DNA of 64,000 nt from Candidatus Latescibacterota bacterium (GCA_965243025.1 CBDETY010000003.1:2144001-2208000); one strand, 5' to 3'. Positions 1 to 64,000 are shown, numbered from the stretch's first letter. Notes: generated by a model from the sequence alone, not told the origin. Made by a program: numbers and translations.

Positions 1-206
1 GCATCGCGGTCCTTCCCGGGTTCAAGCGGGTCCCGACGGTCACCCCGTGGCGTAATTTGCGGGCCCCCTGACTCCATGCCTCCCCTTGACGGGTTTCGCC
101 ATTCAGCCCCCCGGGGACAGACCCCCCTGCCATTCCACGGGAAACCGGCAGCCGGCGCTTCAAAATCCCCGGCGTTTCGCAGCTGGATGAACACGCACTC
201 TTTCAG

Positions 207-1271
207 ATGAAAATCGCCACCGTCATCGGCGCCCGCCCCCAGTTCGTGAAAGCCGCCGCGGTTTCCCGCCTTCTCGCCGCCCGACCCGGCGACCGCGAGC
301 TGCTCATCCATACCGGCCAGCATTACGACCGGGGGATGTCGGCGATCTTCTTCTCCGACCTCGGCATACCCGAGCCGGCCTGCAACCTCGGCATCGGCTC
401 CGGTTCCCACGGAGAGCAGACCGGCCGCATGATGATCGCCCTCGAGCCGGTACTGCTCGGGGAACGGCCCGACCTGCTGCTGGTATACGGCGACACGAAC
501 TCGACCCTGGCCGGCGCCCTGACCGCGGCCAAGCTGCACATCCCCGTTGCCCACGTTGAGGCGGGGCTGAGAAGCTTCAACCGGCGCATGCCGGAGGAGG
601 TCAACCGGGAGCTGACCGACCGGCTTTCGCGCTGGCTTTTCTGCCCGACTCCTGCCGCGGTGCGGAATCTCGCCGACGAGGGAATCCGCCGGGGTGTCTT
701 CCACTCCGGGGACGTGATGCTCGACGTCCACCTTCTGTTCGCGGACCTGGCGGAGAAACGCTCCACCGTGCTCGCCGATCAGGGCCTGCGCCGGGGGGAG
801 TATTTCCTGGCGACCCTTCACCGGGCGGAAAACACCGACTCCCCCGAACGCCTGCGGGAGATCTTCGCCGCCCTGGGGGATCTCGGCAGTCCCGTGTTTC
901 TGCCTCTGCACCCGCGCACCCGCAAGGCGGTCGAGGTACTGGGACTGAAAATGGCTCCCTCGGTCCGCCTCGCCGACCCGGTCTCCTACTTCGACATGGT
1001 GCTGCTGCAGAAAAACGCCAGGGCGGTTCTCACCGACTCAGGGGGCATGCAGAAGGAGGCCTGGTTCTGCCGCACCCCCTGCGTCACCCTGCGCGACGAA
1101 ACCGAGTGGACGGAGACGGTCGAGGCCGGGTGGAACCGCCTGGCCGGCGCCGACAGGGAGGCGATTCTCGGGGCGGTCGAAAGCTTCGAACGCCAGGCCC
1201 CGGCCGGGAGCATCGACGCCTACGGCGACGGCACCTCGGCGCGGAAAATCGTCGACATTCTGACATCCTGA
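207..1271 (+). CDS. wecB: UDP-N-acetylglucosamine 2-epimerase (non-hydrolysing)
   Basis: Motifs GARPQFVK, HTGQHYD, VYGDTNSTLAGAL, HVEAGLRS, TDSGGMQKEA and LRDETEW. Confidence 0.95.
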   Translation: MKIATVIGARPQFVKAAAVSRLLAARPGDRELLIHTGQHYDRGMSAIFFSDLGIPEPACNLGIGSGSHGEQTGRMMIALEPVLLGERPDLLLVYGDTNSTLAGALTAAKLHIPVAHVEAGLRSFNRRMPEEVNRELTDRLSRWLFCPTPAAVRNLADEGIRRGVFHSGDVMLDVHLLFADLAEKRSTVLADQGLRRGEYFLATLHRAENTDSPERLREIFAALGDLGSPVFLPLHPRTRKAVEVLGLKMAPSVRLADPVSYFDMVLLQKNARAVLTDSGGMQKEAWFCRTPCVTLRDETEWTETVEAGWNRLAGADREAILGAVESFERQAPAGSIDAYGDGTSARKIVDILTS

Positions 1272-1275
1272 GGCC

Positions 1276-1435
1276 CTGTGTCTGTCCGCAAACGGATTGC
1301 CGAGGCCCGGCCCGCGAGGCCTCCGGTCGGCGTGGAACTGGGCGGGGACACCGGGGTGTACGGCGAGCGAATGCCGCCCGGCGATCCGCAGGAATCGGCC
1401 GCAGAATGGCGGATATTGACCGGACCGGACAGTAG
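1276..1435 (-). mobile_element. Degenerate MITE-like element related to the 168-bp repeats at 29198 and 31108
   Basis: GGGTGTACGGCGAGCGAA (1354-1371) is the exact reverse complement of 29264-29281. Further patchy similarity, similar length, and the element ends GGACAGTAG just before the next ATG. Confidence 0.55.
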
Positions 1436-3130
1436 ATGCTCGACCTGATCGCAGCCTCTCCCGCAGTCGGCAACCGCAGTTTCGAGGAGGCGGTATCCCT
1501 TTTCCGCCGCAACTTTCCCGTTCATTCCGGCATTGCGGTTGCCACGGCCCCGGGCCAGGCCCCCGCTGCTCTGGTGTACGGCGACTGCTCTTCAGATTCC
1601 CTGCGCTCCCATGCGGAGACCTGCCGCGGCCTGGTCGCCATCCCCGCCCTGCCGCCGGCCGGTCCCTCCTCCTGCGGCGCTGCGGACGCCTACCGGCTCG
1701 ACGGGGCCACCGTTCCCCTGTTCACACCTGTGGAAGCGCCGGAAATCCCGGGTTTCCGGCCTTTCGCGCAGACCGAACACGGGCGGACCCTGGCCCTGGA
1801 GGGCCGGCTCGGTGCGGCGGAAGTGGTGGTTTTCACCGCGGATCTGGTCTCGGAATCGCACCAGCTGCTCAGCGGCGCTTTCGAAGCGGGGACCGGAACC
1901 GACGTCCACGGCCGCCACAACCCCGCCCACCCCGAAACCTGCCGCACCCCCGCCGCATCCTTTCACTTCAACCTGGTCGCCAATGCCGTGCGCCGCGTCT
2001 GCGACAGGGCGGGGCTTCCCCTGCTCTCCATCCCGCGCTGGCCGGCCGCCGCACCGATGGCCCTGTTCCTCAGCCACGACGTCGACGCCGTCAGGAAGTG
2101 GACGGGCAAGCGGGTGCTGTACGAGCTGGCGCGTTCGGCGGTGCGGCGGGAGAACCCCGGCCCGACGCTGCGCTCCATCGCCGCCGGCCTCGGCGGCCGG
2201 GACCCCTACTGGAGCTTCGACGAGCTGCTCGAGCTGGAAGCCGGGTTCGGGTTTCCTTCGACCTGGTTCTTCGCCCCGTTCGGCGGAGACTACGACCGCC
2301 GCACGCGGCCGATTGATCCGGTGTACCGGCGCCCGGCAAGCGAGCTCGCCGAGGCCTTCGGCAGGATCCGGGACAGGGGCTGCGAGATCGGCCTCCACGG
2401 AGTCCGGAACTCCTTCGCCGATGCCGCCGAGCTGCTCCGGCAGCGGGAAAACCTCGAGCAGCAGGCGCGCAGCAGGCTCGACGGCCTCCGCTTTCACTAC
2501 CTGATGTTCCGCCACGGCAGCACCCACGCCGCGGCGGCCGGAGCGGGCCTGCGCTACGATGCCAGCCGGGGGTTTTCCGACCGCGCCGGGTTTCGCGACG
2601 GCATGGCCGCCCCCTGGTTCCCTCTCCCGGAAGGGAGCGACCTCGTCGAGCTGCCACTGCACTGCATGGACGGCCTGTTCCTGCACGCCTCGGACCCCGA
2701 AACGGCTGCCGCCGAGGTCCTCGAGGCCTACCGTCTCGCCAGGGCGGCTGGAGGCATGTTCAGCTTCCTCCTCCACCCCGGCTGTCTCGACCCGCTGGAA
2801 ATCCCCGGGCTCGAGGCCTTCTACCGGGATCTTCTCTCCCGAGCCCGGGACGAAGGCTGCCTGGGCATGACGGGACGGCAGCTGTGCCGCTGGTGGCTGG
2901 CCAGGGAGCGGGTCCTGAAAAGCCTCGAGTTCAGTCCCGGCCGCTTCAGAATCGCCGGGGTTCCGGTCCCCGGGGAGATGGAGTTCGCCTTTTCCGTTCC
3001 CTCCGGGTCCGGGCTGGAGGTGTCGCTGGAAAACGGCGAGGCCGCGGCGCAGCGCCGCCGGAACGGCGCCCTGCTGTTGCGTCCCGGGCCGGTTGATCCC
3101 GGGCGCGGGATCACCTTCCTCCTGGGGTGA
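1436..3130 (+). CDS. Polysaccharide deacetylase (NodB/CE4-like) family protein
   Basis: Motifs LFLSHDVD, STWFF, EIGLHG, GLRFHYL, YDAS..F...GFR.G, ELPLHCMD and LLHP; lies between wecB and a GT4. Confidence 0.8.
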   Translation: MLDLIAASPAVGNRSFEEAVSLFRRNFPVHSGIAVATAPGQAPAALVYGDCSSDSLRSHAETCRGLVAIPALPPAGPSSCGAADAYRLDGATVPLFTPVEAPEIPGFRPFAQTEHGRTLALEGRLGAAEVVVFTADLVSESHQLLSGAFEAGTGTDVHGRHNPAHPETCRTPAASFHFNLVANAVRRVCDRAGLPLLSIPRWPAAAPMALFLSHDVDAVRKWTGKRVLYELARSAVRRENPGPTLRSIAAGLGGRDPYWSFDELLELEAGFGFPSTWFFAPFGGDYDRRTRPIDPVYRRPASELAEAFGRIRDRGCEIGLHGVRNSFADAAELLRQRENLEQQARSRLDGLRFHYLMFRHGSTHAAAAGAGLRYDASRGFSDRAGFRDGMAAPWFPLPEGSDLVELPLHCMDGLFLHASDPETAAAEVLEAYRLARAAGGMFSFLLHPGCLDPLEIPGLEAFYRDLLSRARDEGCLGMTGRQLCRWWLARERVLKSLEFSPGRFRIAGVPVPGEMEFAFSVPSGSGLEVSLENGEAAAQRRRNGALLLRPGPVDPGRGITFLLG

Positions 3131-3149
3131 CGGGGGTGCGGAGTAACCG

Positions 3150-4394
3150 ATGAGCCCGCCTGCACAGGTGCTGGTTCTGGTCGTCGACGAGGTCCTGGAG
3201 GACGGGCGCGTCTTCAAGACCTGCACTTCTCTGCGCGATGCCGGGGCCCGGGTCACCGTGGGCTGCACCAATCCGGGGGGCCGCCCCGAAAAAGAGGTGC
3301 GCGAAGGCCTTAAGATCGTGCGCTTTCCCCACCCTCCCGAATTCTTCCTCAAGCGCTGGCACTCGCGGCTTCAGGGCCGCTTGGGCCGCCGGCTGGGAGG
3401 GGCGGCCTCGAGCCTGCACGAGCAGACCTCCCCTTCGGGGCTCCGGTCCCTCCTCCGGACCGCGGTGCTGTCGGCGAACTTTCGCCACCTGCTGCGAACC
3501 ACCGCCGCGGCCAACCAGCGGATGATCCGGGCCTTTCGCGGCGGGCGCTACGACCTCGTTCACTGCAACGACCTTCTCACCCTGGAGGCAGGGGTCGGGC
3601 TCAAGGACTCCGGGGCTGCCCGCGAACTGCTCTACGACGCGCACGAGTTCTGGCCTGGAATGGCCTCCGAGGGCAGCCTGGCGAACCGCGCCTGGGGGAA
3701 GATGGAAGGGGAATTGATCGGCCGCGCCGATCGCGTCGTCACCGTCAATCCATTCATCGCGGAGCTGCTGGAGAAGACCTACCGGCTGCCGCGCACCCCG
3801 GCAGTGGTCATGAACTGCCCCCCGCTTGCCGCTGACGGGCAAGGGCGCACCGCCGGCGACCCGGTGCGCGTGCTGTACCAGGGAAGGCTCCAGGCCTACC
3901 GGGGCCTCGAGGAGCTGGTTCTGGCTTTCGCGAAAGTCGAGGGAGGCACCCTGACGGTTTCCGGGGACGGCCCGTTGCTGGGAGGGCTGCGGGCGCTTGT
4001 GGAATCCGAGGGGCTCGGAGGAACAGTGCGGTTCAGCGGCCGTTTCGCACGGGACGGGGGAATGCGGGTTATCGGGGAATGCGACATCGGCGTGATCCCC
4101 TACAAGCCGGTGAACCTCAACAACACCTATGCCTCCCCCAACAAGCTGTTCGAGTACATGATGGGGGGACTCGCCCTGGCCACGAGCAACCTGCCGTTCC
4201 TGTCCAGCGTCGTGGCGGCCGAAAAGGCGGGGATCGTCTTCCGAAGCCTCGAGCCGGCCGAGATCGCCATTGACCTCAACAGGTTGATCGGCGATCGGCA
4301 GGCCCTTCAGCGATTCCGGGACGCGGCCCGGGGCGCAGCCCGCCAACGCTACCACTGGGACCGGCAGTTTTCGCACTATCCCTGGGGACCCTAG
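3150..4394 (+). CDS. Glycosyltransferase family 4
   Basis: Motifs VHCNDL, LYDAHE, LYQGRL...RGLEEL and SPNKLFEYMMGG. Confidence 0.9.
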   Translation: MSPPAQVLVLVVDEVLEDGRVFKTCTSLRDAGARVTVGCTNPGGRPEKEVREGLKIVRFPHPPEFFLKRWHSRLQGRLGRRLGGAASSLHEQTSPSGLRSLLRTAVLSANFRHLLRTTAAANQRMIRAFRGGRYDLVHCNDLLTLEAGVGLKDSGAARELLYDAHEFWPGMASEGSLANRAWGKMEGELIGRADRVVTVNPFIAELLEKTYRLPRTPAVVMNCPPLAADGQGRTAGDPVRVLYQGRLQAYRGLEELVLAFAKVEGGTLTVSGDGPLLGGLRALVESEGLGGTVRFSGRFARDGGMRVIGECDIGVIPYKPVNLNNTYASPNKLFEYMMGGLALATSNLPFLSSVVAAEKAGIVFRSLEPAEIAIDLNRLIGDRQALQRFRDAARGAARQRYHWDRQFSHYPWGP

Positions 4395-4641
4395 TCCCGG
4401 TCCCCGTATCCCCCTGGATCCGGCCGCGGCAGGGCGGACAGACAGAGAACCAGGGCCGAGGGCCTTTTCACCCCACTGGCCCGGGAACCCCTGCCCGAAC
4501 CGGGCGCCTGATCGACCCGATCATTACAGCCCGGTCCCGGCCGCAGGAGAGACCGGACACCGGTTCCGGCCATGAACCGGCGAGCTTTACAGGTTCGTCT
4601 GCCACACCCCGAAAAACCTTTGTTTCTCAAGGCCGCCGTGG

Positions 4642-4658
4642 TACCTTGTAGCAAGGTA
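4642..4658. promoter_or_regulatory. Candidate operator: inverted repeat upstream of the TonB receptor operon
   Basis: TACCTTG-TAG-CAAGGTA with perfect 7-bp arms, followed by a GC hairpin, about 155 nt upstream of the ATG at 4814. Confidence 0.3.
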
Positions 4659-4813
4659 TCCCGGGGGGCTGTTTCGGGCCCCCGGCAATGGCGGCACGGC
4701 CGTTGCGACCGGCGGCGAAGTCAGCCCGACCTGCCGCCCCGGCACTCGGGCCTGAGCGAACCGCGCGGACGGAGACCCGGCCGGCCGGACCTGTCGAGAG
4801 AGGAGGGTTGTCC

Positions 4814-7800
4814 ATGCTGAACCCCCGTTTGTTCCGTCTGCTGACGGCGGCCGCCTGCGCCGCCCTTTTCGGAGCTGACCCGGCGAATGCTGCCGGAGGA
4901 AAGATCACCGGGACGGTGAGCGATGCCCTGACCGGGTACGCCCTGCCCGATGCCAACGTCCTCCTGGTGGAGACCGAGGCCGGCGCCGAGACCGATACCG
5001 AGGGGCGCTTCTTCTTCCTCAACGTCGCCCCCGGCCTCTATACCCTCAGAGTCACCTACGTCGGGTACCGGCCCGTCACCATGGAGGGGGTGCGCGTCTC
5101 CGCCGATCTCACCACCGATCTCGAGTTCGTTCTCGGCAGCGAGGCGATCGAGGTCGAGGAGGTGGTGATCCAGGCGGAGCGCCCCATCATCGACAAGAAC
5201 GCAACCAACGCGGTGCGCATCGTCGATGCCGAAGACATCGAGATCCTGCCCGGCCGGGGACTGGGCTCGGTGATCAACCTGCAGCCCGGGGTGGTGATAG
5301 ATGAAGGCGTGCTGCACATCCGCGGCTCCCGGTCCGACGAGATCGGCTTCTACGTCGACGGGACCAGCGTGCGCAACCCGGTTTCCGGCGGCAGAGCGGT
5401 CAGCCTGATCGACGAGGCCCTGCAGGAGATCCAGCTGCAGGCCGGGGGCTTCAACGCCGAGTACGGCGGCGCCAACGCCGGCATCATCCTGCAGGAACTG
5501 CGCACCGGCGCCCCCGACTGGGAGGTCGGATTCCTGACCGAGACGGACAATTTCACTTCGAAATACGAGGAACGCTTCGGCACCTACTCATACGGCTACT
5601 CCAGCCAGGTCCTCACCTTGAGCGGTCCGGTGGCCGGCAACAGGGTCCGGGCTTTCCTGGCGGGGCAGCGCCGGGTGCAGGACTCGGTGCCTACCTATTG
5701 GGAGGGCTTCGAGTTCGAGAACCTGGCCGACTCGGGAGACCGGGGCGGGCGCATCCACTGGCGCGAGGACGACGATGGCAACGCCATCCCCGACACCGTG
5801 AACCTGCGGCTGCAACCGGGCAACATCGATCACACCGGCTCGGAGCGCCTCACTTTCAACGGCACCCTGCTCGTCGACCTGCAGCCCTTCCAGCTGCGCC
5901 TCACCAGCCTCTACTCCGCCACGAACGGGGAGCGCAACCTCGCCCCCGTCTACAGCATGCTGAACACGGGTCGCCTGTCCGAGTGGGAGCGGGCGTCGAG
6001 TCTTTACAATCTCAAGGCCATCCACTTCCTCGATCCCAGGACGTTCTACGAGGTCAACGTCAGTCTCTACAGTCAGGACCGAAAGATCTTCGACCCGCAT
6101 TTCAGAGACGACTTCCTGCTCTACAACGACAGCCTCGCCGTCGCCGGGATCGACCCCGATTTCATCCCCTACTCGGCCCAGGGGATCTCGCTGCGGGATC
6201 TTGATCTCAACGGCTTCCCCTTTTCCCGGCCGGGCGACCTGGCTGCCGGCTACGGCAAGGAGGAGGACGGCTACCACGGAGTCAGCGGCAGCCTGACGCG
6301 CCAGACCGACAACCACGAGTACAAGGTCGGCTTCGACCTCCAGCGCTGGACTTCCCGGCGCTACGGCGTCGGCGCGGGCGGGCTCCGTTTCGCCATCAAG
6401 AACCGCTACCCGGAGCTGGATGAGGTCTACGACGAGTACTACGACGGGTCGATCGACGCCGGCGAGCTGTTGGACGCGGTCATCGCCAAAGCCGAGACCC
6501 TGCCGGACGGCGAGGGCAGCCTGGAGGACTTCGCCAGCCTGGTCCGCAACACGAGCCGGGCCGACTACTTCGGGTACGACGCCTTCGGGCGCCGGGACCA
6601 GGGGAGCGGCCTGGAGGCGCCGCGCCGTCCGCTGCTGGCCTCGGCGTTTTTCCAGGACAAGATCGAGTACCGCGACCTCATCGTGAACGCCGGGCTGCGC
6701 TGGGACTACTACGACGTCGACAGCTACCGCTTCAAGGATCCGCGGGCTCCGGCTCGCGACGATTCGCTCTACACAATCGACCTCGGCTCGATGACGAAGA
6801 CCCGCACCTTCAACGAGATCACCCCGCGGCTCGGCTTCTCGTTCCCGGTGTCGGACGTGACCGTCTTCCACGTCCAGTACGGCCGCTTCTCGCAGATGCC
6901 GGCGATGCGCTCCATGTTCGCCGGCGGGGCGCGGCTGGCCCTGGAGCTGGGCGGGCAGAACTTCATCTCCGTGCCGACGGCCTTCGACATCGAGCCGGTC
7001 CGCACCACCCAGTACGAGATCGGCTTCGAGCGCCAGTTCACCGCGGACGCCTCCTTCGACATCACCGGCTTCTACCGCGACGTCAAGGGGCAGCTGCACC
7101 TGCAGCGGCAGGACGTCTCGGCCGAAGCGGTGGACGCAAACGCCTACAACTTCCTGCAGAACGGCGACTTCGCCACCACCAAGGGCCTTGAGTTCGTCTT
7201 CAAGCTGCGCCGCGTGAACCGCCTGCGCACCGAGCTCAACTACACCCTGTCCGACGCCCGCGGCACCGGGTCGTCGATCAACTCGGCGGTTTCCGGGGTC
7301 GAGAACAACACCAACCTGCCGACGATCATCTCGCCGCTGGACTTCAACGAGACGCACCGGGGCAACATCTTTCTCGACTACCGCTTCGCGGACAACGACG
7401 GCGGGGCCATCCTCGAGAACCTGGGGGCCAACCTGCTGATGAAGTTCAGCAGCGGCCACAACTTCACCCTCTTCACCGGGTCCATCGGCCAGCGCGGCCC
7501 GGAGGAAGGCGGCATCCTCGCCGGCGACGATCCGCGCTCGCGCAAGCCCGCCGAGAGCATCAACGTGTCCTCGACCCCATGGACCTTCGAGGTCGACTTC
7601 AAAGTCGACAAGGAGGTCGATCTCTTCGGGACCGGTGCAAAGGTCTACATGTACGTGTACAACCTTTTCAACCGCCGGAACGTGATCAACGTGTACGGCC
7701 GCACCGGCAACGCCGAGGACGACGGCTTCCTCACCAACCCGGATCTGAGCAGTCAGATCGTCGAAGCCAGCGGCGGCCAGACTTACCGGCAGCTGTACGA

Positions 7801-7903
7801 GGCGATCAACCTCGCCAACCGGCAGCACTACTGGACAACCCAGGGCGGCGACATTCTCGGCGACCCGCGCCAGATCCGCTTCGGCGTCGAACTGGGACTC
7901 TAG
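4814..7903 (+). CDS. TonB-dependent receptor (CarboxypepD_reg-like N-domain, plug, barrel)
   Basis: AGGAGG at 4801-4806 precedes ATG 4814. Signal peptide, GKITGTVSDA, IRGSRSDE...YVDG, GGFNAEYG, C-terminal PRQIRFGVELGL. Confidence 0.9.
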   Translation: MLNPRLFRLLTAAACAALFGADPANAAGGKITGTVSDALTGYALPDANVLLVETEAGAETDTEGRFFFLNVAPGLYTLRVTYVGYRPVTMEGVRVSADLTTDLEFVLGSEAIEVEEVVIQAERPIIDKNATNAVRIVDAEDIEILPGRGLGSVINLQPGVVIDEGVLHIRGSRSDEIGFYVDGTSVRNPVSGGRAVSLIDEALQEIQLQAGGFNAEYGGANAGIILQELRTGAPDWEVGFLTETDNFTSKYEERFGTYSYGYSSQVLTLSGPVAGNRVRAFLAGQRRVQDSVPTYWEGFEFENLADSGDRGGRIHWREDDDGNAIPDTVNLRLQPGNIDHTGSERLTFNGTLLVDLQPFQLRLTSLYSATNGERNLAPVYSMLNTGRLSEWERASSLYNLKAIHFLDPRTFYEVNVSLYSQDRKIFDPHFRDDFLLYNDSLAVAGIDPDFIPYSAQGISLRDLDLNGFPFSRPGDLAAGYGKEEDGYHGVSGSLTRQTDNHEYKVGFDLQRWTSRRYGVGAGGLRFAIKNRYPELDEVYDEYYDGSIDAGELLDAVIAKAETLPDGEGSLEDFASLVRNTSRADYFGYDAFGRRDQGSGLEAPRRPLLASAFFQDKIEYRDLIVNAGLRWDYYDVDSYRFKDPRAPARDDSLYTIDLGSMTKTRTFNEITPRLGFSFPVSDVTVFHVQYGRFSQMPAMRSMFAGGARLALELGGQNFISVPTAFDIEPVRTTQYEIGFERQFTADASFDITGFYRDVKGQLHLQRQDVSAEAVDANAYNFLQNGDFATTKGLEFVFKLRRVNRLRTELNYTLSDARGTGSSINSAVSGVENNTNLPTIISPLDFNETHRGNIFLDYRFADNDGGAILENLGANLLMKFSSGHNFTLFTGSIGQRGPEEGGILAGDDPRSRKPAESINVSSTPWTFEVDFKVDKEVDLFGTGAKVYMYVYNLFNRRNVINVYGRTGNAEDDGFLTNPDLSSQIVEASGGQTYRQLYEAINLANRQHYWTTQGGDILGDPRQIRFGVELGL

Positions 7904-7924
7904 ACGAGGAAGGGGGAGCGACCC

Positions 7925-10900
7925 GTGAAGAAGCTCATCACCTTCGTGGCGGCCGGGGCGCTGCTTGGGGCCACAGACCCCGTGGAAGGCCGCGGCCTTC
8001 AGGCCTACGGGGCGGCCAAGGCCGCCCAGGACGAGACCATATCCGGCCAGCAGACCCTGATCAACGTCAACAACATGTCCATGTGGTTCAAACGCGACGG
8101 CTGGTCCGGGCGCAACCCGCTGAACGACAACTCCGGGGTGACCTTCCCGCGGTCCACGGGGGCGGTCATCTTCCAGGACGGCCTGATCTGGGGAGGCATG
8201 GTCAGGGACGGCGATCCCCAGGAGTTGCGCGTCGGCGGCCAGACCTACGCGATCGGCACCGTTCCCGGCCGCATCCTCAGCAGGGGCGTGGCCGAGGATC
8301 CGGGGGACCCGGGGGTGCGCATCTACCGGATCCGCCGTGATTACCGGACGGCTGATCTGCGCCTCGACGCCTCCGAGGGCCTGGGGGTCGGCCTCAGCTC
8401 GGTGACCGACGGCGACGTCGAGGATTTGCGGGCCCAGTACGAGCGCGACTGGCGCGAGTGGCCCTGGGAGAAGGGGGCGCCGTACTACGACAACGACGGC
8501 GACGGCTCCTACGACCCGGACGTCGACGAACCCGGGGTGGCCGGAGCCGACCAGGTGGCCTGGTTCGTCGTCAACGACCTCGACGAGGGGGCCACCCAGG
8601 CCCTCTACGGCTCAAATCCGATCGGGCTGGAAGTGCAGATGCTGTTCTGGGCCTATGCCCGCACCGACGCCCTCGGCGACGTGATCTTCAAGAAGTACAC
8701 CGTCATCTACAAGGGGGCCAGCGCCACCCCGGACACGGCCCGCATCGAGGATATGTACTTCGCCCAGTGGTCGGACCCCGACCTCGGCGACTACGGCGAC
8801 GACTTCGCAGGGGCCGACGTCGGCCTGAGCCTGGGGTACGTGTACAACTCCACCGACCACGATCACACCTACGACTTCTTCGGGCTGGCGCCGCCGGCGG
8901 TGGGGTACGACTTCCTTCAAGGCCCCGTGGTGCCGGTTTATCTCAAGGACGACAATGGAGATACCCTGCTCGACGAAGATGGGAACCCCGTTCTCGACGG
9001 GAGTTCCGAGGCGATCTTCAACTTTGGACTGCGGCCCGGGTTCCGCAACCTGCCCATGACGTCGTTCGTGTATTTCGCCGCAGGTTCGGCGATCAGCGAC
9101 CCGGAACTTGGAGACTACATCGGCACCCAGCAGTGGTACAACCTGCTGCGCGGTTTTCAGCCGCAGCCGGATATCGACAACCCGGTGCCCTACACCAACC
9201 CCCTGACCGGCGAGGCCACCTTCTTCACCCTCGACGGCGATCCGACCACCGCCCAGGGCTGGAACGACGGCGTCCCACTGCCCTCGGGCGACCGGCGCAT
9301 CGTGCTGAATACCGGGCCTTTCGAGATGGCCCTGGGAGATACGCAGGAAGTCGTGGTCGCCCTGCTGGGGGGCATCTCCACCGACCGCCTGCGCAGCGTC
9401 TCCAAGCTCAAGTTCAGCGACCAGTTCGTGCAGGACGCGTACAACAGCTTCTTCGAGGTGCCCTCGCCGCCGGTGGGGCCGGACGTGCGGGTCACCGAGC
9501 TGGAGGCCAGGGTCCTGCTCGACTGGGGCTGGAACGAGGATGCGATCGCGCAGACAGAAGCAGACGACGGGTCGGGTTTCCTCTTCGAGGGGTACAACCT
9601 CTACCAGCTGCCCTCGGCCGAGGCTCCCCTCGGCCAGGGGACGCGCCTTGCCACCTACGACCTGGAGAACGGGGTCGCGTCGATTCTCGGAATCGCTCTC
9701 GACGACGAGTCGGGGGTCATCCTCGACGTCCCTCTGCAGATCGGGGCCGATTTCGGCGTCCGGCGCAGGGTGTGGGTGACCCACGACGCCCTGCGCGGAG
9801 GCCCCCTGGTCAACGGTCAGGAGTACTACTTCGCAGTCACCGCATACAACCGCAACACCGCCGAAGAGGCCGCGGTGACCACCCTGGAGAGCAGCCCCAG
9901 GACGCTCATCTGCGTGCCCCGGAAGCCGCCGCCGGGAACCCGCTACGGGACCGAGGCGGATGACAGCATACCGGTCGACCACCTCGGAGGCAGCGAGGGA
10001 ACGGTGCTGGTCAAAGTCGTGGACCCGACCCGTACTACCGGGGATTCCTACCAGGTGGAGTTCGGGGAAATGGAAGGGACCGTGGTCTGGAACCTGGTCA
10101 ACACGACCTCGGGCGAGGCGGTCCTGGAGAATCAGACCGACCAGACGGGCATGTCCAACTACATGCCCGATGACGGCTTCGAATTCATGGTCTCCGGTCC
10201 CCCGCTCGCCATCAAGGGCTGGACCTGGATGCGGGACGGAGAGCCGAATGACGATGACCGCTGGCTCACCGGGGTCAACTGGGGAGGGGGCTCCTTTTTC
10301 GGTGGCGTGGACCTCGGGGCGTATTTCTTCGGCAGCTCCATCGTCACGGGGGCCGAGTTCATCGCCATAGAAATCCGCTTCAGCAACACCGATACCCAGA
10401 AAGCCTACCGGTATCTCAGAGGGGGAGACCCCAACTACGGGTTCCAGGACTTCGTCGAGGTTCCATTCACGGTATGGGATATCGACAGCGATCCCCCGCG
10501 GCAACTGAACGCCGCCTTCGTGGAGAACAGCGGTTCCACCTCGGAAGACGGCACCTGGCTCCCCGCCGATACAGAGGAGGACCGACCCCTGGGAGGGCGC
10601 GAGTACCTCTTCATTCTGAACAGCGACTACAGCGACCAGTCCCTTGCCCAGTACTCGGAGGGCAAGAGCATACTGGCCGACGCCGAAACCTTCGATGTTC
10701 TCTACGCCGGGTGGCTGAAACTGGCCGACGGGCACGAGAGCTCCGAACTGACCGACGGCCAGGCTTTGCGCCTCACCCCTTACCGCGTCAACACCCCGGA
10801 GGACATCTTCAGCTTCCAGGTGCCCGGAACCTCGTTCGATTCCGAGTTGCAGAAGGAGGACGTCGCCCTGATCAACGTCTTCCCCAACCCCTACTACGGC

Positions 10901-11179
10901 GTCAACGAGGCCGAGACCTCCCCCTACAACCACTTCGTGACCTTCAGCCACCTGCCGCGGAGAGCGACCATCCGGCTGTACGACCTGGCCGGCAACCTCG
11001 TGCGCGCGCTGGAGAAGAGCGATCCCGACCCCTTCCTGCGCTGGGATCTCAACAACCACAACGGCCTGCCGGTGGCCAGCGGCATCTACCTCGCCCACAT
11101 AGAACTGCCGGATGTCGGCAGGAACCGTGTCCTGAGGGTGGTGATCCTTCAGGAACAGCAGTTCCTGGAAAGCTACTGA
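7925..11179 (+). CDS. Large acidic secreted protein with T9SS-A/FlgD-like C-terminal sorting domain
   Basis: Signal peptide; DxDxDG Ca-binding loops; FN3-like YYFAVTAY; C-terminal INVFPNPYY...IRLYDLAGNLVR...WDLNN..GLPVASGIYLAH. Confidence 0.8.
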   Translation: MKKLITFVAAGALLGATDPVEGRGLQAYGAAKAAQDETISGQQTLINVNNMSMWFKRDGWSGRNPLNDNSGVTFPRSTGAVIFQDGLIWGGMVRDGDPQELRVGGQTYAIGTVPGRILSRGVAEDPGDPGVRIYRIRRDYRTADLRLDASEGLGVGLSSVTDGDVEDLRAQYERDWREWPWEKGAPYYDNDGDGSYDPDVDEPGVAGADQVAWFVVNDLDEGATQALYGSNPIGLEVQMLFWAYARTDALGDVIFKKYTVIYKGASATPDTARIEDMYFAQWSDPDLGDYGDDFAGADVGLSLGYVYNSTDHDHTYDFFGLAPPAVGYDFLQGPVVPVYLKDDNGDTLLDEDGNPVLDGSSEAIFNFGLRPGFRNLPMTSFVYFAAGSAISDPELGDYIGTQQWYNLLRGFQPQPDIDNPVPYTNPLTGEATFFTLDGDPTTAQGWNDGVPLPSGDRRIVLNTGPFEMALGDTQEVVVALLGGISTDRLRSVSKLKFSDQFVQDAYNSFFEVPSPPVGPDVRVTELEARVLLDWGWNEDAIAQTEADDGSGFLFEGYNLYQLPSAEAPLGQGTRLATYDLENGVASILGIALDDESGVILDVPLQIGADFGVRRRVWVTHDALRGGPLVNGQEYYFAVTAYNRNTAEEAAVTTLESSPRTLICVPRKPPPGTRYGTEADDSIPVDHLGGSEGTVLVKVVDPTRTTGDSYQVEFGEMEGTVVWNLVNTTSGEAVLENQTDQTGMSNYMPDDGFEFMVSGPPLAIKGWTWMRDGEPNDDDRWLTGVNWGGGSFFGGVDLGAYFFGSSIVTGAEFIAIEIRFSNTDTQKAYRYLRGGDPNYGFQDFVEVPFTVWDIDSDPPRQLNAAFVENSGSTSEDGTWLPADTEEDRPLGGREYLFILNSDYSDQSLAQYSEGKSILADAETFDVLYAGWLKLADGHESSELTDGQALRLTPYRVNTPEDIFSFQVPGTSFDSELQKEDVALINVFPNPYYGVNEAETSPYNHFVTFSHLPRRATIRLYDLAGNLVRALEKSDPDPFLRWDLNNHNGLPVASGIYLAHIELPDVGRNRVLRVVILQEQQFLESY

Positions 11180-11186
11180 GCGGAAA

Positions 11187-12245
11187 ATGTCGAACAGGAG
11201 ACCTGTCATGATTCGGATCGACCAACGCGTCCGGTTCCTTCTGCTGGCCTGTCTCTTTCTGGGCTGCGTGCAGGCGCACGCAGCGGGTCGCGACCGCATC
11301 GGCACCGCGGCCGCGCCGGAGCTGCTGATTCCGGTGGGGGCCCGCGACATGGGCCTGGGGGGCGCTTCCATCGCCACGACCTCCGGAGTGGAAGCCCTGC
11401 ACTGGAATCCCGCGGGACTGTGCCGTTCGGCGAACGACGTCGACCTGATGGTGTCGACCATGGATTACATCGCCGGAATTCAGGTCAACTACGCCGCGGT
11501 GGGCAGCCTCTTCCCCTCGATCGGCAGCCTCGCCCTGAGCATCAAGTCGCTGGACATCGGGGACATTCCGATCACCACCGAGACCCAGCCGGACGGTACG
11601 GGGGCCACCTTCAAGCCGACCTTCATGACCCTGGGGGTCCACTTCGGACGCGCCCTGACCGACCGCATCGGCGTCGGCGGGACCGTGCACTACGTGACCA
11701 ACCGGATCGAGCGCGCCCAGGCGACGGGCATGTCCTTCAGCGCCGGGCTGCAGTATTCCGACCTCGGCGGCATCGAAGGGCTGGACCTCGGCGTGGCCCT
11801 CAAGCACATCGGCCAGCGGCAGAGTTACGAAGGTCCGGCGCTGCTGAACCGGGGAGATATAGGTTCCCTGCGACGCGGCCCTTCCTTCTACAGCGTCCAG
11901 GCGAGCTCGGCCGACCTGCCTTCGACCTTCGAGCTGGGTCTGGCCTGGAACTACCCGGTGACGTCGATGGGAGAGCTGAATCTCAGCTCCGTCTTCGAGC
12001 ACCAGAACTACAGCTACGACCAGTACAAGCTGGGAGTTGAGTACGTGCTCAACGGCTTCCTGGCCCTGCGCGGCGGCTTCGACTACGCCGCCGGCGCCGA
12101 GGACGACTCCTACCTGTTCGGCAACAGCTTCGGACTGGGGCTGAGCCTGCCCGGCGGCAAGACCCGCTCCCGGCTCGACTACGCCTACGGCAGCGTCGAC
12201 CGCTTCGACGCGCTCCACACCTTCACCTTGCAGGTCGGCTTCTGA
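11187..12245 (+). CDS. PorV/PorQ-family (UPF0164, FadL-like) outer-membrane beta-barrel
   Basis: GTAAAPELLIPVGARDMGLGGA...ALHWNPAGL signature and terminal aromatic residue (QVGF). True start may be ATG 11208. Confidence 0.85.
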   Translation: MSNRRPVMIRIDQRVRFLLLACLFLGCVQAHAAGRDRIGTAAAPELLIPVGARDMGLGGASIATTSGVEALHWNPAGLCRSANDVDLMVSTMDYIAGIQVNYAAVGSLFPSIGSLALSIKSLDIGDIPITTETQPDGTGATFKPTFMTLGVHFGRALTDRIGVGGTVHYVTNRIERAQATGMSFSAGLQYSDLGGIEGLDLGVALKHIGQRQSYEGPALLNRGDIGSLRRGPSFYSVQASSADLPSTFELGLAWNYPVTSMGELNLSSVFEHQNYSYDQYKLGVEYVLNGFLALRGGFDYAAGAEDDSYLFGNSFGLGLSLPGGKTRSRLDYAYGSVDRFDALHTFTLQVGF

Positions 12246-12255
12246 AGCAACGCCG

Positions 12256-12357
12256 CAAGGTCAGCTGACCTTGTGCGAGGTTGCGCGTACTTTGTGCGCC
12301 GAAGTCTGACTCCGCACCGGACAGGCGCTTCACCGGTTGTCGGATGGAGCGCCTGTC
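12256..12357. repeat. Intergenic palindrome plus long hairpin
   Basis: Perfect 18-bp palindrome CAAGGTCAGCTGACCTTG (12256-12273); stem GACAGGCGCT/AGCGCCTGTC (12320-12357). Confidence 0.6.
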
Positions 12358-12394
12358 GCTTTCCGCCCATCCCGCTCACAAGCGAGATTCCGCG

Positions 12395-15300
12395 ATGAAG
12401 GTTCCGCGACCGGGCATTCTGTGCCTCGTCACCCTGTTCTGGACCCTCCTGCCCGGGACCCTCGAGGCCCAGTCGCAGGCGACCACCGGGGTCATCCGCG
12501 GTTCCGTCCGGGACCAGTTCGACAACCCCGTGGCCGCGGCCGCGGTCGCGCTCAGGGAGACCCGGACCAACTACGAGCGCACCCTTACCTCGTCGGATCT
12601 CGGGCTCTTCACCGCGGCCCTGCTCCCTCTCGGCAGCTACGACGTGACGGTGCGGGCTCCGGGGTGGAGCGAGGTGCGGCAGACCGGGGTTCAGGTACGG
12701 GTCGGGGAGACCGTCGAGCTCGCGGTCCGGCTGGTTCCGCGAATGGAGGAGATCGTCGTCGAGGCCGACCTGCCCGCGGTGGACGTTACCCGGAGCGAGG
12801 CGGCCACGCGGCTGCCGGAAGAGGCGGTGCGCGACCTGCCCAACAACGGCCGCAGCTTCCTCAACCTGACCCTGCTGACCCCGGGGGTTGCAATCGTTCA
12901 GGGACCCGACGGGGACGAGTTGAGCATCGCCGGGCAGCGGGGCATCCACAACAACATCTCCGTGGACGGGGCCGACTTCAACAACCCCTTCTTCGGCGAG
13001 CAGCGGGGCGGCCAGCGCCCGGCCTTCACCTTCAATCTCGACGCGGTCGAGGAGATGGTGGTGGTGCCCCAGGGTGCCAACGCCGAGTTCGGCCGCTCCA
13101 GCGGCGGCTTCGTCAACGTCATCACCAAGTCGGGCAGCAACCAGCTGCACGGCTCGCTGCATTTCTTCGGCAAGAACGGGGCCCTGTCCGGCACCGCGAG
13201 GCACGACGGGTTGCGGCGCGAGCCGGATTTCAGCCAGGGGCAGGCCGGCTTCACCCTGGGCGGCCCTTTGCTGAAGGACCGGGTCTTCTTTTTCACGGCC
13301 TACGATCAGCAGCTGCTCAGAGACACCCGGCAGCAGGAGAAAGAGCGCATCGACGGCCGGCTGCGCGCCTTCATGGACACGCAGTTCGACGGGGCCCTGG
13401 CCGGCGACTACGGCCCCATCGACCGCAGCGACGACGCCCGCGCCTTCCTCGCCAGGATCGATTGGCGCCTGTCGGAGGATCAGTCGGCCACCTTCAAGTA
13501 CAACTACACCTGGTCGGAGCAGGAGAACGGCACCTTCGACGTCGATTCCTGGGCGCGCAGCGCCAACGCCGTCGAAAGGGACTGGTCGCACGCCTTCAAC
13601 GGCAGCCTGCTGTCGCTGCTCTCCTCTACGGCGACCAACGAGCTGCGCTTCCAGGTTTCGCGCGAGGACCGCCCGCGCCCCTACAGGGGGCCCCTCAATC
13701 CCCGAACCGGGCGGCCCTTCCCCGACACGGCCATGGATTTCGACCGCGGCTACCGCTTCGGCATGCCCTACTTCATACCGGTCGAGTACTACGACACCCG
13801 CATCCAGCTCCTCGACAACATCTCCGTTGCCAGGGGGGATCACCTGATCAAGGCCGGCATCGAGTGGAACCGGGTGGAATCGGTCCAGACCTTCATCGGT
13901 TTCGCCAACGGCCGCTACATCTTCAGCTCGACCGAGGGTTTCCTCAACTTCGTCGAACAGGGGGACGGCTACGTCGAGTGCTCCGACGGCAGCACCGCCG
14001 GCACCGGGGCCTGCCCCGACGGGACGGAGATCGCCGGGCCGGTCCTGGTTTACCTGCAGCAGGCAGGCGCCGGGGGGCTGACCGTGGAAGAAGCCGGCAC
14101 CCAGGAAATCCCCCAGCACGAGCTGGCCCTTTTCGTTCAGGACAGCTGGAAACCTTCGGACAGGCTCACCCTCAACTACGGCATGCGCTGGGAAGCGCAG
14201 ATCCAGCCGGATGTCATCACCGATCCGGAGGAGGTGTTTTTCGCCGGTTTCATCGGCCGCACGGTCAGCAACGAAACGGGCACGTACGAGTTCCCCTCCA
14301 ACGGCGGGATCCCCTCCGACCGGGGCATGCTCCAGCCGCGCCTGGGGGTGGCGTGGGATCTGCACGGGGACGGCAGGACCCTGCTGCGCGGCAGCGCCGG
14401 TATCTACCACGCCCGCATCCCCGGCCTCAACCTCGCCAGCTCGCGCTCGACCAACGGCTCCCGCGGCCAGACGATCTTCCGCTCGAGCGCCCTGACGCCG
14501 GTTCTCGGGGCGCCCCCTGCCTACGGAGAGCTGTTGCCCTCTCCGGCGGGCGATCCCTTCCGGCCCAACATCTTCGTCTTCGACCAGGATTTCGAGAACC
14601 CGCGGACCATCAGTCTGAACGCGGGGATCGAACGGGAGCTGCATCCATCGGGGCTGGTCGGTTCCCTCGGGTACACCTGGTCCCGGACCGACCGCCTGAC
14701 GCGCTTCGTCAACCGCAACGACGCGGTCTTCGGCTCCCCGTGGTCGACCGGCCTGGGGGCGGACGGCGGCAACGGCATCGGCGACCTGACCGTGGTCGAG
14801 AGCACCGCCGAGTCCCGCTACCACGGCGTGGATTTCGGCCTGCGTCAGATGCTGCGGAAGGACCTGCAGTTCCAGGTCAACTACACCCTGTCGTGGGACC
14901 GGTCGGACGACGACAACGAGCGCGACCCCTTCACCTTCCGCTACGTCGACGCGACCCGGCTCGACCGCGAGTGGGGCTGGTCGGACCGCGACCAGCGCCA
15001 CCGCTTCAACGCCTGGGCCCTGGCGGGGCTGCCCGGCGGGTTCCTGCTCAACAACCGCCTGAGCTGGTACTCGGCGCAGCCGGTCTCCGAATCCTGCGGC
15101 GCCGGCAACCGGGGCACCGGGCATCCGGCGGTCAACCCCTGGGGCGCCCTCTCCGACCGCATTTGCGGCGACGGCAGCATCCTCCGGCGCAACTCCCTGC
15201 GCAAGGAGAACGAGTTCTTCTCGTGGGACCTGCGCCTGTCGCGGCCCATTCCGATGGGCCCCGGCAGGCTGGAGGCCATCGTCGAGGTCTTCAACCTGCT

Positions 15301-15421
15301 CAACACCGACAATTTCCGCGATCCGGCCAGCGGGGGCCTGCTGTTCAATTTCGACGGCACCGTGCAGTCCGGCCTCGGCGATCCGCGCGAGGTGCAGATC
15401 GGCTTCCGCTACGTCTATTGA
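12395..15421 (+). CDS. Oar-like TonB-dependent receptor
   Basis: Signal peptide from ATG 12395; motifs LPNNGRSFLNL..LTPG, AEFGRSSGGFVNVITKSG, FVQDSWK and QPRLGVAWD; C-terminal PREVQIGFRYVY. Confidence 0.9.
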   Translation: MKVPRPGILCLVTLFWTLLPGTLEAQSQATTGVIRGSVRDQFDNPVAAAAVALRETRTNYERTLTSSDLGLFTAALLPLGSYDVTVRAPGWSEVRQTGVQVRVGETVELAVRLVPRMEEIVVEADLPAVDVTRSEAATRLPEEAVRDLPNNGRSFLNLTLLTPGVAIVQGPDGDELSIAGQRGIHNNISVDGADFNNPFFGEQRGGQRPAFTFNLDAVEEMVVVPQGANAEFGRSSGGFVNVITKSGSNQLHGSLHFFGKNGALSGTARHDGLRREPDFSQGQAGFTLGGPLLKDRVFFFTAYDQQLLRDTRQQEKERIDGRLRAFMDTQFDGALAGDYGPIDRSDDARAFLARIDWRLSEDQSATFKYNYTWSEQENGTFDVDSWARSANAVERDWSHAFNGSLLSLLSSTATNELRFQVSREDRPRPYRGPLNPRTGRPFPDTAMDFDRGYRFGMPYFIPVEYYDTRIQLLDNISVARGDHLIKAGIEWNRVESVQTFIGFANGRYIFSSTEGFLNFVEQGDGYVECSDGSTAGTGACPDGTEIAGPVLVYLQQAGAGGLTVEEAGTQEIPQHELALFVQDSWKPSDRLTLNYGMRWEAQIQPDVITDPEEVFFAGFIGRTVSNETGTYEFPSNGGIPSDRGMLQPRLGVAWDLHGDGRTLLRGSAGIYHARIPGLNLASSRSTNGSRGQTIFRSSALTPVLGAPPAYGELLPSPAGDPFRPNIFVFDQDFENPRTISLNAGIERELHPSGLVGSLGYTWSRTDRLTRFVNRNDAVFGSPWSTGLGADGGNGIGDLTVVESTAESRYHGVDFGLRQMLRKDLQFQVNYTLSWDRSDDDNERDPFTFRYVDATRLDREWGWSDRDQRHRFNAWALAGLPGGFLLNNRLSWYSAQPVSESCGAGNRGTGHPAVNPWGALSDRICGDGSILRRNSLRKENEFFSWDLRLSRPIPMGPGRLEAIVEVFNLLNTDNFRDPASGGLLFNFDGTVQSGLGDPREVQIGFRYVY

Positions 15422-15684
15422 ATTCGCTGCTGCTTCCCGACTTTCTGCGTGGCCGGGGTCCTTCTGCAAGCCGGCTGCGCGCCCCGCCTCAGACCGCCGC
15501 AGCAATCAGGCGGTTAACCGGCCGCTTGCCCGCAAAGAGATGCCCCGCTTATTCCCGGGGGTCGGTCCAGCGCCGATGACTTTCTTTGTAAATTGGTTAC
15601 GGTTACCGCCCGGTTCGATTACCTCACTGTGAATCCACCCCCCCGGCATCCGGAGCGAATGAGCATCCCTCGAGGAAATCCCGC

Positions 15685-16842
15685 ATGAACGCCCCCGGCC
15701 AGGAACAGCGGATTCAGACCGTCTGCCTGCTCCTTCTGACCATCGTCGCCGTGGCCGCGGCGCTCTTCTGGCTGCGCTCGGTCATGGTTCCCTTCGTGTT
15801 CGCCGTCCTCATCGCTTTCGGCCTGTCCCCCCTGATCAACCTGCAGGTGCGGCATCTCCGCTTCCCCCGGGCCCTGGCCATACTCGCCACCCTGGTTGCC
15901 GGATTCCTGATCCTCGTTCTGTTAGGGGTGCTGGTCTCGACGTCGGTCGGACAGCTGGCCGCGAAGGCGGACGACTACCTGCAGAGGCTGGTGCAGCTTC
16001 TCGACGTAGTCGTGGCGGCGATGCCCGGGCACCTCGAGGACGAGGCGAGGCGGGCGGTCGATTCGCTGTCGGACATCTCCCTGTCCACGGCCGGCACCAT
16101 TCTCGTCACGGTCACCAACGAGCTTCTCAGTCTGCTGTCGAGGGGCCTTCTGGTAATGATCTTCGTCGGCTTCATGCTCGCCGGAGGCTCGGAACTCGAG
16201 CGGACGCGAAACCAGTTCTGGAAAGAGGTCCAGTCACGCATTCAGCGCTACATCATCGTCAAGTCGCTGGTGTCCGCCCTGACCGGGGGGCTCGTCGGCA
16301 TCATTCTGGCAGTTCTCGGCATCGATCTCGCCCTGGTCTTCGGGGTATTCGCGTTTCTCCTGAACTTCATCCCGAGCGTCGGTTCGATCATCGCCACCCT
16401 CCTGCCCCTGCCGGTGCTGATCGTCAGCCCCGACCTCTCCCTGACGACCTGCGTGCTCGCCATTCTCCTGCCGATGACGGTGCAGTTCATCGTCGGCAAC
16501 ATCGTCGACCCGAAGCTGATGGGAAAGACTCTCGACCTGCATCCGGTCGCGCTGCTGCTGGCACTGATCGTCTGGGGGACCATCTGGGGGGTCGTCGGAA
16601 TGCTTCTCGCCGCCCCGATTACGGCGATTCTCAAGTTCATCTTCGAACGGATGGAGGTCACGGCGCCGCTTGCCGAGCTGCTTGCCGGGCGGCTGGCCGG
16701 CCGACCGACCGAGGAGGAGGATGGCCCGGCAGAAGAAACCGGGCACCATGAGGCGGAAGAAGCCGCTGCCCCCGAGGAGGGGGAAGAGGTGGAAAGCACT
16801 TCCGAAGGACAGCGATGCCCGGCGGACGGGAAGCCCGATTGA
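15685..16842 (+). CDS. AI-2E family transporter
   Basis: Multi-TM protein; motifs AFLLNFIPSVGS, GNIVDPKLMG..LDLHP and WG.IWGVVGMLLAAP. Confidence 0.9.
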   Translation: MNAPGQEQRIQTVCLLLLTIVAVAAALFWLRSVMVPFVFAVLIAFGLSPLINLQVRHLRFPRALAILATLVAGFLILVLLGVLVSTSVGQLAAKADDYLQRLVQLLDVVVAAMPGHLEDEARRAVDSLSDISLSTAGTILVTVTNELLSLLSRGLLVMIFVGFMLAGGSELERTRNQFWKEVQSRIQRYIIVKSLVSALTGGLVGIILAVLGIDLALVFGVFAFLLNFIPSVGSIIATLLPLPVLIVSPDLSLTTCVLAILLPMTVQFIVGNIVDPKLMGKTLDLHPVALLLALIVWGTIWGVVGMLLAAPITAILKFIFERMEVTAPLAELLAGRLAGRPTEEEDGPAEETGHHEAEEAAAPEEGEEVESTSEGQRCPADGKPD

Positions 16843-16884
16843 GGGCTGCCTGAGGGGACTTCGGCGCGCCGGCTTCGGTGTTCC

Positions 16885-17895
16885 CTACCGCGGAGCGACC
16901 CCCTCCGGAAGCAGTTCCCCGGCCTCCAGCTCCGCCCACAGCGCCGGCGGGATCTCCTCCTGCATCAGGCGCGCGTTCGCCTCGAGCTCGGCCACCGAGG
17001 CCGCGCCGGGAACCACCGAGATCACCGCCTCGTGTCCGAAGGGGAACTGCAGGGCCGCCGCCCTCAGGTCTACGCCGTGGCGGTCGCAGACCGACTTGAG
17101 CTCCCGGGCCCGCTCCACCAGGTGATCGGGCGCGGGCTGGTAGTCGAAGGACACCGGCCTGCCAAGGTCCCCGGCGAGGATGCCGCTGTTGTAGGGCCCG
17201 CCGATTACCAGCCTGACGCCCCGCTCCACGCACAGCGGCAGCAGCTCCGGCAGGGCGGACTGGTCGAGCAGGGTGTAGCGTCCGGCCAGGAGTATGCAAT
17301 CGAGGTCGAAGCGGGCCGCCATCCGCGCCGTCCGCTCCCACTCGTTCATCCCCATGCCGACCGCCCTGACCGCGCCGCTCGCCCGCAGCTCGACGGCGGC
17401 CTGAAGCGCCTCGACGAAGACCTCGTCGGCGTGCTGCCCCTTGAAGTCGCTGTCGTGGACGAAGAAGATGTCGACCCCGTCCAACCCCAGCCTTTCCAGG
17501 CTCGAATCGAGGGAAGCCCGCAGGCCTTCGGCGCTGAAGTCGAAATCGCAGGTACAGCGCCGAATCCCCTCCTCGCTCCAGGGCTGCGGGTTTTCGGGGT
17601 CGGGCCGCAGCAGACGCCCGCCCTTGGTCGACACGGCGAACGACCCCCGGGGAAGCTGCGCCAGCACCCGCCCGCAGCGGACTTCGCTGCGCCCCTCGCC
17701 GTACAGGGGGGCGGTGTCGAAATAGCGCACACCCATCTCCCAGGCGCGGCGGATGATTTCCAGGGCCTCTGCGTACCCGCAGCCCTGGTAAATCCCGTCG
17801 GCCAGGACCATCCCTCCCAGGGGCGCGCCGCCGAGGCCCAGGCGCGTCACCGACACCCCCGTGTCGCCGATCTCCACCTTTTCGAAAGGGTCCAT
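16885..17895 (-). CDS. Aldo/keto reductase (D-threo-aldose / L-fucose 1-dehydrogenase-like)
   Basis: Motifs LGLGGAPLG, FDTAPLYG, STKGGR, SLERLG, LLAGRYTLL and GGPYNSGIL. Confidence 0.85.
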   Translation of the reverse strand: MDPFEKVEIGDTGVSVTRLGLGGAPLGGMVLADGIYQGCGYAEALEIIRRAWEMGVRYFDTAPLYGEGRSEVRCGRVLAQLPRGSFAVSTKGGRLLRPDPENPQPWSEEGIRRCTCDFDFSAEGLRASLDSSLERLGLDGVDIFFVHDSDFKGQHADEVFVEALQAAVELRASGAVRAVGMGMNEWERTARMAARFDLDCILLAGRYTLLDQSALPELLPLCVERGVRLVIGGPYNSGILAGDLGRPVSFDYQPAPDHLVERARELKSVCDRHGVDLRAAALQFPFGHEAVISVVPGAASVAELEANARLMQEEIPPALWAELEAGELLPEGVAPR

Positions 17896-17899
17896 GCAC

Positions 17900-18796
17900 T
17901 CACTCCAGCCCGTAAATCCGTTCGGCGTTGCCGGCGAACAGCCTGGCCTGCTCTTCCCGGGGCCGCGCGGAGACGATCTCTCTCAGGGAAGCGGTCCAGG
18001 CGCCGAGGTCCGCCCCGAGGTTGCAGACAGGCCAGTCGCCGCCGAAGACCACCCGCTCCGGCCCGAAGCAGTCCAGGCAGTGATCGACGGCCGGCGCCAG
18101 GGTGGCGGCGCTCCATCCGGCGGGGGCGCGGGCGACGATACCGGAGATCTTGCAGACGACGTGCTCCCGTTCCCCCAGCGCCGCGATATCGCTGAGCCAC
18201 TGCTCCCTGGTGTGGCTGAAGGGGTTGGCCGGGTCGTACCCGGCGGCGCCGTTGACGACGCCCGGGTCGGCGTTGCCGCAGTGGTCGAGAATGAAGCGGG
18301 TGTCCGGACACCTGTCCACCAGACCGACGGCATCCCCCAGCTCGGACGGCCTCAGACACAGATCGAAGCTCAGGCCGGACTCGCCGAGGTAGCGGATGTC
18401 GCTGACGAATCCCTCCCGCAGGCAGCGCCCGGGTCCGGCGGCCGGCACGTGCAGCACCTGCCGGATTCCCTTGACGAACCCGTTTCCCCTGTAGCGGTCG
18501 ATGTAGTCGCGGAACCCCTCCTCCCCCGGGCTCCCGGAGATCACCGCCCCGGCGACCGGGTTGTCCTCGGCGGCGCACAGGCCGATGGCGAAATCCGCCT
18601 CGGCTGGCCTCTGGTCCGGGTCGAGGTCGACCTCCATGTAGATGGTCCGGTCGATGCCGGTCCCCTCGGCAGCGGCGAGATAGTCGCCGACGAGGTGATT
18701 CCCCTGCAACGGCCCGGTACCCTCCCCGTCGAGCCAGGGCAGCGAGAACCGGTCCAGGTCCCAAAGGTGCTGATGGGTATCGACGATCGGCAGCAT
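17900..18796 (-). CDS. Amidohydrolase_2 family, sugar lactonase (L-fuconolactonase-like)
   Basis: Start MLPIVDTHQHLW at 18796 with a GGAGG RBS; motifs ILDHCG, CKISG, FGGDWPVC and NAERIY. Confidence 0.85.
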   Translation of the reverse strand: MLPIVDTHQHLWDLDRFSLPWLDGEGTGPLQGNHLVGDYLAAAEGTGIDRTIYMEVDLDPDQRPAEADFAIGLCAAEDNPVAGAVISGSPGEEGFRDYIDRYRGNGFVKGIRQVLHVPAAGPGRCLREGFVSDIRYLGESGLSFDLCLRPSELGDAVGLVDRCPDTRFILDHCGNADPGVVNGAAGYDPANPFSHTREQWLSDIAALGEREHVVCKISGIVARAPAGWSAATLAPAVDHCLDCFGPERVVFGGDWPVCNLGADLGAWTASLREIVSARPREEQARLFAGNAERIYGLE

Positions 18797-18934
18797 GTTT
18801 CCTCCCTCCAGGTTGTGATTTACTGAAGGTACGGCGACGATTGTTTCACGACCCGGCTTTTTCACCGGGTTTTCTCGACTTTCACGTGTGCACGGGATTG
18901 GCCATTTTGTATCTTTCGTAAGCGAACCGGTCGA

Positions 18935-19420
18935 ATGGCCGACGAGTCGGCTTCCTGGTCCATGAGGAGCGAGGCAGTGGACGCAAATCTCGAGTTGGAT
19001 GTCAGGCTCGACCCCGAAGAGCCCAGGCGGGTTGCCGAGCAGTTCGAGCGCTTCGGAGCCGAGCATGGGTTGCCGGACAGAACGATTTTCGGATTTCAGC
19101 TTGCGCTTGACGAGATTCTGACCAACGTGATCTCCTACGCCTTCGAGGACGGCGCTCCCGATCCGGTCATCAAGGTCAACTTCGACCTCGACGACACCCG
19201 GCTCGAGGTGGTCGTCCAGGACAACGGCCGGCCCTTCGACCCGCTCCAGGACGCCGACGAGCCGGATTTGACCCTTCCCGCCTCTGGCCGCCCCATCGGC
19301 GGCCTCGGCATCCATCTCACAAAGGCATTCGTTCACACGCTTTCCTATGAGCGGGTGGACGGGTACAACCGATTGAACCTCGTGCAGCCCATGGAGGCGC
19401 ACCCGGAGGACAATGCATGA
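18935..19420 (+). CDS. Anti-sigma factor Ser/Thr kinase (RsbW-like, HATPase_c_2)
   Basis: Intact N box LALDEILTNVISYA, G1 box QDNGRPFDP and G2 box GGLGIHL. Start codon uncertain. Confidence 0.9.
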   Translation: MADESASWSMRSEAVDANLELDVRLDPEEPRRVAEQFERFGAEHGLPDRTIFGFQLALDEILTNVISYAFEDGAPDPVIKVNFDLDDTRLEVVVQDNGRPFDPLQDADEPDLTLPASGRPIGGLGIHLTKAFVHTLSYERVDGYNRLNLVQPMEAHPEDNA

Positions 19421-19752
19421 ACGTCGACACGAGCTTTTCCGGAAGCACCGCAGTCGCCGCAGTGAACGGCCGCGTTGATTCGGCCAATGCCAAGAGTTTC
19501 GAAGAAGAGCTGAGCGCCATCATCGACCAGGGGGCCACCGGCCTCGTGGTCGATTGCGGCGAGCTCAACTACATCAGCAGCGCCGGGCTGCGGGTCTTCC
19601 TGATCGCCATCAGGAAAACCAGCGCCGCGGGTGGAGGCCTGGCTCTTTGCCGGGTGCCCGAACATATACAGGAAGTGCTGGAGATAAGCGGTTTTTCCCG
19701 CCTGACGAAGATTTTCCCCACGGTGGAAGAGGCGCGGGACAGCTTCGGATAG
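19417..19752 (+). CDS. STAS-domain anti-anti-sigma factor (RsbV/SpoIIAA-like)
   Basis: GRVDS, LNYISSAGLRV (phospho-Ser motif) and VLEISGF; ATGA overlap with the upstream kinase. Confidence 0.92.
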   Translation: MNVDTSFSGSTAVAAVNGRVDSANAKSFEEELSAIIDQGATGLVVDCGELNYISSAGLRVFLIAIRKTSAAGGGLALCRVPEHIQEVLEISGFSRLTKIFPTVEEARDSFG

Positions 19753-19893
19753 CTTCCCGGCCATGAAGTGCATTGGACCGGCGAGCCCGTGCCCGCGGGT
19801 ATGCCGGCCCATAATGCGACCCGGTTCAGCCACCCGGGCTCCATACGTCCCGACCCTGGGACGGCACTCCCAAACCCCGCTCGAGGAGGACGC

Positions 19894-21297
19894 ATGAACG
19901 CACGCCGACACCGATCGTCCATTCTCCCCCGCCCGCGGATTCCCGGGGCGGCCGCAGCTGCCGTGATTCTCGCCGCCGGCATTCTCCTGACCCCGGGCAC
20001 CGCCGCCGCCGCGGACGAGACCGGCTTCGTCCTCAACACCTTCTCGTTCCTCGTATGGGGCGCCCTGATCATGTGGATGTGCGCCGGCTTCACCATGCTC
20101 GAGTCCGGGTCGGTGCGCTCGAAGAACGCCTCGATGATCTGCCTGAAGAACATCGGGCTGTACTCCATCGCCGGGCTCACCTACTACGCCATCGGCTACG
20201 GTCTGATGTACGTCGACGTCGGCAAGGTGATCGGCTCGCTGAGTCTCCTGTACGGTCCATCGGCCGACGAGGTCGCCTTCCTTGAGGGCGACAAGGGGAA
20301 GATGGGGGCGGTCGTCGCGAACAACTACTCCACCATGTCGGACTGGTTCTTCCAGATGGTGTTCGTGGCCACAACCGCCTCGATCGTATCCGGAACGCTG
20401 GCGGAGCGGGTGAAGCTCTGGGCTTTCTTCGCATTCACCGCGGTCCTGACGGCGATCATCTACCCCGTTGTCGGCGCCTGGACATGGGGCGGCGGCTGGC
20501 TCAACCAGATGGGCTTCACGGACTTCGCCGGCTCCACCATCGTCCATTCTACCGGGGGCTGGGCCGCCCTCGCCGGGGCCATCGTCGTCGGAGCCCGGTG
20601 GGGCAAGTTCCGCAAGGACGGCTCGGCCAAGCCCACCCCTCCGTCCAACATTCCCGCGGTAACCCTCGGCGTCTTCATCCTCTGGCTGGGATGGTTCGGA
20701 TTCAACGGCGGCTCGCAGCTCGCCCTCTCCGGCGCCGCCGACGCCCTGGCGATGAGCAACATCCTCGTCAACACCAACCTCGCCGCGGCGGGGGGAGTGC
20801 TCACCGCCATCTTCGTGTCGCGCCCCATTCTCGGACGCACCGACCTTTTCGCCGCCCTCAACGGGGCCATCGCCGGCCTCGTGGCGATCACCGCGGGACC
20901 GGACATCACCGATCCCTGGCTGGCGATAATCATCGGCGCCGTGGGAGCGTTCCTGTGCACCCTCGGACTGAAACTGCTCGAGCGCATGAGGATCGACGAC
21001 GTGGTCGGCGCGGTTCCCGCGCATCTCTTCGCCGGGATCTGGGGGACGCTCGCGGTCTCTCTTTCCGGGAAGGGCAGCTTCCTCGTGCAGCTCGTCGGGG
21101 TCCTTTCCGTCGGCGCTTTCGTCTTCGTCACCTCCCTGCTGCTGTGGGTCGTTCTGAACCGCACCCTGGGGACCCGGGTCTCGCGCGACGTCGAGGATAT
21201 GGGCCAGGACGCCGCGGAGCTGGGAATCGACGCCTACCCGGAGTTCGCCCTCATGGTGGACCCGGACGAGGGGGGAGACTACCGCGACCCGGACTGA
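19894..21297 (+). CDS. amtB: Ammonium transporter
   Basis: GAGGA RBS precedes ATG 19894; motifs FFQMVFVAT, DFAGSTIVHSTGG, WLGWFGFNGGS and IDDVVGAVPAH (twin His). Confidence 0.93.
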   Translation: MNARRHRSSILPRPRIPGAAAAAVILAAGILLTPGTAAAADETGFVLNTFSFLVWGALIMWMCAGFTMLESGSVRSKNASMICLKNIGLYSIAGLTYYAIGYGLMYVDVGKVIGSLSLLYGPSADEVAFLEGDKGKMGAVVANNYSTMSDWFFQMVFVATTASIVSGTLAERVKLWAFFAFTAVLTAIIYPVVGAWTWGGGWLNQMGFTDFAGSTIVHSTGGWAALAGAIVVGARWGKFRKDGSAKPTPPSNIPAVTLGVFILWLGWFGFNGGSQLALSGAADALAMSNILVNTNLAAAGGVLTAIFVSRPILGRTDLFAALNGAIAGLVAITAGPDITDPWLAIIIGAVGAFLCTLGLKLLERMRIDDVVGAVPAHLFAGIWGTLAVSLSGKGSFLVQLVGVLSVGAFVFVTSLLLWVVLNRTLGTRVSRDVEDMGQDAAELGIDAYPEFALMVDPDEGGDYRDPD

Positions 21298-21358
21298 AAC
21301 CTCGAGCTGATTCACGGGCCCGGACGCTGCGTGCGCCCCGGCCCGGTGGAGCCGTCCC

Positions 21359-22792
21359 ATGAACTTCGACGCCTACGATCTCGACGCCGCGATCTACGAT
21401 GAGATGTTCCTGCCGGACGGTACCCCGCGGGGCCACTCCCGGGCGTTGCACGACACCCTGAGTCAGCTGCCCGCCGACGAGGTAGGCAGGATCCAGGAAA
21501 GGGTCACCCGCTCCTTCTCGAACGAGGGCATCACCTTCACCGTCTACGGGGACGACGAGGCCGATGAGCGCATCATTCCCGTCGACTGCGTTCCCCGCAT
21601 CCTCTCCGCCGACGAGTGGCGGCACATCGAGACCGGACTCACCCAGCGCCTGGAGGCCTTGAACCGCTTCCTCGAGGACGTCTACGGCGAGGCGCGCATA
21701 ATCGCCGACGGGGTGGTCCCCGCCGACCTCGTGCGCGGCTGTCCGCAGTACCGCGTCGAGATGTGCGGGGTCCCGGTACCCCACGGCACCTGGGTCGCCG
21801 TCTGCGGCACCGACCTGGTGCGCACCAACGACGGCTGGCTGGTGCTCGAGGACAACCTGCGGGTTCCCTCCGGCGTATCCTACATGATCGCCAACCGCAA
21901 GGTGGTCAAGTCGAGCCTGCGCCGCCTCTACCGCGACTGTCGGGTGCGGGAGGTGGAGCAGTACGGGCAGGTGCTGCTCGAGACGCTCCGCGAGCTCGCC
22001 CCCGGGGGGCGCCCCGACCCCTGCATCGCCCTGCTCACCCCCGGGGTGGCCAACTCCGCCTTCTACGAGCACATCTTCCTGGCCCAGGAGATCGGCGCCG
22101 CCCTCGTGGAAGGCCGCGACCTGCTGGTAAACGACGGTTTCGTCCACATGCGCACCACCGAAGGGCTGCGGCGGGTGGACGTGATCTACCGCCGCGTCGA
22201 CGACGACTTCCTCGACCCCCTCGTCTTCCGTCCCGATTCGCTGCTCGGTGTGCCCGGGCTGATGCACGCCTACAGGAGCGGGCGCGTCGCCCTGGCCAAC
22301 GCGCCGGGGACGGGGGTGGCCGACGACAAGAGCGTCTACGCCTTCGTCCCCGACATGGTCCGCTACTACCTCGGCGAGGAGCCGATCCTGGCCAACGTCG
22401 AGACCTACCTGTGCAGGCGGCCCCGCGATCTGGAGTACACCCTCGACAACCTGCAGGACCTCATCGTCAAGCGGGTGGGCGAATCCGGGGGTTACGGCAT
22501 GCTCGTCGGCCCCCAGTCCACCCCTGAGGAGCGCGACGCCTACGTCGAGGAGCTTCGCGCCGACCCGGCGGGATTCATCTCGCAACCTGTGCTTGCCCTG
22601 TCCCGGGCGCCCTGCTTCATCGAGGGCCGCCCCGAGCCGCGCCACGTCGACCTGCGCCCCTTCGTCCTCCACGGCCGCCGGACCCGCATAGTCCCCGGAG
22701 CTTTCTGCCGGGTGGCGCTGCGCCGGGGCAGCCTCGTGGTGAACTCGAGCCAGGGCGGCGGCGGCAAGGACCTCTGGGTGCTGGAGAACTGA
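21359..22792 (+). CDS. Circularly permuted type 2 ATP-grasp protein
   Basis: Motifs GITFTVYG, LEDNLRVPSGVSY, IYRRVDDDFLDP, GVADDK, HVDLRPF and VNSSQGGGGKD. Confidence 0.93.
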   Translation: MNFDAYDLDAAIYDEMFLPDGTPRGHSRALHDTLSQLPADEVGRIQERVTRSFSNEGITFTVYGDDEADERIIPVDCVPRILSADEWRHIETGLTQRLEALNRFLEDVYGEARIIADGVVPADLVRGCPQYRVEMCGVPVPHGTWVAVCGTDLVRTNDGWLVLEDNLRVPSGVSYMIANRKVVKSSLRRLYRDCRVREVEQYGQVLLETLRELAPGGRPDPCIALLTPGVANSAFYEHIFLAQEIGAALVEGRDLLVNDGFVHMRTTEGLRRVDVIYRRVDDDFLDPLVFRPDSLLGVPGLMHAYRSGRVALANAPGTGVADDKSVYAFVPDMVRYYLGEEPILANVETYLCRRPRDLEYTLDNLQDLIVKRVGESGGYGMLVGPQSTPEERDAYVEELRADPAGFISQPVLALSRAPCFIEGRPEPRHVDLRPFVLHGRRTRIVPGAFCRVALRRGSLVVNSSQGGGGKDLWVLEN

Positions 22793-22793
22793 G

Positions 22794-23768
22794 ATGCTCG
22801 CGCGCAGCGCCCAGGGACTCTACTGGATGGGACGCTACCTCGAACGGGCGGAACACCTGTGCCGTCTGCTGCGACTGCAGGTCGAGTCGCTGGTCGACCG
22901 GCCGATAGAGGAGATCAACCACGGCTGGACCCGAATCTACGCCGGCCTCGGCCGGCAGCCCCCCGGGGGAGACCTCGCTACCGGCGGCAGCGACGACTAT
23001 GTCCTCGCCGATTCCTACACCCTGGCGGGGGACCTCACCTTCGAGCGCTCCAACCCGGACTCGGTGCGGCGGTGCCTGGCCCTGGGCCGCGAGAACGCCC
23101 GCCAGATGCGCAACTGCATAAGCGCGGAGATGTGGACCTGCCTCAACCTCTGCTGGCTGCGCATACGCGACCTCGGCATCGAGGACATCTGGAGGGTCTC
23201 CCCGGAGAGCTTCTACGCCGAGACCATCCGGGAGATCGGCACCTTCACCGGCGTCGCCGAGGCGACCATGTACCGGGACGAGGGCTGGCGCTTCATGCGC
23301 ATCGGGCGATTCATCGAGCGCGCCCAGCTTCTCGCCTCCTTCCTCCTCGCCCAGCTCGCCGGACGGGAACAGGCCGGAACCTCCGACACCGGCTGGACGA
23401 GCATGCTGCGCGCCTGCCTGGCGTTCGACGCCTACAAGAGCAGCCACAGCGTCGAGGTCCAGGAGGACCGGGTGCTCGACCTCCTCGTCACCGATCCACT
23501 GCTGCCGGGCTCGCTTTGCCGCTCGCTCGACATGCTGGCGGCCGAGCTGGCCGCCATGGCTCCCGGCCCGGGCGCACACGACGAGGCGGCGGCCGAGAGG
23601 CTCTCCGGCCGGCTGTGCGCCCTGATCCGCTACGACTGGCCGGACTGCGGGGACGGCGATGAGCGGGAGGGGCTTCTCGCGCAGGTCGGGGAACACTGCC
23701 GCAAGCTTCACGACCTCGTCAACGCGGCGTACATCGGCTACGCCATCGAGGACTCGCCGGTGCACTGA
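22794..23768 (+). CDS. Alpha-E domain protein (DUF403)
   Basis: Motifs LYWMGRYLERAE, RENAR..R..IS.EMW and GRFIERA. Confidence 0.92.
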   Translation: MLARSAQGLYWMGRYLERAEHLCRLLRLQVESLVDRPIEEINHGWTRIYAGLGRQPPGGDLATGGSDDYVLADSYTLAGDLTFERSNPDSVRRCLALGRENARQMRNCISAEMWTCLNLCWLRIRDLGIEDIWRVSPESFYAETIREIGTFTGVAEATMYRDEGWRFMRIGRFIERAQLLASFLLAQLAGREQAGTSDTGWTSMLRACLAFDAYKSSHSVEVQEDRVLDLLVTDPLLPGSLCRSLDMLAAELAAMAPGPGAHDEAAAERLSGRLCALIRYDWPDCGDGDEREGLLAQVGEHCRKLHDLVNAAYIGYAIEDSPVH

Positions 23769-23771
23769 CGC

Positions 23772-24758
23772 ATGACCGGGGCAGTCCGTTTCGAGATCGA
23801 GCACGTCTCCCGCTACAGCTACGATTCCAGCGCGCGGCAGTGCGTCATGCTGCTCTGCCTGGAGCCGCTTCAGGACCGGGGCCAGCGGCTTCTCGACTTC
23901 GAGATCGAGACGCGGCCCCCGGCATTCCTCAACCGGGAGACGGACTTTCTCGGCAACGCCAGACACCTCCTCGACCTCAACCGCGAGCACCGGACCCTCG
24001 AGATCAGAGCCTGCTCCACGGTCGAGGCCGCCCCCTTCCCGGCGCCTCCGAACTGCCTCGGGACCGGGGCCTGGGAGGAGATCCGCTCCCGGCAGGATTC
24101 CTTCGCCTACTGGAACTTCACTCGCCCGAGCGCGCTTGTACAGCCCTCTGCCGGTCTCGAAGCGTTCGTACACCGGCATCGTATCGAGCCGGGCAGCGAC
24201 CCGCTCGAAAGCCTGTCGCGGCTTTCCGACACCCTGCACCGCTGCCTTTACTACATTCCGGGAAGCACCACCGCCGAATCACCGGTCGAGCACATCCTGG
24301 AAACCGGCAGCGGTGTCTGTCAGGACTACTCCCACCTGATGATCGCCATCGCCCGTTCCTGGGGCATCGCCGCCCGCTACGTCTCCGGCTACCTGCACCT
24401 TCCTGAGGGGTCCGGCGGGCAGCCGTCCGCCAACGCGACCCACGCCTGGGTGGAATGCAGGCTTCCGGGGCTCGGCTGGGTCGGCTTCGATCCCACCAAC
24501 CAGAGTCTCTCGGGGCACGGGGGCGTGGTGCGGACCGCTGCGGGGCGGGACTACCACGACGTGTCGCCGACCCGCGGCATCCTCCAGGGCGGAGGAGAAA
24601 CCCGGCTCGAGGTCGAGGTGCGGGTACAGGCCGCCGGAGAGGACCGGACCAGAGGGGCCTGGGACCGGGCAACGGGATCCCCCGGTTCCGCCCCGGTCGA
24701 AAAATCGCCTGGCCACAAGAACCCCGACGCGGGGGCCACGGCCGCCGTTCAACCCTGA
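23772..24758 (+). CDS. Transglutaminase-like protein
   Basis: Motifs GVCQDYSH, ARYVSGY, THAWVE, FDPTN and GRDYHDV.P. Confidence 0.92.
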   Translation: MTGAVRFEIEHVSRYSYDSSARQCVMLLCLEPLQDRGQRLLDFEIETRPPAFLNRETDFLGNARHLLDLNREHRTLEIRACSTVEAAPFPAPPNCLGTGAWEEIRSRQDSFAYWNFTRPSALVQPSAGLEAFVHRHRIEPGSDPLESLSRLSDTLHRCLYYIPGSTTAESPVEHILETGSGVCQDYSHLMIAIARSWGIAARYVSGYLHLPEGSGGQPSANATHAWVECRLPGLGWVGFDPTNQSLSGHGGVVRTAAGRDYHDVSPTRGILQGGGETRLEVEVRVQAAGEDRTRGAWDRATGSPGSAPVEKSPGHKNPDAGATAAVQP

Positions 24759-24774
24759 CCGAGGAGCAAATTCA

Positions 24775-25215
24775 ATGGACCTGCTCAAGCGCATCATCGG
24801 CATCTATCTCGTAGCGACGGCAGTTGCGGTCGGCGTCCACACAGTGGTCGAACCGCTCTATCACGCATCCGGTCCCGGGCAGCCGTACAGCCCTCTGTGG
24901 AACGTCCTGAATCCCTTGATGGCCGCAGCCATCGCCCTGGCCCTGGTATTCGGCTATCTCCGCAAGCAGGAGGTGGACGGGGAAGGGGGAAGCGCCGGGG
25001 TAACCCGGGAATTCGTCGCCGCCAACGCCCACTTCTACGGGTTCCTGTTCGTCGGCATACTTTTCTTCTGGAACTGGTTCAACCTGCTGATGCCCGCGTT
25101 CACCGCGCTGGGTGACGACACGGTCACCCTGGTTTGGATACTCATCGACGCCACCCTGCCGCTGCTGCTGGGTGCAATGGGGGTTTCCCTGTTGCGTGGT
25201 GGTCGCGGCGAATAG
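24775..25215 (+). CDS. Hypothetical 4-TM membrane protein
   Basis: GAGGAG RBS and four hydrophobic segments; no recognisable motif. Confidence 0.75.
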   Translation: MDLLKRIIGIYLVATAVAVGVHTVVEPLYHASGPGQPYSPLWNVLNPLMAAAIALALVFGYLRKQEVDGEGGSAGVTREFVAANAHFYGFLFVGILFFWNWFNLLMPAFTALGDDTVTLVWILIDATLPLLLGAMGVSLLRGGRGE

Positions 25216-25389
25216 CCTGGAAGGGAGTTGACGCTGTGCCTGTCCAATGGAGCCGGGGCCCACCGGGGTCCCACCAGAAAAAATTCTCACCGGGACGCCC
25301 TTTGCTTTGGCCGGCAAGCGTCCTCTTTCCCGGTTTCAACAGAGTAACCGAATGATACCGACAATCAGATTCCGGAATTGGAGAACAAC

Positions 25390-27519
25390 ATGGCAAGGCG
25401 TCCGACAGCTGTAATCGTTATGGGGGTCGCCATCCTCCTTCCCTTCTCGCATCCCGCCGCGGCGACCACCGCCGGCGAGGTGGTGGACCGGGAAACCCTG
25501 GAGGCTTTCGTGCGGGCGGCCAAGGCCCGCCTGGACAGCGCCACCACTCTTCTCGAGTACCAGGCGGCCCTGCAGGACTTCCGCACCGACGAAGCCTGGA
25601 AGCAGGGCTCCATCTACCTCTTCATCTTCAACACCGACGGAGTTTTCATCTTTCACGGGGACGACCCAAGCCTCGAGGGCCGGAACCTGATCGACCTCGA
25701 GGACGCCGATGGCGTCAGGATCGTCCAGGACCTGATTGCCGCCGCCGCCGGAGGGGGAGGTTTCGTCGAATATCTGTGGCCCGATCCTGTGGTCGCAGGG
25801 GACGAGGAAACCGGTTCGCCGAAAGTGAGCTACGCCCTGCCCTATTCCGCTCTCAACCGGGACTTCGTCATAGGCTCGGGGATTTTTCCGGGATCCGTCG
25901 GCGTGGAGGCTCCCCCCGGCGAGCCCGCAACACCCCGGGACTCGGTGATAACCGCCGCCGGAGTGGTGGACGGCGAGACCCTGCGGGCCTTCGTGGAAGG
26001 CGCCAAAGCACGTATAGAGGAAATTGACGAGTCGGGGGAACTGCTGTCGCCCTTTCTCTCCACTCTCAGGGAAGAAGGAGACTGGAAGCACGGGAACACC
26101 TTCCTCATTCTCATGAGCGAAGAAGGGATCGTCCTGCTTCACGCGGACGACGAGAATGCGGGGGACAAGAACCTCCATGCGCTCGAAGACGATCGCGGGA
26201 ACACGGTCGTGCAGGACCTCATCGCGGCCTCGGACACAGGCGGCGAGGTTGAGTATTTCTGGGACGACCCGGCGCAGGAAGGAGACGAGGATACTGCCAA
26301 GATCGCCTATGCTACCCAGTTCTCCGGCCGGACATACGGAAACACCGTCGTTCTCATTGGAGGGTATTACCAGGATGTGTCGCATGTCCCGCCGCCGGTG
26401 TACGACCTGTCGCTCATCCCGAGTCCGGAGGTGACGGCCGCCGAGGTTGCGGATCTCGAAAGCCTCGCGGCTTTTGTAACGGTAGCGCTGCAGGCCTATG
26501 TCACCGCATTGCGGGAACATGGCGTCGAGCGCTACAGGGACATCCTGAACGTCTTCAGGGCGGAAGAAGGAGATTGGCGGCATGGTTCGATCTACCTCTT
26601 CATCTTTACCACCAACGGATACGTGATCTTTCATGGAGCGGATCGGACCCAGGAAGCCCGGAGCGTGCTCGACGCCGAGGACATCAACGGGGTCAAGGTC
26701 GTCCGGGAACTCATCGAGGCAGCCAGGGCAGGGGGCGGCTACGTCCAATACAACCTCGATGATCCGTCAGTAACAGGAGACGAAGACACCGGTTCGCCCA
26801 AGATCAGTTACGCCAAGTCCTTTACCACGAGGAATGGCCGGGAGATTGTTGTCGGCGCCGGGATTTACGGGCTCCCTGCCCTGGGTGAGACTGTCCGAAC
26901 GGAAGTGGACGCCACGGTCCTGGGCGACCCGGTCGAAGACCTGACCGTCGAGTTTTCCCGGGCCATCGCCGGGCGCGCACGCGCCTACGCCTGGAAAGCC
27001 GTCACCGACACGGCTGGCAAGGCCTCCCTGACCATCTCCGGCTCGAGGCGCTCCCACGTCGGCGGTTTCTACGAAGCCCGCGCGCGAACGGCCGACGGCG
27101 ACGTCGTCGGGCAGTGGCACAGCATCCCCCTCAACCGCGGCATGCGCCAGGTTCTGGAGCTGCCCCTGGGAGGGGACGCGCGGGTGGTGTCCAGCGAACG
27201 GCTGGACGCCGCCAAACAGGTCGCCGAACCGGGGCAGCCGCTTGCCGTCGGCCTGGAACCTAATGCGCCCAATCCCTTCAACAGCAGCACCCGGATTCCC
27301 TACCGCCTGCAATCCCCCGGACCCGTGCGCCTGGTGATCTACAACGCTCTGGGCCAGCCGGTGCGCACGCTGGTGGAGGAGTCTCAGCCGGCAGGGGCGC
27401 ACCTCGTCCACTGGGACGCCCGCGACCGGCAGGGCTCGGCGGTTGCCGCCGGGGTGTACTTCGCCCGCCTGCATTATCCCGGAGGGGTGCAGACCCGGCG
27501 GATGCTCTACCTCAAGTAG
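25390..27519 (+). CDS. Secreted protein with three tandem single-Cache domains and a FlgD/T9SS-like CTD
   Basis: Signal peptide; three repeats resembling YLF....G...FHG....EG.....ED..G...V..LI.AA..GGG.VEY.W.DP......K.SYA; CTD PNAPNPFN...IYNALGQPVRTL...WDARD..G..VAAGVYF. Confidence 0.8.
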   Translation: MARRPTAVIVMGVAILLPFSHPAAATTAGEVVDRETLEAFVRAAKARLDSATTLLEYQAALQDFRTDEAWKQGSIYLFIFNTDGVFIFHGDDPSLEGRNLIDLEDADGVRIVQDLIAAAAGGGGFVEYLWPDPVVAGDEETGSPKVSYALPYSALNRDFVIGSGIFPGSVGVEAPPGEPATPRDSVITAAGVVDGETLRAFVEGAKARIEEIDESGELLSPFLSTLREEGDWKHGNTFLILMSEEGIVLLHADDENAGDKNLHALEDDRGNTVVQDLIAASDTGGEVEYFWDDPAQEGDEDTAKIAYATQFSGRTYGNTVVLIGGYYQDVSHVPPPVYDLSLIPSPEVTAAEVADLESLAAFVTVALQAYVTALREHGVERYRDILNVFRAEEGDWRHGSIYLFIFTTNGYVIFHGADRTQEARSVLDAEDINGVKVVRELIEAARAGGGYVQYNLDDPSVTGDEDTGSPKISYAKSFTTRNGREIVVGAGIYGLPALGETVRTEVDATVLGDPVEDLTVEFSRAIAGRARAYAWKAVTDTAGKASLTISGSRRSHVGGFYEARARTADGDVVGQWHSIPLNRGMRQVLELPLGGDARVVSSERLDAAKQVAEPGQPLAVGLEPNAPNPFNSSTRIPYRLQSPGPVRLVIYNALGQPVRTLVEESQPAGAHLVHWDARDRQGSAVAAGVYFARLHYPGGVQTRRMLYLK

Positions 27520-27681
27520 CCCGGAGCCCCGGAGCTTGCCCCGTCGCATCCGGCCGGGCCTGACTGTCGGCTTACGGTTGGCGCTCTCCGGATGTTCGTC
27601 AACCCAAACGGAGTTCGAACTGAAACAGCCAGGAGTTTTCCCGCTCGACCGCGGGTTTGCCCCATCATGAAGGAGACCCCC

Positions 27682-29031
27682 ATGAAATCCGTTTCATTTT
27701 CCCTGCTCGCGTGCGTCCTTATCCTGGGCGCCTGTTCCGACCTCGATCCGGTTTCCTCCAACCAGCCGGAAGCTGCCGCCAAGCGGATATCCAGCAGCCT
27801 GACCCCGAGCGCCCCGGTCGCCGGACTTGCCGAGTCCAGGCCCTCCCGAACCGGCTTCGAGCCCGGCCCCCTCGGTGCCGTCGAGGTCGGCGAGGGGGAG
27901 GCGCTGCAGATCCGCTCGCTGCTCGCGCACACCGTCGCGCCGTCACTGGGAGCGCCGTCCCGGCAAAGCATCGAGCTTGCGGTGGCGGACTTCGGACCCG
28001 TTCACGGCCGCGAGGTCGAGCTCGGAGAAGCCGTGGACGCCGCGTGCTCCCCGGAAGGGGGAAGCGCCGGCGCCGAACAGATCGCCGCCGAGCCGCAGGT
28101 GATCGGCGTCATCGGCACCTCCTGCTCGGCCGCCGCGGTGGCGGCTTCACCGGTTATAAGCGAAGCGGGGCTGGTGATGATCTCGCCGTCCAACACCTCG
28201 CCTTCGCTCACCTCCGACCTGGCAGGCAACGCCAATCCCGGCCACCACCCGGGGTACTTCCGCGTTTCCATCAACGATCTCTACCAGGCGCAGGCGGTCG
28301 CCGGCTTCGCCTACACCGAGCTGGGCCTGCGGAGCATGGCTGCGGTCGACGACGGCGACCCGTACACGACCGCCCTCGTCAGCGCCTTCGGCGACGCGTT
28401 CGAAGCCCTCGGAGGGACTCTTGGGGCCACCGCCCGGATCGAGAAGGGGGAAACGGAAATGACCTCCGTGCTCGCGGAGTTCGCCGGGGCCGGTCCCGAC
28501 GGCATCTTCTTCCCGCTGTTCGAGGTGGAAGGCTCCCCCTTCGCCGAGCAGGCGCGGGCCTTCGACGGCCTGGAAGGGGTGGCCCTCATTTCGGGCGCCG
28601 CCCTTCTCGTGTCCGAGTTCCTCGCCACGCCGCAGTCGGAGGGGATCTACTTCGCCGGACCGGAGTCGGCTCTCGGCTCGAACGTCAACGCCGCGACCGG
28701 CAGGAGCGCCGAGGAAGTGCTCGAGGCCTTCGCCGCCGCGTACGGGGGCGCCCCGGGGACTCCCTACTGGGCGCACTCCTACGACGCGGCGACGCTGCTG
28801 CTGGGAGCAATCGAGTCGGTCGCCGTGGCCGAGGGAGGCAAGCTGCACGTCGACCGCGCCGGGTTGCGCGAGGCGATCGCCGCCACCGAGGGTTTCCAGG
28901 GACTCGTCGGCGCGCTCTCCTGCGACGATTTCGGGGACTGCGGCACCGGGCGCATCAACATCTACCACCACACGGACGCCGGCATCGCCGATCCGGCGCA
29001 GCTGCCGGTGGTCTACCGGTTCGCTCCCTGA
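27682..29031 (+). CDS. LivJ/LivK-type (Peripla_BP_6) solute-binding lipoprotein with no ABC genes nearby
   Basis: AGGAG RBS; lipobox LILGAC; motifs GVIGTSCS, MISPSNTSP, YFRV and HSYDAA. Confidence 0.85.
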   Translation: MKSVSFSLLACVLILGACSDLDPVSSNQPEAAAKRISSSLTPSAPVAGLAESRPSRTGFEPGPLGAVEVGEGEALQIRSLLAHTVAPSLGAPSRQSIELAVADFGPVHGREVELGEAVDAACSPEGGSAGAEQIAAEPQVIGVIGTSCSAAAVAASPVISEAGLVMISPSNTSPSLTSDLAGNANPGHHPGYFRVSINDLYQAQAVAGFAYTELGLRSMAAVDDGDPYTTALVSAFGDAFEALGGTLGATARIEKGETEMTSVLAEFAGAGPDGIFFPLFEVEGSPFAEQARAFDGLEGVALISGAALLVSEFLATPQSEGIYFAGPESALGSNVNAATGRSAEEVLEAFAAAYGGAPGTPYWAHSYDAATLLLGAIESVAVAEGGKLHVDRAGLREAIAATEGFQGLVGALSCDDFGDCGTGRINIYHHTDAGIADPAQLPVVYRFAP

Positions 29032-29197
29032 AGCGGGACCTGACCACCGGTCGGATCAGCAAGGGCCTCGCCCAGTCCCACCGGGTATCGGCCGCAGATT
29101 CGGCAACCCCCTGGATAACGAGGTCAGGACCGCAGGCGTTCCCGCCTGTTTTCCGGGAACGGGAACAGCCGAGGTCACCGCAACCATTTCAGAACCC

Positions 29198-29365
29198 CTG
29201 ATGTCCCGTCGAAGAGATATGTCGCCATCGGAACGCCGATCCGTCCCGACTCACGGCGTTGCCTTCGCTCGCCGTACACCCTCGGTACGACTCGCTCAGG
29301 CGCCTTGTGAGCCGGGCGCCTCGGCATCCCGATTTTGTCAACCTGTCTCTGCGACGGGACACTAG
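29198..29365 (+). mobile_element. 168-bp MITE/ERIC-like element, copy 1
   Basis: Imperfect terminal inverted repeats TGTCCCGTCGAAGAGA...TCTCTGCGACGGGACACTAG; aligns without gaps to 31108-31275. Confidence 0.8.
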
Positions 29366-29446
29366 TCGAGGCCCCCTCTGTCACCAGCCCCCGCAGACCG
29401 TCAGATCCGCTACGAACCGGACGAACGGTGCCCGCCGCTCCTGGCC

Positions 29447-31111
29447 ATGCTGGTCGGGGTTCAGGGGATCGTGATCGTGCTCGCGCCCACGGTGTTGATC
29501 GTGGCGGTCACCGTGCTTGCCTCGGGCCAGGGCGAAAGCTTCATGTCCTGGGCGGTCTTCGCGGCCCTCGTCATCGCCGGGGGGGCCACTGCCCTGCAGG
29601 CTGCCAGAATCGGACGGCTGGGCGGAGGCCACCTGCTCATTACGGGAGTCACGCCCAACTTCATCGCCGTCTCGGTCCTGGCCCTGGAGGAGGGCGGCCC
29701 GGCCCTGTTGGCGAGTCTCATGGTCCTTTCCTCGCTCTTCTACCTGGCGGTTGCCGCGTGGCTGCCGCTGCTGCGCCGCATCATCACGCCGGTCGTCTCC
29801 GGCACCGTGCTCATGCTTATCGCCGCCATGGTCCTGCCCATCGCTTTCGACCGGCTGACAGAAGTACCGGAAGGGGCGCCGGCGGCCGCCGGTCCGTTCG
29901 TGGCCGCGGTGACCCTGTTCGTATCGACGATGCTGATGCTGCGCGCTCCCCGGACCTGGCGTCCGTGGTCCCTGCTGATCGGGATCGCCGCAGGCTGCGC
30001 CGCCTCGGCGCCGCTCGGACTGTACGATTTCGAGCGTCTGGCCGCTGCTTCCTGGATCGGAGTTCCCGACAGCGGGTTCCCCGGACTGGACCTGAGGCTT
30101 ACCGCCGGGTTCTGGGCCATGCTGCCGATGTTCCTGATCGTCGTCCTCGTACAGGCGATCAAGAACATCAGCGACGGCATGGTCGCTCAACAGGTGGCGC
30201 GGCCCCGGCCCCGGGCAACCGATTTCCGCCTCATCCAAGGATCGGTCTACGCCAACGGGGCGGGCATCCTGTTGTCGGGCCTGGCCGGGACACCGCCGAC
30301 ATCCTCCTATTCCTCGCTCACCGCCTCGCTCATCCACCTCACCGGGGTCGCCGCCCGCAACGTCGGCTACGCCATGGGAGGCCTTCTCGTGGTGCTCGCC
30401 TTCCTCCCCAAGGTGACCGGCGCCCTGCTCACCATTCCCCCCCCGGTCATGGGGGGCTTCCTGCTGGTCGCCCTGGGCATGTTCTTCGTCGAGGGAATCC
30501 AGACCCTGGCGCGGGCCGGCCTCGACCTGCAACACGCCATCGTCGCCGGACTGGCGTTCTCGATCGGCCTCGGCATGAAGGACCACAACATCCTCGAGGG
30601 CATTCTGGGAAATCCCTGGGGGGCGTTGCTCGGCAACGGCATGACCATGGGCACGGCGACGGCGATGGCGCTGACCGCCTTCCTCGAGCTGACCAGACCG
30701 CGCCGGCGGCGCCTCGAGGTCCGGCTGGATACTTCCGACCTTCCCCGGATCGACGCCTTTCTCCATGAGGTCGCAGCCAGGATGGGTTGGGACCATGGCG
30801 CCGCCGGGCGCCTGCGCTCCGCTGGCGAGGAGACCCTGGCGTGCCTGCTGCAGCCGGGAAACCCGGATCCGGCGGGGCAGGCGCCGCGCCTCGTCATCTC
30901 CGCGCGTCCGGAAGGTGGATCAGTCGAGATGGAGTTCCTGGCGATTTCCGACGAGGAGAACCTCGAAGACCGCCTTGCGTACCTGGACGAACAGACCGAA
31001 ACCGCCGATGGAGAAGAGCTGTCGTTCCGCCTGTTGCGCCACTACGCTTCCTCGGTCCGGCACCAGAAGTACCACGGGCTGGACATCGTTACGGTGCGGG
31101 TGACCCCTTAG
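29447..31111 (+). CDS. NCS2 (xanthine/uracil permease-fold) protein fused to a degenerate RsbW-like GHKL domain, copy 1
   Basis: NCS2 motif RRIITPVVSGTV; C-terminal ~135 aa resembles the RsbW at 18935. Homology to the 50112 paralog extends upstream in frame (IRYEPDERCP), so the start may be CTG 29378. Confidence 0.85.
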   Translation: MLVGVQGIVIVLAPTVLIVAVTVLASGQGESFMSWAVFAALVIAGGATALQAARIGRLGGGHLLITGVTPNFIAVSVLALEEGGPALLASLMVLSSLFYLAVAAWLPLLRRIITPVVSGTVLMLIAAMVLPIAFDRLTEVPEGAPAAAGPFVAAVTLFVSTMLMLRAPRTWRPWSLLIGIAAGCAASAPLGLYDFERLAAASWIGVPDSGFPGLDLRLTAGFWAMLPMFLIVVLVQAIKNISDGMVAQQVARPRPRATDFRLIQGSVYANGAGILLSGLAGTPPTSSYSSLTASLIHLTGVAARNVGYAMGGLLVVLAFLPKVTGALLTIPPPVMGGFLLVALGMFFVEGIQTLARAGLDLQHAIVAGLAFSIGLGMKDHNILEGILGNPWGALLGNGMTMGTATAMALTAFLELTRPRRRRLEVRLDTSDLPRIDAFLHEVAARMGWDHGAAGRLRSAGEETLACLLQPGNPDPAGQAPRLVISARPEGGSVEMEFLAISDEENLEDRLAYLDEQTETADGEELSFRLLRHYASSVRHQKYHGLDIVTVRVTP

Positions 31112-31275
31112 TGTCCTGTCGCAGAAATATGTCGACATCGGGAAGCCGATCCATCCCGGCTCACGGCGTTGCCTTCGCTCCCCGTACACCCTCGGTACGA
31201 CTCGCTCAGGCGCCTTGTGAGCCGGGCGCCTCGGCCTCCCGATTTTGTAAATCTATCTCTGCGACGGGACACCAG
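31108..31275 (+). mobile_element. 168-bp MITE/ERIC-like element, copy 2
   Basis: TAGTGTCCTGTCGCAGAAATA...TATCTCTGCGACGGGACACCAG; its TAG at 31109-31111 is the stop codon of the permease. Confidence 0.8.
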
Positions 31276-31364
31276 CAGCCCGGATCTCGGAAGGGGACAG
31301 CCCCCCAACGTGCCCAAACCTCCGGGCCAGGTCTGCCGGGACAGGCTTTGCGAAAAGTCGCGGG

Positions 31365-32276
31365 TCAGGCAGGAACGTTCTGCTCGAGGAATTCACGCAT
31401 CAAGCCGGCGCATTCCTCGGGTTGTTCCAGTTGCAGAAGGTGCGTCGTCTCGGGCAGGAAATCGTAATTCACCGTCAGGATATGGCTGAGGTCGAGCGTC
31501 GGCAGATAGGAGTATGGAAGGGTGGGATCGGCGCCGATGACCTTGATGGGGCAACCGAAGGTCGCAAAGTCCACCAACACCGCATACGGGGCGGCGTAAT
31601 CCACGATCTGCGCTTCGTACTCGGGCGGACAGCGAAGTTCATACCCCTCGCCGCCCGCACATTCGCGCAGGGTCGTCCTTGCAACCAGGTCGGAAACCCC
31701 GGGAACAACACGCTGGAAGGTTGGTATATAGGGAAGAACATCCGCGAGTTCCTCCCTGGATTTGAACCGACAGGTGCGGCGCCGGGTCATTGCAGCCACA
31801 CGCTCGCTCGCCGCGTCGAATTCCTCGTAGCTGGCGCCGCGCTTGCACAAGGGCGGATCGAACAGGACGCAGGCGGAAAACCCACTGCCCCTGGAAGGGG
31901 ACAAAAGCGCCGTCAGGGCGGCAAGCGAATGGAAAACCCCGATTTTCGGTTTCTTTCCGTAGTGGCGGTCGATTGCCTGAAGAATGAGGTCGTGGTCGCT
32001 GACGAAGGTCGGAACATTGTGCATTTGCACAGGGCCGACGGCGTTCCAACCGTGGTTCCTGAGGTCGTAGACAATCAGGTCGAAGTCCTCGGCAAGCAGC
32101 GACCAGAAGGGATAGTAGAGGTCGATCGCCAGACCGTTGCCGTGGCTCAGAACGAGCCGCTGCCCTTCGGGGTTTCCGTGGCGGCGCAAGGTAATGGCCG
32201 TGTCACCGTCCACCCGGACATCGCAGGTGGAAAGCGGCTCGGGTACATCCCAGACCGGTTCTGGAGTCGAGGTCAA
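31365..32276 (-). CDS. supD: Alpha/beta hydrolase of the sup cluster (candidate release enzyme)
   Basis: Motifs LSHGNG, YDLRNHG, atypical elbow GVFHSLAA and ETTHLLQLEQP. TTG 32276 overlaps the PPTase stop codon (TTGA). Confidence 0.75.
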   Translation of the reverse strand: MTSTPEPVWDVPEPLSTCDVRVDGDTAITLRRHGNPEGQRLVLSHGNGLAIDLYYPFWSLLAEDFDLIVYDLRNHGWNAVGPVQMHNVPTFVSDHDLILQAIDRHYGKKPKIGVFHSLAALTALLSPSRGSGFSACVLFDPPLCKRGASYEEFDAASERVAAMTRRRTCRFKSREELADVLPYIPTFQRVVPGVSDLVARTTLRECAGGEGYELRCPPEYEAQIVDYAAPYAVLVDFATFGCPIKVIGADPTLPYSYLPTLDLSHILTVNYDFLPETTHLLQLEQPEECAGLMREFLEQNVPA

Positions 32277-33007
32277 CGGGAATCCGGATCCAGTTCGCAA
32301 GCGATGGCAGCCGCGAAACTCTCGTTGCCGAGATCTTCCAGCCGCCACCTTACGGCCGGCACCTCAGGGAACCGGAAAATACTCGTCCTCTTTCCGTGGC
32401 GCATGGCCAACGGGATCTCCAATCGGGACATGTCCAGGGAAAGCCCCAGACCCAGCGCCTTGATCAATGCTTCCTTCATGGTCCAGAGATGAAAGAACAA
32501 GTGGAGCTTGCAAGATCCACGCGCCAATGCCAACTCGGCTTGCTCCGCCGGCCCTAGCACCGCACTGATCAGTTCGTCGAGATGACGGCGGGGGCCGCGT
32601 TCCTCCACGTCCACACCCAGCCGTCCCGCCGCCGCCAAAGCGATCAGGCCGTGCTCGCCGCTGTGACTGACGTTGAAGCTGACGGGTGCGGCGGCTCCAT
32701 GTATCAGCGCATACGGTTTTCCGTGCGCCGAGGCGCCGAAACCAAGCTGCTCGTTCCGGCAACCGAGCCTGCCGCAGAGAACGGCGCGGAGCGCCGCCCT
32801 GCATAAAGCGAACCGGCGCCGCGGACCTTCGTGCCGGTATTGTTGCCAACGCGACCGTTCCTGCCCATCGAGCCACCCCGAGGCCTCGGCTTCGCGGGCA
32901 GCATGGGGCGTCAGATCGACGTGCAGTACCGAGGCATCGCCGACTTTCCTGAACGGACGCCACCAGCACTCGGCAACGGAACCAGGCATATGTGCGGCCC
33001 GCCACAT
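32273..33007 (-). CDS. supC: Sfp-type 4'-phosphopantetheinyl transferase
   Basis: Motifs HGKP, FNVSHS, LGVDVE and LWTMKEALIKALGLG. Confidence 0.9.
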   Translation of the reverse strand: MWRAAHMPGSVAECWWRPFRKVGDASVLHVDLTPHAAREAEASGWLDGQERSRWQQYRHEGPRRRFALCRAALRAVLCGRLGCRNEQLGFGASAHGKPYALIHGAAAPVSFNVSHSGEHGLIALAAAGRLGVDVEERGPRRHLDELISAVLGPAEQAELALARGSCKLHLFFHLWTMKEALIKALGLGLSLDMSRLEIPLAMRHGKRTSIFRFPEVPAVRWRLEDLGNESFAAAIACELDPDSR

Positions 33008-33096
33008 GGAAACGGCGGCTTCCCAACCGGCCGTGTCGGCCCGACTGGAAAGCCGCCGATTTCGATCAGCGGACCCCCTTCCTTATCGAAGGCCGT

Positions 33097-33348
33097 TCAG
33101 CCAGCCTGGGAATCGATGAGTTCGACTACTTCCTGCACGCTTTTCAGCTCCGTGCAATGCTGGGCCGTAAACGTGATGTTGAACTCCTGGGAGACCAGTT
33201 TCGCGAAGGCAACGAGATCCGTGGAGGGAACGCCTGACTCCATGAGGCTGAAGTTCAGGTCCTCGGGCAGATCCAACGGCTTGCCATCTACTTCGAGGTT
33301 TTCGCTTATGAGGTTTCTGAGGCGATCTCCGGTCGAGGCCATCTTCAC
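33097..33348 (-). CDS. supB: Free-standing acyl carrier protein
   Basis: 83-aa acidic protein with SLMESGVPSTDL (Ppant Ser in GVPS); lies between the PKS and the PPTase. Confidence 0.8.
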   Translation of the reverse strand: MKMASTGDRLRNLISENLEVDGKPLDLPEDLNFSLMESGVPSTDLVAFAKLVSQEFNITFTAQHCTELKSVQEVVELIDSQAG

Positions 33349-33434
33349 TTTCCTTCCGCAAGGGTGATGGTGGTTTTGGCATGCAGCCGCGAAAGAAATA
33401 AGGACAGGGGGAAAGGCTGGTCAATCGACTGCAT

Positions 33435-36400
33435 TCAACCCCCGGATGCGGTCTGCGCATCGATCCAGTGGCGCCGGCGCTGGAACGGATAGCCCGGAAG
33501 GGAGATCCGGCGCCGGGTCTCTCCGGCGAACAACCCCGAAAAGGAAACCGCGAGCCCCGCTTCGTACGCCCCTGCGACCGCCGACACGAAGGCCTCGTCA
33601 CATTGCGAATCCCGCCTCAGGCTCGACAGCGCAACCGGTGCCCCGGGGCTGCCCCCCGAAGCGTGGGATCCGTTCCCATCGGCTTGGCGGCCATCTCCCG
33701 GCTTCGGCCAGGCCCGGGAAAACATCGGGGCCAGCACCGCATCCGGGCCGATCTCCAGGACGGCCTGCACACCCAGCCCGGCCAGCGTCTCCGCGCATCG
33801 GTCGAAAGCAACCGGCTCCTGCCCCGGCCGTTGCCAGTACCCCCGGTCCAGCCCGTCCGCGTCCAGCACGCGCCCCGTAACACTGCTCACGAAGGGAAGG
33901 GAGGGCGGTGAGATCGCGGTGGCCTCGAGCACCGCTTCCCGGCCGTTCCGGTCCGGGTCGGTCGCACCCCGCACGGCCGCAAGCCGCAGCCCCTCCTCCA
34001 GGCCGAACACCCCCGCTGCCTGCGCTGCCGCAAGCTCCCCGGGACCCTGCCCGACCACCGCGCCCGGCCGAATCCCCAGGCTCGACCAGAGGGCCGCAAG
34101 GGCGCACTCCAGCGCGTAAACGGCAGGCTGAGCCCTCGCCGGGTCCTCCAGGGCGCCCTCCGACCCGGCGCGGCCGAACATCGCGTCCAGCAGAGAAGCG
34201 CCCCGTTCATCCTGCAGTACCGAGTGGCAGCGGTCGAGAACCGCCCGCACCACCGGCTCGCTTTCGTACAGCTCCTGACCCATGCCGGCCCAATGGCAGC
34301 CTTCCCCGGTGAACACGAACGCCGCCTTCGACGCGGCGAGGGGTTGCGGCCGCTCCTCCGCCTCCGCGAGCGCCTCCAGCCCCTCCCGCAGCGACGCGGC
34401 GCCGCGGAAAACCACCGCCGCACGGTGGTCGAAATGGCTGCGCCCCGCGCCCGCGGTCCAGGCCATGTCCGCCAGCACAGTGTCCGCGTCCCCTTCCCCA
34501 TCCCGCTCGTCGAGCCACGACAGGTAGCGCCCCGCCAGCTCCTGCAGCGCCCCTTCCGCTTTCCCGGACAATGGAAGGATGCGCGTCCTGCGCGTCCCTG
34601 ACTCCCCTTCCCCGGGCAGCGGCAGGTCCGCCAGCGGCTCCGGCAGGGAAACGCCTACGGGTAGGGCCGGACCGGAAGCGAGGGACTCCCCATCCGGTCC
34701 GGCGCCGTTCGCTTCTCCGTACCCCTCGACCACGACGTGGGAGTTCGTCCCCGAGATCCCGAAGGCGCTCACCCCGGCGCGCCGCGGCCGTCCGGGATGG
34801 CTCGGCCAGTCGGTCAGGTCCGACACCACCTCCACCGGGAGCCGGTCCCAGTCCAGGTGCGGGTTCGGTTCCTCAAAGTGCAGGTTCCGCGGAATAATCC
34901 CCCGCTTCATCGCCAGCACGGTCTTGATCAGGCTCGCCACCCCGGCAGCCGGCTCCAGGTGTCCGATGTTGGTCTTCACCGAGCCGATCAACAGCGGGCG
35001 GTCCGCTTCGCGTCCCCTGCCGTATACCGCTGCGGCCGCCTGCACCTCGATCGGGTCCCCGAACCCGGACCCGGCCCCGTGCGCTTCGAGGTAGTCCACT
35101 TCCTCCGGGACGACACTACCCCGGGCGAGCGCCTCCTCGATCACCCGTTCCTGCGCCGGGCCGTTCGGCACCGTCGGTCCGGCGGCCGCCCCGTTCTGGT
35201 TGACCGCCGACCCGCGGATCACGCCCCAGATGCGGTCGCCGTCGGCCTCGGCCTCGCTCAACCGCTTCAGGAGGACTACTCCGCAGCCCTCACCCCGCAC
35301 GAAGCCGTCCGCGGCGGCATCGAAAGCCCTGCACCGACCGCTGGCCGACAGCAACCCCAGCTCCGCCATCTCTCTGGTCAGCTCGGGCGACAGGACGGCG
35401 TGCGCTCCTGCGGCCAGGGCCAGGTCCACCTCTCCCTGCCGCAGGGCGGAGACAGCATAATGCACCGCGACCAGCGACGAAGCGCAGTTGAGCTCCACCG
35501 GTATCGTCGGACCCTCCAGACCCAGGGCGAAGGAAACCCGCCCGACCGTCATGCTTGCGGCGGTGCCCAGATAGCTGACGCCGCCTCCGGTCATCAGGTC
35601 GCGGTATTCGCTGGCGGCAATGCCGGCATACAGCCCGGTGCGGCTGCCCCGCAACCGGTCGGGGTCCATCCCCGCATCATCGAGAGCCTGCCAGGTCGTC
35701 TCCAGCATCATCCGCTGCCGCGGATCCATCAGTCGCGCCTCGATCGGGGCGATCCGGAAGAATCTCGAGTCGAACTGTTCGATCCCCTCCACGAACCCGC
35801 CCTGGCGGTAGGCGGCGTACTCGGACGGCAGGTCTTCGGAAAGGTCTTTCCAGGAACCGGAATCACCGCGTCCGTCCGTTACCGCGTCCGCACCCGTTTC
35901 GAGCTGGCGCCAGAAAGCCGCAATATCCGGTGCCCCGGGGAACCTGCAGGCCATGCCCACGATCGCGATGCCGTCCTCTTCCTCCCCCCCCGGCACCGCC
36001 GGCAGGGGCTCCGGCACGGGTTGCGGACGAGGGGCGGGGGCACCGCCGGCCTCGCCGAGTTCCCCGGCCAGGTGACTGGCGAGAGCGGCGATGTCCGGGT
36101 AGTCGAAAACCACGGTGTTGGGGACCACGTACTCCTCGGCAAAGGCGCGGTTCAGGCGGTTCCGCAACTCCACCGCCATGAGCGAATCCATGCCCAGGTC
36201 GAAGAACCCCACTGTGGGCTCCGGGGGGCTCGTCAGCCTCAGCACTGCCTGCACCTCCTGCTGCAGGAAGGAAACGAGCAGTTCCTCGCGTGCCGGGGCC
36301 TCCCGCAGCCGGGACAGCAGGTCCTCCGACGAGGCCGGGGAGTCGGCTTCGTCGGCGGGAACGGACAGCAGGTCCTCAAGGAAGGCGGGACGGTCCTCCA

Positions 36401-39400
36401 CCGCCTCTTCGAACACCGACCAGTCCATCGACATCACCACGGAAGTTGTGGTGTCCTGGCGCACCAGCTGGTCGAATGCCTGCATACCCTGCTCGGGGGT
36501 GAACCAGCGGCCTCCGAGCGCGGTTCGCTGCCGGTCGATCCGGTCCCGTTGTTCGGCGGCTTCGCCGATCTCCGACCACGCTCCCCAGGCGATGGCCTGT
36601 CCGGGAAGCCCCATGGCGCGGCGGTGGCCGGCGAGCTGGTCGAGAAAGGCGTTGGCCGCGGCGTGGTTCGCCTGGCCCGGATTGCCCATGACGCCGACCC
36701 GGCTCGAAAAGAGGATGAAGAGATCCAGATCGCGGTCCTCGGTCGCCCGGTGCAGGTGCCAGGCGCCCAGCACCTTCGGCCAGAGCACCGTTTCGAACCG
36801 CTCCCAACTCTGGTTGGTCAGGGCGCCGTCCGACAGCACGCCCACGCTGTGGACCACTCCGCCGAGCGGCGGCAGCGCCGCATCCACCCTCGCGAGCATT
36901 TCATCTATCGCGGCGGCGTCGGTCACATCGGCGAGCTCCACCTGTACCGTTACGCCCCGCTCCCGCAGGCGGCGGACAGCCTCCTCTGCCTCGGCATCCG
37001 GTGCGCGGCGTCCGTTGAGCACGATCGCCCCGGCTCCGCGGTCTGCGAGCCAGCCGGCCACGGCGCATCCGATCCCGCCCAGGCCGCCGGTCACCAGATA
37101 GGTGCGGTCCTGCCGCAATCGGCCCTGCCGGAGCGGCGGCGGCGTCACGACGATCTTCCCGAGATGCCGGGCCGAGCGCATGAAGCTCAACGCCCCCCCG
37201 GCTTCGGCGAGCGGCCACCTGCTGTGCAGGATCGGTTTCAGCTCTCCCGCCGAAAGGCGCTCCACAACCTGCCGCAGGACTCTTCCCACCCACGCCGGCT
37301 CGGTTTTTTTCAGGACATCCAGCTCGAGGATGGAGTAGGACACATCCGGACGCACCGCCGCCATCTCTTCCTCGCTGAGGATGTCCCGCCTCGCCATCTC
37401 GACGAAGCGGCCGCCCTGCCTGAGGCAGGACAGGCTGGCGTCGATGAAGCCCTCTCCCGTCAGGCTGTTCAGCACCACGTCCACACCCTCGCCGCCGGTG
37501 GCTTCGAGGATCTCCCTTCCGAACGCCGTCTGGCGGCTGTCGAATATCCGCTCCACCCCGAGCGACCGCAGGTACGCCTGCTTGGGGGCGCTCGCGGTGG
37601 CGAAGACCTCAGCTCCCGCCGCCTGAACCAGCTGGATGGCCGCCAGGCCGACGCCGCCGGCGCCGGCGTGAATCAGCACCCGCTCGCCGGCCTCCAGCCC
37701 CGAGAGCTCGAAGGAAAGCGCCGCCGACACGAAAGCGCTCGGAACCGTGGCAAGTCCGGAGACGGAGAATCCGGATGGCGCGGGCGCCACCAGCTCCTCC
37801 CGCGTGACCATTTGCGGCCCGAACGCACCGAACCCCAACCCGACCACATGGTCGCCGACCGCCGCGGTCGACACCTCGGAGCCCACCTCGACGATGTGGC
37901 CGCACATCTCCCTGCCCAGCAGCCCCTCCTCGATGAAACCGAGGGACCGGAACACGTCCCAGAAGTTGAGCCCCGCCGCCTCCACCGCGACGCGAACTTC
38001 CCCGGGCTCGAGGGCGGCCGCCGGCAGCGGGTGGACGTACGGTCTGTCGAACACCCCGGCCGGGTCCGGAGCCAGCACCCAGTCCGGCTCCTCCGGCAGG
38101 GACAGACGCTCGGATTCGGCGCCGGCCCGGACCAGGCGCGCCACCTGACGGCGCCCCGATCTGTAAGCGATGTGGTTTTCCGGGTCGGGATTCAGGAGTT
38201 CGGTGACGAGATCGGCTTCCGGGGCCATCTCCCCGGGGTCCAGATCGATCATCCTCGGCTGCAGGTGGGCGGCTTCCCGTGCCACCGCCTTGCCGAAGCC
38301 CCAGAGCGTTGCCCCGGCGAGCTCACCGCCGCGCTCCCGCTCCAGCACCTGCGCGCCCCGGGTGACCATCCAGAGGCCGTTGGCCGGGACCACGTCGGAG
38401 TCGACGACGGCCTGCACCAGCGCCAGCGCGCTCGCTCCGGCTCGTCTGACGTCCTCCGCCATTTCCCCGGTCGCGGCATGTGCGCCGTGACCGTCCAGTC
38501 CCGCCAGATGCACGACGCCGCTGAGCGGCACGCCGTCCGGCAGACCGGCCAGGAGCGACTGCCACGACTCCCTCCGGTCCATTTCCACGCCGGTCCTGAA
38601 AACGCCGGGGCCGGCCGCTTCGGGCTTCCCGTCTTCCGGCGCTTCGCTGCCCGCCAGCACCACCGTCTGGCTCCGCGCCGCCAGACCGGCGGCCAGCTTC
38701 GCCGCCAGACCCCCCTGGTCCGCCGCCAGGACCCACACGCCGGCGGGCTCTTTCACCTGCGCCGGCCCCCGGGCCACGATAACTCCCTTGTCCGGCGTCC
38801 GGGACGGATCGGACTCGTCCGGTCCGAGAACCTCCGCAGCCTCGAAGCCGGCGTCGCCGAGGGCCTGCCGCCATACCGCCGGGCTCGCCAGGGCGTGGTG
38901 CGGACGGTAGCCGTCGGCGAACCGCCACCAGCCGTCCAGCTGGCCGAAGGTCAGGTCCATCCAGCCCAGGCCGCTGAGGTTCTCCAGCGCGATCAACTGT
39001 CCCGACGGCGCCAGCAGGTCGAGGCAGTGCCCCAAGGTCTCCTCGAGGTACCGCGTCGCGTGCAGCACGTTGGACGCGATCAGCAGGTCGTAGCCGTGGG
39101 AGTCGAAACCCTGGGCGATCGGGTCCTTCTCGATGTCCAGCGGACGGTACTCGATCGCCTTTTCCCCGAACCGCGCCTCCGCTTCGGCAAAGAAACCCGC
39201 GGAGATATCCGTGTACACGTAGTCGAACCTTCCTTCCGGAAGCTCCGGCAGCACCGACGCGGTCGCCGATCCCGTTCCCGCCCCGACCTCGATCACCCTC
39301 AGGCGCCGTCCCTCGGGCAATGCCGCCACCAGCGCCCGCACGGCCTCGGCCAGCATCCGGTTCGCCGCGCGCGCCACCGGTGCCTTCAGGTAGAGATCCG

Positions 39401-42400
39401 CGGCGGTCGGTTCCCCGCTGCTGAACAGGAGGGTAAGCGGGTCCTCGCGGCCGCGAAGGACCTCTGCCAGGGCCTGGCCGGAACGCCGGAACAGCCCGAT
39501 CTCGGTCAGACCGTGGGGGTGCAGTTCCTCCAGCCGGGATGCGAACTCCTCGAGATCGCCGGGCATTTCCTCCGGCAGCGGATCGTCCGGCCCCACCACC
39601 ACCAGGAACCGGTCGCCCGCCTCCTCCAGCACCCCTGACCTGGCGAGCATTTCGAACATCCGGCGAAACACGCGACTGTGCTCGGGAAGGACGTCGAGCT
39701 GTTCCCGCAACGCCTCCGGGTCCACGGTCTCGCCCGCCCGGCGCTGCCAACCCAGCTCTTCCAGGGTCGCCAGGGCGCGGGACCGCGACCATCGCTCGAG
39801 GTTCGAAAGCAGGGCGTCCCGGTCCCCGGGATCGACCCCGGCGTCGGCCAGGTAACCGGCGAACAACTGGGAGCCCTCGGCGACGGCTGCCGGACCCGGG
39901 AAGAAGTCCGCGGGTGTCATTCCGGGTGGAAGCCCGCGCTCGCGCCACACCACCTCGTACAGCAGGTCCTTGACTCCCTGGACCGCCGAGAGCAGCGCCT
40001 CCCGGGTCGCCCTCTTCACCGTGTACCCGCTCAGGCGGCCGAGGGGCATTCCGTCCGGGTCGTAGATGCGCAGCTCGCCGCTCAGCACCTCCGCAGGCTC
40101 GCCGGCGCCGGTCTCGGCGTCGGCGGACGCCTCGCTCAGGCGCACGTGGCAGACGACCCGGTCGGGCAGCGGTCCGGCCAGCCACAACCGCTCCCAGCCG
40201 AACGGCAGGTACGTGGCCCCGCCCTCGGTCCCGGCCAGGTTGCGCGCCGCGCCCACGACCTGGAAGCAACCGTCCAGCACGAGCGGATGGACGTCGAGCC
40301 CGTGCCCGGTCAGGGTTTCCGGCAGGGTAATTTCGCCCAACGCCTCCCCCGGGCGGGCCCAGGCCCTCCCGAGGGTGCGGAAAAACGGACCCAGGTCGAC
40401 CCCGGTGCTCGCCCGGTGGCGGTAGTAACCCGCCACGTCCACGGGCGACAGGCCGGCCTTGAGGCTTTCCAGATCGATCCGCCCACCCGCTTCCGGGTCG
40501 GATCCCCCCGGCCCCAGACGACCTTCCACGTGAACGGTCCATTCCCCTTCACTCCCCCTGCTGAAGATCTGGAGAGAGCGCGGCGAGGCCGGCTCGGCGG
40601 AATCGAGCACGACCTGGACCTTCCTGCCGTCACCCGTTCCGTCTTCTTCCTCCTCCTCGAAGACCAGGGGGTTGTGCAGCTGCATCTCCTCGACGACCAC
40701 CGGCCCGCTCTCCTCGAGGAGCGACGCCGCGCAGGCCATGGCCCCGTAGAGGGCGCCGGGAGCAACGATCCGGCCGAACACCTTGTGGTCGTTCATCCAG
40801 GACGGATCCGAGGGGAACAGTTCAGTCTCAAAGGCGATTTCGCCCTGGGCGGACTCGTGCCGGGCACCCAGCAGCGGGTGGCCGGCGCTTCCGGGACGGC
40901 GTCTCGGCAGCTCGATCCAGTGCCGCTCGCGCTGGAACGGATAGCTGGGCAGGGAGATCCGCCGCCGCGTCTCCCCCGGGAAGAGTCCCTCGAAACGGAT
41001 CGGGAGCCCCGCCTGGTACGCCCCGGCGACCGCCTCCACGAAACCGTCGGGACTCCCGGACTCCGCTGCGTCGTCCGGCGGCGGGCTCAGGCTCGACAGC
41101 ACCACCGGGGGCGGGGCCTGCGGCGACTGCGGCCAGGAGGAGGCCGCCATCGGAGCCAGCACCGATCGCGGACCGATCTCCAGCACCGCGTCCACACCGA
41201 GATCCGCCATCGCCTCCACCCCCCGGGCGAAAGCCACCGGCTCCCGGGCATGCCGCCTCCAGTAAGCCCCGTCCTGCACCTGGCCAGGTTCGACGGCTCG
41301 CCCCGTCAGGTTGCTGACCACGACAAGGGATGGCGGCTGAATCGCCACGCCGTCGAGGGAGGCTTCCAGCTCGTCGAGGATGGGCTCGACCAGGGCGCTG
41401 TGGAACGCGCGGGTCGTGTTCAGCCGCCGGACCCGCACTCCCTCCAGCTCGAATCGCTTCGAGATCGCTTCAACTCCCGCAACCGGGCCGCTGACCACCT
41501 GGTGGGTACCGTTGTATCCCGAGATGCTCAGCCCCGGGCCGGAGGAAGCCGCGTTCACCTCCTCCACCTCCGGGGCCACGCGCTCCGGCGGAGCGAAGAC
41601 CGCGGCCATGCCGCCCTCCTCCATCCGCGACATCAGCGCACCCCGTTTGGCGGCGAACCGCATCCCGTCTTCCAGGGCGAACACCCCTGCCGCCTGCGAC
41701 GCTGCGAGCTCTCCGATGCTGTGTCCGACGACCACGCCGGGGCGGACGCCGAGACTCGACCAGAGCGCCGTCAAGGCGCACTGCAGGGCGTACAGGGCGG
41801 GCTGCTCCCACGCCGTGTCGCCGAGTTCCCCTTCTCCTCCTGCCAAGCCGAACATCACCTCCAGCAGGGACTCCCCTCTCTCCTGAAGAACGACCGCCTC
41901 GCAGCGGTCCAGAACCGCCCGCGCCACCGGCTCGCTCTCGTAGAGCGTCCGTCCCATGCCGACCCACTGGCTTCCCTGCCCGGTGTAGGCGAACGCCACC
42001 CGGGCCGGTGCCCGCGGCGACGGACCCGCGTCCACCTCCACCAGCCCGCCGAGACGCTCCCGCAGCGAATCCGCGTCGTGGAAGATGACGCCGGCGCGGT
42101 GGTCGAAGTGGCTCCGGCCGACGCCCGCGGTCCATGCCATGTCGGCCAGGAGCGGCGGCAGCCCTCCGCCCTCGGGAGAGAGCTGGTCCGCACGTTCGTC
42201 GAGCCAGGACAGGTAGCGCTCCGCCAGGTCGCCGAGGGCGCCCTTCGACTTGCCCGACAGCGGCAGGAGACGGGTCCGGCGCGGCTCGACCTCCCGCTCC
42301 GGCAGCGGCAGGTCCCCCACGGTCGCCGGCAGCGAAACCGCCACCGGCTTCCCGGAGCCGGCAGCCCACGGTTCGCCAGCGGGCGCAGCGTCCGGGCCGC

Positions 42401-43802
42401 GGTATTCCTCCATCACGATGTGGGCGTTGGTCCCGGATATCCCGAAGGAGTTCACCCCCGCGAGCCGCGGCCGCCCCGGACGGTGCGGCAGGTCCATCAT
42501 CGACGAGGTCACCTGCAGCGGCAGGCGGTCCCAGTCGAGACTCGGGTTGGGATCGTGGAAATGGAGGTGTCTGGGAATCACGCCCCGTTCCAGTACCAGG
42601 GCGGCCTTGATCACCCCGGCCACGCCCGCAGCCGACTCCAGGTGGCCGATATTGGTCTTCACGGACCCGATGAGAAGCGGGCGGTCCGCCGGCCGGCCCT
42701 TCCCGTAGACTGCCGCCACGGCATCGATCTCGATCGGGTCCCCCACCGCGGTACCGGTCCCGTGGGCCTCGAGGTAATCCATCTCCAGCGGGGAGATTCC
42801 CGCGTCGGACAGCGCGGTTTCCATCACCTCTTCAAGCGCCGGGGTGTTCGGCACCGTCAGTCCGACGCTGGCCCCTCCGTGGTTCACGGCGGCGCCGCGG
42901 ATCACCGCCCGGATCCGGTCGCCGTCCGCCTCCGCCTCGCTCAACCGCTTGAGGACGACGACCCCGCAGCCCTCACCCCGCACGTACCCGTTCGCCGACG
43001 CGTCGAACGCCTTGCACTGCCCATCGGGAGACAGCATCATCGAATCGGCGCGCAGCTCGTAGATGCGGCCGTTCAGGATCGCCTGCACGCCGCCGGCGAT
43101 GGCCAGGTCCGCCTTGCCCTGCTGCAGGTCGGCCACCGCGTCGTGAACCGATACCATGGAGGACGCGCACGCGGCGTCCACCGCCTTCGCCGGCCCCCTG
43201 AGACCCAGCACGAAGGAGACCCGCCCGCTGGCGCCGTTCAGGTTGGTGCCGCTGAGGGCGTAGAGGCACCCGGCAGCCCCGTCGGGCTTGCTCGAGTCCA
43301 CCACCAGCATCCGGTATTCGTCGTTGCTGATCCCGGTGTAGACGCCGGTAAGGCTCTCCCGCAATCCCTCCGGATCGATTCCGGCGTCTTCGAGGGCCTC
43401 CCAACTCGTCTCCAGCATCATGCGCTGTTGAGGATCGAGCAGCTCCGCTTCCACCGGAGAAATCCGGAAGAAGGCGTCGTCGAAAAGGTCGATGTCGTCG
43501 ACGAAAGCCCCGAAACGGCAACTGTCGCTCTGCACGGCGTCCCCGGCGAAGAGCTGGCCCCAGCGCCCCTCTCCGGAACCCGGAACCCCCTCGCTGACCG
43601 CGTTCCCGCCCGCTGCGAGCAGACGCCAGAAGGCGGGGATGTCCGCGGCGCCGGGGAACCGGCAGGCCATGCCGACGATCGCTATCGGCTGACCCCGCCG
43701 GGAAGCCTCCAGGTTACCCGCCCCTGTTTCGACAGGGGACTCCCGGGAGGGACCGGAAGCCCCTTCCGCTCCCGTCATGGTGGTTCCAGTGTCAGCAGTC
43801 AT
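33435..43802 (-). CDS. supA: Type I PKS, KS-AT-DH-cMT-ER-KR-ACP-KS-AT(0), of the sponge-symbiont Sup type
   Basis: KS1 DAACASS/HGTGT/IGHLES; AT GHSIG/RAFHS; DH HKVFGRIVAPG; MT EVGAGTG; ER LIHAGAGGVG; KR TGGLGGIG; ACP LGMDSL; KS2 LNCASS/HGAGS; AT2 GQGPG. Confidence 0.9.
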   Translation of the reverse strand: MTADTGTTMTGAEGASGPSRESPVETGAGNLEASRRGQPIAIVGMACRFPGAADIPAFWRLLAAGGNAVSEGVPGSGEGRWGQLFAGDAVQSDSCRFGAFVDDIDLFDDAFFRISPVEAELLDPQQRMMLETSWEALEDAGIDPEGLRESLTGVYTGISNDEYRMLVVDSSKPDGAAGCLYALSGTNLNGASGRVSFVLGLRGPAKAVDAACASSMVSVHDAVADLQQGKADLAIAGGVQAILNGRIYELRADSMMLSPDGQCKAFDASANGYVRGEGCGVVVLKRLSEAEADGDRIRAVIRGAAVNHGGASVGLTVPNTPALEEVMETALSDAGISPLEMDYLEAHGTGTAVGDPIEIDAVAAVYGKGRPADRPLLIGSVKTNIGHLESAAGVAGVIKAALVLERGVIPRHLHFHDPNPSLDWDRLPLQVTSSMMDLPHRPGRPRLAGVNSFGISGTNAHIVMEEYRGPDAAPAGEPWAAGSGKPVAVSLPATVGDLPLPEREVEPRRTRLLPLSGKSKGALGDLAERYLSWLDERADQLSPEGGGLPPLLADMAWTAGVGRSHFDHRAGVIFHDADSLRERLGGLVEVDAGPSPRAPARVAFAYTGQGSQWVGMGRTLYESEPVARAVLDRCEAVVLQERGESLLEVMFGLAGGEGELGDTAWEQPALYALQCALTALWSSLGVRPGVVVGHSIGELAASQAAGVFALEDGMRFAAKRGALMSRMEEGGMAAVFAPPERVAPEVEEVNAASSGPGLSISGYNGTHQVVSGPVAGVEAISKRFELEGVRVRRLNTTRAFHSALVEPILDELEASLDGVAIQPPSLVVVSNLTGRAVEPGQVQDGAYWRRHAREPVAFARGVEAMADLGVDAVLEIGPRSVLAPMAASSWPQSPQAPPPVVLSSLSPPPDDAAESGSPDGFVEAVAGAYQAGLPIRFEGLFPGETRRRISLPSYPFQRERHWIELPRRRPGSAGHPLLGARHESAQGEIAFETELFPSDPSWMNDHKVFGRIVAPGALYGAMACAASLLEESGPVVVEEMQLHNPLVFEEEEEDGTGDGRKVQVVLDSAEPASPRSLQIFSRGSEGEWTVHVEGRLGPGGSDPEAGGRIDLESLKAGLSPVDVAGYYRHRASTGVDLGPFFRTLGRAWARPGEALGEITLPETLTGHGLDVHPLVLDGCFQVVGAARNLAGTEGGATYLPFGWERLWLAGPLPDRVVCHVRLSEASADAETGAGEPAEVLSGELRIYDPDGMPLGRLSGYTVKRATREALLSAVQGVKDLLYEVVWRERGLPPGMTPADFFPGPAAVAEGSQLFAGYLADAGVDPGDRDALLSNLERWSRSRALATLEELGWQRRAGETVDPEALREQLDVLPEHSRVFRRMFEMLARSGVLEEAGDRFLVVVGPDDPLPEEMPGDLEEFASRLEELHPHGLTEIGLFRRSGQALAEVLRGREDPLTLLFSSGEPTAADLYLKAPVARAANRMLAEAVRALVAALPEGRRLRVIEVGAGTGSATASVLPELPEGRFDYVYTDISAGFFAEAEARFGEKAIEYRPLDIEKDPIAQGFDSHGYDLLIASNVLHATRYLEETLGHCLDLLAPSGQLIALENLSGLGWMDLTFGQLDGWWRFADGYRPHHALASPAVWRQALGDAGFEAAEVLGPDESDPSRTPDKGVIVARGPAQVKEPAGVWVLAADQGGLAAKLAAGLAARSQTVVLAGSEAPEDGKPEAAGPGVFRTGVEMDRRESWQSLLAGLPDGVPLSGVVHLAGLDGHGAHAATGEMAEDVRRAGASALALVQAVVDSDVVPANGLWMVTRGAQVLERERGGELAGATLWGFGKAVAREAAHLQPRMIDLDPGEMAPEADLVTELLNPDPENHIAYRSGRRQVARLVRAGAESERLSLPEEPDWVLAPDPAGVFDRPYVHPLPAAALEPGEVRVAVEAAGLNFWDVFRSLGFIEEGLLGREMCGHIVEVGSEVSTAAVGDHVVGLGFGAFGPQMVTREELVAPAPSGFSVSGLATVPSAFVSAALSFELSGLEAGERVLIHAGAGGVGLAAIQLVQAAGAEVFATASAPKQAYLRSLGVERIFDSRQTAFGREILEATGGEGVDVVLNSLTGEGFIDASLSCLRQGGRFVEMARRDILSEEEMAAVRPDVSYSILELDVLKKTEPAWVGRVLRQVVERLSAGELKPILHSRWPLAEAGGALSFMRSARHLGKIVVTPPPLRQGRLRQDRTYLVTGGLGGIGCAVAGWLADRGAGAIVLNGRRAPDAEAEEAVRRLRERGVTVQVELADVTDAAAIDEMLARVDAALPPLGGVVHSVGVLSDGALTNQSWERFETVLWPKVLGAWHLHRATEDRDLDLFILFSSRVGVMGNPGQANHAAANAFLDQLAGHRRAMGLPGQAIAWGAWSEIGEAAEQRDRIDRQRTALGGRWFTPEQGMQAFDQLVRQDTTTSVVMSMDWSVFEEAVEDRPAFLEDLLSVPADEADSPASSEDLLSRLREAPAREELLVSFLQQEVQAVLRLTSPPEPTVGFFDLGMDSLMAVELRNRLNRAFAEEYVVPNTVVFDYPDIAALASHLAGELGEAGGAPAPRPQPVPEPLPAVPGGEEEDGIAIVGMACRFPGAPDIAAFWRQLETGADAVTDGRGDSGSWKDLSEDLPSEYAAYRQGGFVEGIEQFDSRFFRIAPIEARLMDPRQRMMLETTWQALDDAGMDPDRLRGSRTGLYAGIAASEYRDLMTGGGVSYLGTAASMTVGRVSFALGLEGPTIPVELNCASSLVAVHYAVSALRQGEVDLALAAGAHAVLSPELTREMAELGLLSASGRCRAFDAAADGFVRGEGCGVVLLKRLSEAEADGDRIWGVIRGSAVNQNGAAAGPTVPNGPAQERVIEEALARGSVVPEEVDYLEAHGAGSGFGDPIEVQAAAAVYGRGREADRPLLIGSVKTNIGHLEPAAGVASLIKTVLAMKRGIIPRNLHFEEPNPHLDWDRLPVEVVSDLTDWPSHPGRPRRAGVSAFGISGTNSHVVVEGYGEANGAGPDGESLASGPALPVGVSLPEPLADLPLPGEGESGTRRTRILPLSGKAEGALQELAGRYLSWLDERDGEGDADTVLADMAWTAGAGRSHFDHRAAVVFRGAASLREGLEALAEAEERPQPLAASKAAFVFTGEGCHWAGMGQELYESEPVVRAVLDRCHSVLQDERGASLLDAMFGRAGSEGALEDPARAQPAVYALECALAALWSSLGIRPGAVVGQGPGELAAAQAAGVFGLEEGLRLAAVRGATDPDRNGREAVLEATAISPPSLPFVSSVTGRVLDADGLDRGYWQRPGQEPVAFDRCAETLAGLGVQAVLEIGPDAVLAPMFSRAWPKPGDGRQADGNGSHASGGSPGAPVALSSLRRDSQCDEAFVSAVAGAYEAGLAVSFSGLFAGETRRRISLPGYPFQRRRHWIDAQTASGG

Positions 43803-44278
43803 TTCCGGACTCCTTCAGTCGTGGAAACCGGGCGCTGCCCGGCGCTTTCTTCCATACCTGATTGTACGACAATATCACCTGCGGATGTAACCTGCCGAGC
43901 GGCACAGCCAATCCGTTGCATGTCAAATCCGCCGCCCCTCCCCCGCGGTTTACCGGCATACCTGCGACAAAAACATACCGTGCCGGAATCACATGGTTTA
44001 CCTTTTCTCCCTTCGCGTGAACCTCCGCCGTTTGCTGGTGGCAACCGGGACCCCACACCGCCAGGAGCCAACTATTTCTGCGAACACCTGGAGGCAGACA
44101 TCAGCCCCCGGCGGCATGATTCCGGAAAACCTTCCTCCGGTTCGTACCTTCCCTTCCCCGTCGGACCGATGCAACCCCTTTCCGCAAGGCGACGACTCCT
44201 GCATGCCGAGGGCTTCCCACAACCCCTTCCACCACCTCGTCCGGTGACTTCCGGACCATACAAACCTGGAGCGCCTCG

Positions 44279-45436
44279 ATGGCCAAGATCCTAGTCGTAG
44301 ACGACGAGCCGGACCTGGAGCTGTTGCTGCGGCAGAAATTCCGGCGCCGCACCCGGTCCGGAGAGCTCAGTCTCGTTTTCGCCCAGAACGGCGTCGAGGC
44401 CCTGCAGCAACTCGAGGAACACGACGACGTCGACCTCGTGCTGTCGGACATCAACATGCCCGAAATGGACGGTCTCACTCTCCTGCAGCAGCTCGGCAGT
44501 CTCGACTACGACCTGCGGGCGGTGATGGTCACCGCCTACGGGGACATGAAGAACATCCGCACCGCCATGAACCGGGGGGCTTTCGACTTCGTGACCAAGC
44601 CGATCGACTTCGACGACCTCGAGGCGACGATCGCCAAGACCCTCGAGCACCTCGGGGTGATGCGCGAGGCGCTGCGCTCCCGGGACGAGCTGGTGGCCAT
44701 TCGGCAGGAGCTCGGAGTGGCGGCGCAGATGCAGGAGTCCATTCTCCCCACCGACTTTCCCGAGAACCCGCGCTACGAAATCCACGCATCGATGATCCCC
44801 GCCCGCGAGGTCGGCGGCGATTTCTACGACTTCTTCCGGCTCGAGGACGAACGCATGGGAATCGTGGTGGCGGACGTATCGGGAAAGGGAGTGCCGGCGG
44901 CCCTGTTCATGATGGTGAGCCGGACCCTTATGAAAGGAACCGCGATCGGCGAGAGCAATCCGGCCAGGTGCCTTTGCGAGGTCAACGAGCTGCTGACGGA
45001 GTCGAACGAGGAGTCGATGTTCGTCACCGTGTTCTACACCACCCTCGATCCGGTAACCGGGCGCGTCGAGTTCGCCAACGCCGGGCACAACCTTCCGTTC
45101 GTGATCAAGCCGTCGGGCCAGGTGCGGCAGATCGCCTGCGATCCGGGACTGGTCCTCGGGGTGCTGCCCTCCTTCGAGTTCCCGGGCGGCACGGCCGAGC
45201 TGGCGGCCGGGGACGTGCTCTTCTTCTACACCGACGGCGTCAACGAGGCGATGGACGAGAACGGCGTCGAGTTCGGCGACGAAAGGCTGACCCGGGTTCT
45301 GGCGGAGGCCGCGGGTGCGAGCGCCGCCGAGTTCAGCAGCCGGGTGGTGCAGGCGGTGCAGGACCACGCCGGGGAAGCCCCCCAGTCCGACGACATCACC
45401 TGCATGGCGGTGCGCTACATCGGAGACCCCGCCTAG
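44279..45436 (+). CDS. Response regulator receiver fused to a SpoIIE/PP2C phosphatase (RsbU/RsbP-like)
   Basis: Receiver motifs ILVVDDE, SDINMPEMDG and FVTKP; phosphatase motifs VGGDFYD, ADVSGKG, ANAGH, YTDGVNE and SDDIT. Confidence 0.93.
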   Translation: MAKILVVDDEPDLELLLRQKFRRRTRSGELSLVFAQNGVEALQQLEEHDDVDLVLSDINMPEMDGLTLLQQLGSLDYDLRAVMVTAYGDMKNIRTAMNRGAFDFVTKPIDFDDLEATIAKTLEHLGVMREALRSRDELVAIRQELGVAAQMQESILPTDFPENPRYEIHASMIPAREVGGDFYDFFRLEDERMGIVVADVSGKGVPAALFMMVSRTLMKGTAIGESNPARCLCEVNELLTESNEESMFVTVFYTTLDPVTGRVEFANAGHNLPFVIKPSGQVRQIACDPGLVLGVLPSFEFPGGTAELAAGDVLFFYTDGVNEAMDENGVEFGDERLTRVLAEAAGASAAEFSSRVVQAVQDHAGEAPQSDDITCMAVRYIGDPA

Positions 45437-45484
45437 TGCCTGTTCCATCCATTTCCTTCAACCTGCCTCCGGAACAGGACCCTG

Positions 45485-46735
45485 GTGCCCGCCCGCGGGA
45501 TTCCGCTTGAACTCCGCCGCCTGCCCGCGCGGGCCGGCGAGGCGGCGGGCCGCTTCGCCCTCCTCGCCGCGGCGGCCTCGGGACTGGCCCATGCGGCCGC
45601 TCACGGGGCTCCCCCCGCCGGGGGCGACGGGGTGTTCCCCGACTCGATCCTCTTCGGACAGTCCGCTGCTCTGAGCGGTCCCGCCGGAGAGCTGGGCACG
45701 AACATGAACCTCGGGATCCGCGCGGCTTTCGAGGAGGCGAACCTCTCCGGCGGCATCCACGGCCGTCAGCTCCGGCTGCTCGTCCGGGACGACGGGTACG
45801 AGCCCGAGGCCGCGGTCGCCAACACCAGGGAGCTGATCGCCCTCGGCGTCTTCGGGCTGATCGGCGCCGTCGGCACCCCGACCTCGAACGCCGCCGAGCC
45901 CATAGCCAGCGGCGCCTCGATCCCCTACATCGGGCCCTTCACCGGCGCCGACCTGCTCAGGGGGAACGACCAGCGGTACGTGGTGAACGTGCGCGCCTCC
46001 TACTTCCAGGAGACCGAGGAGATGGTGGAAAGGCTGACCGCGGACCTGGGGTTCCGGCGCATCGCCATCCTCTACCAGGACGACAGCTACGGCAAGGCCG
46101 GCCTGACCGGAGTGCGCCGGGCCCTCGACCGGCGCGGCATGAAGCTGGTTGGAGAATCGACCTACATGCGCAACACCGTCGCCGTCAAACGGGCCCTTCT
46201 CGACCTCCAGGACAGCGACCCGCAAGCGGTCATCATCATCGGCGCCTACCGGCCGGCGGCGCACTTCATCAAGTGGGCCCGGAAGATCGGCCTGGGCGCC
46301 GTCTTCGTGAACATCTCCTTCGTCGGCAGCAACGCCCTGCTCGAGGAGTTGGGCGGGGCCGGCGACGGGGTGGTAGTCACCCAGGTCGTCCCGTTCCCCC
46401 GCGACACCGGCATTCCGGTGGTGGCCCGGTATCAGACCGCCCTCAAAGCGATCGACGCGGCGGCGCAGCCGGGGTTCGTCTCCCTCGAGGGGTACCTGGC
46501 GGGGCGCCTCGCCGTCGATGCCCTGCGAACCTCCACCGCCCCAGCCGGCGGCGGTGAGGCCGGGCGGCCGACGCGTGAGGCTTTCCTGCGAACCCTGGAG
46601 GAGTCCGGTCCGATCGACCTGGGCGGCTTCGAGGTCCGCTACGGCCCCGGGGACAACCAGGGATCCGACCGGGTCTTCCTGACCATGATCCGCGGGGGCG
46701 GTTTCGCCCCGGTTGCACGGCTGTCGTCGAGATGA
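45485..46735 (+). CDS. Periplasmic solute-binding protein (Peripla_BP_6), probable sensor partner
   Basis: Motifs GQSAALSGP, DDGYEP, VGTPT, NVRASY and SLEGYLAG; ATGA overlap with the kinase. Confidence 0.85.
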   Translation: MPARGIPLELRRLPARAGEAAGRFALLAAAASGLAHAAAHGAPPAGGDGVFPDSILFGQSAALSGPAGELGTNMNLGIRAAFEEANLSGGIHGRQLRLLVRDDGYEPEAAVANTRELIALGVFGLIGAVGTPTSNAAEPIASGASIPYIGPFTGADLLRGNDQRYVVNVRASYFQETEEMVERLTADLGFRRIAILYQDDSYGKAGLTGVRRALDRRGMKLVGESTYMRNTVAVKRALLDLQDSDPQAVIIIGAYRPAAHFIKWARKIGLGAVFVNISFVGSNALLEELGGAGDGVVVTQVVPFPRDTGIPVVARYQTALKAIDAAAQPGFVSLEGYLAGRLAVDALRTSTAPAGGGEAGRPTREAFLRTLEESGPIDLGGFEVRYGPGDNQGSDRVFLTMIRGGGFAPVARLSSR

Positions 46736-48966
46736 ACATCTCCGAGCAACGCCTCGAATCGACCTTCGAAAGCGTCCTGGCCCGGGTCCCGGGCCCCCTG
46801 GGAGACCGTCTCCGGAGAGCGACCGGAGGGCGCTTCGGCATCGGCAGCAAGATCGCCCTGGTCCTGGGGGGCGGCGTCGCCCTGACCATCGGGGCCGTCG
46901 TTCTCGCCCTGGGGCTGATGAGGATCGTCAGCACCAGGCAGAGCGAGGTCACCGAGGGGTACATGCCGGCCCTGGTCGCCGCCTTCGAGGTCGCCCGGAG
47001 CAGCTCCGAGCTGGTGCGGGCTTCCCCCCGGCTCCTCGCCGCCGACGATCCCGACGACCTCGGGCTGGTGATGTGGGACGTGGTGCGGGAGGAGGAGACG
47101 CTGCGGAAATGGCTTTCCGAAGTCAGGCGGGCCGAATCGAAGGGAGGCGCCGAAGGGGACATCGGCAGTGCGGTCGTGCCGCTGGCGGACAGCCTGGTGG
47201 AGAGCATCGGCCAGATCCAGGAGTCGGTCCGGCGCAGGATGCAGCACCGGGCCCTGCTGCGAAAGCTCGAAGGGGAGGTCGAGAGCCTCGCCCTCCAGCT
47301 GCAGCTCCTGCTCGAGGAGCTGGTCGACGACCAGCATTTCTTCATGCACACCGGGCTCCGCGATCTTGACGATGACCCCGTTTCCCGGTCACGGAGGATC
47401 TCCAAGGCCGAACTCGATCATTATGCCGGCCTCCTAGATTTCCAGGCTTCCCAGAACGTCACCACCACCTTCATCCAGCAGGCGATGACGGAGAACGACC
47501 CAGAGCTGCTGAGGGCGAACCGGGAAAGGGTGGAGACCGCCATGAGCGACGTGCGCCGGGCCCTCGGCGGGATCAGACCGGCGATCAGGTCCCGGCTCCA
47601 GCCGCAGGTGGAGAAGCTGACCGGCCTCTACGCCGCCCCGGACGGGGCCTTCGAGATCCGCACCCGCGAGCTGGAGGAAATCCGCCGCTCCGAGGATCTC
47701 CTGGCGCGCAACCAGCAGACGACCGCCGACCTCGTGGCCATGGTGGAAGGCCTGGTGAAGGAGGCCGAGGTCTCCACCCAGAACGCCGCCAACCGCTCCC
47801 GCAACCTCGTGCGGCTCGGGTTCTGGTTTCTGCTCGGGGTCACCCTGCTCACCCTCGCCGCCGCCTACCTCGTCTGGAAGTTCTTCGGCAAACGGCTGCT
47901 GGCGAGGCTGGGCAGGCTCTTCGACGCCACCCGGCGCATGTCGAAGGGGGACCTCGAGGTGCAGGTCGAGATCGAAGGGAACGACGAGGTCACCGACATG
48001 GCCGGGGCCCTCGAGGTCTTCCGGCAGCACGCCGTCGAGGTGCAGCGGCTCAACCTCGTCGAGAAGCTCGCCGCGGAAGTCCAGGCCAAGAACGCCGAGC
48101 TCGAGACCACCAACACCGAGCTGGAGACCACCCTCGAAGACCTCAGGCGCACCCAGCAGCAGGTCGTCAGCCAGGAAAAGCTCGCCTCCCTGGGGGCCCT
48201 CACCGCCGGCATCGCCCACGAGATCAGGAACCCCCTGAACTTCGTCAACAACTTCTCCGGCCTTTCCTCCGAGCTGATCGACGAGCTGCGCGAAGAGCTG
48301 AAGGGAGAGGGAGAAGGGGGCGCGGACCAGGAGCTGATCGACGAGATCCTCGACGACCTCGGCGGCAACACGGCCAAGGTCAAGGAGCACGGGGAGCGCG
48401 CCAACCGCATTGTCGAGGGCATGCTTGCCCACTCCCGCGACGAAGCGGGACAGGTGGAATCCGCCGACATCAACCAGCTTCTCGACGAGTACGCCAAGCT
48501 CGCCTACCACGGCCTCAGGGGGACGGATTCGACTTTCAACGTCAACCTGATCCAGGAGTACGACGACGCCGCGGGGAAGGTCGAGGCGGTCACCCGCGAC
48601 CTGAGCCGGGTCTTCCTCAACGTGGTGACGAACGCCTGCCACGCCACCGCCGCCCGCGCCGGCGATTCCGACGGCTCCTACAAGCCGACCGTGTGGCTCA
48701 GGACCGAAGGCAGCGAGGACAGCGTCAGGGTTTCCATCCGCGACAACGGCACCGGGATTCCCCCCGAGATCGTCGAAAGGATCTTCGACCCGTTCTTCAC
48801 CACCAAGTCCGGCACCCAGGGGACCGGGCTCGGACTGTCGATCTCCCACGAGATCGTCCGCGAGCACGGCGGGGAGTTCCAGGTGGAGACCGAAGTGGGC
48901 GAGTTCACCGAGTTCAGGATTCTGCTGCCGAGGAAGGGGCTCCTGTCCGGGGGTCCAGCCTCCTGA
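46732..48966 (+). CDS. Membrane histidine kinase (TorS-like periplasmic helical sensor, HAMP, HisKA, HATPase)
   Basis: Two TM helices; HAMP GNDEVTDMA; H box AHEIRNPL; N box LNVVTNA; DNGTGI, FFTTK and GTGLGLSI. Confidence 0.92.
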   Translation: MNISEQRLESTFESVLARVPGPLGDRLRRATGGRFGIGSKIALVLGGGVALTIGAVVLALGLMRIVSTRQSEVTEGYMPALVAAFEVARSSSELVRASPRLLAADDPDDLGLVMWDVVREEETLRKWLSEVRRAESKGGAEGDIGSAVVPLADSLVESIGQIQESVRRRMQHRALLRKLEGEVESLALQLQLLLEELVDDQHFFMHTGLRDLDDDPVSRSRRISKAELDHYAGLLDFQASQNVTTTFIQQAMTENDPELLRANRERVETAMSDVRRALGGIRPAIRSRLQPQVEKLTGLYAAPDGAFEIRTRELEEIRRSEDLLARNQQTTADLVAMVEGLVKEAEVSTQNAANRSRNLVRLGFWFLLGVTLLTLAAAYLVWKFFGKRLLARLGRLFDATRRMSKGDLEVQVEIEGNDEVTDMAGALEVFRQHAVEVQRLNLVEKLAAEVQAKNAELETTNTELETTLEDLRRTQQQVVSQEKLASLGALTAGIAHEIRNPLNFVNNFSGLSSELIDELREELKGEGEGGADQELIDEILDDLGGNTAKVKEHGERANRIVEGMLAHSRDEAGQVESADINQLLDEYAKLAYHGLRGTDSTFNVNLIQEYDDAAGKVEAVTRDLSRVFLNVVTNACHATAARAGDSDGSYKPTVWLRTEGSEDSVRVSIRDNGTGIPPEIVERIFDPFFTTKSGTQGTGLGLSISHEIVREHGGEFQVETEVGEFTEFRILLPRKGLLSGGPAS

Positions 48967-49202
48967 ACGGCTGCCGGTGCCGTGGGGTGGCGGGGCTTCC
49001 GGGAACCTCCCCCAGGGCCCCGGCCCGGTCACGCCGCCTCCAGTCCACCTTCAACCGGAACCTGTTTTTTTCGTCGAGTCAAACCAGCCTACCGGAACGG
49101 GAGCCGGTGGGACAACAACCGGGCTGACCGAATTTCGCGCCATGGCGGGGAACCATCCCTTCAGAACCCTGAAAACCGGAAACCTGCAACCGCGAGGACA
49201 GT

Positions 49203-49976
49203 ATGAAAAAAGCATGCGCAGCCTGGTTTGCCGCCGTGCTGCTGGGCGTCTCTACCGCGGCTCCCGCCCGGGCCGAGTTCCACCTGCAGTACGGCAAGCT
49301 GCTCAATCCATTCTCGGGGGCGGAGGAACAGACCCTGGTCTTCACCCTGCAGCAAGCCTCGGCATGGAAGTTCGGAGACAGCTTCTTCTTCATCGACCAT
49401 CTCGACGACAGCGGGGACGACGGCTTCAACGACAGGGAGTTCTACGCCGAGTGGTATCCGACCCTGAGCCTGGGCAAGCTGGCAGGCAGGGATTTCCGGC
49501 TGGGCCCGATCGCGGACTTCTCCCTGGTGGCCGGGTTCAACGCCTCAGGCGACGGCAAAGTCGTCAAGTACCTGCCCGGTCTGAGAGCTTCCTGGAACCT
49601 GCCGGGGTTCCTGTTCCTGAATACGGACCTGACCGCCTACCTGGACGGCAACACCGGCATCTCCGGCGGGGGGCCTCCGGCAACCGGCAACAGCTTCCTG
49701 TTCGACGTCAGCTGGGTCTTTCCCTTCGAGGCGGGAAGCCAGTTGTTTGCCATCGCCGGTCATGCCGAGTACATCGGTGGCAGCACCGACGAGCTGGGAG
49801 GAGATGTCAGCTCGTGGATTCTCGCCCAGCCGCAGTTCACCTGGGACCTGGGCAACGCGATATGGGGATCACCCCACCGGATCCTGGCGGGTATCGAGTA
49901 CCAGTACTGGCTCAACAAGCTGGGAACCGACCTCGACGAGAGCGCGGCGCAACTGCTGCTGGTCTGGCGACCCTGA
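49203..49976 (+). CDS. Tsx-like (nucleoside-channel family) outer-membrane protein
   Basis: Signal peptide; motifs TLQQASAWKFGDSFFFID, FYAEWYP.LSL, QPQFTWD and GIEYQYWLNKLG. Confidence 0.75.
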   Translation: MKKACAAWFAAVLLGVSTAAPARAEFHLQYGKLLNPFSGAEEQTLVFTLQQASAWKFGDSFFFIDHLDDSGDDGFNDREFYAEWYPTLSLGKLAGRDFRLGPIADFSLVAGFNASGDGKVVKYLPGLRASWNLPGFLFLNTDLTAYLDGNTGISGGGPPATGNSFLFDVSWVFPFEAGSQLFAIAGHAEYIGGSTDELGGDVSSWILAQPQFTWDLGNAIWGSPHRILAGIEYQYWLNKLGTDLDESAAQLLLVWRP

Positions 49977-50031
49977 AGGGCGCGCGCAGGCGGAGACAGC
50001 CAACCCCGGGAGGAATCACAATGAACCCAGG

Positions 50032-50059
50032 TTAACGGACAAACTTCAAAATTTATAAT
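50032..50059 (+). promoter_or_regulatory. Putative sigma70-type promoter for NCS2 fusion copy 2
   Basis: TTAACG-16 nt-TATAAT within an AT-rich patch in otherwise high-GC DNA. Confidence 0.45.
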
Positions 50060-50111
50060 AAATCAAACTCGATTCAGGACGCATAACCCACTGCAAATCA
50101 ACTAATTGAAC

Positions 50112-51869
50112 ATGACAAAAGAAAAGGGATCTATCCGCTTCGAGCCGGAGGAGCACCCTCCCCACTCCGTCGCCCTGGGGGCTGGTTTTCAGGCGGCGGT
50201 CGTGGTCCTGGCGCCCGTGGTGCTCAGCGCCGTGATCATTGCCCGGGCGGCCGGCCAGCCCGCCGGCTACCTGACCTGGGTCGCCTTCGCCGCCCTGCTG
50301 ATCAGCGGCGTGACCACTGTGCTGCAGGCGGTCCGGGTCGGGCGCATCGGGGCCGGGCACGTGCTCATCATGGGGACCTCGGGGGCCTTCATCGCCGTCT
50401 GCATCACGGCGCTGGTGAAGGGGGGACCCTCCCTGATGGCGAGCCTTATCGTCGTTTCGGCGCTGTTTCAGTTCCTCCTGGCGGCGCGGCTGTCGCTGGT
50501 CCGCCGTATCATCACGCCGGTCGTCTCCGGCACGGTGATCATGCTGATCGCCGTCACCGTCATGCCGGTCGTGTTCGATCTGCTCGCGCAGGTACCCGAG
50601 GGCACGCCTTCCTCTGCAGCTCCGGCCGCGGCCGCCGCCACCCTCGCCGCCCTCGCGGCCCTGGCGTTGCGCGCCCCCGTGGCCTGGAGGCTCTGGGCCC
50701 CGCTCATCGCCATCGCCGTCGGCTGCGCCGTCTCGGCCCTTTTCGGCCTCTACGACATTCAACCGGTATTCGAAGCCCCCTGGATCGGTCTTCCCCAATA
50801 CTCATGGCCGGGCCTGGACCTGTCGTTCAGCCCTGAGTTCTGGGCGCTGCTGCCGGCCTTCGTGGTCGTCACCCTGGTGGGTGCGATCGAGACCATCGGC
50901 GACGGCGTCGCCATTCAACGGGTCTCGCGGAGCCGTCCGCGGGCTACCGATTTCCGCCTCGTCCAGGGCGCCCTCAACGCCGACGGGGTGGGCAACCTGC
51001 TCTCCGGCCTCATCGGGACGCCCCCGAACACGACCTACTCGACCAGCATATCCCTCGCCGAGCTGACAGGGGTCGCGGCGCGCCGCGTCGGCGTGTACAT
51101 CGGCGTCATCTTCGTGCTTCTTGCCCTGTCGCCGAAGGTGACCGCCCTGATCATCGCCATTCCCAACCCGGTCGGCGCCGCCTATGTAACCCTGCTTATC
51201 GGCATCCTGTTCGTTCAGGGCATGAAGATCGTCGTCGGAGACGGCCTCGATCACCGCAAGGCGGCGGTGGTCGGCCTGTCGTTCTGGATCGGCGTCGGCT
51301 TCCAGAACCAGGTGATCTTCGCCGACCTGCTCGGCGGGACCTGGGGAACCCTGCTGGGAAACGGCATGACCGCCGGGGGTATGGCGGCGATCGCTCTTAC
51401 CGTCTTCATGGAGCTGACCGCTCCCCGAAGCAGGCGGCTGAAGGTCGACCTGGCCGGCTCGGCGCTGCGGGAGATCGACGCCTTCCTGCACGCCTTCGCC
51501 GCCGGGGCCGGCTGGAAGCAGCGGTCCGGGGAGCGGCTGCGTTCCGCCGGAGAGGAAACCCTGGCGGTCCTGCTGCAGCAGTTCGAGGAGGAAGGGGCCG
51601 AACCCCAGGAGGGAAGCCTGGTCGTCACCGCCCGCCTTTCGGAGAAGGGAGTGGAGCTCGATTTCCTGGCCGCCTCGGGGGTCGAGAACCTCGAGGACCG
51701 GCTCGCCTGCTTGAGCGAGCAGCCAGAGCTGGTCGACGAGCACGAGATCTCCTACCGCCTGCTGCGCCACTACGCCTCCTCGGTGCGGCACCAGAAATAC
51801 CACGACGTCGACATCGTCTCGGTGCTGGTCGAGGAGGCGGCGGAGTCCGCCCCGGATCAGGGCGAATAA
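50112..51869 (+). CDS. NCS2-fold permease fused to a degenerate RsbW-like GHKL domain, copy 2
   Basis: Full-length paralog of 29447-31111, sharing RRIITPVVSGTV, ATDFRL.QG, RLRSAGEETLA and RLLRHYASSVRHQKYH. Confidence 0.88.
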   Translation: MTKEKGSIRFEPEEHPPHSVALGAGFQAAVVVLAPVVLSAVIIARAAGQPAGYLTWVAFAALLISGVTTVLQAVRVGRIGAGHVLIMGTSGAFIAVCITALVKGGPSLMASLIVVSALFQFLLAARLSLVRRIITPVVSGTVIMLIAVTVMPVVFDLLAQVPEGTPSSAAPAAAAATLAALAALALRAPVAWRLWAPLIAIAVGCAVSALFGLYDIQPVFEAPWIGLPQYSWPGLDLSFSPEFWALLPAFVVVTLVGAIETIGDGVAIQRVSRSRPRATDFRLVQGALNADGVGNLLSGLIGTPPNTTYSTSISLAELTGVAARRVGVYIGVIFVLLALSPKVTALIIAIPNPVGAAYVTLLIGILFVQGMKIVVGDGLDHRKAAVVGLSFWIGVGFQNQVIFADLLGGTWGTLLGNGMTAGGMAAIALTVFMELTAPRSRRLKVDLAGSALREIDAFLHAFAAGAGWKQRSGERLRSAGEETLAVLLQQFEEEGAEPQEGSLVVTARLSEKGVELDFLAASGVENLEDRLACLSEQPELVDEHEISYRLLRHYASSVRHQKYHDVDIVSVLVEEAAESAPDQGE

Positions 51870-52051
51870 GGGGAGTGGGCCACAGGCCCCGGATCTGCCC
51901 GAGGGGAGTGCCGGTCTGCCTGAGTGCCTGCCCGATACAGGCAGGTTCCACGCCTCCGCTCTTCTCGTCGGTTGCAAGCCGGGGCCGGACGCCTTGGGCA
52001 TGCGGGTCCTGACCCCGGCCGGAGACTGCCGCAAGCGGAGGCCGCGAACCG

Positions 52052-53170
52052 CTACGGACGGGACAGCCTGTGGGTCTGGTACGGGTTGCTGCAGGGCGGA
52101 CCGTCGGCGACCTCGAGAGTGCCCGCCGATACGTCAATGACCACCGAGGCCAGGGTTTCCAGGACGAGCTCGTCCGGCTGGTCCTCCCGGTGCCGGCAGA
52201 TCGACTCCGGCCGGTTCTCATGGTCCCGGAGGATGGCCTTCAGACGCCCGCCGTCCGCCTCCCCTTCCCCGATCAGCTCTCCGGCCCGCCGGGCGCGGTC
52301 GCAGAACCCCGGATACAGCACCGCAAGGCGGTCCTCCAGGCCCCGCTCCCGAGGAGGGCCGCTTTCACTGGAATCGGCAAAGACGTTGCAGTGGGACGCC
52401 CGCCCTCCGGGAGACGCGGCGACCACGGCGACGTCGGCGGGGCTCACCTCGAGCGAGGCGACCTTCCCCTCCCCCGAGCCCGGGACGCCGCGCTGCGCCA
52501 TGGTGAAGTTGACCGAGGCTACCCGTTCTGCCGGCTCCAGGGCGCGGCGCGCCTCGTCGATGGTGGAGCAGTTGAGCGCGGCGCGCGCCAGCACCCAGAC
52601 CGGCACGGCCGCCTCGAAGCGGTCGAGCTGCGATCCCATGGCGTTGGCGCACAGGGCGAGGCCCTCGGAGTTGATCCCCTTGTGGCCGACGAACCCCGCC
52701 TCGACGTGGGTGAGGATGTCGGGGCGGTCTTCCTGCCGCACCTCGAGCAGGATGCTGACCTCCCCTACCGGCACGGCCCAGTCCCAGTTCTGCCCGACCA
52801 GGGTGTGGCCGCTGCCGCCGGCCCGGGCGATTCCGAGGGAGGTGCATTCCCCGCTTCCCGCCGGCGCTCCGGCGAACACCGTCGACAGCATGATCTCGTA
52901 GCGGCCGTTGACGATCAGCACGTCGTCGACCGCGAGTCCGGAGCCGGCCGCGATCCCCTCGATCTCGGTCAGTATCTCCGCGTCGAAGTCGCCGATCCTG
53001 CCGGCGAACCCGGAGATGACCTCGATCAGCTCCCCCCGGGAGCGGCCGCTCCCCTTCTCCCACATGTCGACGTAGAACTCGACCCCCTTGCGGATGAGAG
53101 CGCCGGCCCGCTCGCCGTACTGGCGGCCGCGTTCGAAGGGGCCGCCGCTGACGGTCACTTTGCGCGGCAT
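52052..53170 (-). CDS. Peptidase C45 / isopenicillin-N acyltransferase-like Ntn hydrolase
   Basis: RGRQYG, autoproteolysis site GE/CTS, GQNWDW, GINSEGL and SICRH. Confidence 0.85.
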   Translation of the reverse strand: MPRKVTVSGGPFERGRQYGERAGALIRKGVEFYVDMWEKGSGRSRGELIEVISGFAGRIGDFDAEILTEIEGIAAGSGLAVDDVLIVNGRYEIMLSTVFAGAPAGSGECTSLGIARAGGSGHTLVGQNWDWAVPVGEVSILLEVRQEDRPDILTHVEAGFVGHKGINSEGLALCANAMGSQLDRFEAAVPVWVLARAALNCSTIDEARRALEPAERVASVNFTMAQRGVPGSGEGKVASLEVSPADVAVVAASPGGRASHCNVFADSSESGPPRERGLEDRLAVLYPGFCDRARRAGELIGEGEADGGRLKAILRDHENRPESICRHREDQPDELVLETLASVVIDVSAGTLEVADGPPCSNPYQTHRLSRP

Positions 53171-53270
53171 CGGTCTACTCCCGTCGACAGGACTTGGCCG
53201 GCGAACTTCATCATGCCGCAGTTCCGCTGTCGCGGCCGGGTCTCCCTGCATGGCAGAAAGGCCGGCACCA

Positions 53271-53645
53271 TCACTCCTCCATCACCGTCTGCCTGTCGGC
53301 GGAGGAAAAGGCGATGAACAGGACCGCCTCCTCGGTCTCGGACAGGTTGCGGGCCTTGTGCGGCACCCCTTCGGGAATGGTCACGGTGTCCCCGGGGCCG
53401 AGCTCGGCGGTCTCACCCGCGTCCAGGGTGTGGGAGATTCCGCCCGAAACGACGACGAGCACTTCCGAGCAGTTGGGGTGGTAGTGACGGGGGTTGGCCT
53501 GTCCCGGTTTCAACCGCGCCGTGCCCAGGGTCATCTCCCCGGAATTGCCAAGCGCGCCGCTGGCGTGCCAGCGCAGCTCCCCCCAGTCGAGATCGACCAC
53601 CTCGCACTCGTTCGTTCGCAACACCGAAATCCCCGCCTGTTCCAT
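53271..53645 (-). CDS. Cupin domain protein
   Basis: PRHYHPNCSEVL...GDTVTIPEGVPHKA. Confidence 0.85.
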   Translation of the reverse strand: MEQAGISVLRTNECEVVDLDWGELRWHASGALGNSGEMTLGTARLKPGQANPRHYHPNCSEVLVVVSGGISHTLDAGETAELGPGDTVTIPEGVPHKARNLSETEEAVLFIAFSSADRQTVMEE

Positions 53646-53811
53646 GACAGTCTCCTTTGCTTCAGCCCGTTGTTGCCGCAACTCTTCGGGCGAGGCCCGG
53701 ACACGGCGGCGGAAGACAAGGGGCGCCGGCCGCCAGTGCCGGTCCTGCCCGGATGGGATTCTTCAACCGCTGTCGGGTCTGCTTTCCGCCGACTGGCGGC
53801 AGGCGTAGTAT

Positions 53812-55908
53812 ATGGCGGCTCCGAAACCGACACCAAGCACACCTCTTCATTTTCATATGGTAAAGCTGCACACCGCGCAGGACCTGTCGCGGCTGCGCCG
53901 GCGCGCCTCCCAACCGGCCTTCGCGGCCGCGGCCGCCGCGCTGCGCCGGCGGACCGGCGACTTCCTCGTCACCGACCTCGCCGTTCCCGGGCGCTCCGCC
54001 GGCTTCTATCACGACTACTTCTGCCCCGAGCACGCCGTCGAGCTCGCCTTCGACCCGGCCTCCCCCACCGCGCACCGCTGCCCCAGCGACGGCCATCTTT
54101 TCTCGGGGGAACCGTTCGACTCGGCCTGGCTGTGGTTCGTCAACAACCGCCTGTCGACGATGGCCCTCTCCCTGGCCCTGCGCTGGCGCATCGACGGCGA
54201 GCCCGCCCACCTGCTCCGGGCGGGTGAAATCCTGACCGGATACGCATCCCGCTACGGCAGCTACCGTCCCCTGAAGCCCCGGGAGTTCGGAAACGGCAAG
54301 GCGACCTTCCAGTCCCTCGACGAGGCGGTCTGGCTGATCCCCCTGGCGAGGGCCTACGACCTGGTCCGGGACGGCCTGTCGGAAAACGAGCGGGGCGAGG
54401 TCGAGGAACGGCTCCTCATGCCGGCGGCCGAGCACATCCTCAGCCAGAAGTACAACCGGATCCACAACATCGAGAACTGGCACAACACCGCCATAGCCGC
54501 GGTCGGGCTGCTGCTGGGCGAGGAGCGCTTCGTGCGCATCGCCATCGAGGAGGAGAACGGCTTCCACCACCAGCTCGCCGAAGGGGTGCGGGACGACGGG
54601 CTCTGGTGGGAGGGTTCATCGGGGTACCACTTCTACGCCCTGACCCCGATGATCGCCCTGGCCCAGTTCTGCTCCGGCGGCGGCCTCGAGCTGTGGCGGC
54701 ACGAGCGCTTCGAAAGGATGTTCCGCGCCCCCGTCGACCTTCTGCTCCCCGGTCTCAGGCTGCCGGCAAACAACGACTGCTGGTTCTTCTGCAGCCTCGC
54801 CGCCGACGTCTGTCACGGCGTTCCGCCGGCGGCGTCCTTCTACGAGATCGCCCATTCCTGGTACGGCGACCCCGCCTTCGCCTGGGTGCTGGCGCAGAAC
54901 TACCGGCACAGCGCACGCGATTCCCTCGAGGCCCTGCTCTACGGCCGCGACGAGGTGGCCGCCGCCCCGGCGCCGGACCTGCGCAGCGTCAACCTCGAGC
55001 CGACCGGATGCGCCCTGCTGAGGTCTCCGGGGCCGCTGGAGAAACAGGACTGCCTGCTGCTCAAGTACGGCCCCCACGGGGGCGGGCACGGCCACCCGGA
55101 CAAGCTGGGCGCCTTCGCCTTCGCCAGGGGCAGTGACCTGTCGGCCGACCTCGGCACCCCGGGGTACGGAATCGAGCTGAACGACACCTGGTTCCGTCAG
55201 ACGCTCAGCCACAACACCGTGCTCGTCGACGGCTGCTCCCAACCTCCGGCCGAAGGCAGGCTGGTCCGTTTCGAGAGCGGGGAACGGGCCTTCGAGGTCG
55301 CCGACGCCGAGGTCGAATTCGGCGAGCCTCCCTGGGAAGGGGTGTCGCTGCGCCGGGTCATTCTGTGGATGCCGGGGTACTACCTCGATTTCACCCGGGT
55401 GCGGTGCGGCCGCGAAAGACAGGTCGACCTCCCCTGCCGCATGCGGGGGGGCGCCTTCGAGGCCCGCGGCCTCGAGCCCTGTCCGAACCCCCCGCGGCTG
55501 CAGGGTGCCGGCTACGAGCACGTCGGCGAGGCGCAACGGTTCGCCGCCCCGGGCATGGCGGAGCTGCGCTGGCAGCAGAAGGCCGGCTCCACCGCCCTCC
55601 ACCTTCCCGGCTGCGGGGGCACAGAGATCATACTCGGTGAAGTTCCCGGCAATCCCGCGGCCGACCGCAGCGCCATCGTCATCCAGCGGCGGCATGCCCG
55701 GGAGACGGCGTTCCTTTCGGTGGTCGAGCTCTCCTGCAATGAGCCGCTGGAGGTCTCCCACTGGCCGGGTGGGGCGGATGGTTTCCGGGGGGTGGTGGTG
55801 AAACAGGGGGCCCGGCAGAAGGCCTGGGCGGTCTGCGAGCCGGGGTGCGAGCCTGCCCCGCTTCCGCCGGGGGCCGCCGGCGCCGAAATCGAACGCTACC
55901 GGCTGTAG
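53812..55908 (+). CDS. Heparinase II/III-like polysaccharide lyase (PL17 oligo-alginate lyase-like)
   Basis: Motifs QSLDEAVW, IHNIENWH, EGSSGYHFY, HGGGHGHPDKL and HNTVLVDG; no obvious signal peptide. Confidence 0.8.
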   Translation: MAAPKPTPSTPLHFHMVKLHTAQDLSRLRRRASQPAFAAAAAALRRRTGDFLVTDLAVPGRSAGFYHDYFCPEHAVELAFDPASPTAHRCPSDGHLFSGEPFDSAWLWFVNNRLSTMALSLALRWRIDGEPAHLLRAGEILTGYASRYGSYRPLKPREFGNGKATFQSLDEAVWLIPLARAYDLVRDGLSENERGEVEERLLMPAAEHILSQKYNRIHNIENWHNTAIAAVGLLLGEERFVRIAIEEENGFHHQLAEGVRDDGLWWEGSSGYHFYALTPMIALAQFCSGGGLELWRHERFERMFRAPVDLLLPGLRLPANNDCWFFCSLAADVCHGVPPAASFYEIAHSWYGDPAFAWVLAQNYRHSARDSLEALLYGRDEVAAAPAPDLRSVNLEPTGCALLRSPGPLEKQDCLLLKYGPHGGGHGHPDKLGAFAFARGSDLSADLGTPGYGIELNDTWFRQTLSHNTVLVDGCSQPPAEGRLVRFESGERAFEVADAEVEFGEPPWEGVSLRRVILWMPGYYLDFTRVRCGRERQVDLPCRMRGGAFEARGLEPCPNPPRLQGAGYEHVGEAQRFAAPGMAELRWQQKAGSTALHLPGCGGTEIILGEVPGNPAADRSAIVIQRRHARETAFLSVVELSCNEPLEVSHWPGGADGFRGVVVKQGARQKAWAVCEPGCEPAPLPPGAAGAEIERYRL

Positions 55909-55946
55909 CCGCAAAGGGCCTGTTCACGGCTGAGGGAGGCCGCAAA

Positions 55947-57014
55947 ATGAGAGCATTCTTTTTCTGGGAAGACGGACGCGGCATCGCCATCCGGGGGCGC
56001 AGCAACCCGTACGCCGGGCTGCTGGGACGCGCCCTCGGGAAGCGCGGCATCCACCTCGACGAGGGGCTCTACCGGTTCGAGCGGGAGTGGCTCGAGAAGG
56101 GCCGCGAGGACCACGAGGTCCTGCACCTGCACTGGCTGCACGGCTTCTACCGCACCGACGACCTGCCGACGACGGTCGAGAAATGCAACCGCTTCTGCGA
56201 CACTCTCCGCTACGCCAAGGCGGCCCTCGGGTACCGCATCGTCTGGACGATGCACAACTTCTACCCTCACGAGCGCCCCTTCCCCGAGGTCGACCACCTA
56301 GCGCGGCTGTTCGTCGCCCGCGAGGCGGACGCCGTCATCGCCCACTGCCGCTACGCCGCCGGGCTCTGCCGGAAGCAGTTCCATTTCGAAGGGGAAGTGA
56401 ACGTCATCCCGCACGGCAACTTCATCGACGTCTTCCCGAACGAGGTCACCCGCGCCGAGGCCCGGGAGCGGCTCGGCATTTCCCGGGAGTCCTTCGTCTA
56501 CCTGTTCTTCGGCAACGCGCGCACCTACAAGGGGGTCGACGCGCTGATCGGGGCCTTCCGCGAGATCGACCCGGAAGACGCCGAGCTGTTGCTGATGATG
56601 CGCGCCTCCTTCAACCCGCAGTACGCGCAGCAGCTGCGAGACCTCGCCGCCGGGGACGCGCGCGTGCGCGTGCACACCTCCGACTTCTTCCCGGAGGAGG
56701 ACTTCCAGGTCTACCTCAACAGCGCCGACGTCGTGGTCATTCCGTTCTCGGAGGTGCTGACATCCGGATCGACCATCGCGGCGCTGGGGTTCGGCAAGCC
56801 GGTGGTGCTGCCGGCCCGCGGCTGCCTGCCGGAGCTGATCGACGACTCGATGGGAATCCTCTTCGACCCGGACAGGGAAGGAGCTCTGCAGGGGGCGATG
56901 CGGGAGATCCGGGGGCGCGACATCGAGGCGGCCGGGCGCGCCGCCCGCGCCTGCGCCGAAAGCCTCGACTGGGAGGAGATCGCCGACCGGCACGCGAGCC
57001 TGTACAGGGGGTAG
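55947..57014 (+). CDS. Glycosyltransferase family 4
   Basis: GGAGG RBS; motifs NPY..LL, LHLHW, VWTMHNFYPHE, YKGVD and LTSGS..AALGFGKPV. Confidence 0.85.
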   Translation: MRAFFFWEDGRGIAIRGRSNPYAGLLGRALGKRGIHLDEGLYRFEREWLEKGREDHEVLHLHWLHGFYRTDDLPTTVEKCNRFCDTLRYAKAALGYRIVWTMHNFYPHERPFPEVDHLARLFVAREADAVIAHCRYAAGLCRKQFHFEGEVNVIPHGNFIDVFPNEVTRAEARERLGISRESFVYLFFGNARTYKGVDALIGAFREIDPEDAELLLMMRASFNPQYAQQLRDLAAGDARVRVHTSDFFPEEDFQVYLNSADVVVIPFSEVLTSGSTIAALGFGKPVVLPARGCLPELIDDSMGILFDPDREGALQGAMREIRGRDIEAAGRAARACAESLDWEEIADRHASLYRG

Positions 57015-57154
57015 CGGCGAAGCGGGTCGGCCCCCCCGGAATTGCCTCCCCGCCGTCGAGGCAGAGGCCGCCCGGCGGTTTCCCTGCAAGGCAAAGCCAA
57101 TCGCCGGAAAACGGACTGCCCTGCCGATTTCAGCTTACCGGAAAGGAGAATCGA

Positions 57155-58279
57155 GTGGACATCTACGAAGAGCTGGGAGTGCGCACCCTGATCAACGCCG
57201 CCGGCGCCATGTCGCGCTACGGGGGATCCCTGGTGGATCCCGGGGTGTACGACGCAATGCGCGAGGCGGGCGGGAAGTTCTGCATGCTCGACGAGCTGCA
57301 CCAAAAAGTCGGGGAGCGCATCGCCGGCCTGCTCGAGGTCGAGGCGGCGTACGTGACCGCGAGCGCCGCTTCCGGCCTGGTGCTGACCACCGCGGCCTGC
57401 ATGGCCGGCACCGATCCGGAGCGCATCGCGCGGCTGCCCGACAGCAGCGGCATGAGATCGGAAGTCGTCATCCAGCGGCTGCACCGCATCGGCTACGACC
57501 AGGCGATCCGCCTGGCGGGGGCGACCCTGGTGGTCGTCGAGGACGACGGGGAGCCTCCGCTCGCGGCGATGCGGGAGGCAGTGGGCGACGACACCGCGGC
57601 GATCTTCTGCATGGCCCACAGGCTCGAGGAGCCCGGGTCCCTGCGGATCGAGGATTACGTCGCCCTTTCGAGGGAGTCGGGAGTGCCGCTGGTCGTCGAC
57701 GCCGCCTCCGAGTGCCCTCCGTTGTCGACGCTGACGCGGTTCTCACGGGAGGGGGCGGACCTGGTGATCTTCAGCGGCGGCAAGAGCCTGCTGGGCCCGC
57801 AGTCGACCGGGCTGGTGGTCGGCCGGGGCGGCCTGATCGCCGCCTGCGCCGCCAACGGCAACCCGTTCGCGACGGTCGGCCGCCCGATGAAGGTGAGCAG
57901 CGAGGAGGTGATCGGTTTCCTCAAGGCGCTGGAGAGCTACCTCGCCCGCGACCACGAGGCCGACCGGGCGCGCTGGCAGGCGCAGGTCCGGCGCGTGGAG
58001 GAGGAATTGGCCGGACTTCCCGGGATCGAGCTGCAGCACCTGGTCAAGTGCCGGACCTACGACGTCCCCCTGCTCGGGGTGCGGCCCTTGCCCGGGGCGG
58101 GGTTCACCCGGGACGACATCTTCGCCGCCCTGGAGGCGGGGGAGCCGAAGGTCATGGTCTCGGAGGGGTACGCCGACGACCACGTCGTCATCAACCCGCA
58201 CATGCTGGAACCGGGCCAGGAGGAGGTCGTCGCGTCCCGCTGCGCCGAGGTGATCCGGCAGCTGGGACAGCAGGGGTAG
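57155..58279 (+). CDS. SelA-like PLP-dependent enzyme (DgaE-like ammonia lyase family)
   Basis: AAGGAG RBS plus GTG 57155; motifs INAAG, VDAASE, IFSGGKSLLGPQSTG (PLP Lys) and GRPMKVS.EE. Confidence 0.85.
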   Translation: MDIYEELGVRTLINAAGAMSRYGGSLVDPGVYDAMREAGGKFCMLDELHQKVGERIAGLLEVEAAYVTASAASGLVLTTAACMAGTDPERIARLPDSSGMRSEVVIQRLHRIGYDQAIRLAGATLVVVEDDGEPPLAAMREAVGDDTAAIFCMAHRLEEPGSLRIEDYVALSRESGVPLVVDAASECPPLSTLTRFSREGADLVIFSGGKSLLGPQSTGLVVGRGGLIAACAANGNPFATVGRPMKVSSEEVIGFLKALESYLARDHEADRARWQAQVRRVEEELAGLPGIELQHLVKCRTYDVPLLGVRPLPGAGFTRDDIFAALEAGEPKVMVSEGYADDHVVINPHMLEPGQEEVVASRCAEVIRQLGQQG

Positions 58280-58394
58280 TCGGGGGGCCGAACTTCACTG
58301 CGGCAATCTCGAGGCGGCTCTACCTCAGGGAGCAAGGCGATCCTGAGGCCAGTCGGTGCAGGAATAAAGTGCGGATCGCCGCGGCCGGATGTCG

Positions 58395-61300
58395 TTACCC
58401 TGGCTTGGGGCGCCGCAGTCCGTACTTGGACATGCGGTACCGCAGCTTCTCCGGATGCATGCCCAACAGGCGAGCGGCCCCCCGGTCTCCATAGACGATC
58501 CAGTTGGTGGCCTTGAGCGCCTCGAGAATCTGCTGCTTTTCGTCCATCCCTTCAGGAGCTTCCGGTTCAGCGGGCGAGGCAAAAGCCGGCCCCTCAGCCG
58601 AAAGCGGCAGATCCGACACCTGGATGACATTGCCTTCGCACAGCACGACCCCCCTCCGGATCAGGTGCTCGAGCTCGCGCACATTCCCCGGCCAGGTATG
58701 TCTCTGCAAGTGCTCCACGACATCTTCGCCGAGGTTCGGAACGGGGCGCTTGAGTTCGTCTGCGGACCTGGCCGCGAAGTGCGCCGCCAGAACCGGGATG
58801 TCCTCCCGGCGCTCCCGCAGCGGGGGCAGCACTACCGGGAACTCGCTCAAGCGGTAGTACAGGTCCTGCCGGAAGGCCCCTTCCCTGACCGCCTCTACCA
58901 GATCGCAGTTGGTCGCTGCAATCACCCGCACATCCACCTGGACGAGATCGCTGCCACCGACGCGCCTGATCCGGCCATCCTCCAGGATGTGGAGCAATGC
59001 TCCCTGCGCCTGCAAGGGCAGATCGCTGACTGCATCGAGAACCAGGGTGCCGCCATGCGCTCGTTCGAAGCAGCCGATCTGCCCCGCCCCCGCGCCTGAC
59101 AACATCCCCTTCTCACGGCCGAACAGTTCGCTTTCCACCAACCCCGGGGGCAGGGCCCCGCAGTTGATCTGGACGAAGGGATGCTCCCTGCGCGGGCTCA
59201 GGTTGTGGATTTTCCGGGCGAGCAGGCTCTTGCCCGTCCCCGTCTCGCCTGCCAACAGCAGAGTCATATCGGTATTGACCACCTGCCCGAGCCCCGACAG
59301 AAACCCGGATAGGGTCGGGCTCTGGAAGGCCTCGGTCCGAAACGATGCCGGCGGCTCATTCTCCAGGTCTTCCAGGCCGCCACCCTGGGTTGGGACCACC
59401 TGCACTTCCAGGGCAGCCACCTCCGACACCAGGTCATCCATGTCCCGGGCTCGCACCTCAAAGCGATATTCGCCGGCAGGCAAGCCCTGGTAGGCCACCT
59501 TCTTCTCAGGCTCGAACTCGCTCCATTCCTCCCCTTGACCGTGACCGACAAGCCGGTGGCTGTAACCCATCTGTCCGGGTCCCCCGGCCCGGAAACGGAT
59601 GCCCTGGAAGTGAATCGCTATCTCCGGAAGGTCCTCCGGGAAGACCACGGGTCGGGTTGTCTCCAGGAGACGCCCCTTCACAATCCGGCGGATCACGATG
59701 GCCGGAGGAGTATGGGGCGGACCGTACATCTTGAGGCCTTCCAAGGTCCCGAACCATAATCGGCCCCGCCTATCGCACAGAATGGTGTTGACTGTATTCT
59801 CCTGCGCCGAAACCCCCAACCCGAACCCCTGAAAAATGCGGCCATCGTATTTCAGGGCGCCGCCGCCGCCCAGCCCGATCCACAGGTGCTCCCTGCCGTC
59901 TACCGCCAGGGAGCTGATGACGTTCGTCCGGAATCCGTCGTTCTCCTTCGTAAACTGTCGGACTTTCCCCGACTCGTACTCCACGGCAAAGAGCCCGGTA
60001 TTCGTCCCCACCCAGAGCGTACGCTGGTGCTCGCACAAAGCCCTCACTTTGAAAACCGATTTCAGCCCAGGAAAATCGGCCGCCCTCAGACCGTGACATC
60101 CATCCATATGGTACAACCCCGGGTTTTCCGAATGTGCCCCAATCCAGAAGCCTCCGTCGCTATTCACCCCCACGGAATGGAACGGAATCCGCCTGGGCAA
60201 CCCCTGGTCTGGCTCGACTATGCGATCACCCTCGATCCATCCCCCCTTCCCACCACGTGTGAAAACCCAGAAACGCCCTTCCTTGTCCCCACACAGTCCT
60301 ATAGCGAAGTCGTACTCGTCCTGTGAACACAAGGGAATTACTTGAGATCTTTCCCCAAGCCCCTTGGACACCTGGTTTCCTTCTCCAATCCAAAGCATTT
60401 CCCCCCGGTCTATCCCCAACGCGGAGACCCCTCGACTCATTCCGGTCCGATGGATTCGCCCGTCTTCCAGGAAAGCCAATCCCCCTTCTGTGCCTATCCA
60501 CAGCCGCCCTGCGCCGTCTTCTTCCAGACAGGTGACATTCCGATGGGGCAACCCATCGGCTTCCGTATAAGCCTTTAAACTCAACGGGTCGAAAAGAACC
60601 AGGCTGCTGTTATATATCCCCACCCAGATATTCCCTTCCCGATCCTCATATGTCACGCGGACTTGCCTGAATTCCACATCCGGGAAATGCTCCGAAAACG
60701 AATGCCAGTCCCGACCATCGAACACCAGCATATCACGGCGATTCGCTATCCATACCCACCCTCTACGGTCCACACGCACATGCCTCGCCCCGCAAAACGA
60801 ATTATGACCTCCCCCGACACCGGTAATCGCATCGATCCGCTCCAGCCGTTTTCGTTTCGGGCAATAGCGGACGATTGCCCCTCCGGTTCTACGGTGAAGA
60901 GCAATCCACAGATGTCCGGATTGGTCCTGGGCGAACTTCCAGGCCCAACGAACCGCCCCGACCCCATCATTTACCTCCAACTCCTGACCATCCAGGCTGA
61001 TAACGCCACGGTCCTGCGTTGCCAGCCATGTCGTCCCCGCGACATCGGTGGCGATGTCGTACACCCGCCCGATCGGCCGGCCTTGGATGTCCGTGGTAAC
61101 TCCTGAGCACCGCCCGTCGACGAACGAGCCGAAACCCGCACTGGTCAGAACCCGCAGGGAACCATCAACCTGGGGTTGCAAGCCCAGGATTTCATCGGAC
61201 GGCAGCCCGTGCTCAGTGGTGTAAACCTGAAACTGCCCCTCTTCGAAGCCAGCCAGCCCTCCCCCGAGCGTGCCGAACCACAGCCGCCCGTCCTCATCCT

Positions 61301-61547
61301 CGGCAATAGCCATAACCGTCGGATGCGGAAGTCCGTCCGCCATGTTGAAGGTGTCGAACCGGGTGCCGTCGAAGCGGCTGATTCCACCGTCAGCGGTTGC
61401 TATCCAGAGCAGGCCTCGCCGATCCTGGTAAAGGTCTTCCACCTGCATCCCCGCCAATCCATCGGAAAGGGTGTAACGGTGAGCTGAAATGCCGCCAAGG
61501 GATCTTGTCCCACCTGGACTCCCTCCGGATTCCCCACGGTGATTCAT
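58395..61547 (-). CDS. Beta-propeller (Reg_prop) + Y_Y_Y + sigma54-type AAA+ + HTH regulator with degenerate motifs
   Basis: Repeated DGLP...V....D..G.LW.GT.GG units, LPAGEYRFEVRA, GETGTGKS and WPGNVREL. GAFTGA is replaced by GMLSGA and Walker B reads LDAV. GGGAGA RBS precedes ATG 61547. Confidence 0.85.
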   Translation of the reverse strand: MNHRGESGGSPGGTRSLGGISAHRYTLSDGLAGMQVEDLYQDRRGLLWIATADGGISRFDGTRFDTFNMADGLPHPTVMAIAEDEDGRLWFGTLGGGLAGFEEGQFQVYTTEHGLPSDEILGLQPQVDGSLRVLTSAGFGSFVDGRCSGVTTDIQGRPIGRVYDIATDVAGTTWLATQDRGVISLDGQELEVNDGVGAVRWAWKFAQDQSGHLWIALHRRTGGAIVRYCPKRKRLERIDAITGVGGGHNSFCGARHVRVDRRGWVWIANRRDMLVFDGRDWHSFSEHFPDVEFRQVRVTYEDREGNIWVGIYNSSLVLFDPLSLKAYTEADGLPHRNVTCLEEDGAGRLWIGTEGGLAFLEDGRIHRTGMSRGVSALGIDRGEMLWIGEGNQVSKGLGERSQVIPLCSQDEYDFAIGLCGDKEGRFWVFTRGGKGGWIEGDRIVEPDQGLPRRIPFHSVGVNSDGGFWIGAHSENPGLYHMDGCHGLRAADFPGLKSVFKVRALCEHQRTLWVGTNTGLFAVEYESGKVRQFTKENDGFRTNVISSLAVDGREHLWIGLGGGGALKYDGRIFQGFGLGVSAQENTVNTILCDRRGRLWFGTLEGLKMYGPPHTPPAIVIRRIVKGRLLETTRPVVFPEDLPEIAIHFQGIRFRAGGPGQMGYSHRLVGHGQGEEWSEFEPEKKVAYQGLPAGEYRFEVRARDMDDLVSEVAALEVQVVPTQGGGLEDLENEPPASFRTEAFQSPTLSGFLSGLGQVVNTDMTLLLAGETGTGKSLLARKIHNLSPRREHPFVQINCGALPPGLVESELFGREKGMLSGAGAGQIGCFERAHGGTLVLDAVSDLPLQAQGALLHILEDGRIRRVGGSDLVQVDVRVIAATNCDLVEAVREGAFRQDLYYRLSEFPVVLPPLRERREDIPVLAAHFAARSADELKRPVPNLGEDVVEHLQRHTWPGNVRELEHLIRRGVVLCEGNVIQVSDLPLSAEGPAFASPAEPEAPEGMDEKQQILEALKATNWIVYGDRGAARLLGMHPEKLRYRMSKYGLRRPKPG

Positions 61548-61906
61548 TCCAATTTCTCCCAATTCGGGCTTGGCTGACCGGGCAACCGATGAGCCGTACG
61601 AAAAATCGTGCAACAGAAAAAACCCATGATGAATTTAAGAATGCTTGTTACCAAGCGATATGTAAAATTCCCCATGGGCAATTCACAGAATCAATAAATC
61701 AAAACCCAGTCAATTTCCACGATTTTCCGTGTAAATTCCCACGATTAACCGTGTCCGGTAGTTTAACTTTCACTTTTGTAATTCATAAGCAAATAAAATT
61801 TGGTGATTTCCTTGGCCAAATCCATTTTGTTTTCTTCCTTACAAGACCATAAGACCTGAGTTCGCATACTATTCCTAAGGAGCTTCTTTTCAACAACGGT
61901 AGCAAA

Positions 61907-64000
61907 ATGAAAACTCTGGTTTACGCCGCCATTTGTTCCGGCTTTCCCATCTTGGTTCTCTCCCCGCCGCCGGCCGCCCATGCCTCTTTCTCGCCGGCCG
62001 ACAGCGTGCACCCCTGCGCCTTCGACGACCACCAGCAGTGGCGGCGCGATCACCCCCGCCCCGCGGCCAAGCCGCTGGCCGATCTCGGCGGCGAACCGCG
62101 CACGGTGCGGATGATCTACTTCCTGCCCAACGACCGCCCCTTTCGCCAGGAAGTGGCCGATTCGATGAAGGATTCGATCCGGCAGGTTCAGCAGTTCTAT
62201 GCCGAACAGATGCAGGCACACGGCTACGGGGACAGGACCTTCCGGATCGAAACCGACGCCCGGGGCGAGCCGGTCGTGCATCGCGTGGATGGGCAACACC
62301 CGGACAGGCACTATCTCGAGTTCACGAATGGCAAGGTGCTCGATGAGATTGTACCGGCCTTCGATCTCCATGCCAACATCTACTTCATCGTCATCGACAA
62401 CTTCCCCGGTCACATCGATGTCTCCGGTTCTCCTGCGACAGGCGTCGGAGTCGAGTGGGGGAAGAACGGTGGATTCTTGTTGGTCTCCGAGGAGTTTGAT
62501 CGGGCCCTGGTGGCGCATGAGCTTGGACATGCCTTCGGACTGTACCACGACTTCCGCGATGATGCATACACCATGTCCTACGGCCCGGGACAGAATCAGT
62601 TGTCCGAGTGCGCTGCCGGGTTCCTGGCCGTGGATACCTACTTCAATCCCGACAGCCCGGTCGAAGAGGGGACATCCCCAACCATCCGGCTCCTCTCTCC
62701 GCGCACATATCCGGCTGGAACCACAAGTGTTCCGGTCCAGCTCGAAGTCGCCGACCCGGACGGGATTCACCAGGTGATCCTGCTTGTCGGGTTTGGAGGC
62801 GAGGTGAAGGCGTGTCGGGGATTGGCTGGCAAGGAAGCGGGCGTGGTCGAGTTCGAGTACGACGGCGTCATCCCCTCCGAAGTCTCCTCGAGTCTGTACG
62901 ACCCTGTTGTCCATACAATGAGAGTTGTCGCAGTTGATACGGATGGGAACGTCAAAACGCGGCAATTCGGTCTTTCCGAGCACTCTCCACAACAGACCGC
63001 CACCCTTGAGCATGAGTTTCCGGTCACTTCACTGGCCTTTTCGCCGGATGGGACTCTCGCCTCCGGGTCGCTTGAGACAGTCGAACTGTGGGATGTGGCG
63101 ACAAGAGAACGCATCGCAACCTTCGAGCATCCGCATTGGGTTTCCTCGGTGGCCTTTTCGCCGGATGGGCACACCCTCGCCTCGTCCTTGCAGGAGTTCA
63201 ACACGGTGAAGCTGCGGGATGCGGCGACGAACAAGGTCACAACCCTCGAAGGGCATACGGATCTGGTCCCGTCTGTGACGTTTTCCCCCGACGGGACTCT
63301 CCTCGCCTCGGGATCGTGGGATGGTACGGTGAAGCTGTGGGACCTGGCTGAACTGAGAGAGACCGCTGACCTCGAAGGGCATACAGACTTCGTTTTCTCG
63401 GTGGCGTTTTCCCCCGATGGGACTCTCCTCGCCTCGGGATCGAAAGATGGCACGGTGAAGCTGTGGGACGTGGCCACAAGGGAGAACACGGCCACCCTGG
63501 AAGGGCATGAGTGGGGGGCCAAGTCGGTGGTGTTCTCGCCGGATGGGAGCCTCCTCGCTTCCGGGACAGGAAAGGGTCCGATCAAGCTGTGGGACGTGGC
63601 CACAAGAGAGGTCACCGTCACCCTGGAAGGGCATGGGGGTGATGTCGATGCGGTGGTGTTTTCGCCGGATGGGACAATTCTCGCCTCCGGATCGAGTGAT
63701 TTCAGCGTCAAGCTGTGGGACGTAGGGGCAGGGTCGGATATCGCCACGTTCAAGGGACATTCGCATTGGGTCGATGGGGTGGCCTTTTCGCCCGATGGGA
63801 CACTCCTCGCTTCCGGGTCGCAGGATAGAACGGTCAAATTGTGGGACCTTGCCGAGTGGCCGACGGCGCCACGGGATGGTCCGCTCGGCGGGAGGAGGCC
63901 CCGTCCCTCCGCGCTGGCGATCATCTCCGGCGACGGCCAGCAGGGCCAGCCCGGGGCCGCGTTGACCCAGCCCCTGGTCGTGGAAGTCCAGGATCAGTAC
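61907..64000 (+). CDS. Secreted metzincin metalloprotease + WD40 propeller + Ig-like protein (partial, runs off the window; absent from the ORF track)
   Basis: Read by eye from ATG 61907: MKTLVYAAIC signal, HELGHAFGLYHD with Met-turn YTMSYG, about 7 WD40 repeats (GH...V.SVAFSPDGTLLASGS.D.TVKLWD), then ISGDGQQGQPGAALTQPLVVEVQDQY. Confidence 0.85.
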   Translation, partial: MKTLVYAAICSGFPILVLSPPPAAHASFSPADSVHPCAFDDHQQWRRDHPRPAAKPLADLGGEPRTVRMIYFLPNDRPFRQEVADSMKDSIRQVQQFYAEQMQAHGYGDRTFRIETDARGEPVVHRVDGQHPDRHYLEFTNGKVLDEIVPAFDLHANIYFIVIDNFPGHIDVSGSPATGVGVEWGKNGGFLLVSEEFDRALVAHELGHAFGLYHDFRDDAYTMSYGPGQNQLSECAAGFLAVDTYFNPDSPVEEGTSPTIRLLSPRTYPAGTTSVPVQLEVADPDGIHQVILLVGFGGEVKACRGLAGKEAGVVEFEYDGVIPSEVSSSLYDPVVHTMRVVAVDTDGNVKTRQFGLSEHSPQQTATLEHEFPVTSLAFSPDGTLASGSLETVELWDVATRERIATFEHPHWVSSVAFSPDGHTLASSLQEFNTVKLRDAATNKVTTLEGHTDLVPSVTFSPDGTLLASGSWDGTVKLWDLAELRETADLEGHTDFVFSVAFSPDGTLLASGSKDGTVKLWDVATRENTATLEGHEWGAKSVVFSPDGSLLASGTGKGPIKLWDVATREVTVTLEGHGGDVDAVVFSPDGTILASGSSDFSVKLWDVGAGSDIATFKGHSHWVDGVAFSPDGTLLASGSQDRTVKLWDLAEWPTAPRDGPLGGRRPRPSALAIISGDGQQGQPGAALTQPLVVEVQDQY

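Follow-up and report, generated by a model that had tools for sequence, protein, structure and literature searches.

Two genes in the 64,000-nt stretch of Candidatus Latescibacterota DNA analysed here (the window) encode 14-helix secondary transporters of the NCS2/NAT 7+7 fold that are not canonical nucleobase carriers, and each ends in a cytoplasmic domain of ~135 aa (the tail) which, judged from structure models, is of the RsbW/SpoIIAB/UsfX anti-sigma-kinase fold and has lost its ATP-binding motifs. We hold this combination of architecture, fold and motif loss with high confidence. The architecture, a permease with an RsbW-like tail, is new: the literature that we searched contained no description of such a tail, and the first-pass annotation, made from the sequence alone, had known of none. 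Clustered at 50% identity, the fused family forms 647 groups and has so far been seen in MAGs alone, from at least 6 phyla, and many of its hosts are sponge-associated uncultured bacteria; the present 6.8-Mb genome has 4 tail-bearing permeases, of which 2 lie in the window. The fusion may couple transport to a protein-switch signalling system. The relevant features are collected in Table 1.

Table 1. Features of the window that bear on the two fused permeases
Feature	Position	Strand	Basis or remark
Canonical RsbW-type kinase (HATPase_c_2)	18935..19420	+	Pfam 6e-22; only one in the 6.8-Mb genome
Stand-alone STAS, anti-anti-sigma type	19417..19752	+	Pfam 1.6e-20; only one in the genome
Copy 1, non-canonical NCS2 permease with RsbW-like tail, SupE-like clade	29378..31111	+	Pfam Xan_ur_permease 1.4e-35; start probable
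Copy 1 C-terminal domain P0001, 142 aa, degenerate RsbW/HATPase_c_2-like	30683..31108	+	59% identical to copy 2 tail
sup-type cluster, convergent with copy 1	31365..43802	-	Pfam and ORF list
sup cluster, alpha/beta hydrolase	31365-32348	-	Pfam
sup cluster, PPTase	32273-33007	-	Pfam
sup cluster, 83-aa ACP-like ORF	33097-33348	-	ORF list
sup cluster, 3455-aa PKS, KS-AT-DH-MT-ER-KR-ACP-KS-AT	33435-43802	-	Pfam
Response-regulator receiver and PP2C (SpoIIE) phosphatase	44279..45436	+	Pfam SpoIIE 2.3e-53, Response_reg 2e-26
Periplasmic binding protein, Peripla_BP_6	45485..46735	+	Pfam; relatives near the permease at 18/80 loci
HAMP histidine kinase	46732..48966	+	Pfam; relatives near the permease at 9/80 loci
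Candidate Tsx-like outer-membrane channel, directly 5' of copy 2	49203..49976	+	weak Pfam Channel_Tsx
Copy 2, non-canonical NCS2 permease with RsbW-like tail, Tsx-linked clade	50106..51869	+	Pfam 3.7e-50
Copy 2 C-terminal domain P0002, 153 aa	51408..51866	+	predicted structure, Foldseek, VIA-align

Both open reading frames are real and lie on the + strand, as the first-pass annotation had it, with some adjustment of their starts. If begun at ATG 29447 (ORF 29447..31111), copy 1 has 554 aa; the reading frame continues to the 5' side of this ATG and there encodes IRYEPDERCPP, an N-terminal motif that is conserved, in a stretch preceded by a TAG stop at 29363-29365, and CTG 29378 aligns with the TTG or ATG starts of 577-aa homologues. 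For these 2 reasons we have moved the start to CTG 29378, which is probably the true one and gives a product of 577 aa. Copy 2 has 587 aa from TTG 50106, and the ATG at 50112 that had been taken as its start is the next start codon. The local RsbW probably also begins later than annotated, about 14 codons further 3', because its homologues have 147 aa. The 2 permeases are 55% identical to each other across 529 residues, tail included, and the tail segments RLRSAGEETLA, ENLEDRLA and RLLRHYASSVRHQKYH, which had been picked out by eye as shared, are identical between them.

The full-length predicted model of copy 2 (pLDDT 84.3, pTM 0.76) matched UapA (Foldseek E 6.2e-17, TMt 0.80) and UraA (E 1.4e-15, TMt 0.86-0.87). 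PF00860 was the sole Pfam family assigned, with no PF00916 (Sulfate_transp) core, and the scores against NCBIfam pbuX (165.8 bits for copy 1 and 211.6 for copy 2) and ncs2 (152.7 and 187.5 bits) were below the respective curated cut-offs of 414.15 and 291.8. We read the substrate-site motifs by alignment to UapA and across 67 family members, and these readings bore out the earlier claim that the TM1 His, the TM10 signature and, in copy 1, the TM8 Glu are altered. The Gln-His motif that PMC5972032 gives for TMS1 of NAT carriers is absent from both copies: the TM1 Gln is present in all 67 members, and the residue after it is Ala in 50, Gly in 15, Thr in 1 and His in none (Q-A in copy 2, Q-G in copy 1). 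At the TM10 signature, copy 2 has TTYSTSISLAELTG and copy 1 has SSYSSLTASLIHLTG, and the family pattern is [S/T]-S-[I/V]-S-L-A-E-[V/L]-T-G, which retains the canonical signature only at Thr-Gly. At TM8, the ETIGD of copy 2 fits the NAT motif whereas the KNISD of copy 1 does not; across the family this position is Glu in 52 members and Lys in 15, copy 1 included, and the Asp is present in 67/67. Given the Tsx-like porin gene on its 5' side, copy 2 might carry a solute resembling a nucleoside or nucleobase, and the Glu to Lys change of copy 1, together with its sup-PKS surroundings, hints at a different, possibly anionic, solute.

The first-pass annotation had aligned the tails by eye with the local RsbW. 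BLASTP recovered this match in the same register (E 0.02, against 18935-19420), and hhalign of 73 tails with 37 RsbW homologues gave E 0.007, a relaxed alignment being collinear across 141 columns and reproducing the second of the visual pairings, SYRLLRHYASSVRHQ with GIHLTKAFVHTLSYE. HATPase_c_2 was the best-ranked Pfam family for the tails, with weak matches in 11 of the 73 (best E 0.008), and NCBIfam RsbA_anti_sig matched 16 of the 73, including copy 1 residues 421-545 at E 0.045; in a Pfam scan at gathering score, PF13581 was found in neither copy. The sequence signal is thus weak by itself, and the assignment is firm because of the fold searches, which placed the tail in the RsbW/SpoIIAB branch of the Bergerat fold that had been proposed for it. 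The AlphaFold model of the copy 2 tail (pLDDT 75.5, pTM 0.71) had 19 Foldseek matches in the PDB at E <= 0.001, those listed all being anti-sigma kinases; the best were UsfX (4.4e-7), RsbW (1.5e-6) and SpoIIAB (1.5e-5), in top rows extending to 1e-4. VIA-align against 48,161 chains returned 6 at Z >= 8, namely UsfX (14.8), the Rv1364c RsbW domain (14.5), RsbW (14.0), SpoIIAB (13.5), SiaB (11.8) and LvrC (9.9), with histidine-kinase CA domains at 6.6 or less. For the homologue P0026, as modelled in the ESM Atlas, 8 of the 10 structure matches listed were HATPase_c_2 proteins (TM 0.75-0.81). In the copy 2 models, the TM14 helix (420-438) is followed after about 3 residues by strand beta1 (442-448), and the tail runs beta1, alpha1, alpha2, beta2, beta3, alpha3, a disordered lid remnant, alpha4, beta4, beta5, with the lid region shortened and residues 105-113 modelled at pLDDT < 50.

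Using motif columns from the tail/RsbW alignment, we scored the 73 tails and the 37 true RsbW homologues for the ATP-binding motifs, namely the N-box Asn, G1 DxG and G2 GxG. All 3 were present in 37/37 RsbW homologues, against 4/73 (N-box Asn), 0/73 (DxG) and 3/73 (GxG/GG) of the tails, so that the loss first noticed in the 2 copies is family-wide; the Glu of the N-box helix has been kept. With the Asn and both glycine motifs lost, the tail is, as read from its sequence, a pseudokinase, which does not prove that nucleotide binding by it is lost. Across phyla the tails are 46-81% identical to that of copy 2, with 14 invariant columns, and the invariant residues E49, E50, N94, S115, R117, SVRHQ and H132 lie on elements bordering the former ATP site.

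The genome's only RsbW, only stand-alone STAS and only strong SpoIIE match (the receiver-PP2C protein) all fall within this single window, as do 2 of the 4 permeases that carry a tail (n = 1 window), and the receiver-PP2C gene opens the same-strand gene run that copy 2 closes. A genome scan for STAS gave 3 matches: the stand-alone protein (19417), one SulP-STAS and one weak match. The linkage of the family to STAS, RsbW or PP2C genes that had been anticipated was found in part: such genes lie within 8 kb of the permease at 7/80 loci, in four arrangements and four phyla, and no relative of the 3 was found within that distance at the other 73. SulP-STAS orthologues were within 8 kb of the permease at 7/80 loci, and a SulP-STAS gene also adjoins a third paralog of the present genome. 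In a Pfam scan of neighbours at 75 loci (261 cluster representatives for 406 proteins, up to 3 genes on each side), we observed one stand-alone STAS and one RR-PP2C, no HATPase_c_2 among the 261 representatives, and otherwise heterogeneous surroundings. Copy 1 falls in a cross-phylum SupE-like clade situated next to sup-type PKS clusters, with 9 other sup-linked permeases, and a hydrolase-PPTase-PKS arrangement adjoins the permease at 12/80 loci from 5 phyla. This agrees with the permease beside sup clusters that the first-pass annotation had mentioned, and the fosmid table of PMC3908369 lists a SupE-like 557-aa permease between two STAS genes. Copy 2 belongs to a clade situated behind a Tsx-like porin; the local Channel_Tsx match (E 0.0045) is below cut-off and spans 180 of the 244 profile positions, and a Tsx-like gene is directly upstream of the permease at 13/80 loci.

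The tail probably has a regulatory role as a docking domain that does not depend on ATP, possibly for STAS proteins. We tentatively propose, giving the scheme as a whole somewhat less than an even chance, that the tail, working without ATP, would have retained the ancestral docking role and, by analogy with STAS in SulP/SLC26, would act as a regulatory module against the gate domain. Its likeliest partner would be an unphosphorylated STAS, either the single stand-alone STAS of the genome or that of a SulP encoded nearby. Whether this STAS is phosphorylated would depend on the one RsbW kinase and on the receiver-PP2C phosphatase, the latter acting downstream of the PBP/histidine-kinase sensor, and docking of STAS on the tail would gate the permease in its elevator motion. 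If so, the permease would be an output of the partner switch and not its sensor. A prediction of the tail-STAS complex, which had been suggested as a check, gave ipSAE 0.60 (runs of 0.66, 0.54 and 0.60) against 0.00 for the best of 3 controls, with >= 90% of contacts shared among runs and a partner pLDDT of 90. This is weak support, the score lying in the weak band: the ipSAE mark was reached by 58/80 solved complexes and 2/110 mismatched pairs, and those passing at ipSAE <= 0.60 were 7 of the 80 solved complexes and both mismatches. The score may also reflect likeness to, or memory of, the solved RsbW-RsbV and SpoIIAB-SpoIIAA structures. The SpoIIAB lid carries much of the contact with STAS, and for this reason the shortened lid of the tail counts against STAS docking.

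The tail could instead be a self-contained dimerisation or autoregulatory domain that needs no outside partner and clamps two gate domains or plugs the inward-facing cavity. RsbW-type domains are dimers, obligately so in SpoIIAB and the parent fold family, NCS2 carriers function as dimers, and STAS dimers sit under SLC26; the short tether of only ~3 residues to TM14, the lack of partner-switch genes near most loci, and an SLC26-STAS analogy that rests on a related TM fold are all in keeping with this alternative, which we nevertheless consider somewhat unlikely, and which leaves unexplained both the recurring STAS neighbours and the invariant polar/basic cluster on the former ATP-site elements. 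The tail could also be an allosteric metabolite sensor for the permease, with a small ligand (nucleotide, nucleobase, second messenger or lipid head group) bound in its degenerate pocket. In favour of this, the invariant E49, E50, N94, E96/D97, S115, R117, R127, H128, K130 and H132 are placed on elements that frame the GHKL pocket, namely helix alpha2, the turn after beta3, alpha4 and beta4; against it, the Asp that binds adenine has been lost along with both glycine boxes, and we regard a sensor of this kind as unlikely.

The RsbW-type Bergerat fold, the loss of ATP motifs, the altered nucleobase motifs and the SulP analogy all stood from the original interpretation; docking of the tail to the STAS protein or to a Sup protein, which it had put forward as well, may occur, and its reading of the protein as a transceptor is one that we now think quite improbable. 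According to that reading the permease is the sensor, a true transceptor or membrane-anchored anti-sigma factor whose tail frees a sigma factor or STAS upon substrate transport. The structures nearest to the tail are indeed those of anti-sigma factors bound to sigma F or to antagonists of their own, and UsfX is reported to be a non-phosphorylating anti-sigma factor. Against it, the genome has no SigB/F/G-type sigma at the model cut-off (best 121 vs 234 bits), no sigma gene is adjacent in the window, the genome has four paralogs, the gene contexts are very diverse, and the neighbouring PBP-HK pair already provides a sensor. The names given by Pfam and NCBIfam (Xan_ur_permease, pbuX-like) would suit an ordinary xanthine/uracil permease whose extension has no function, an explanation already disfavoured and in our view barely credible, given pbuX and ncs2 scores far under cut-off, the failure of 2 of the 3 NAT motifs, and a tail so conserved across phyla.

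The fused permeases share PF00860 and the 14-TM 7+7 fold with the canonical NAT/NCS2 carriers (UapA, UraA, XanQ, SVCT1), and retain Gln in TM1, Asp in TM8 and Thr-Gly in TM10; unlike these carriers, they lack the TM1 His and the Gln/Glu-Asn or Gly of the TM10 signature, have Lys at TM8 in 15/67 members, and carry a folded domain after the last helix. The best-matching solved NCS2 chains align across the transmembrane part only. With SulP/SLC26 proteins (SLC26Dg, BicA, DauA/YchM) they have in common a related 7+7 fold and a cytoplasmic regulatory domain after the last helix; in E. coli, the DauA/YchM STAS binds ACP. The appended domain differs in being of the RsbW-like type that partners STAS, not STAS itself, and in their membrane portion the proteins are nearer to NCS2 than to SLC26: UapA, UraA and SVCT1 came first in the structure ranking for copy 2, with SLC26Dg and others from rank 14 on, as expected from the fold relation that the first-pass annotation had cited. 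Because the 2 folds are related, "mirror image of SulP-STAS" is an apt description, as an analogy. The tail resembles RsbW, SpoIIAB and UsfX (HATPase_c_2) in fold, element order (Z 13.5-14.8) and N-box helix Glu, and differs from them in the ATP motifs, the lid, its fusion to a transporter and its scores below the Pfam cut-off. Copy 1 resembles SupE (ABE03914) by position alone, being convergent with a hydrolase-PPTase-PKS cluster as at the 12 loci mentioned above. The tail also matches in structure (TM 0.75-0.77) the C-terminal HATPase_c_2-like domain of certain MATE efflux transporters in the ESM Atlas, one cluster of which has PF13581 in 31%; unlike the fused NCS2 permeases, these tailed transporters are from Bacillota and have an unrelated transporter fold.

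Both proteins contain Xan_ur_permease as their sole Pfam family (E 1.4e-35 for copy 1 and 3.7e-50 for copy 2), confined to about the first 380-400 residues. Modelled at full length with AlphaFold (alignment of 67 rows, pLDDT 84.3, pTM 0.76), copy 2 matched UapA (E 6.2e-17, TMt 0.80), UraA (TMt 0.86-0.87) and SVCT1, with SLC26 members appearing from rank 14 on; these matches point to an NCS2 fold in which kinship with SulP/SLC26 is visible. Canonical NAT proteins share 3 defining motifs, as set out in PMC5972032, and by these motifs the sequences of the present family are not canonical. The first-pass annotation had reported that the TM1 QH His is lost, that the TM10 signature is altered and that the TM8 Glu is Lys in copy 1, and these positions were compared across 67 family members: the TM1 Gln is invariant and His occurs in none, the TM10 signature gives way to [S/T]-S-[I/V]-S-L-A-E-[V/L]-T-G, and the TM8 position is Lys in 15 of 67 (copy 1 among them) and Glu in 52 (copy 2 among them). 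For both copies, NCBIfam pbuX and ncs2 scores were below about two-thirds of the respective cut-offs, and the substrate is not readable from the permease sequence. The genome has 5 PF00860 genes, 4 of which bear the tail; the fifth is an AzgA-like 482-aa ORF without it.

Features of the window and of homologous loci (L numbers; L100 is the third-paralog locus of this genome)
Feature	Coordinates	Strand	Remarks
Amidohydro_2 ORF plus RsbW ORF	17900-19420	-	strand is that of the Amidohydro_2 ORF (500 aa), which overlaps the RsbW ORF by about 470 bp
RsbW	18935-19420
STAS	19417-19752
ATP-grasp, Alpha-E, transglutaminase set	21359-24758		ATP-grasp circularly permuted; follows RsbW-STAS-Amt; syntenic in L060
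TAG before copy 1	29363-29365	+
CTG, candidate start of copy 1	29378	+
Copy 1 ORF	29447-31111	+	554 aa
ACP-like ORF	33097-33348	-	83 aa; between PPTase and PKS
Its equivalent in L044	10280-10558		PP-binding 9.7e-10
RR-PP2C	44279-45436
PBP	45485-46735
HK	46732-48966
Tsx-like	49203-49976		257-aa signal-peptide protein; Channel_Tsx E 0.0045, below cut-off
Sigma-70-like site	50032-50059		TTAACG, 16-nt spacer, TATAAT; ~50 bp upstream of copy 2
Copy 2 ORF	50106-51869	+	587 aa
Third paralog, with SulP-STAS transporter	G000:C3:4881286-4884801 (L100:7287-10802)		585 aa; convergent, 142 bp
STAS + 90-aa ORF	L063:5524-6210; L081:6098-6783		directly upstream of sup-clade permeases

The 2 copies share 55% identity across 529 residues that include the tail, and each shows the codon-position GC pattern typical of real genes (window GC, 67%). 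Copy 1 probably starts earlier than its ORF call, as judged from its 5' sequence: IRYEPDERCPP, an N-terminal motif conserved in the family, can be read in frame 5' of the ATG at 29447, downstream of a TAG and upstream of the first ATG, GTG or TTG. Three homologues of 577 aa have TTG/ATG starts that align with a CTG in this stretch, and copy 1 thus seems to use a non-standard start codon, such that standard ORF callers would make its protein 23 residues too short. A run filed as sponge metatranscriptome yielded contigs covering 50060-50541 (483 nt, 16 differences) and 51495-51784 (290 nt, 11 differences), which could be DNA carry-over and are not proof of transcription. The sigma-70-like site upstream of copy 2 is not significant (1 found versus 0.6 expected from shuffled sequence, 8.3 kb scanned).

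Sequence comparisons of the tail gave weak but consistent evidence for an RsbW-type domain. BLASTP of a copy tail against the local RsbW gave E 0.02, and RsbA_anti_sig matched copy 1 at E 0.045; among 73 tails, HATPase_c_2 was the commonest Pfam family (11 tails, best E 0.008) and RsbA_anti_sig was matched by 16. When tails and 37 RsbW homologues were compared with hhalign, E was 0.007 with a probability of 5.5%; the relaxed alignment was collinear over 141 columns, and global mode gave nothing. Against PDB chains, a single tail sequence had no match at E <= 10, and the tail profile had one chance-level match, coclaurine N-methyltransferase (E 0.64).

The predicted structure is decisive. In the tail model (pLDDT 75.5, pTM 0.71) the elements run in the order beta1, alpha1, alpha2, beta2, beta3, alpha3, a disordered remnant of the lid, alpha4, beta4, beta5. 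Foldseek returned 19 PDB matches at E <= 0.001, headed by M. tuberculosis UsfX and B. subtilis RsbW and SpoIIAB, and VIA-align, which is independent of Foldseek, gave Z of 14.8 for UsfX, 14.5 for the Rv1364c RsbW domain, 14.0 for RsbW and 13.5 for SpoIIAB, followed by SiaB (11.8), LvrC (9.9) and histidine-kinase CA domains (6.6 or below). An ESM Atlas model of a 66%-identical homologue (P0026) matched HATPase_c_2 proteins in 8 of 10 rows (TM 0.75-0.81). These models identify the tail as a GHKL domain of RsbW type, and the Bergerat fold implied by the first-pass annotation is borne out, with both methods ranking RsbW/SpoIIAB-type proteins first. In the full-length model of copy 2, strand beta1 (442-448) follows TM14 (420-438), which would hold the tail near the gate domain's inner face.

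The same annotation had found the ATP-binding motifs absent from both copies, and this loss is family-wide. Asn occupies the N-box column in 4 of 73 tails (Ser in 39, Ile in 18, Val in 8), as against 37 of 37 RsbW homologues (E..TN); DxG after beta3 is present in 0 of 73 versus 37 of 37, and GxG/GG between alpha3 and alpha4 in 3 of 73 versus 37 of 37 (GG.G). By motif, then, the tail is a pseudokinase. Its invariant residues, W36, E49, E50, N94, S115, R117, L119, S125-V-R-H-Q129, H132 and V141, lie in the model largely on elements framing the former ATP site. This face is still under selection, whether from a partner, from a ligand or from the transporter.

Of 8000 candidates scored in a word-indexed search, 1528 proteins reached E <= 0.001; the 120 listed all had PF00860 only, most being 575-590 aa long. 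When 1.84 billion representatives were searched exhaustively with a profile, 647 clusters (50% identity) were recovered, and 411 of these scored E <= 1e-10; they make up a large unannotated non-canonical NAT branch, with four copies per genome. Among the full-length members listed (some 540-600 aa) the tail domain is C-terminal. Nine short or oddly placed tail matches without a Pfam family at E <= 0.001 are probably fragments, so that there is no evidence of the tail outside permeases. The names seen among the proteins listed were 'hypothetical protein' or generic permease, and ten divergent cluster representatives were all 'hypothetical protein' from Acidobacteriota MAGs. Among species-representative genomes, 269 of 323 pattern matches were confirmed, and the best 80 of these 269 are all MAGs, from Chloroflexota/Dehalococcoidia, Latescibacterota, Gemmatimonadota, Verrucomicrobiota, Acidobacteriota and Actinomycetota. 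At least six phyla of uncultured bacteria are thus represented; runs with this stretch include rows labelled sponge metagenome (six rows, five studies), coral metagenome (one) and marine metagenome (one).

We compared the window proteins with the best 80 loci by tblastn and observed 2 recurrent contexts. At 12 of 80 loci the permease is convergent with a hydrolase-PPTase-PKS cluster, and these neighbours of the permease are 53-82% identical between phyla, which suggests horizontal movement of the whole block. At 13 of 80 a Tsx-like gene is directly upstream of the permease, in every case in phyla for which an outer membrane is expected; at L005-L007, as in the window, RR-PP2C, PBP and HK genes precede it. 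From 67 full-length members we built a quick ML tree (SH-aLRT support; midpoint root, used only to draw it; rows outside 540-640 aa, including the sup-linked L060, L073 and L081, left out). It placed 10 sup-linked rows, including copy 1, with L018 in a clade spanning five phyla, and 13 rows, including copy 2, with L019 in a Tsx-linked clade; the remaining rows are nearly all Chloroflexota, with one Actinomycetota. Eukaryote-like LRR, cadherin and fibronectin-III repeat proteins adjoin several loci (flanks of L043, L056, L051 and L017).

Partner-switch genes lie within 8 kb at 7 of 80 loci: RR-PP2C at L005-L007; STAS, RR-PP2C and RsbW at L019; RsbW and RR-PP2C, plus PBP and HK, at L025; and STAS plus a conserved 90-aa ORF without a Pfam family at L063 and L081. 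PP2C matches at a further two loci were weak (31% identity), and HMMs built on the alignments of STAS and of RsbW found none beyond the tblastn set. SulP-STAS orthologues (66-73% identical) also lie within 8 kb at 7 of 80 loci, and the third paralog, which is convergent with such a transporter, sits within an ABC-transporter gene set. Apart from these genes, the neighbourhoods proved heterogeneous when 261 representatives, standing for 406 neighbouring proteins, were scanned with Pfam, and no systematic partner emerged. In this genome, the only RsbW-type kinase, stand-alone STAS and strong SpoIIE phosphatase are all in the window, within about 33 kb of 2 of the 4 tail-bearing permeases. In the ORF overlapping RsbW the amidohydrolase domain begins at residue 207, and homologues of RsbW have a length of 147 aa; both ORF calls are therefore probably too long at their 5' ends.

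Complex prediction from the tail and STAS alignments gave ipSAE 0.60 (0.66, 0.54, 0.60), the best of 3 controls reaching 0.00, a result graded as weak support for docking; the runs agreed in at least 90% of contacts, with partner pLDDT 90. In calibration, 58 of 80 solved complexes and 2 of 110 mismatched pairs attained the mark; those attaining it at or below 0.60, the value for tail and STAS, were only 7 of the 80 solved complexes together with both passing mismatches. RsbW-RsbV and SpoIIAB-SpoIIAA complexes have been solved, so the tail-STAS pass may reflect likeness only. We tentatively favor, as a possibility short of even odds, an ATP-independent tail that docks a regulatory partner, most plausibly a STAS domain; docking would place the permease under the RsbW/PP2C switch, which a PBP-HK sensor would feed. 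The absence of a systematic neighbour is compatible with a partner-less dimerisation or autoregulatory domain, which we consider rather unlikely. The former ATP-site face could instead bind a ligand in a small-ligand sensor; we regard this as improbable.

A true transceptor or an anti-sigma anchor seems more improbable still, and no sigma factor in the genome was found at the SigB/F/G cut-off. A meaningless tail, given its invariant residues, is barely credible. Dimerisation or autoregulation, ligand sensing and transception are not mutually exclusive with docking. An extension of the docking reading, which we think doubtful, is a partner switch that lacks a sigma factor: the pseudokinase tails would be its outputs, a single STAS would shuttle between the one true RsbW kinase and the tails of the four permeases, the STAS of SulP transporters perhaps doing likewise in trans, and a signal read by the PBP/HK/receiver-PP2C module would switch transporters. 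If so, a periplasmic signal would turn a whole 7+7-fold transporter set on and off post-translationally, including the SupE-type permease of the sponge-specific sup lipid/PKS pathway.

The fusion is undescribed in the full-text literature searched, and an earlier remark is possible in the original SupE description; the tail is unannotated by Pfam and NCBIfam. The architecture would be new in joining two known kinds, and it provides the SupE permease of sup clusters, long unexplained, with a feature that can be tested. A published fosmid table (PMC3908369) places a SupE-like 557-aa permease, with two flanking anti-anti-sigma genes, beside a swf PKS, and the STAS and 90-aa ORF pair of L063 and L081 resembles ORF18/ORF19 of that table.

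To our knowledge, the NCS2/NAT family is usually described as lacking a folded regulatory domain, and it would here gain one. ESM Atlas clusters also contain Bacillota MATE efflux transporters whose C-terminal part matches the tail domain by structure (PF13581 is carried by 31% of one such cluster), which makes them another class of transporter with an RsbW-like fusion. The tail of the present permeases is of the type that is the natural binding partner of the STAS domain, and STAS is what the sister SulP/SLC26 family carries. Were the tail to dock STAS, these permeases would exemplify partner switching with direct control of transport.
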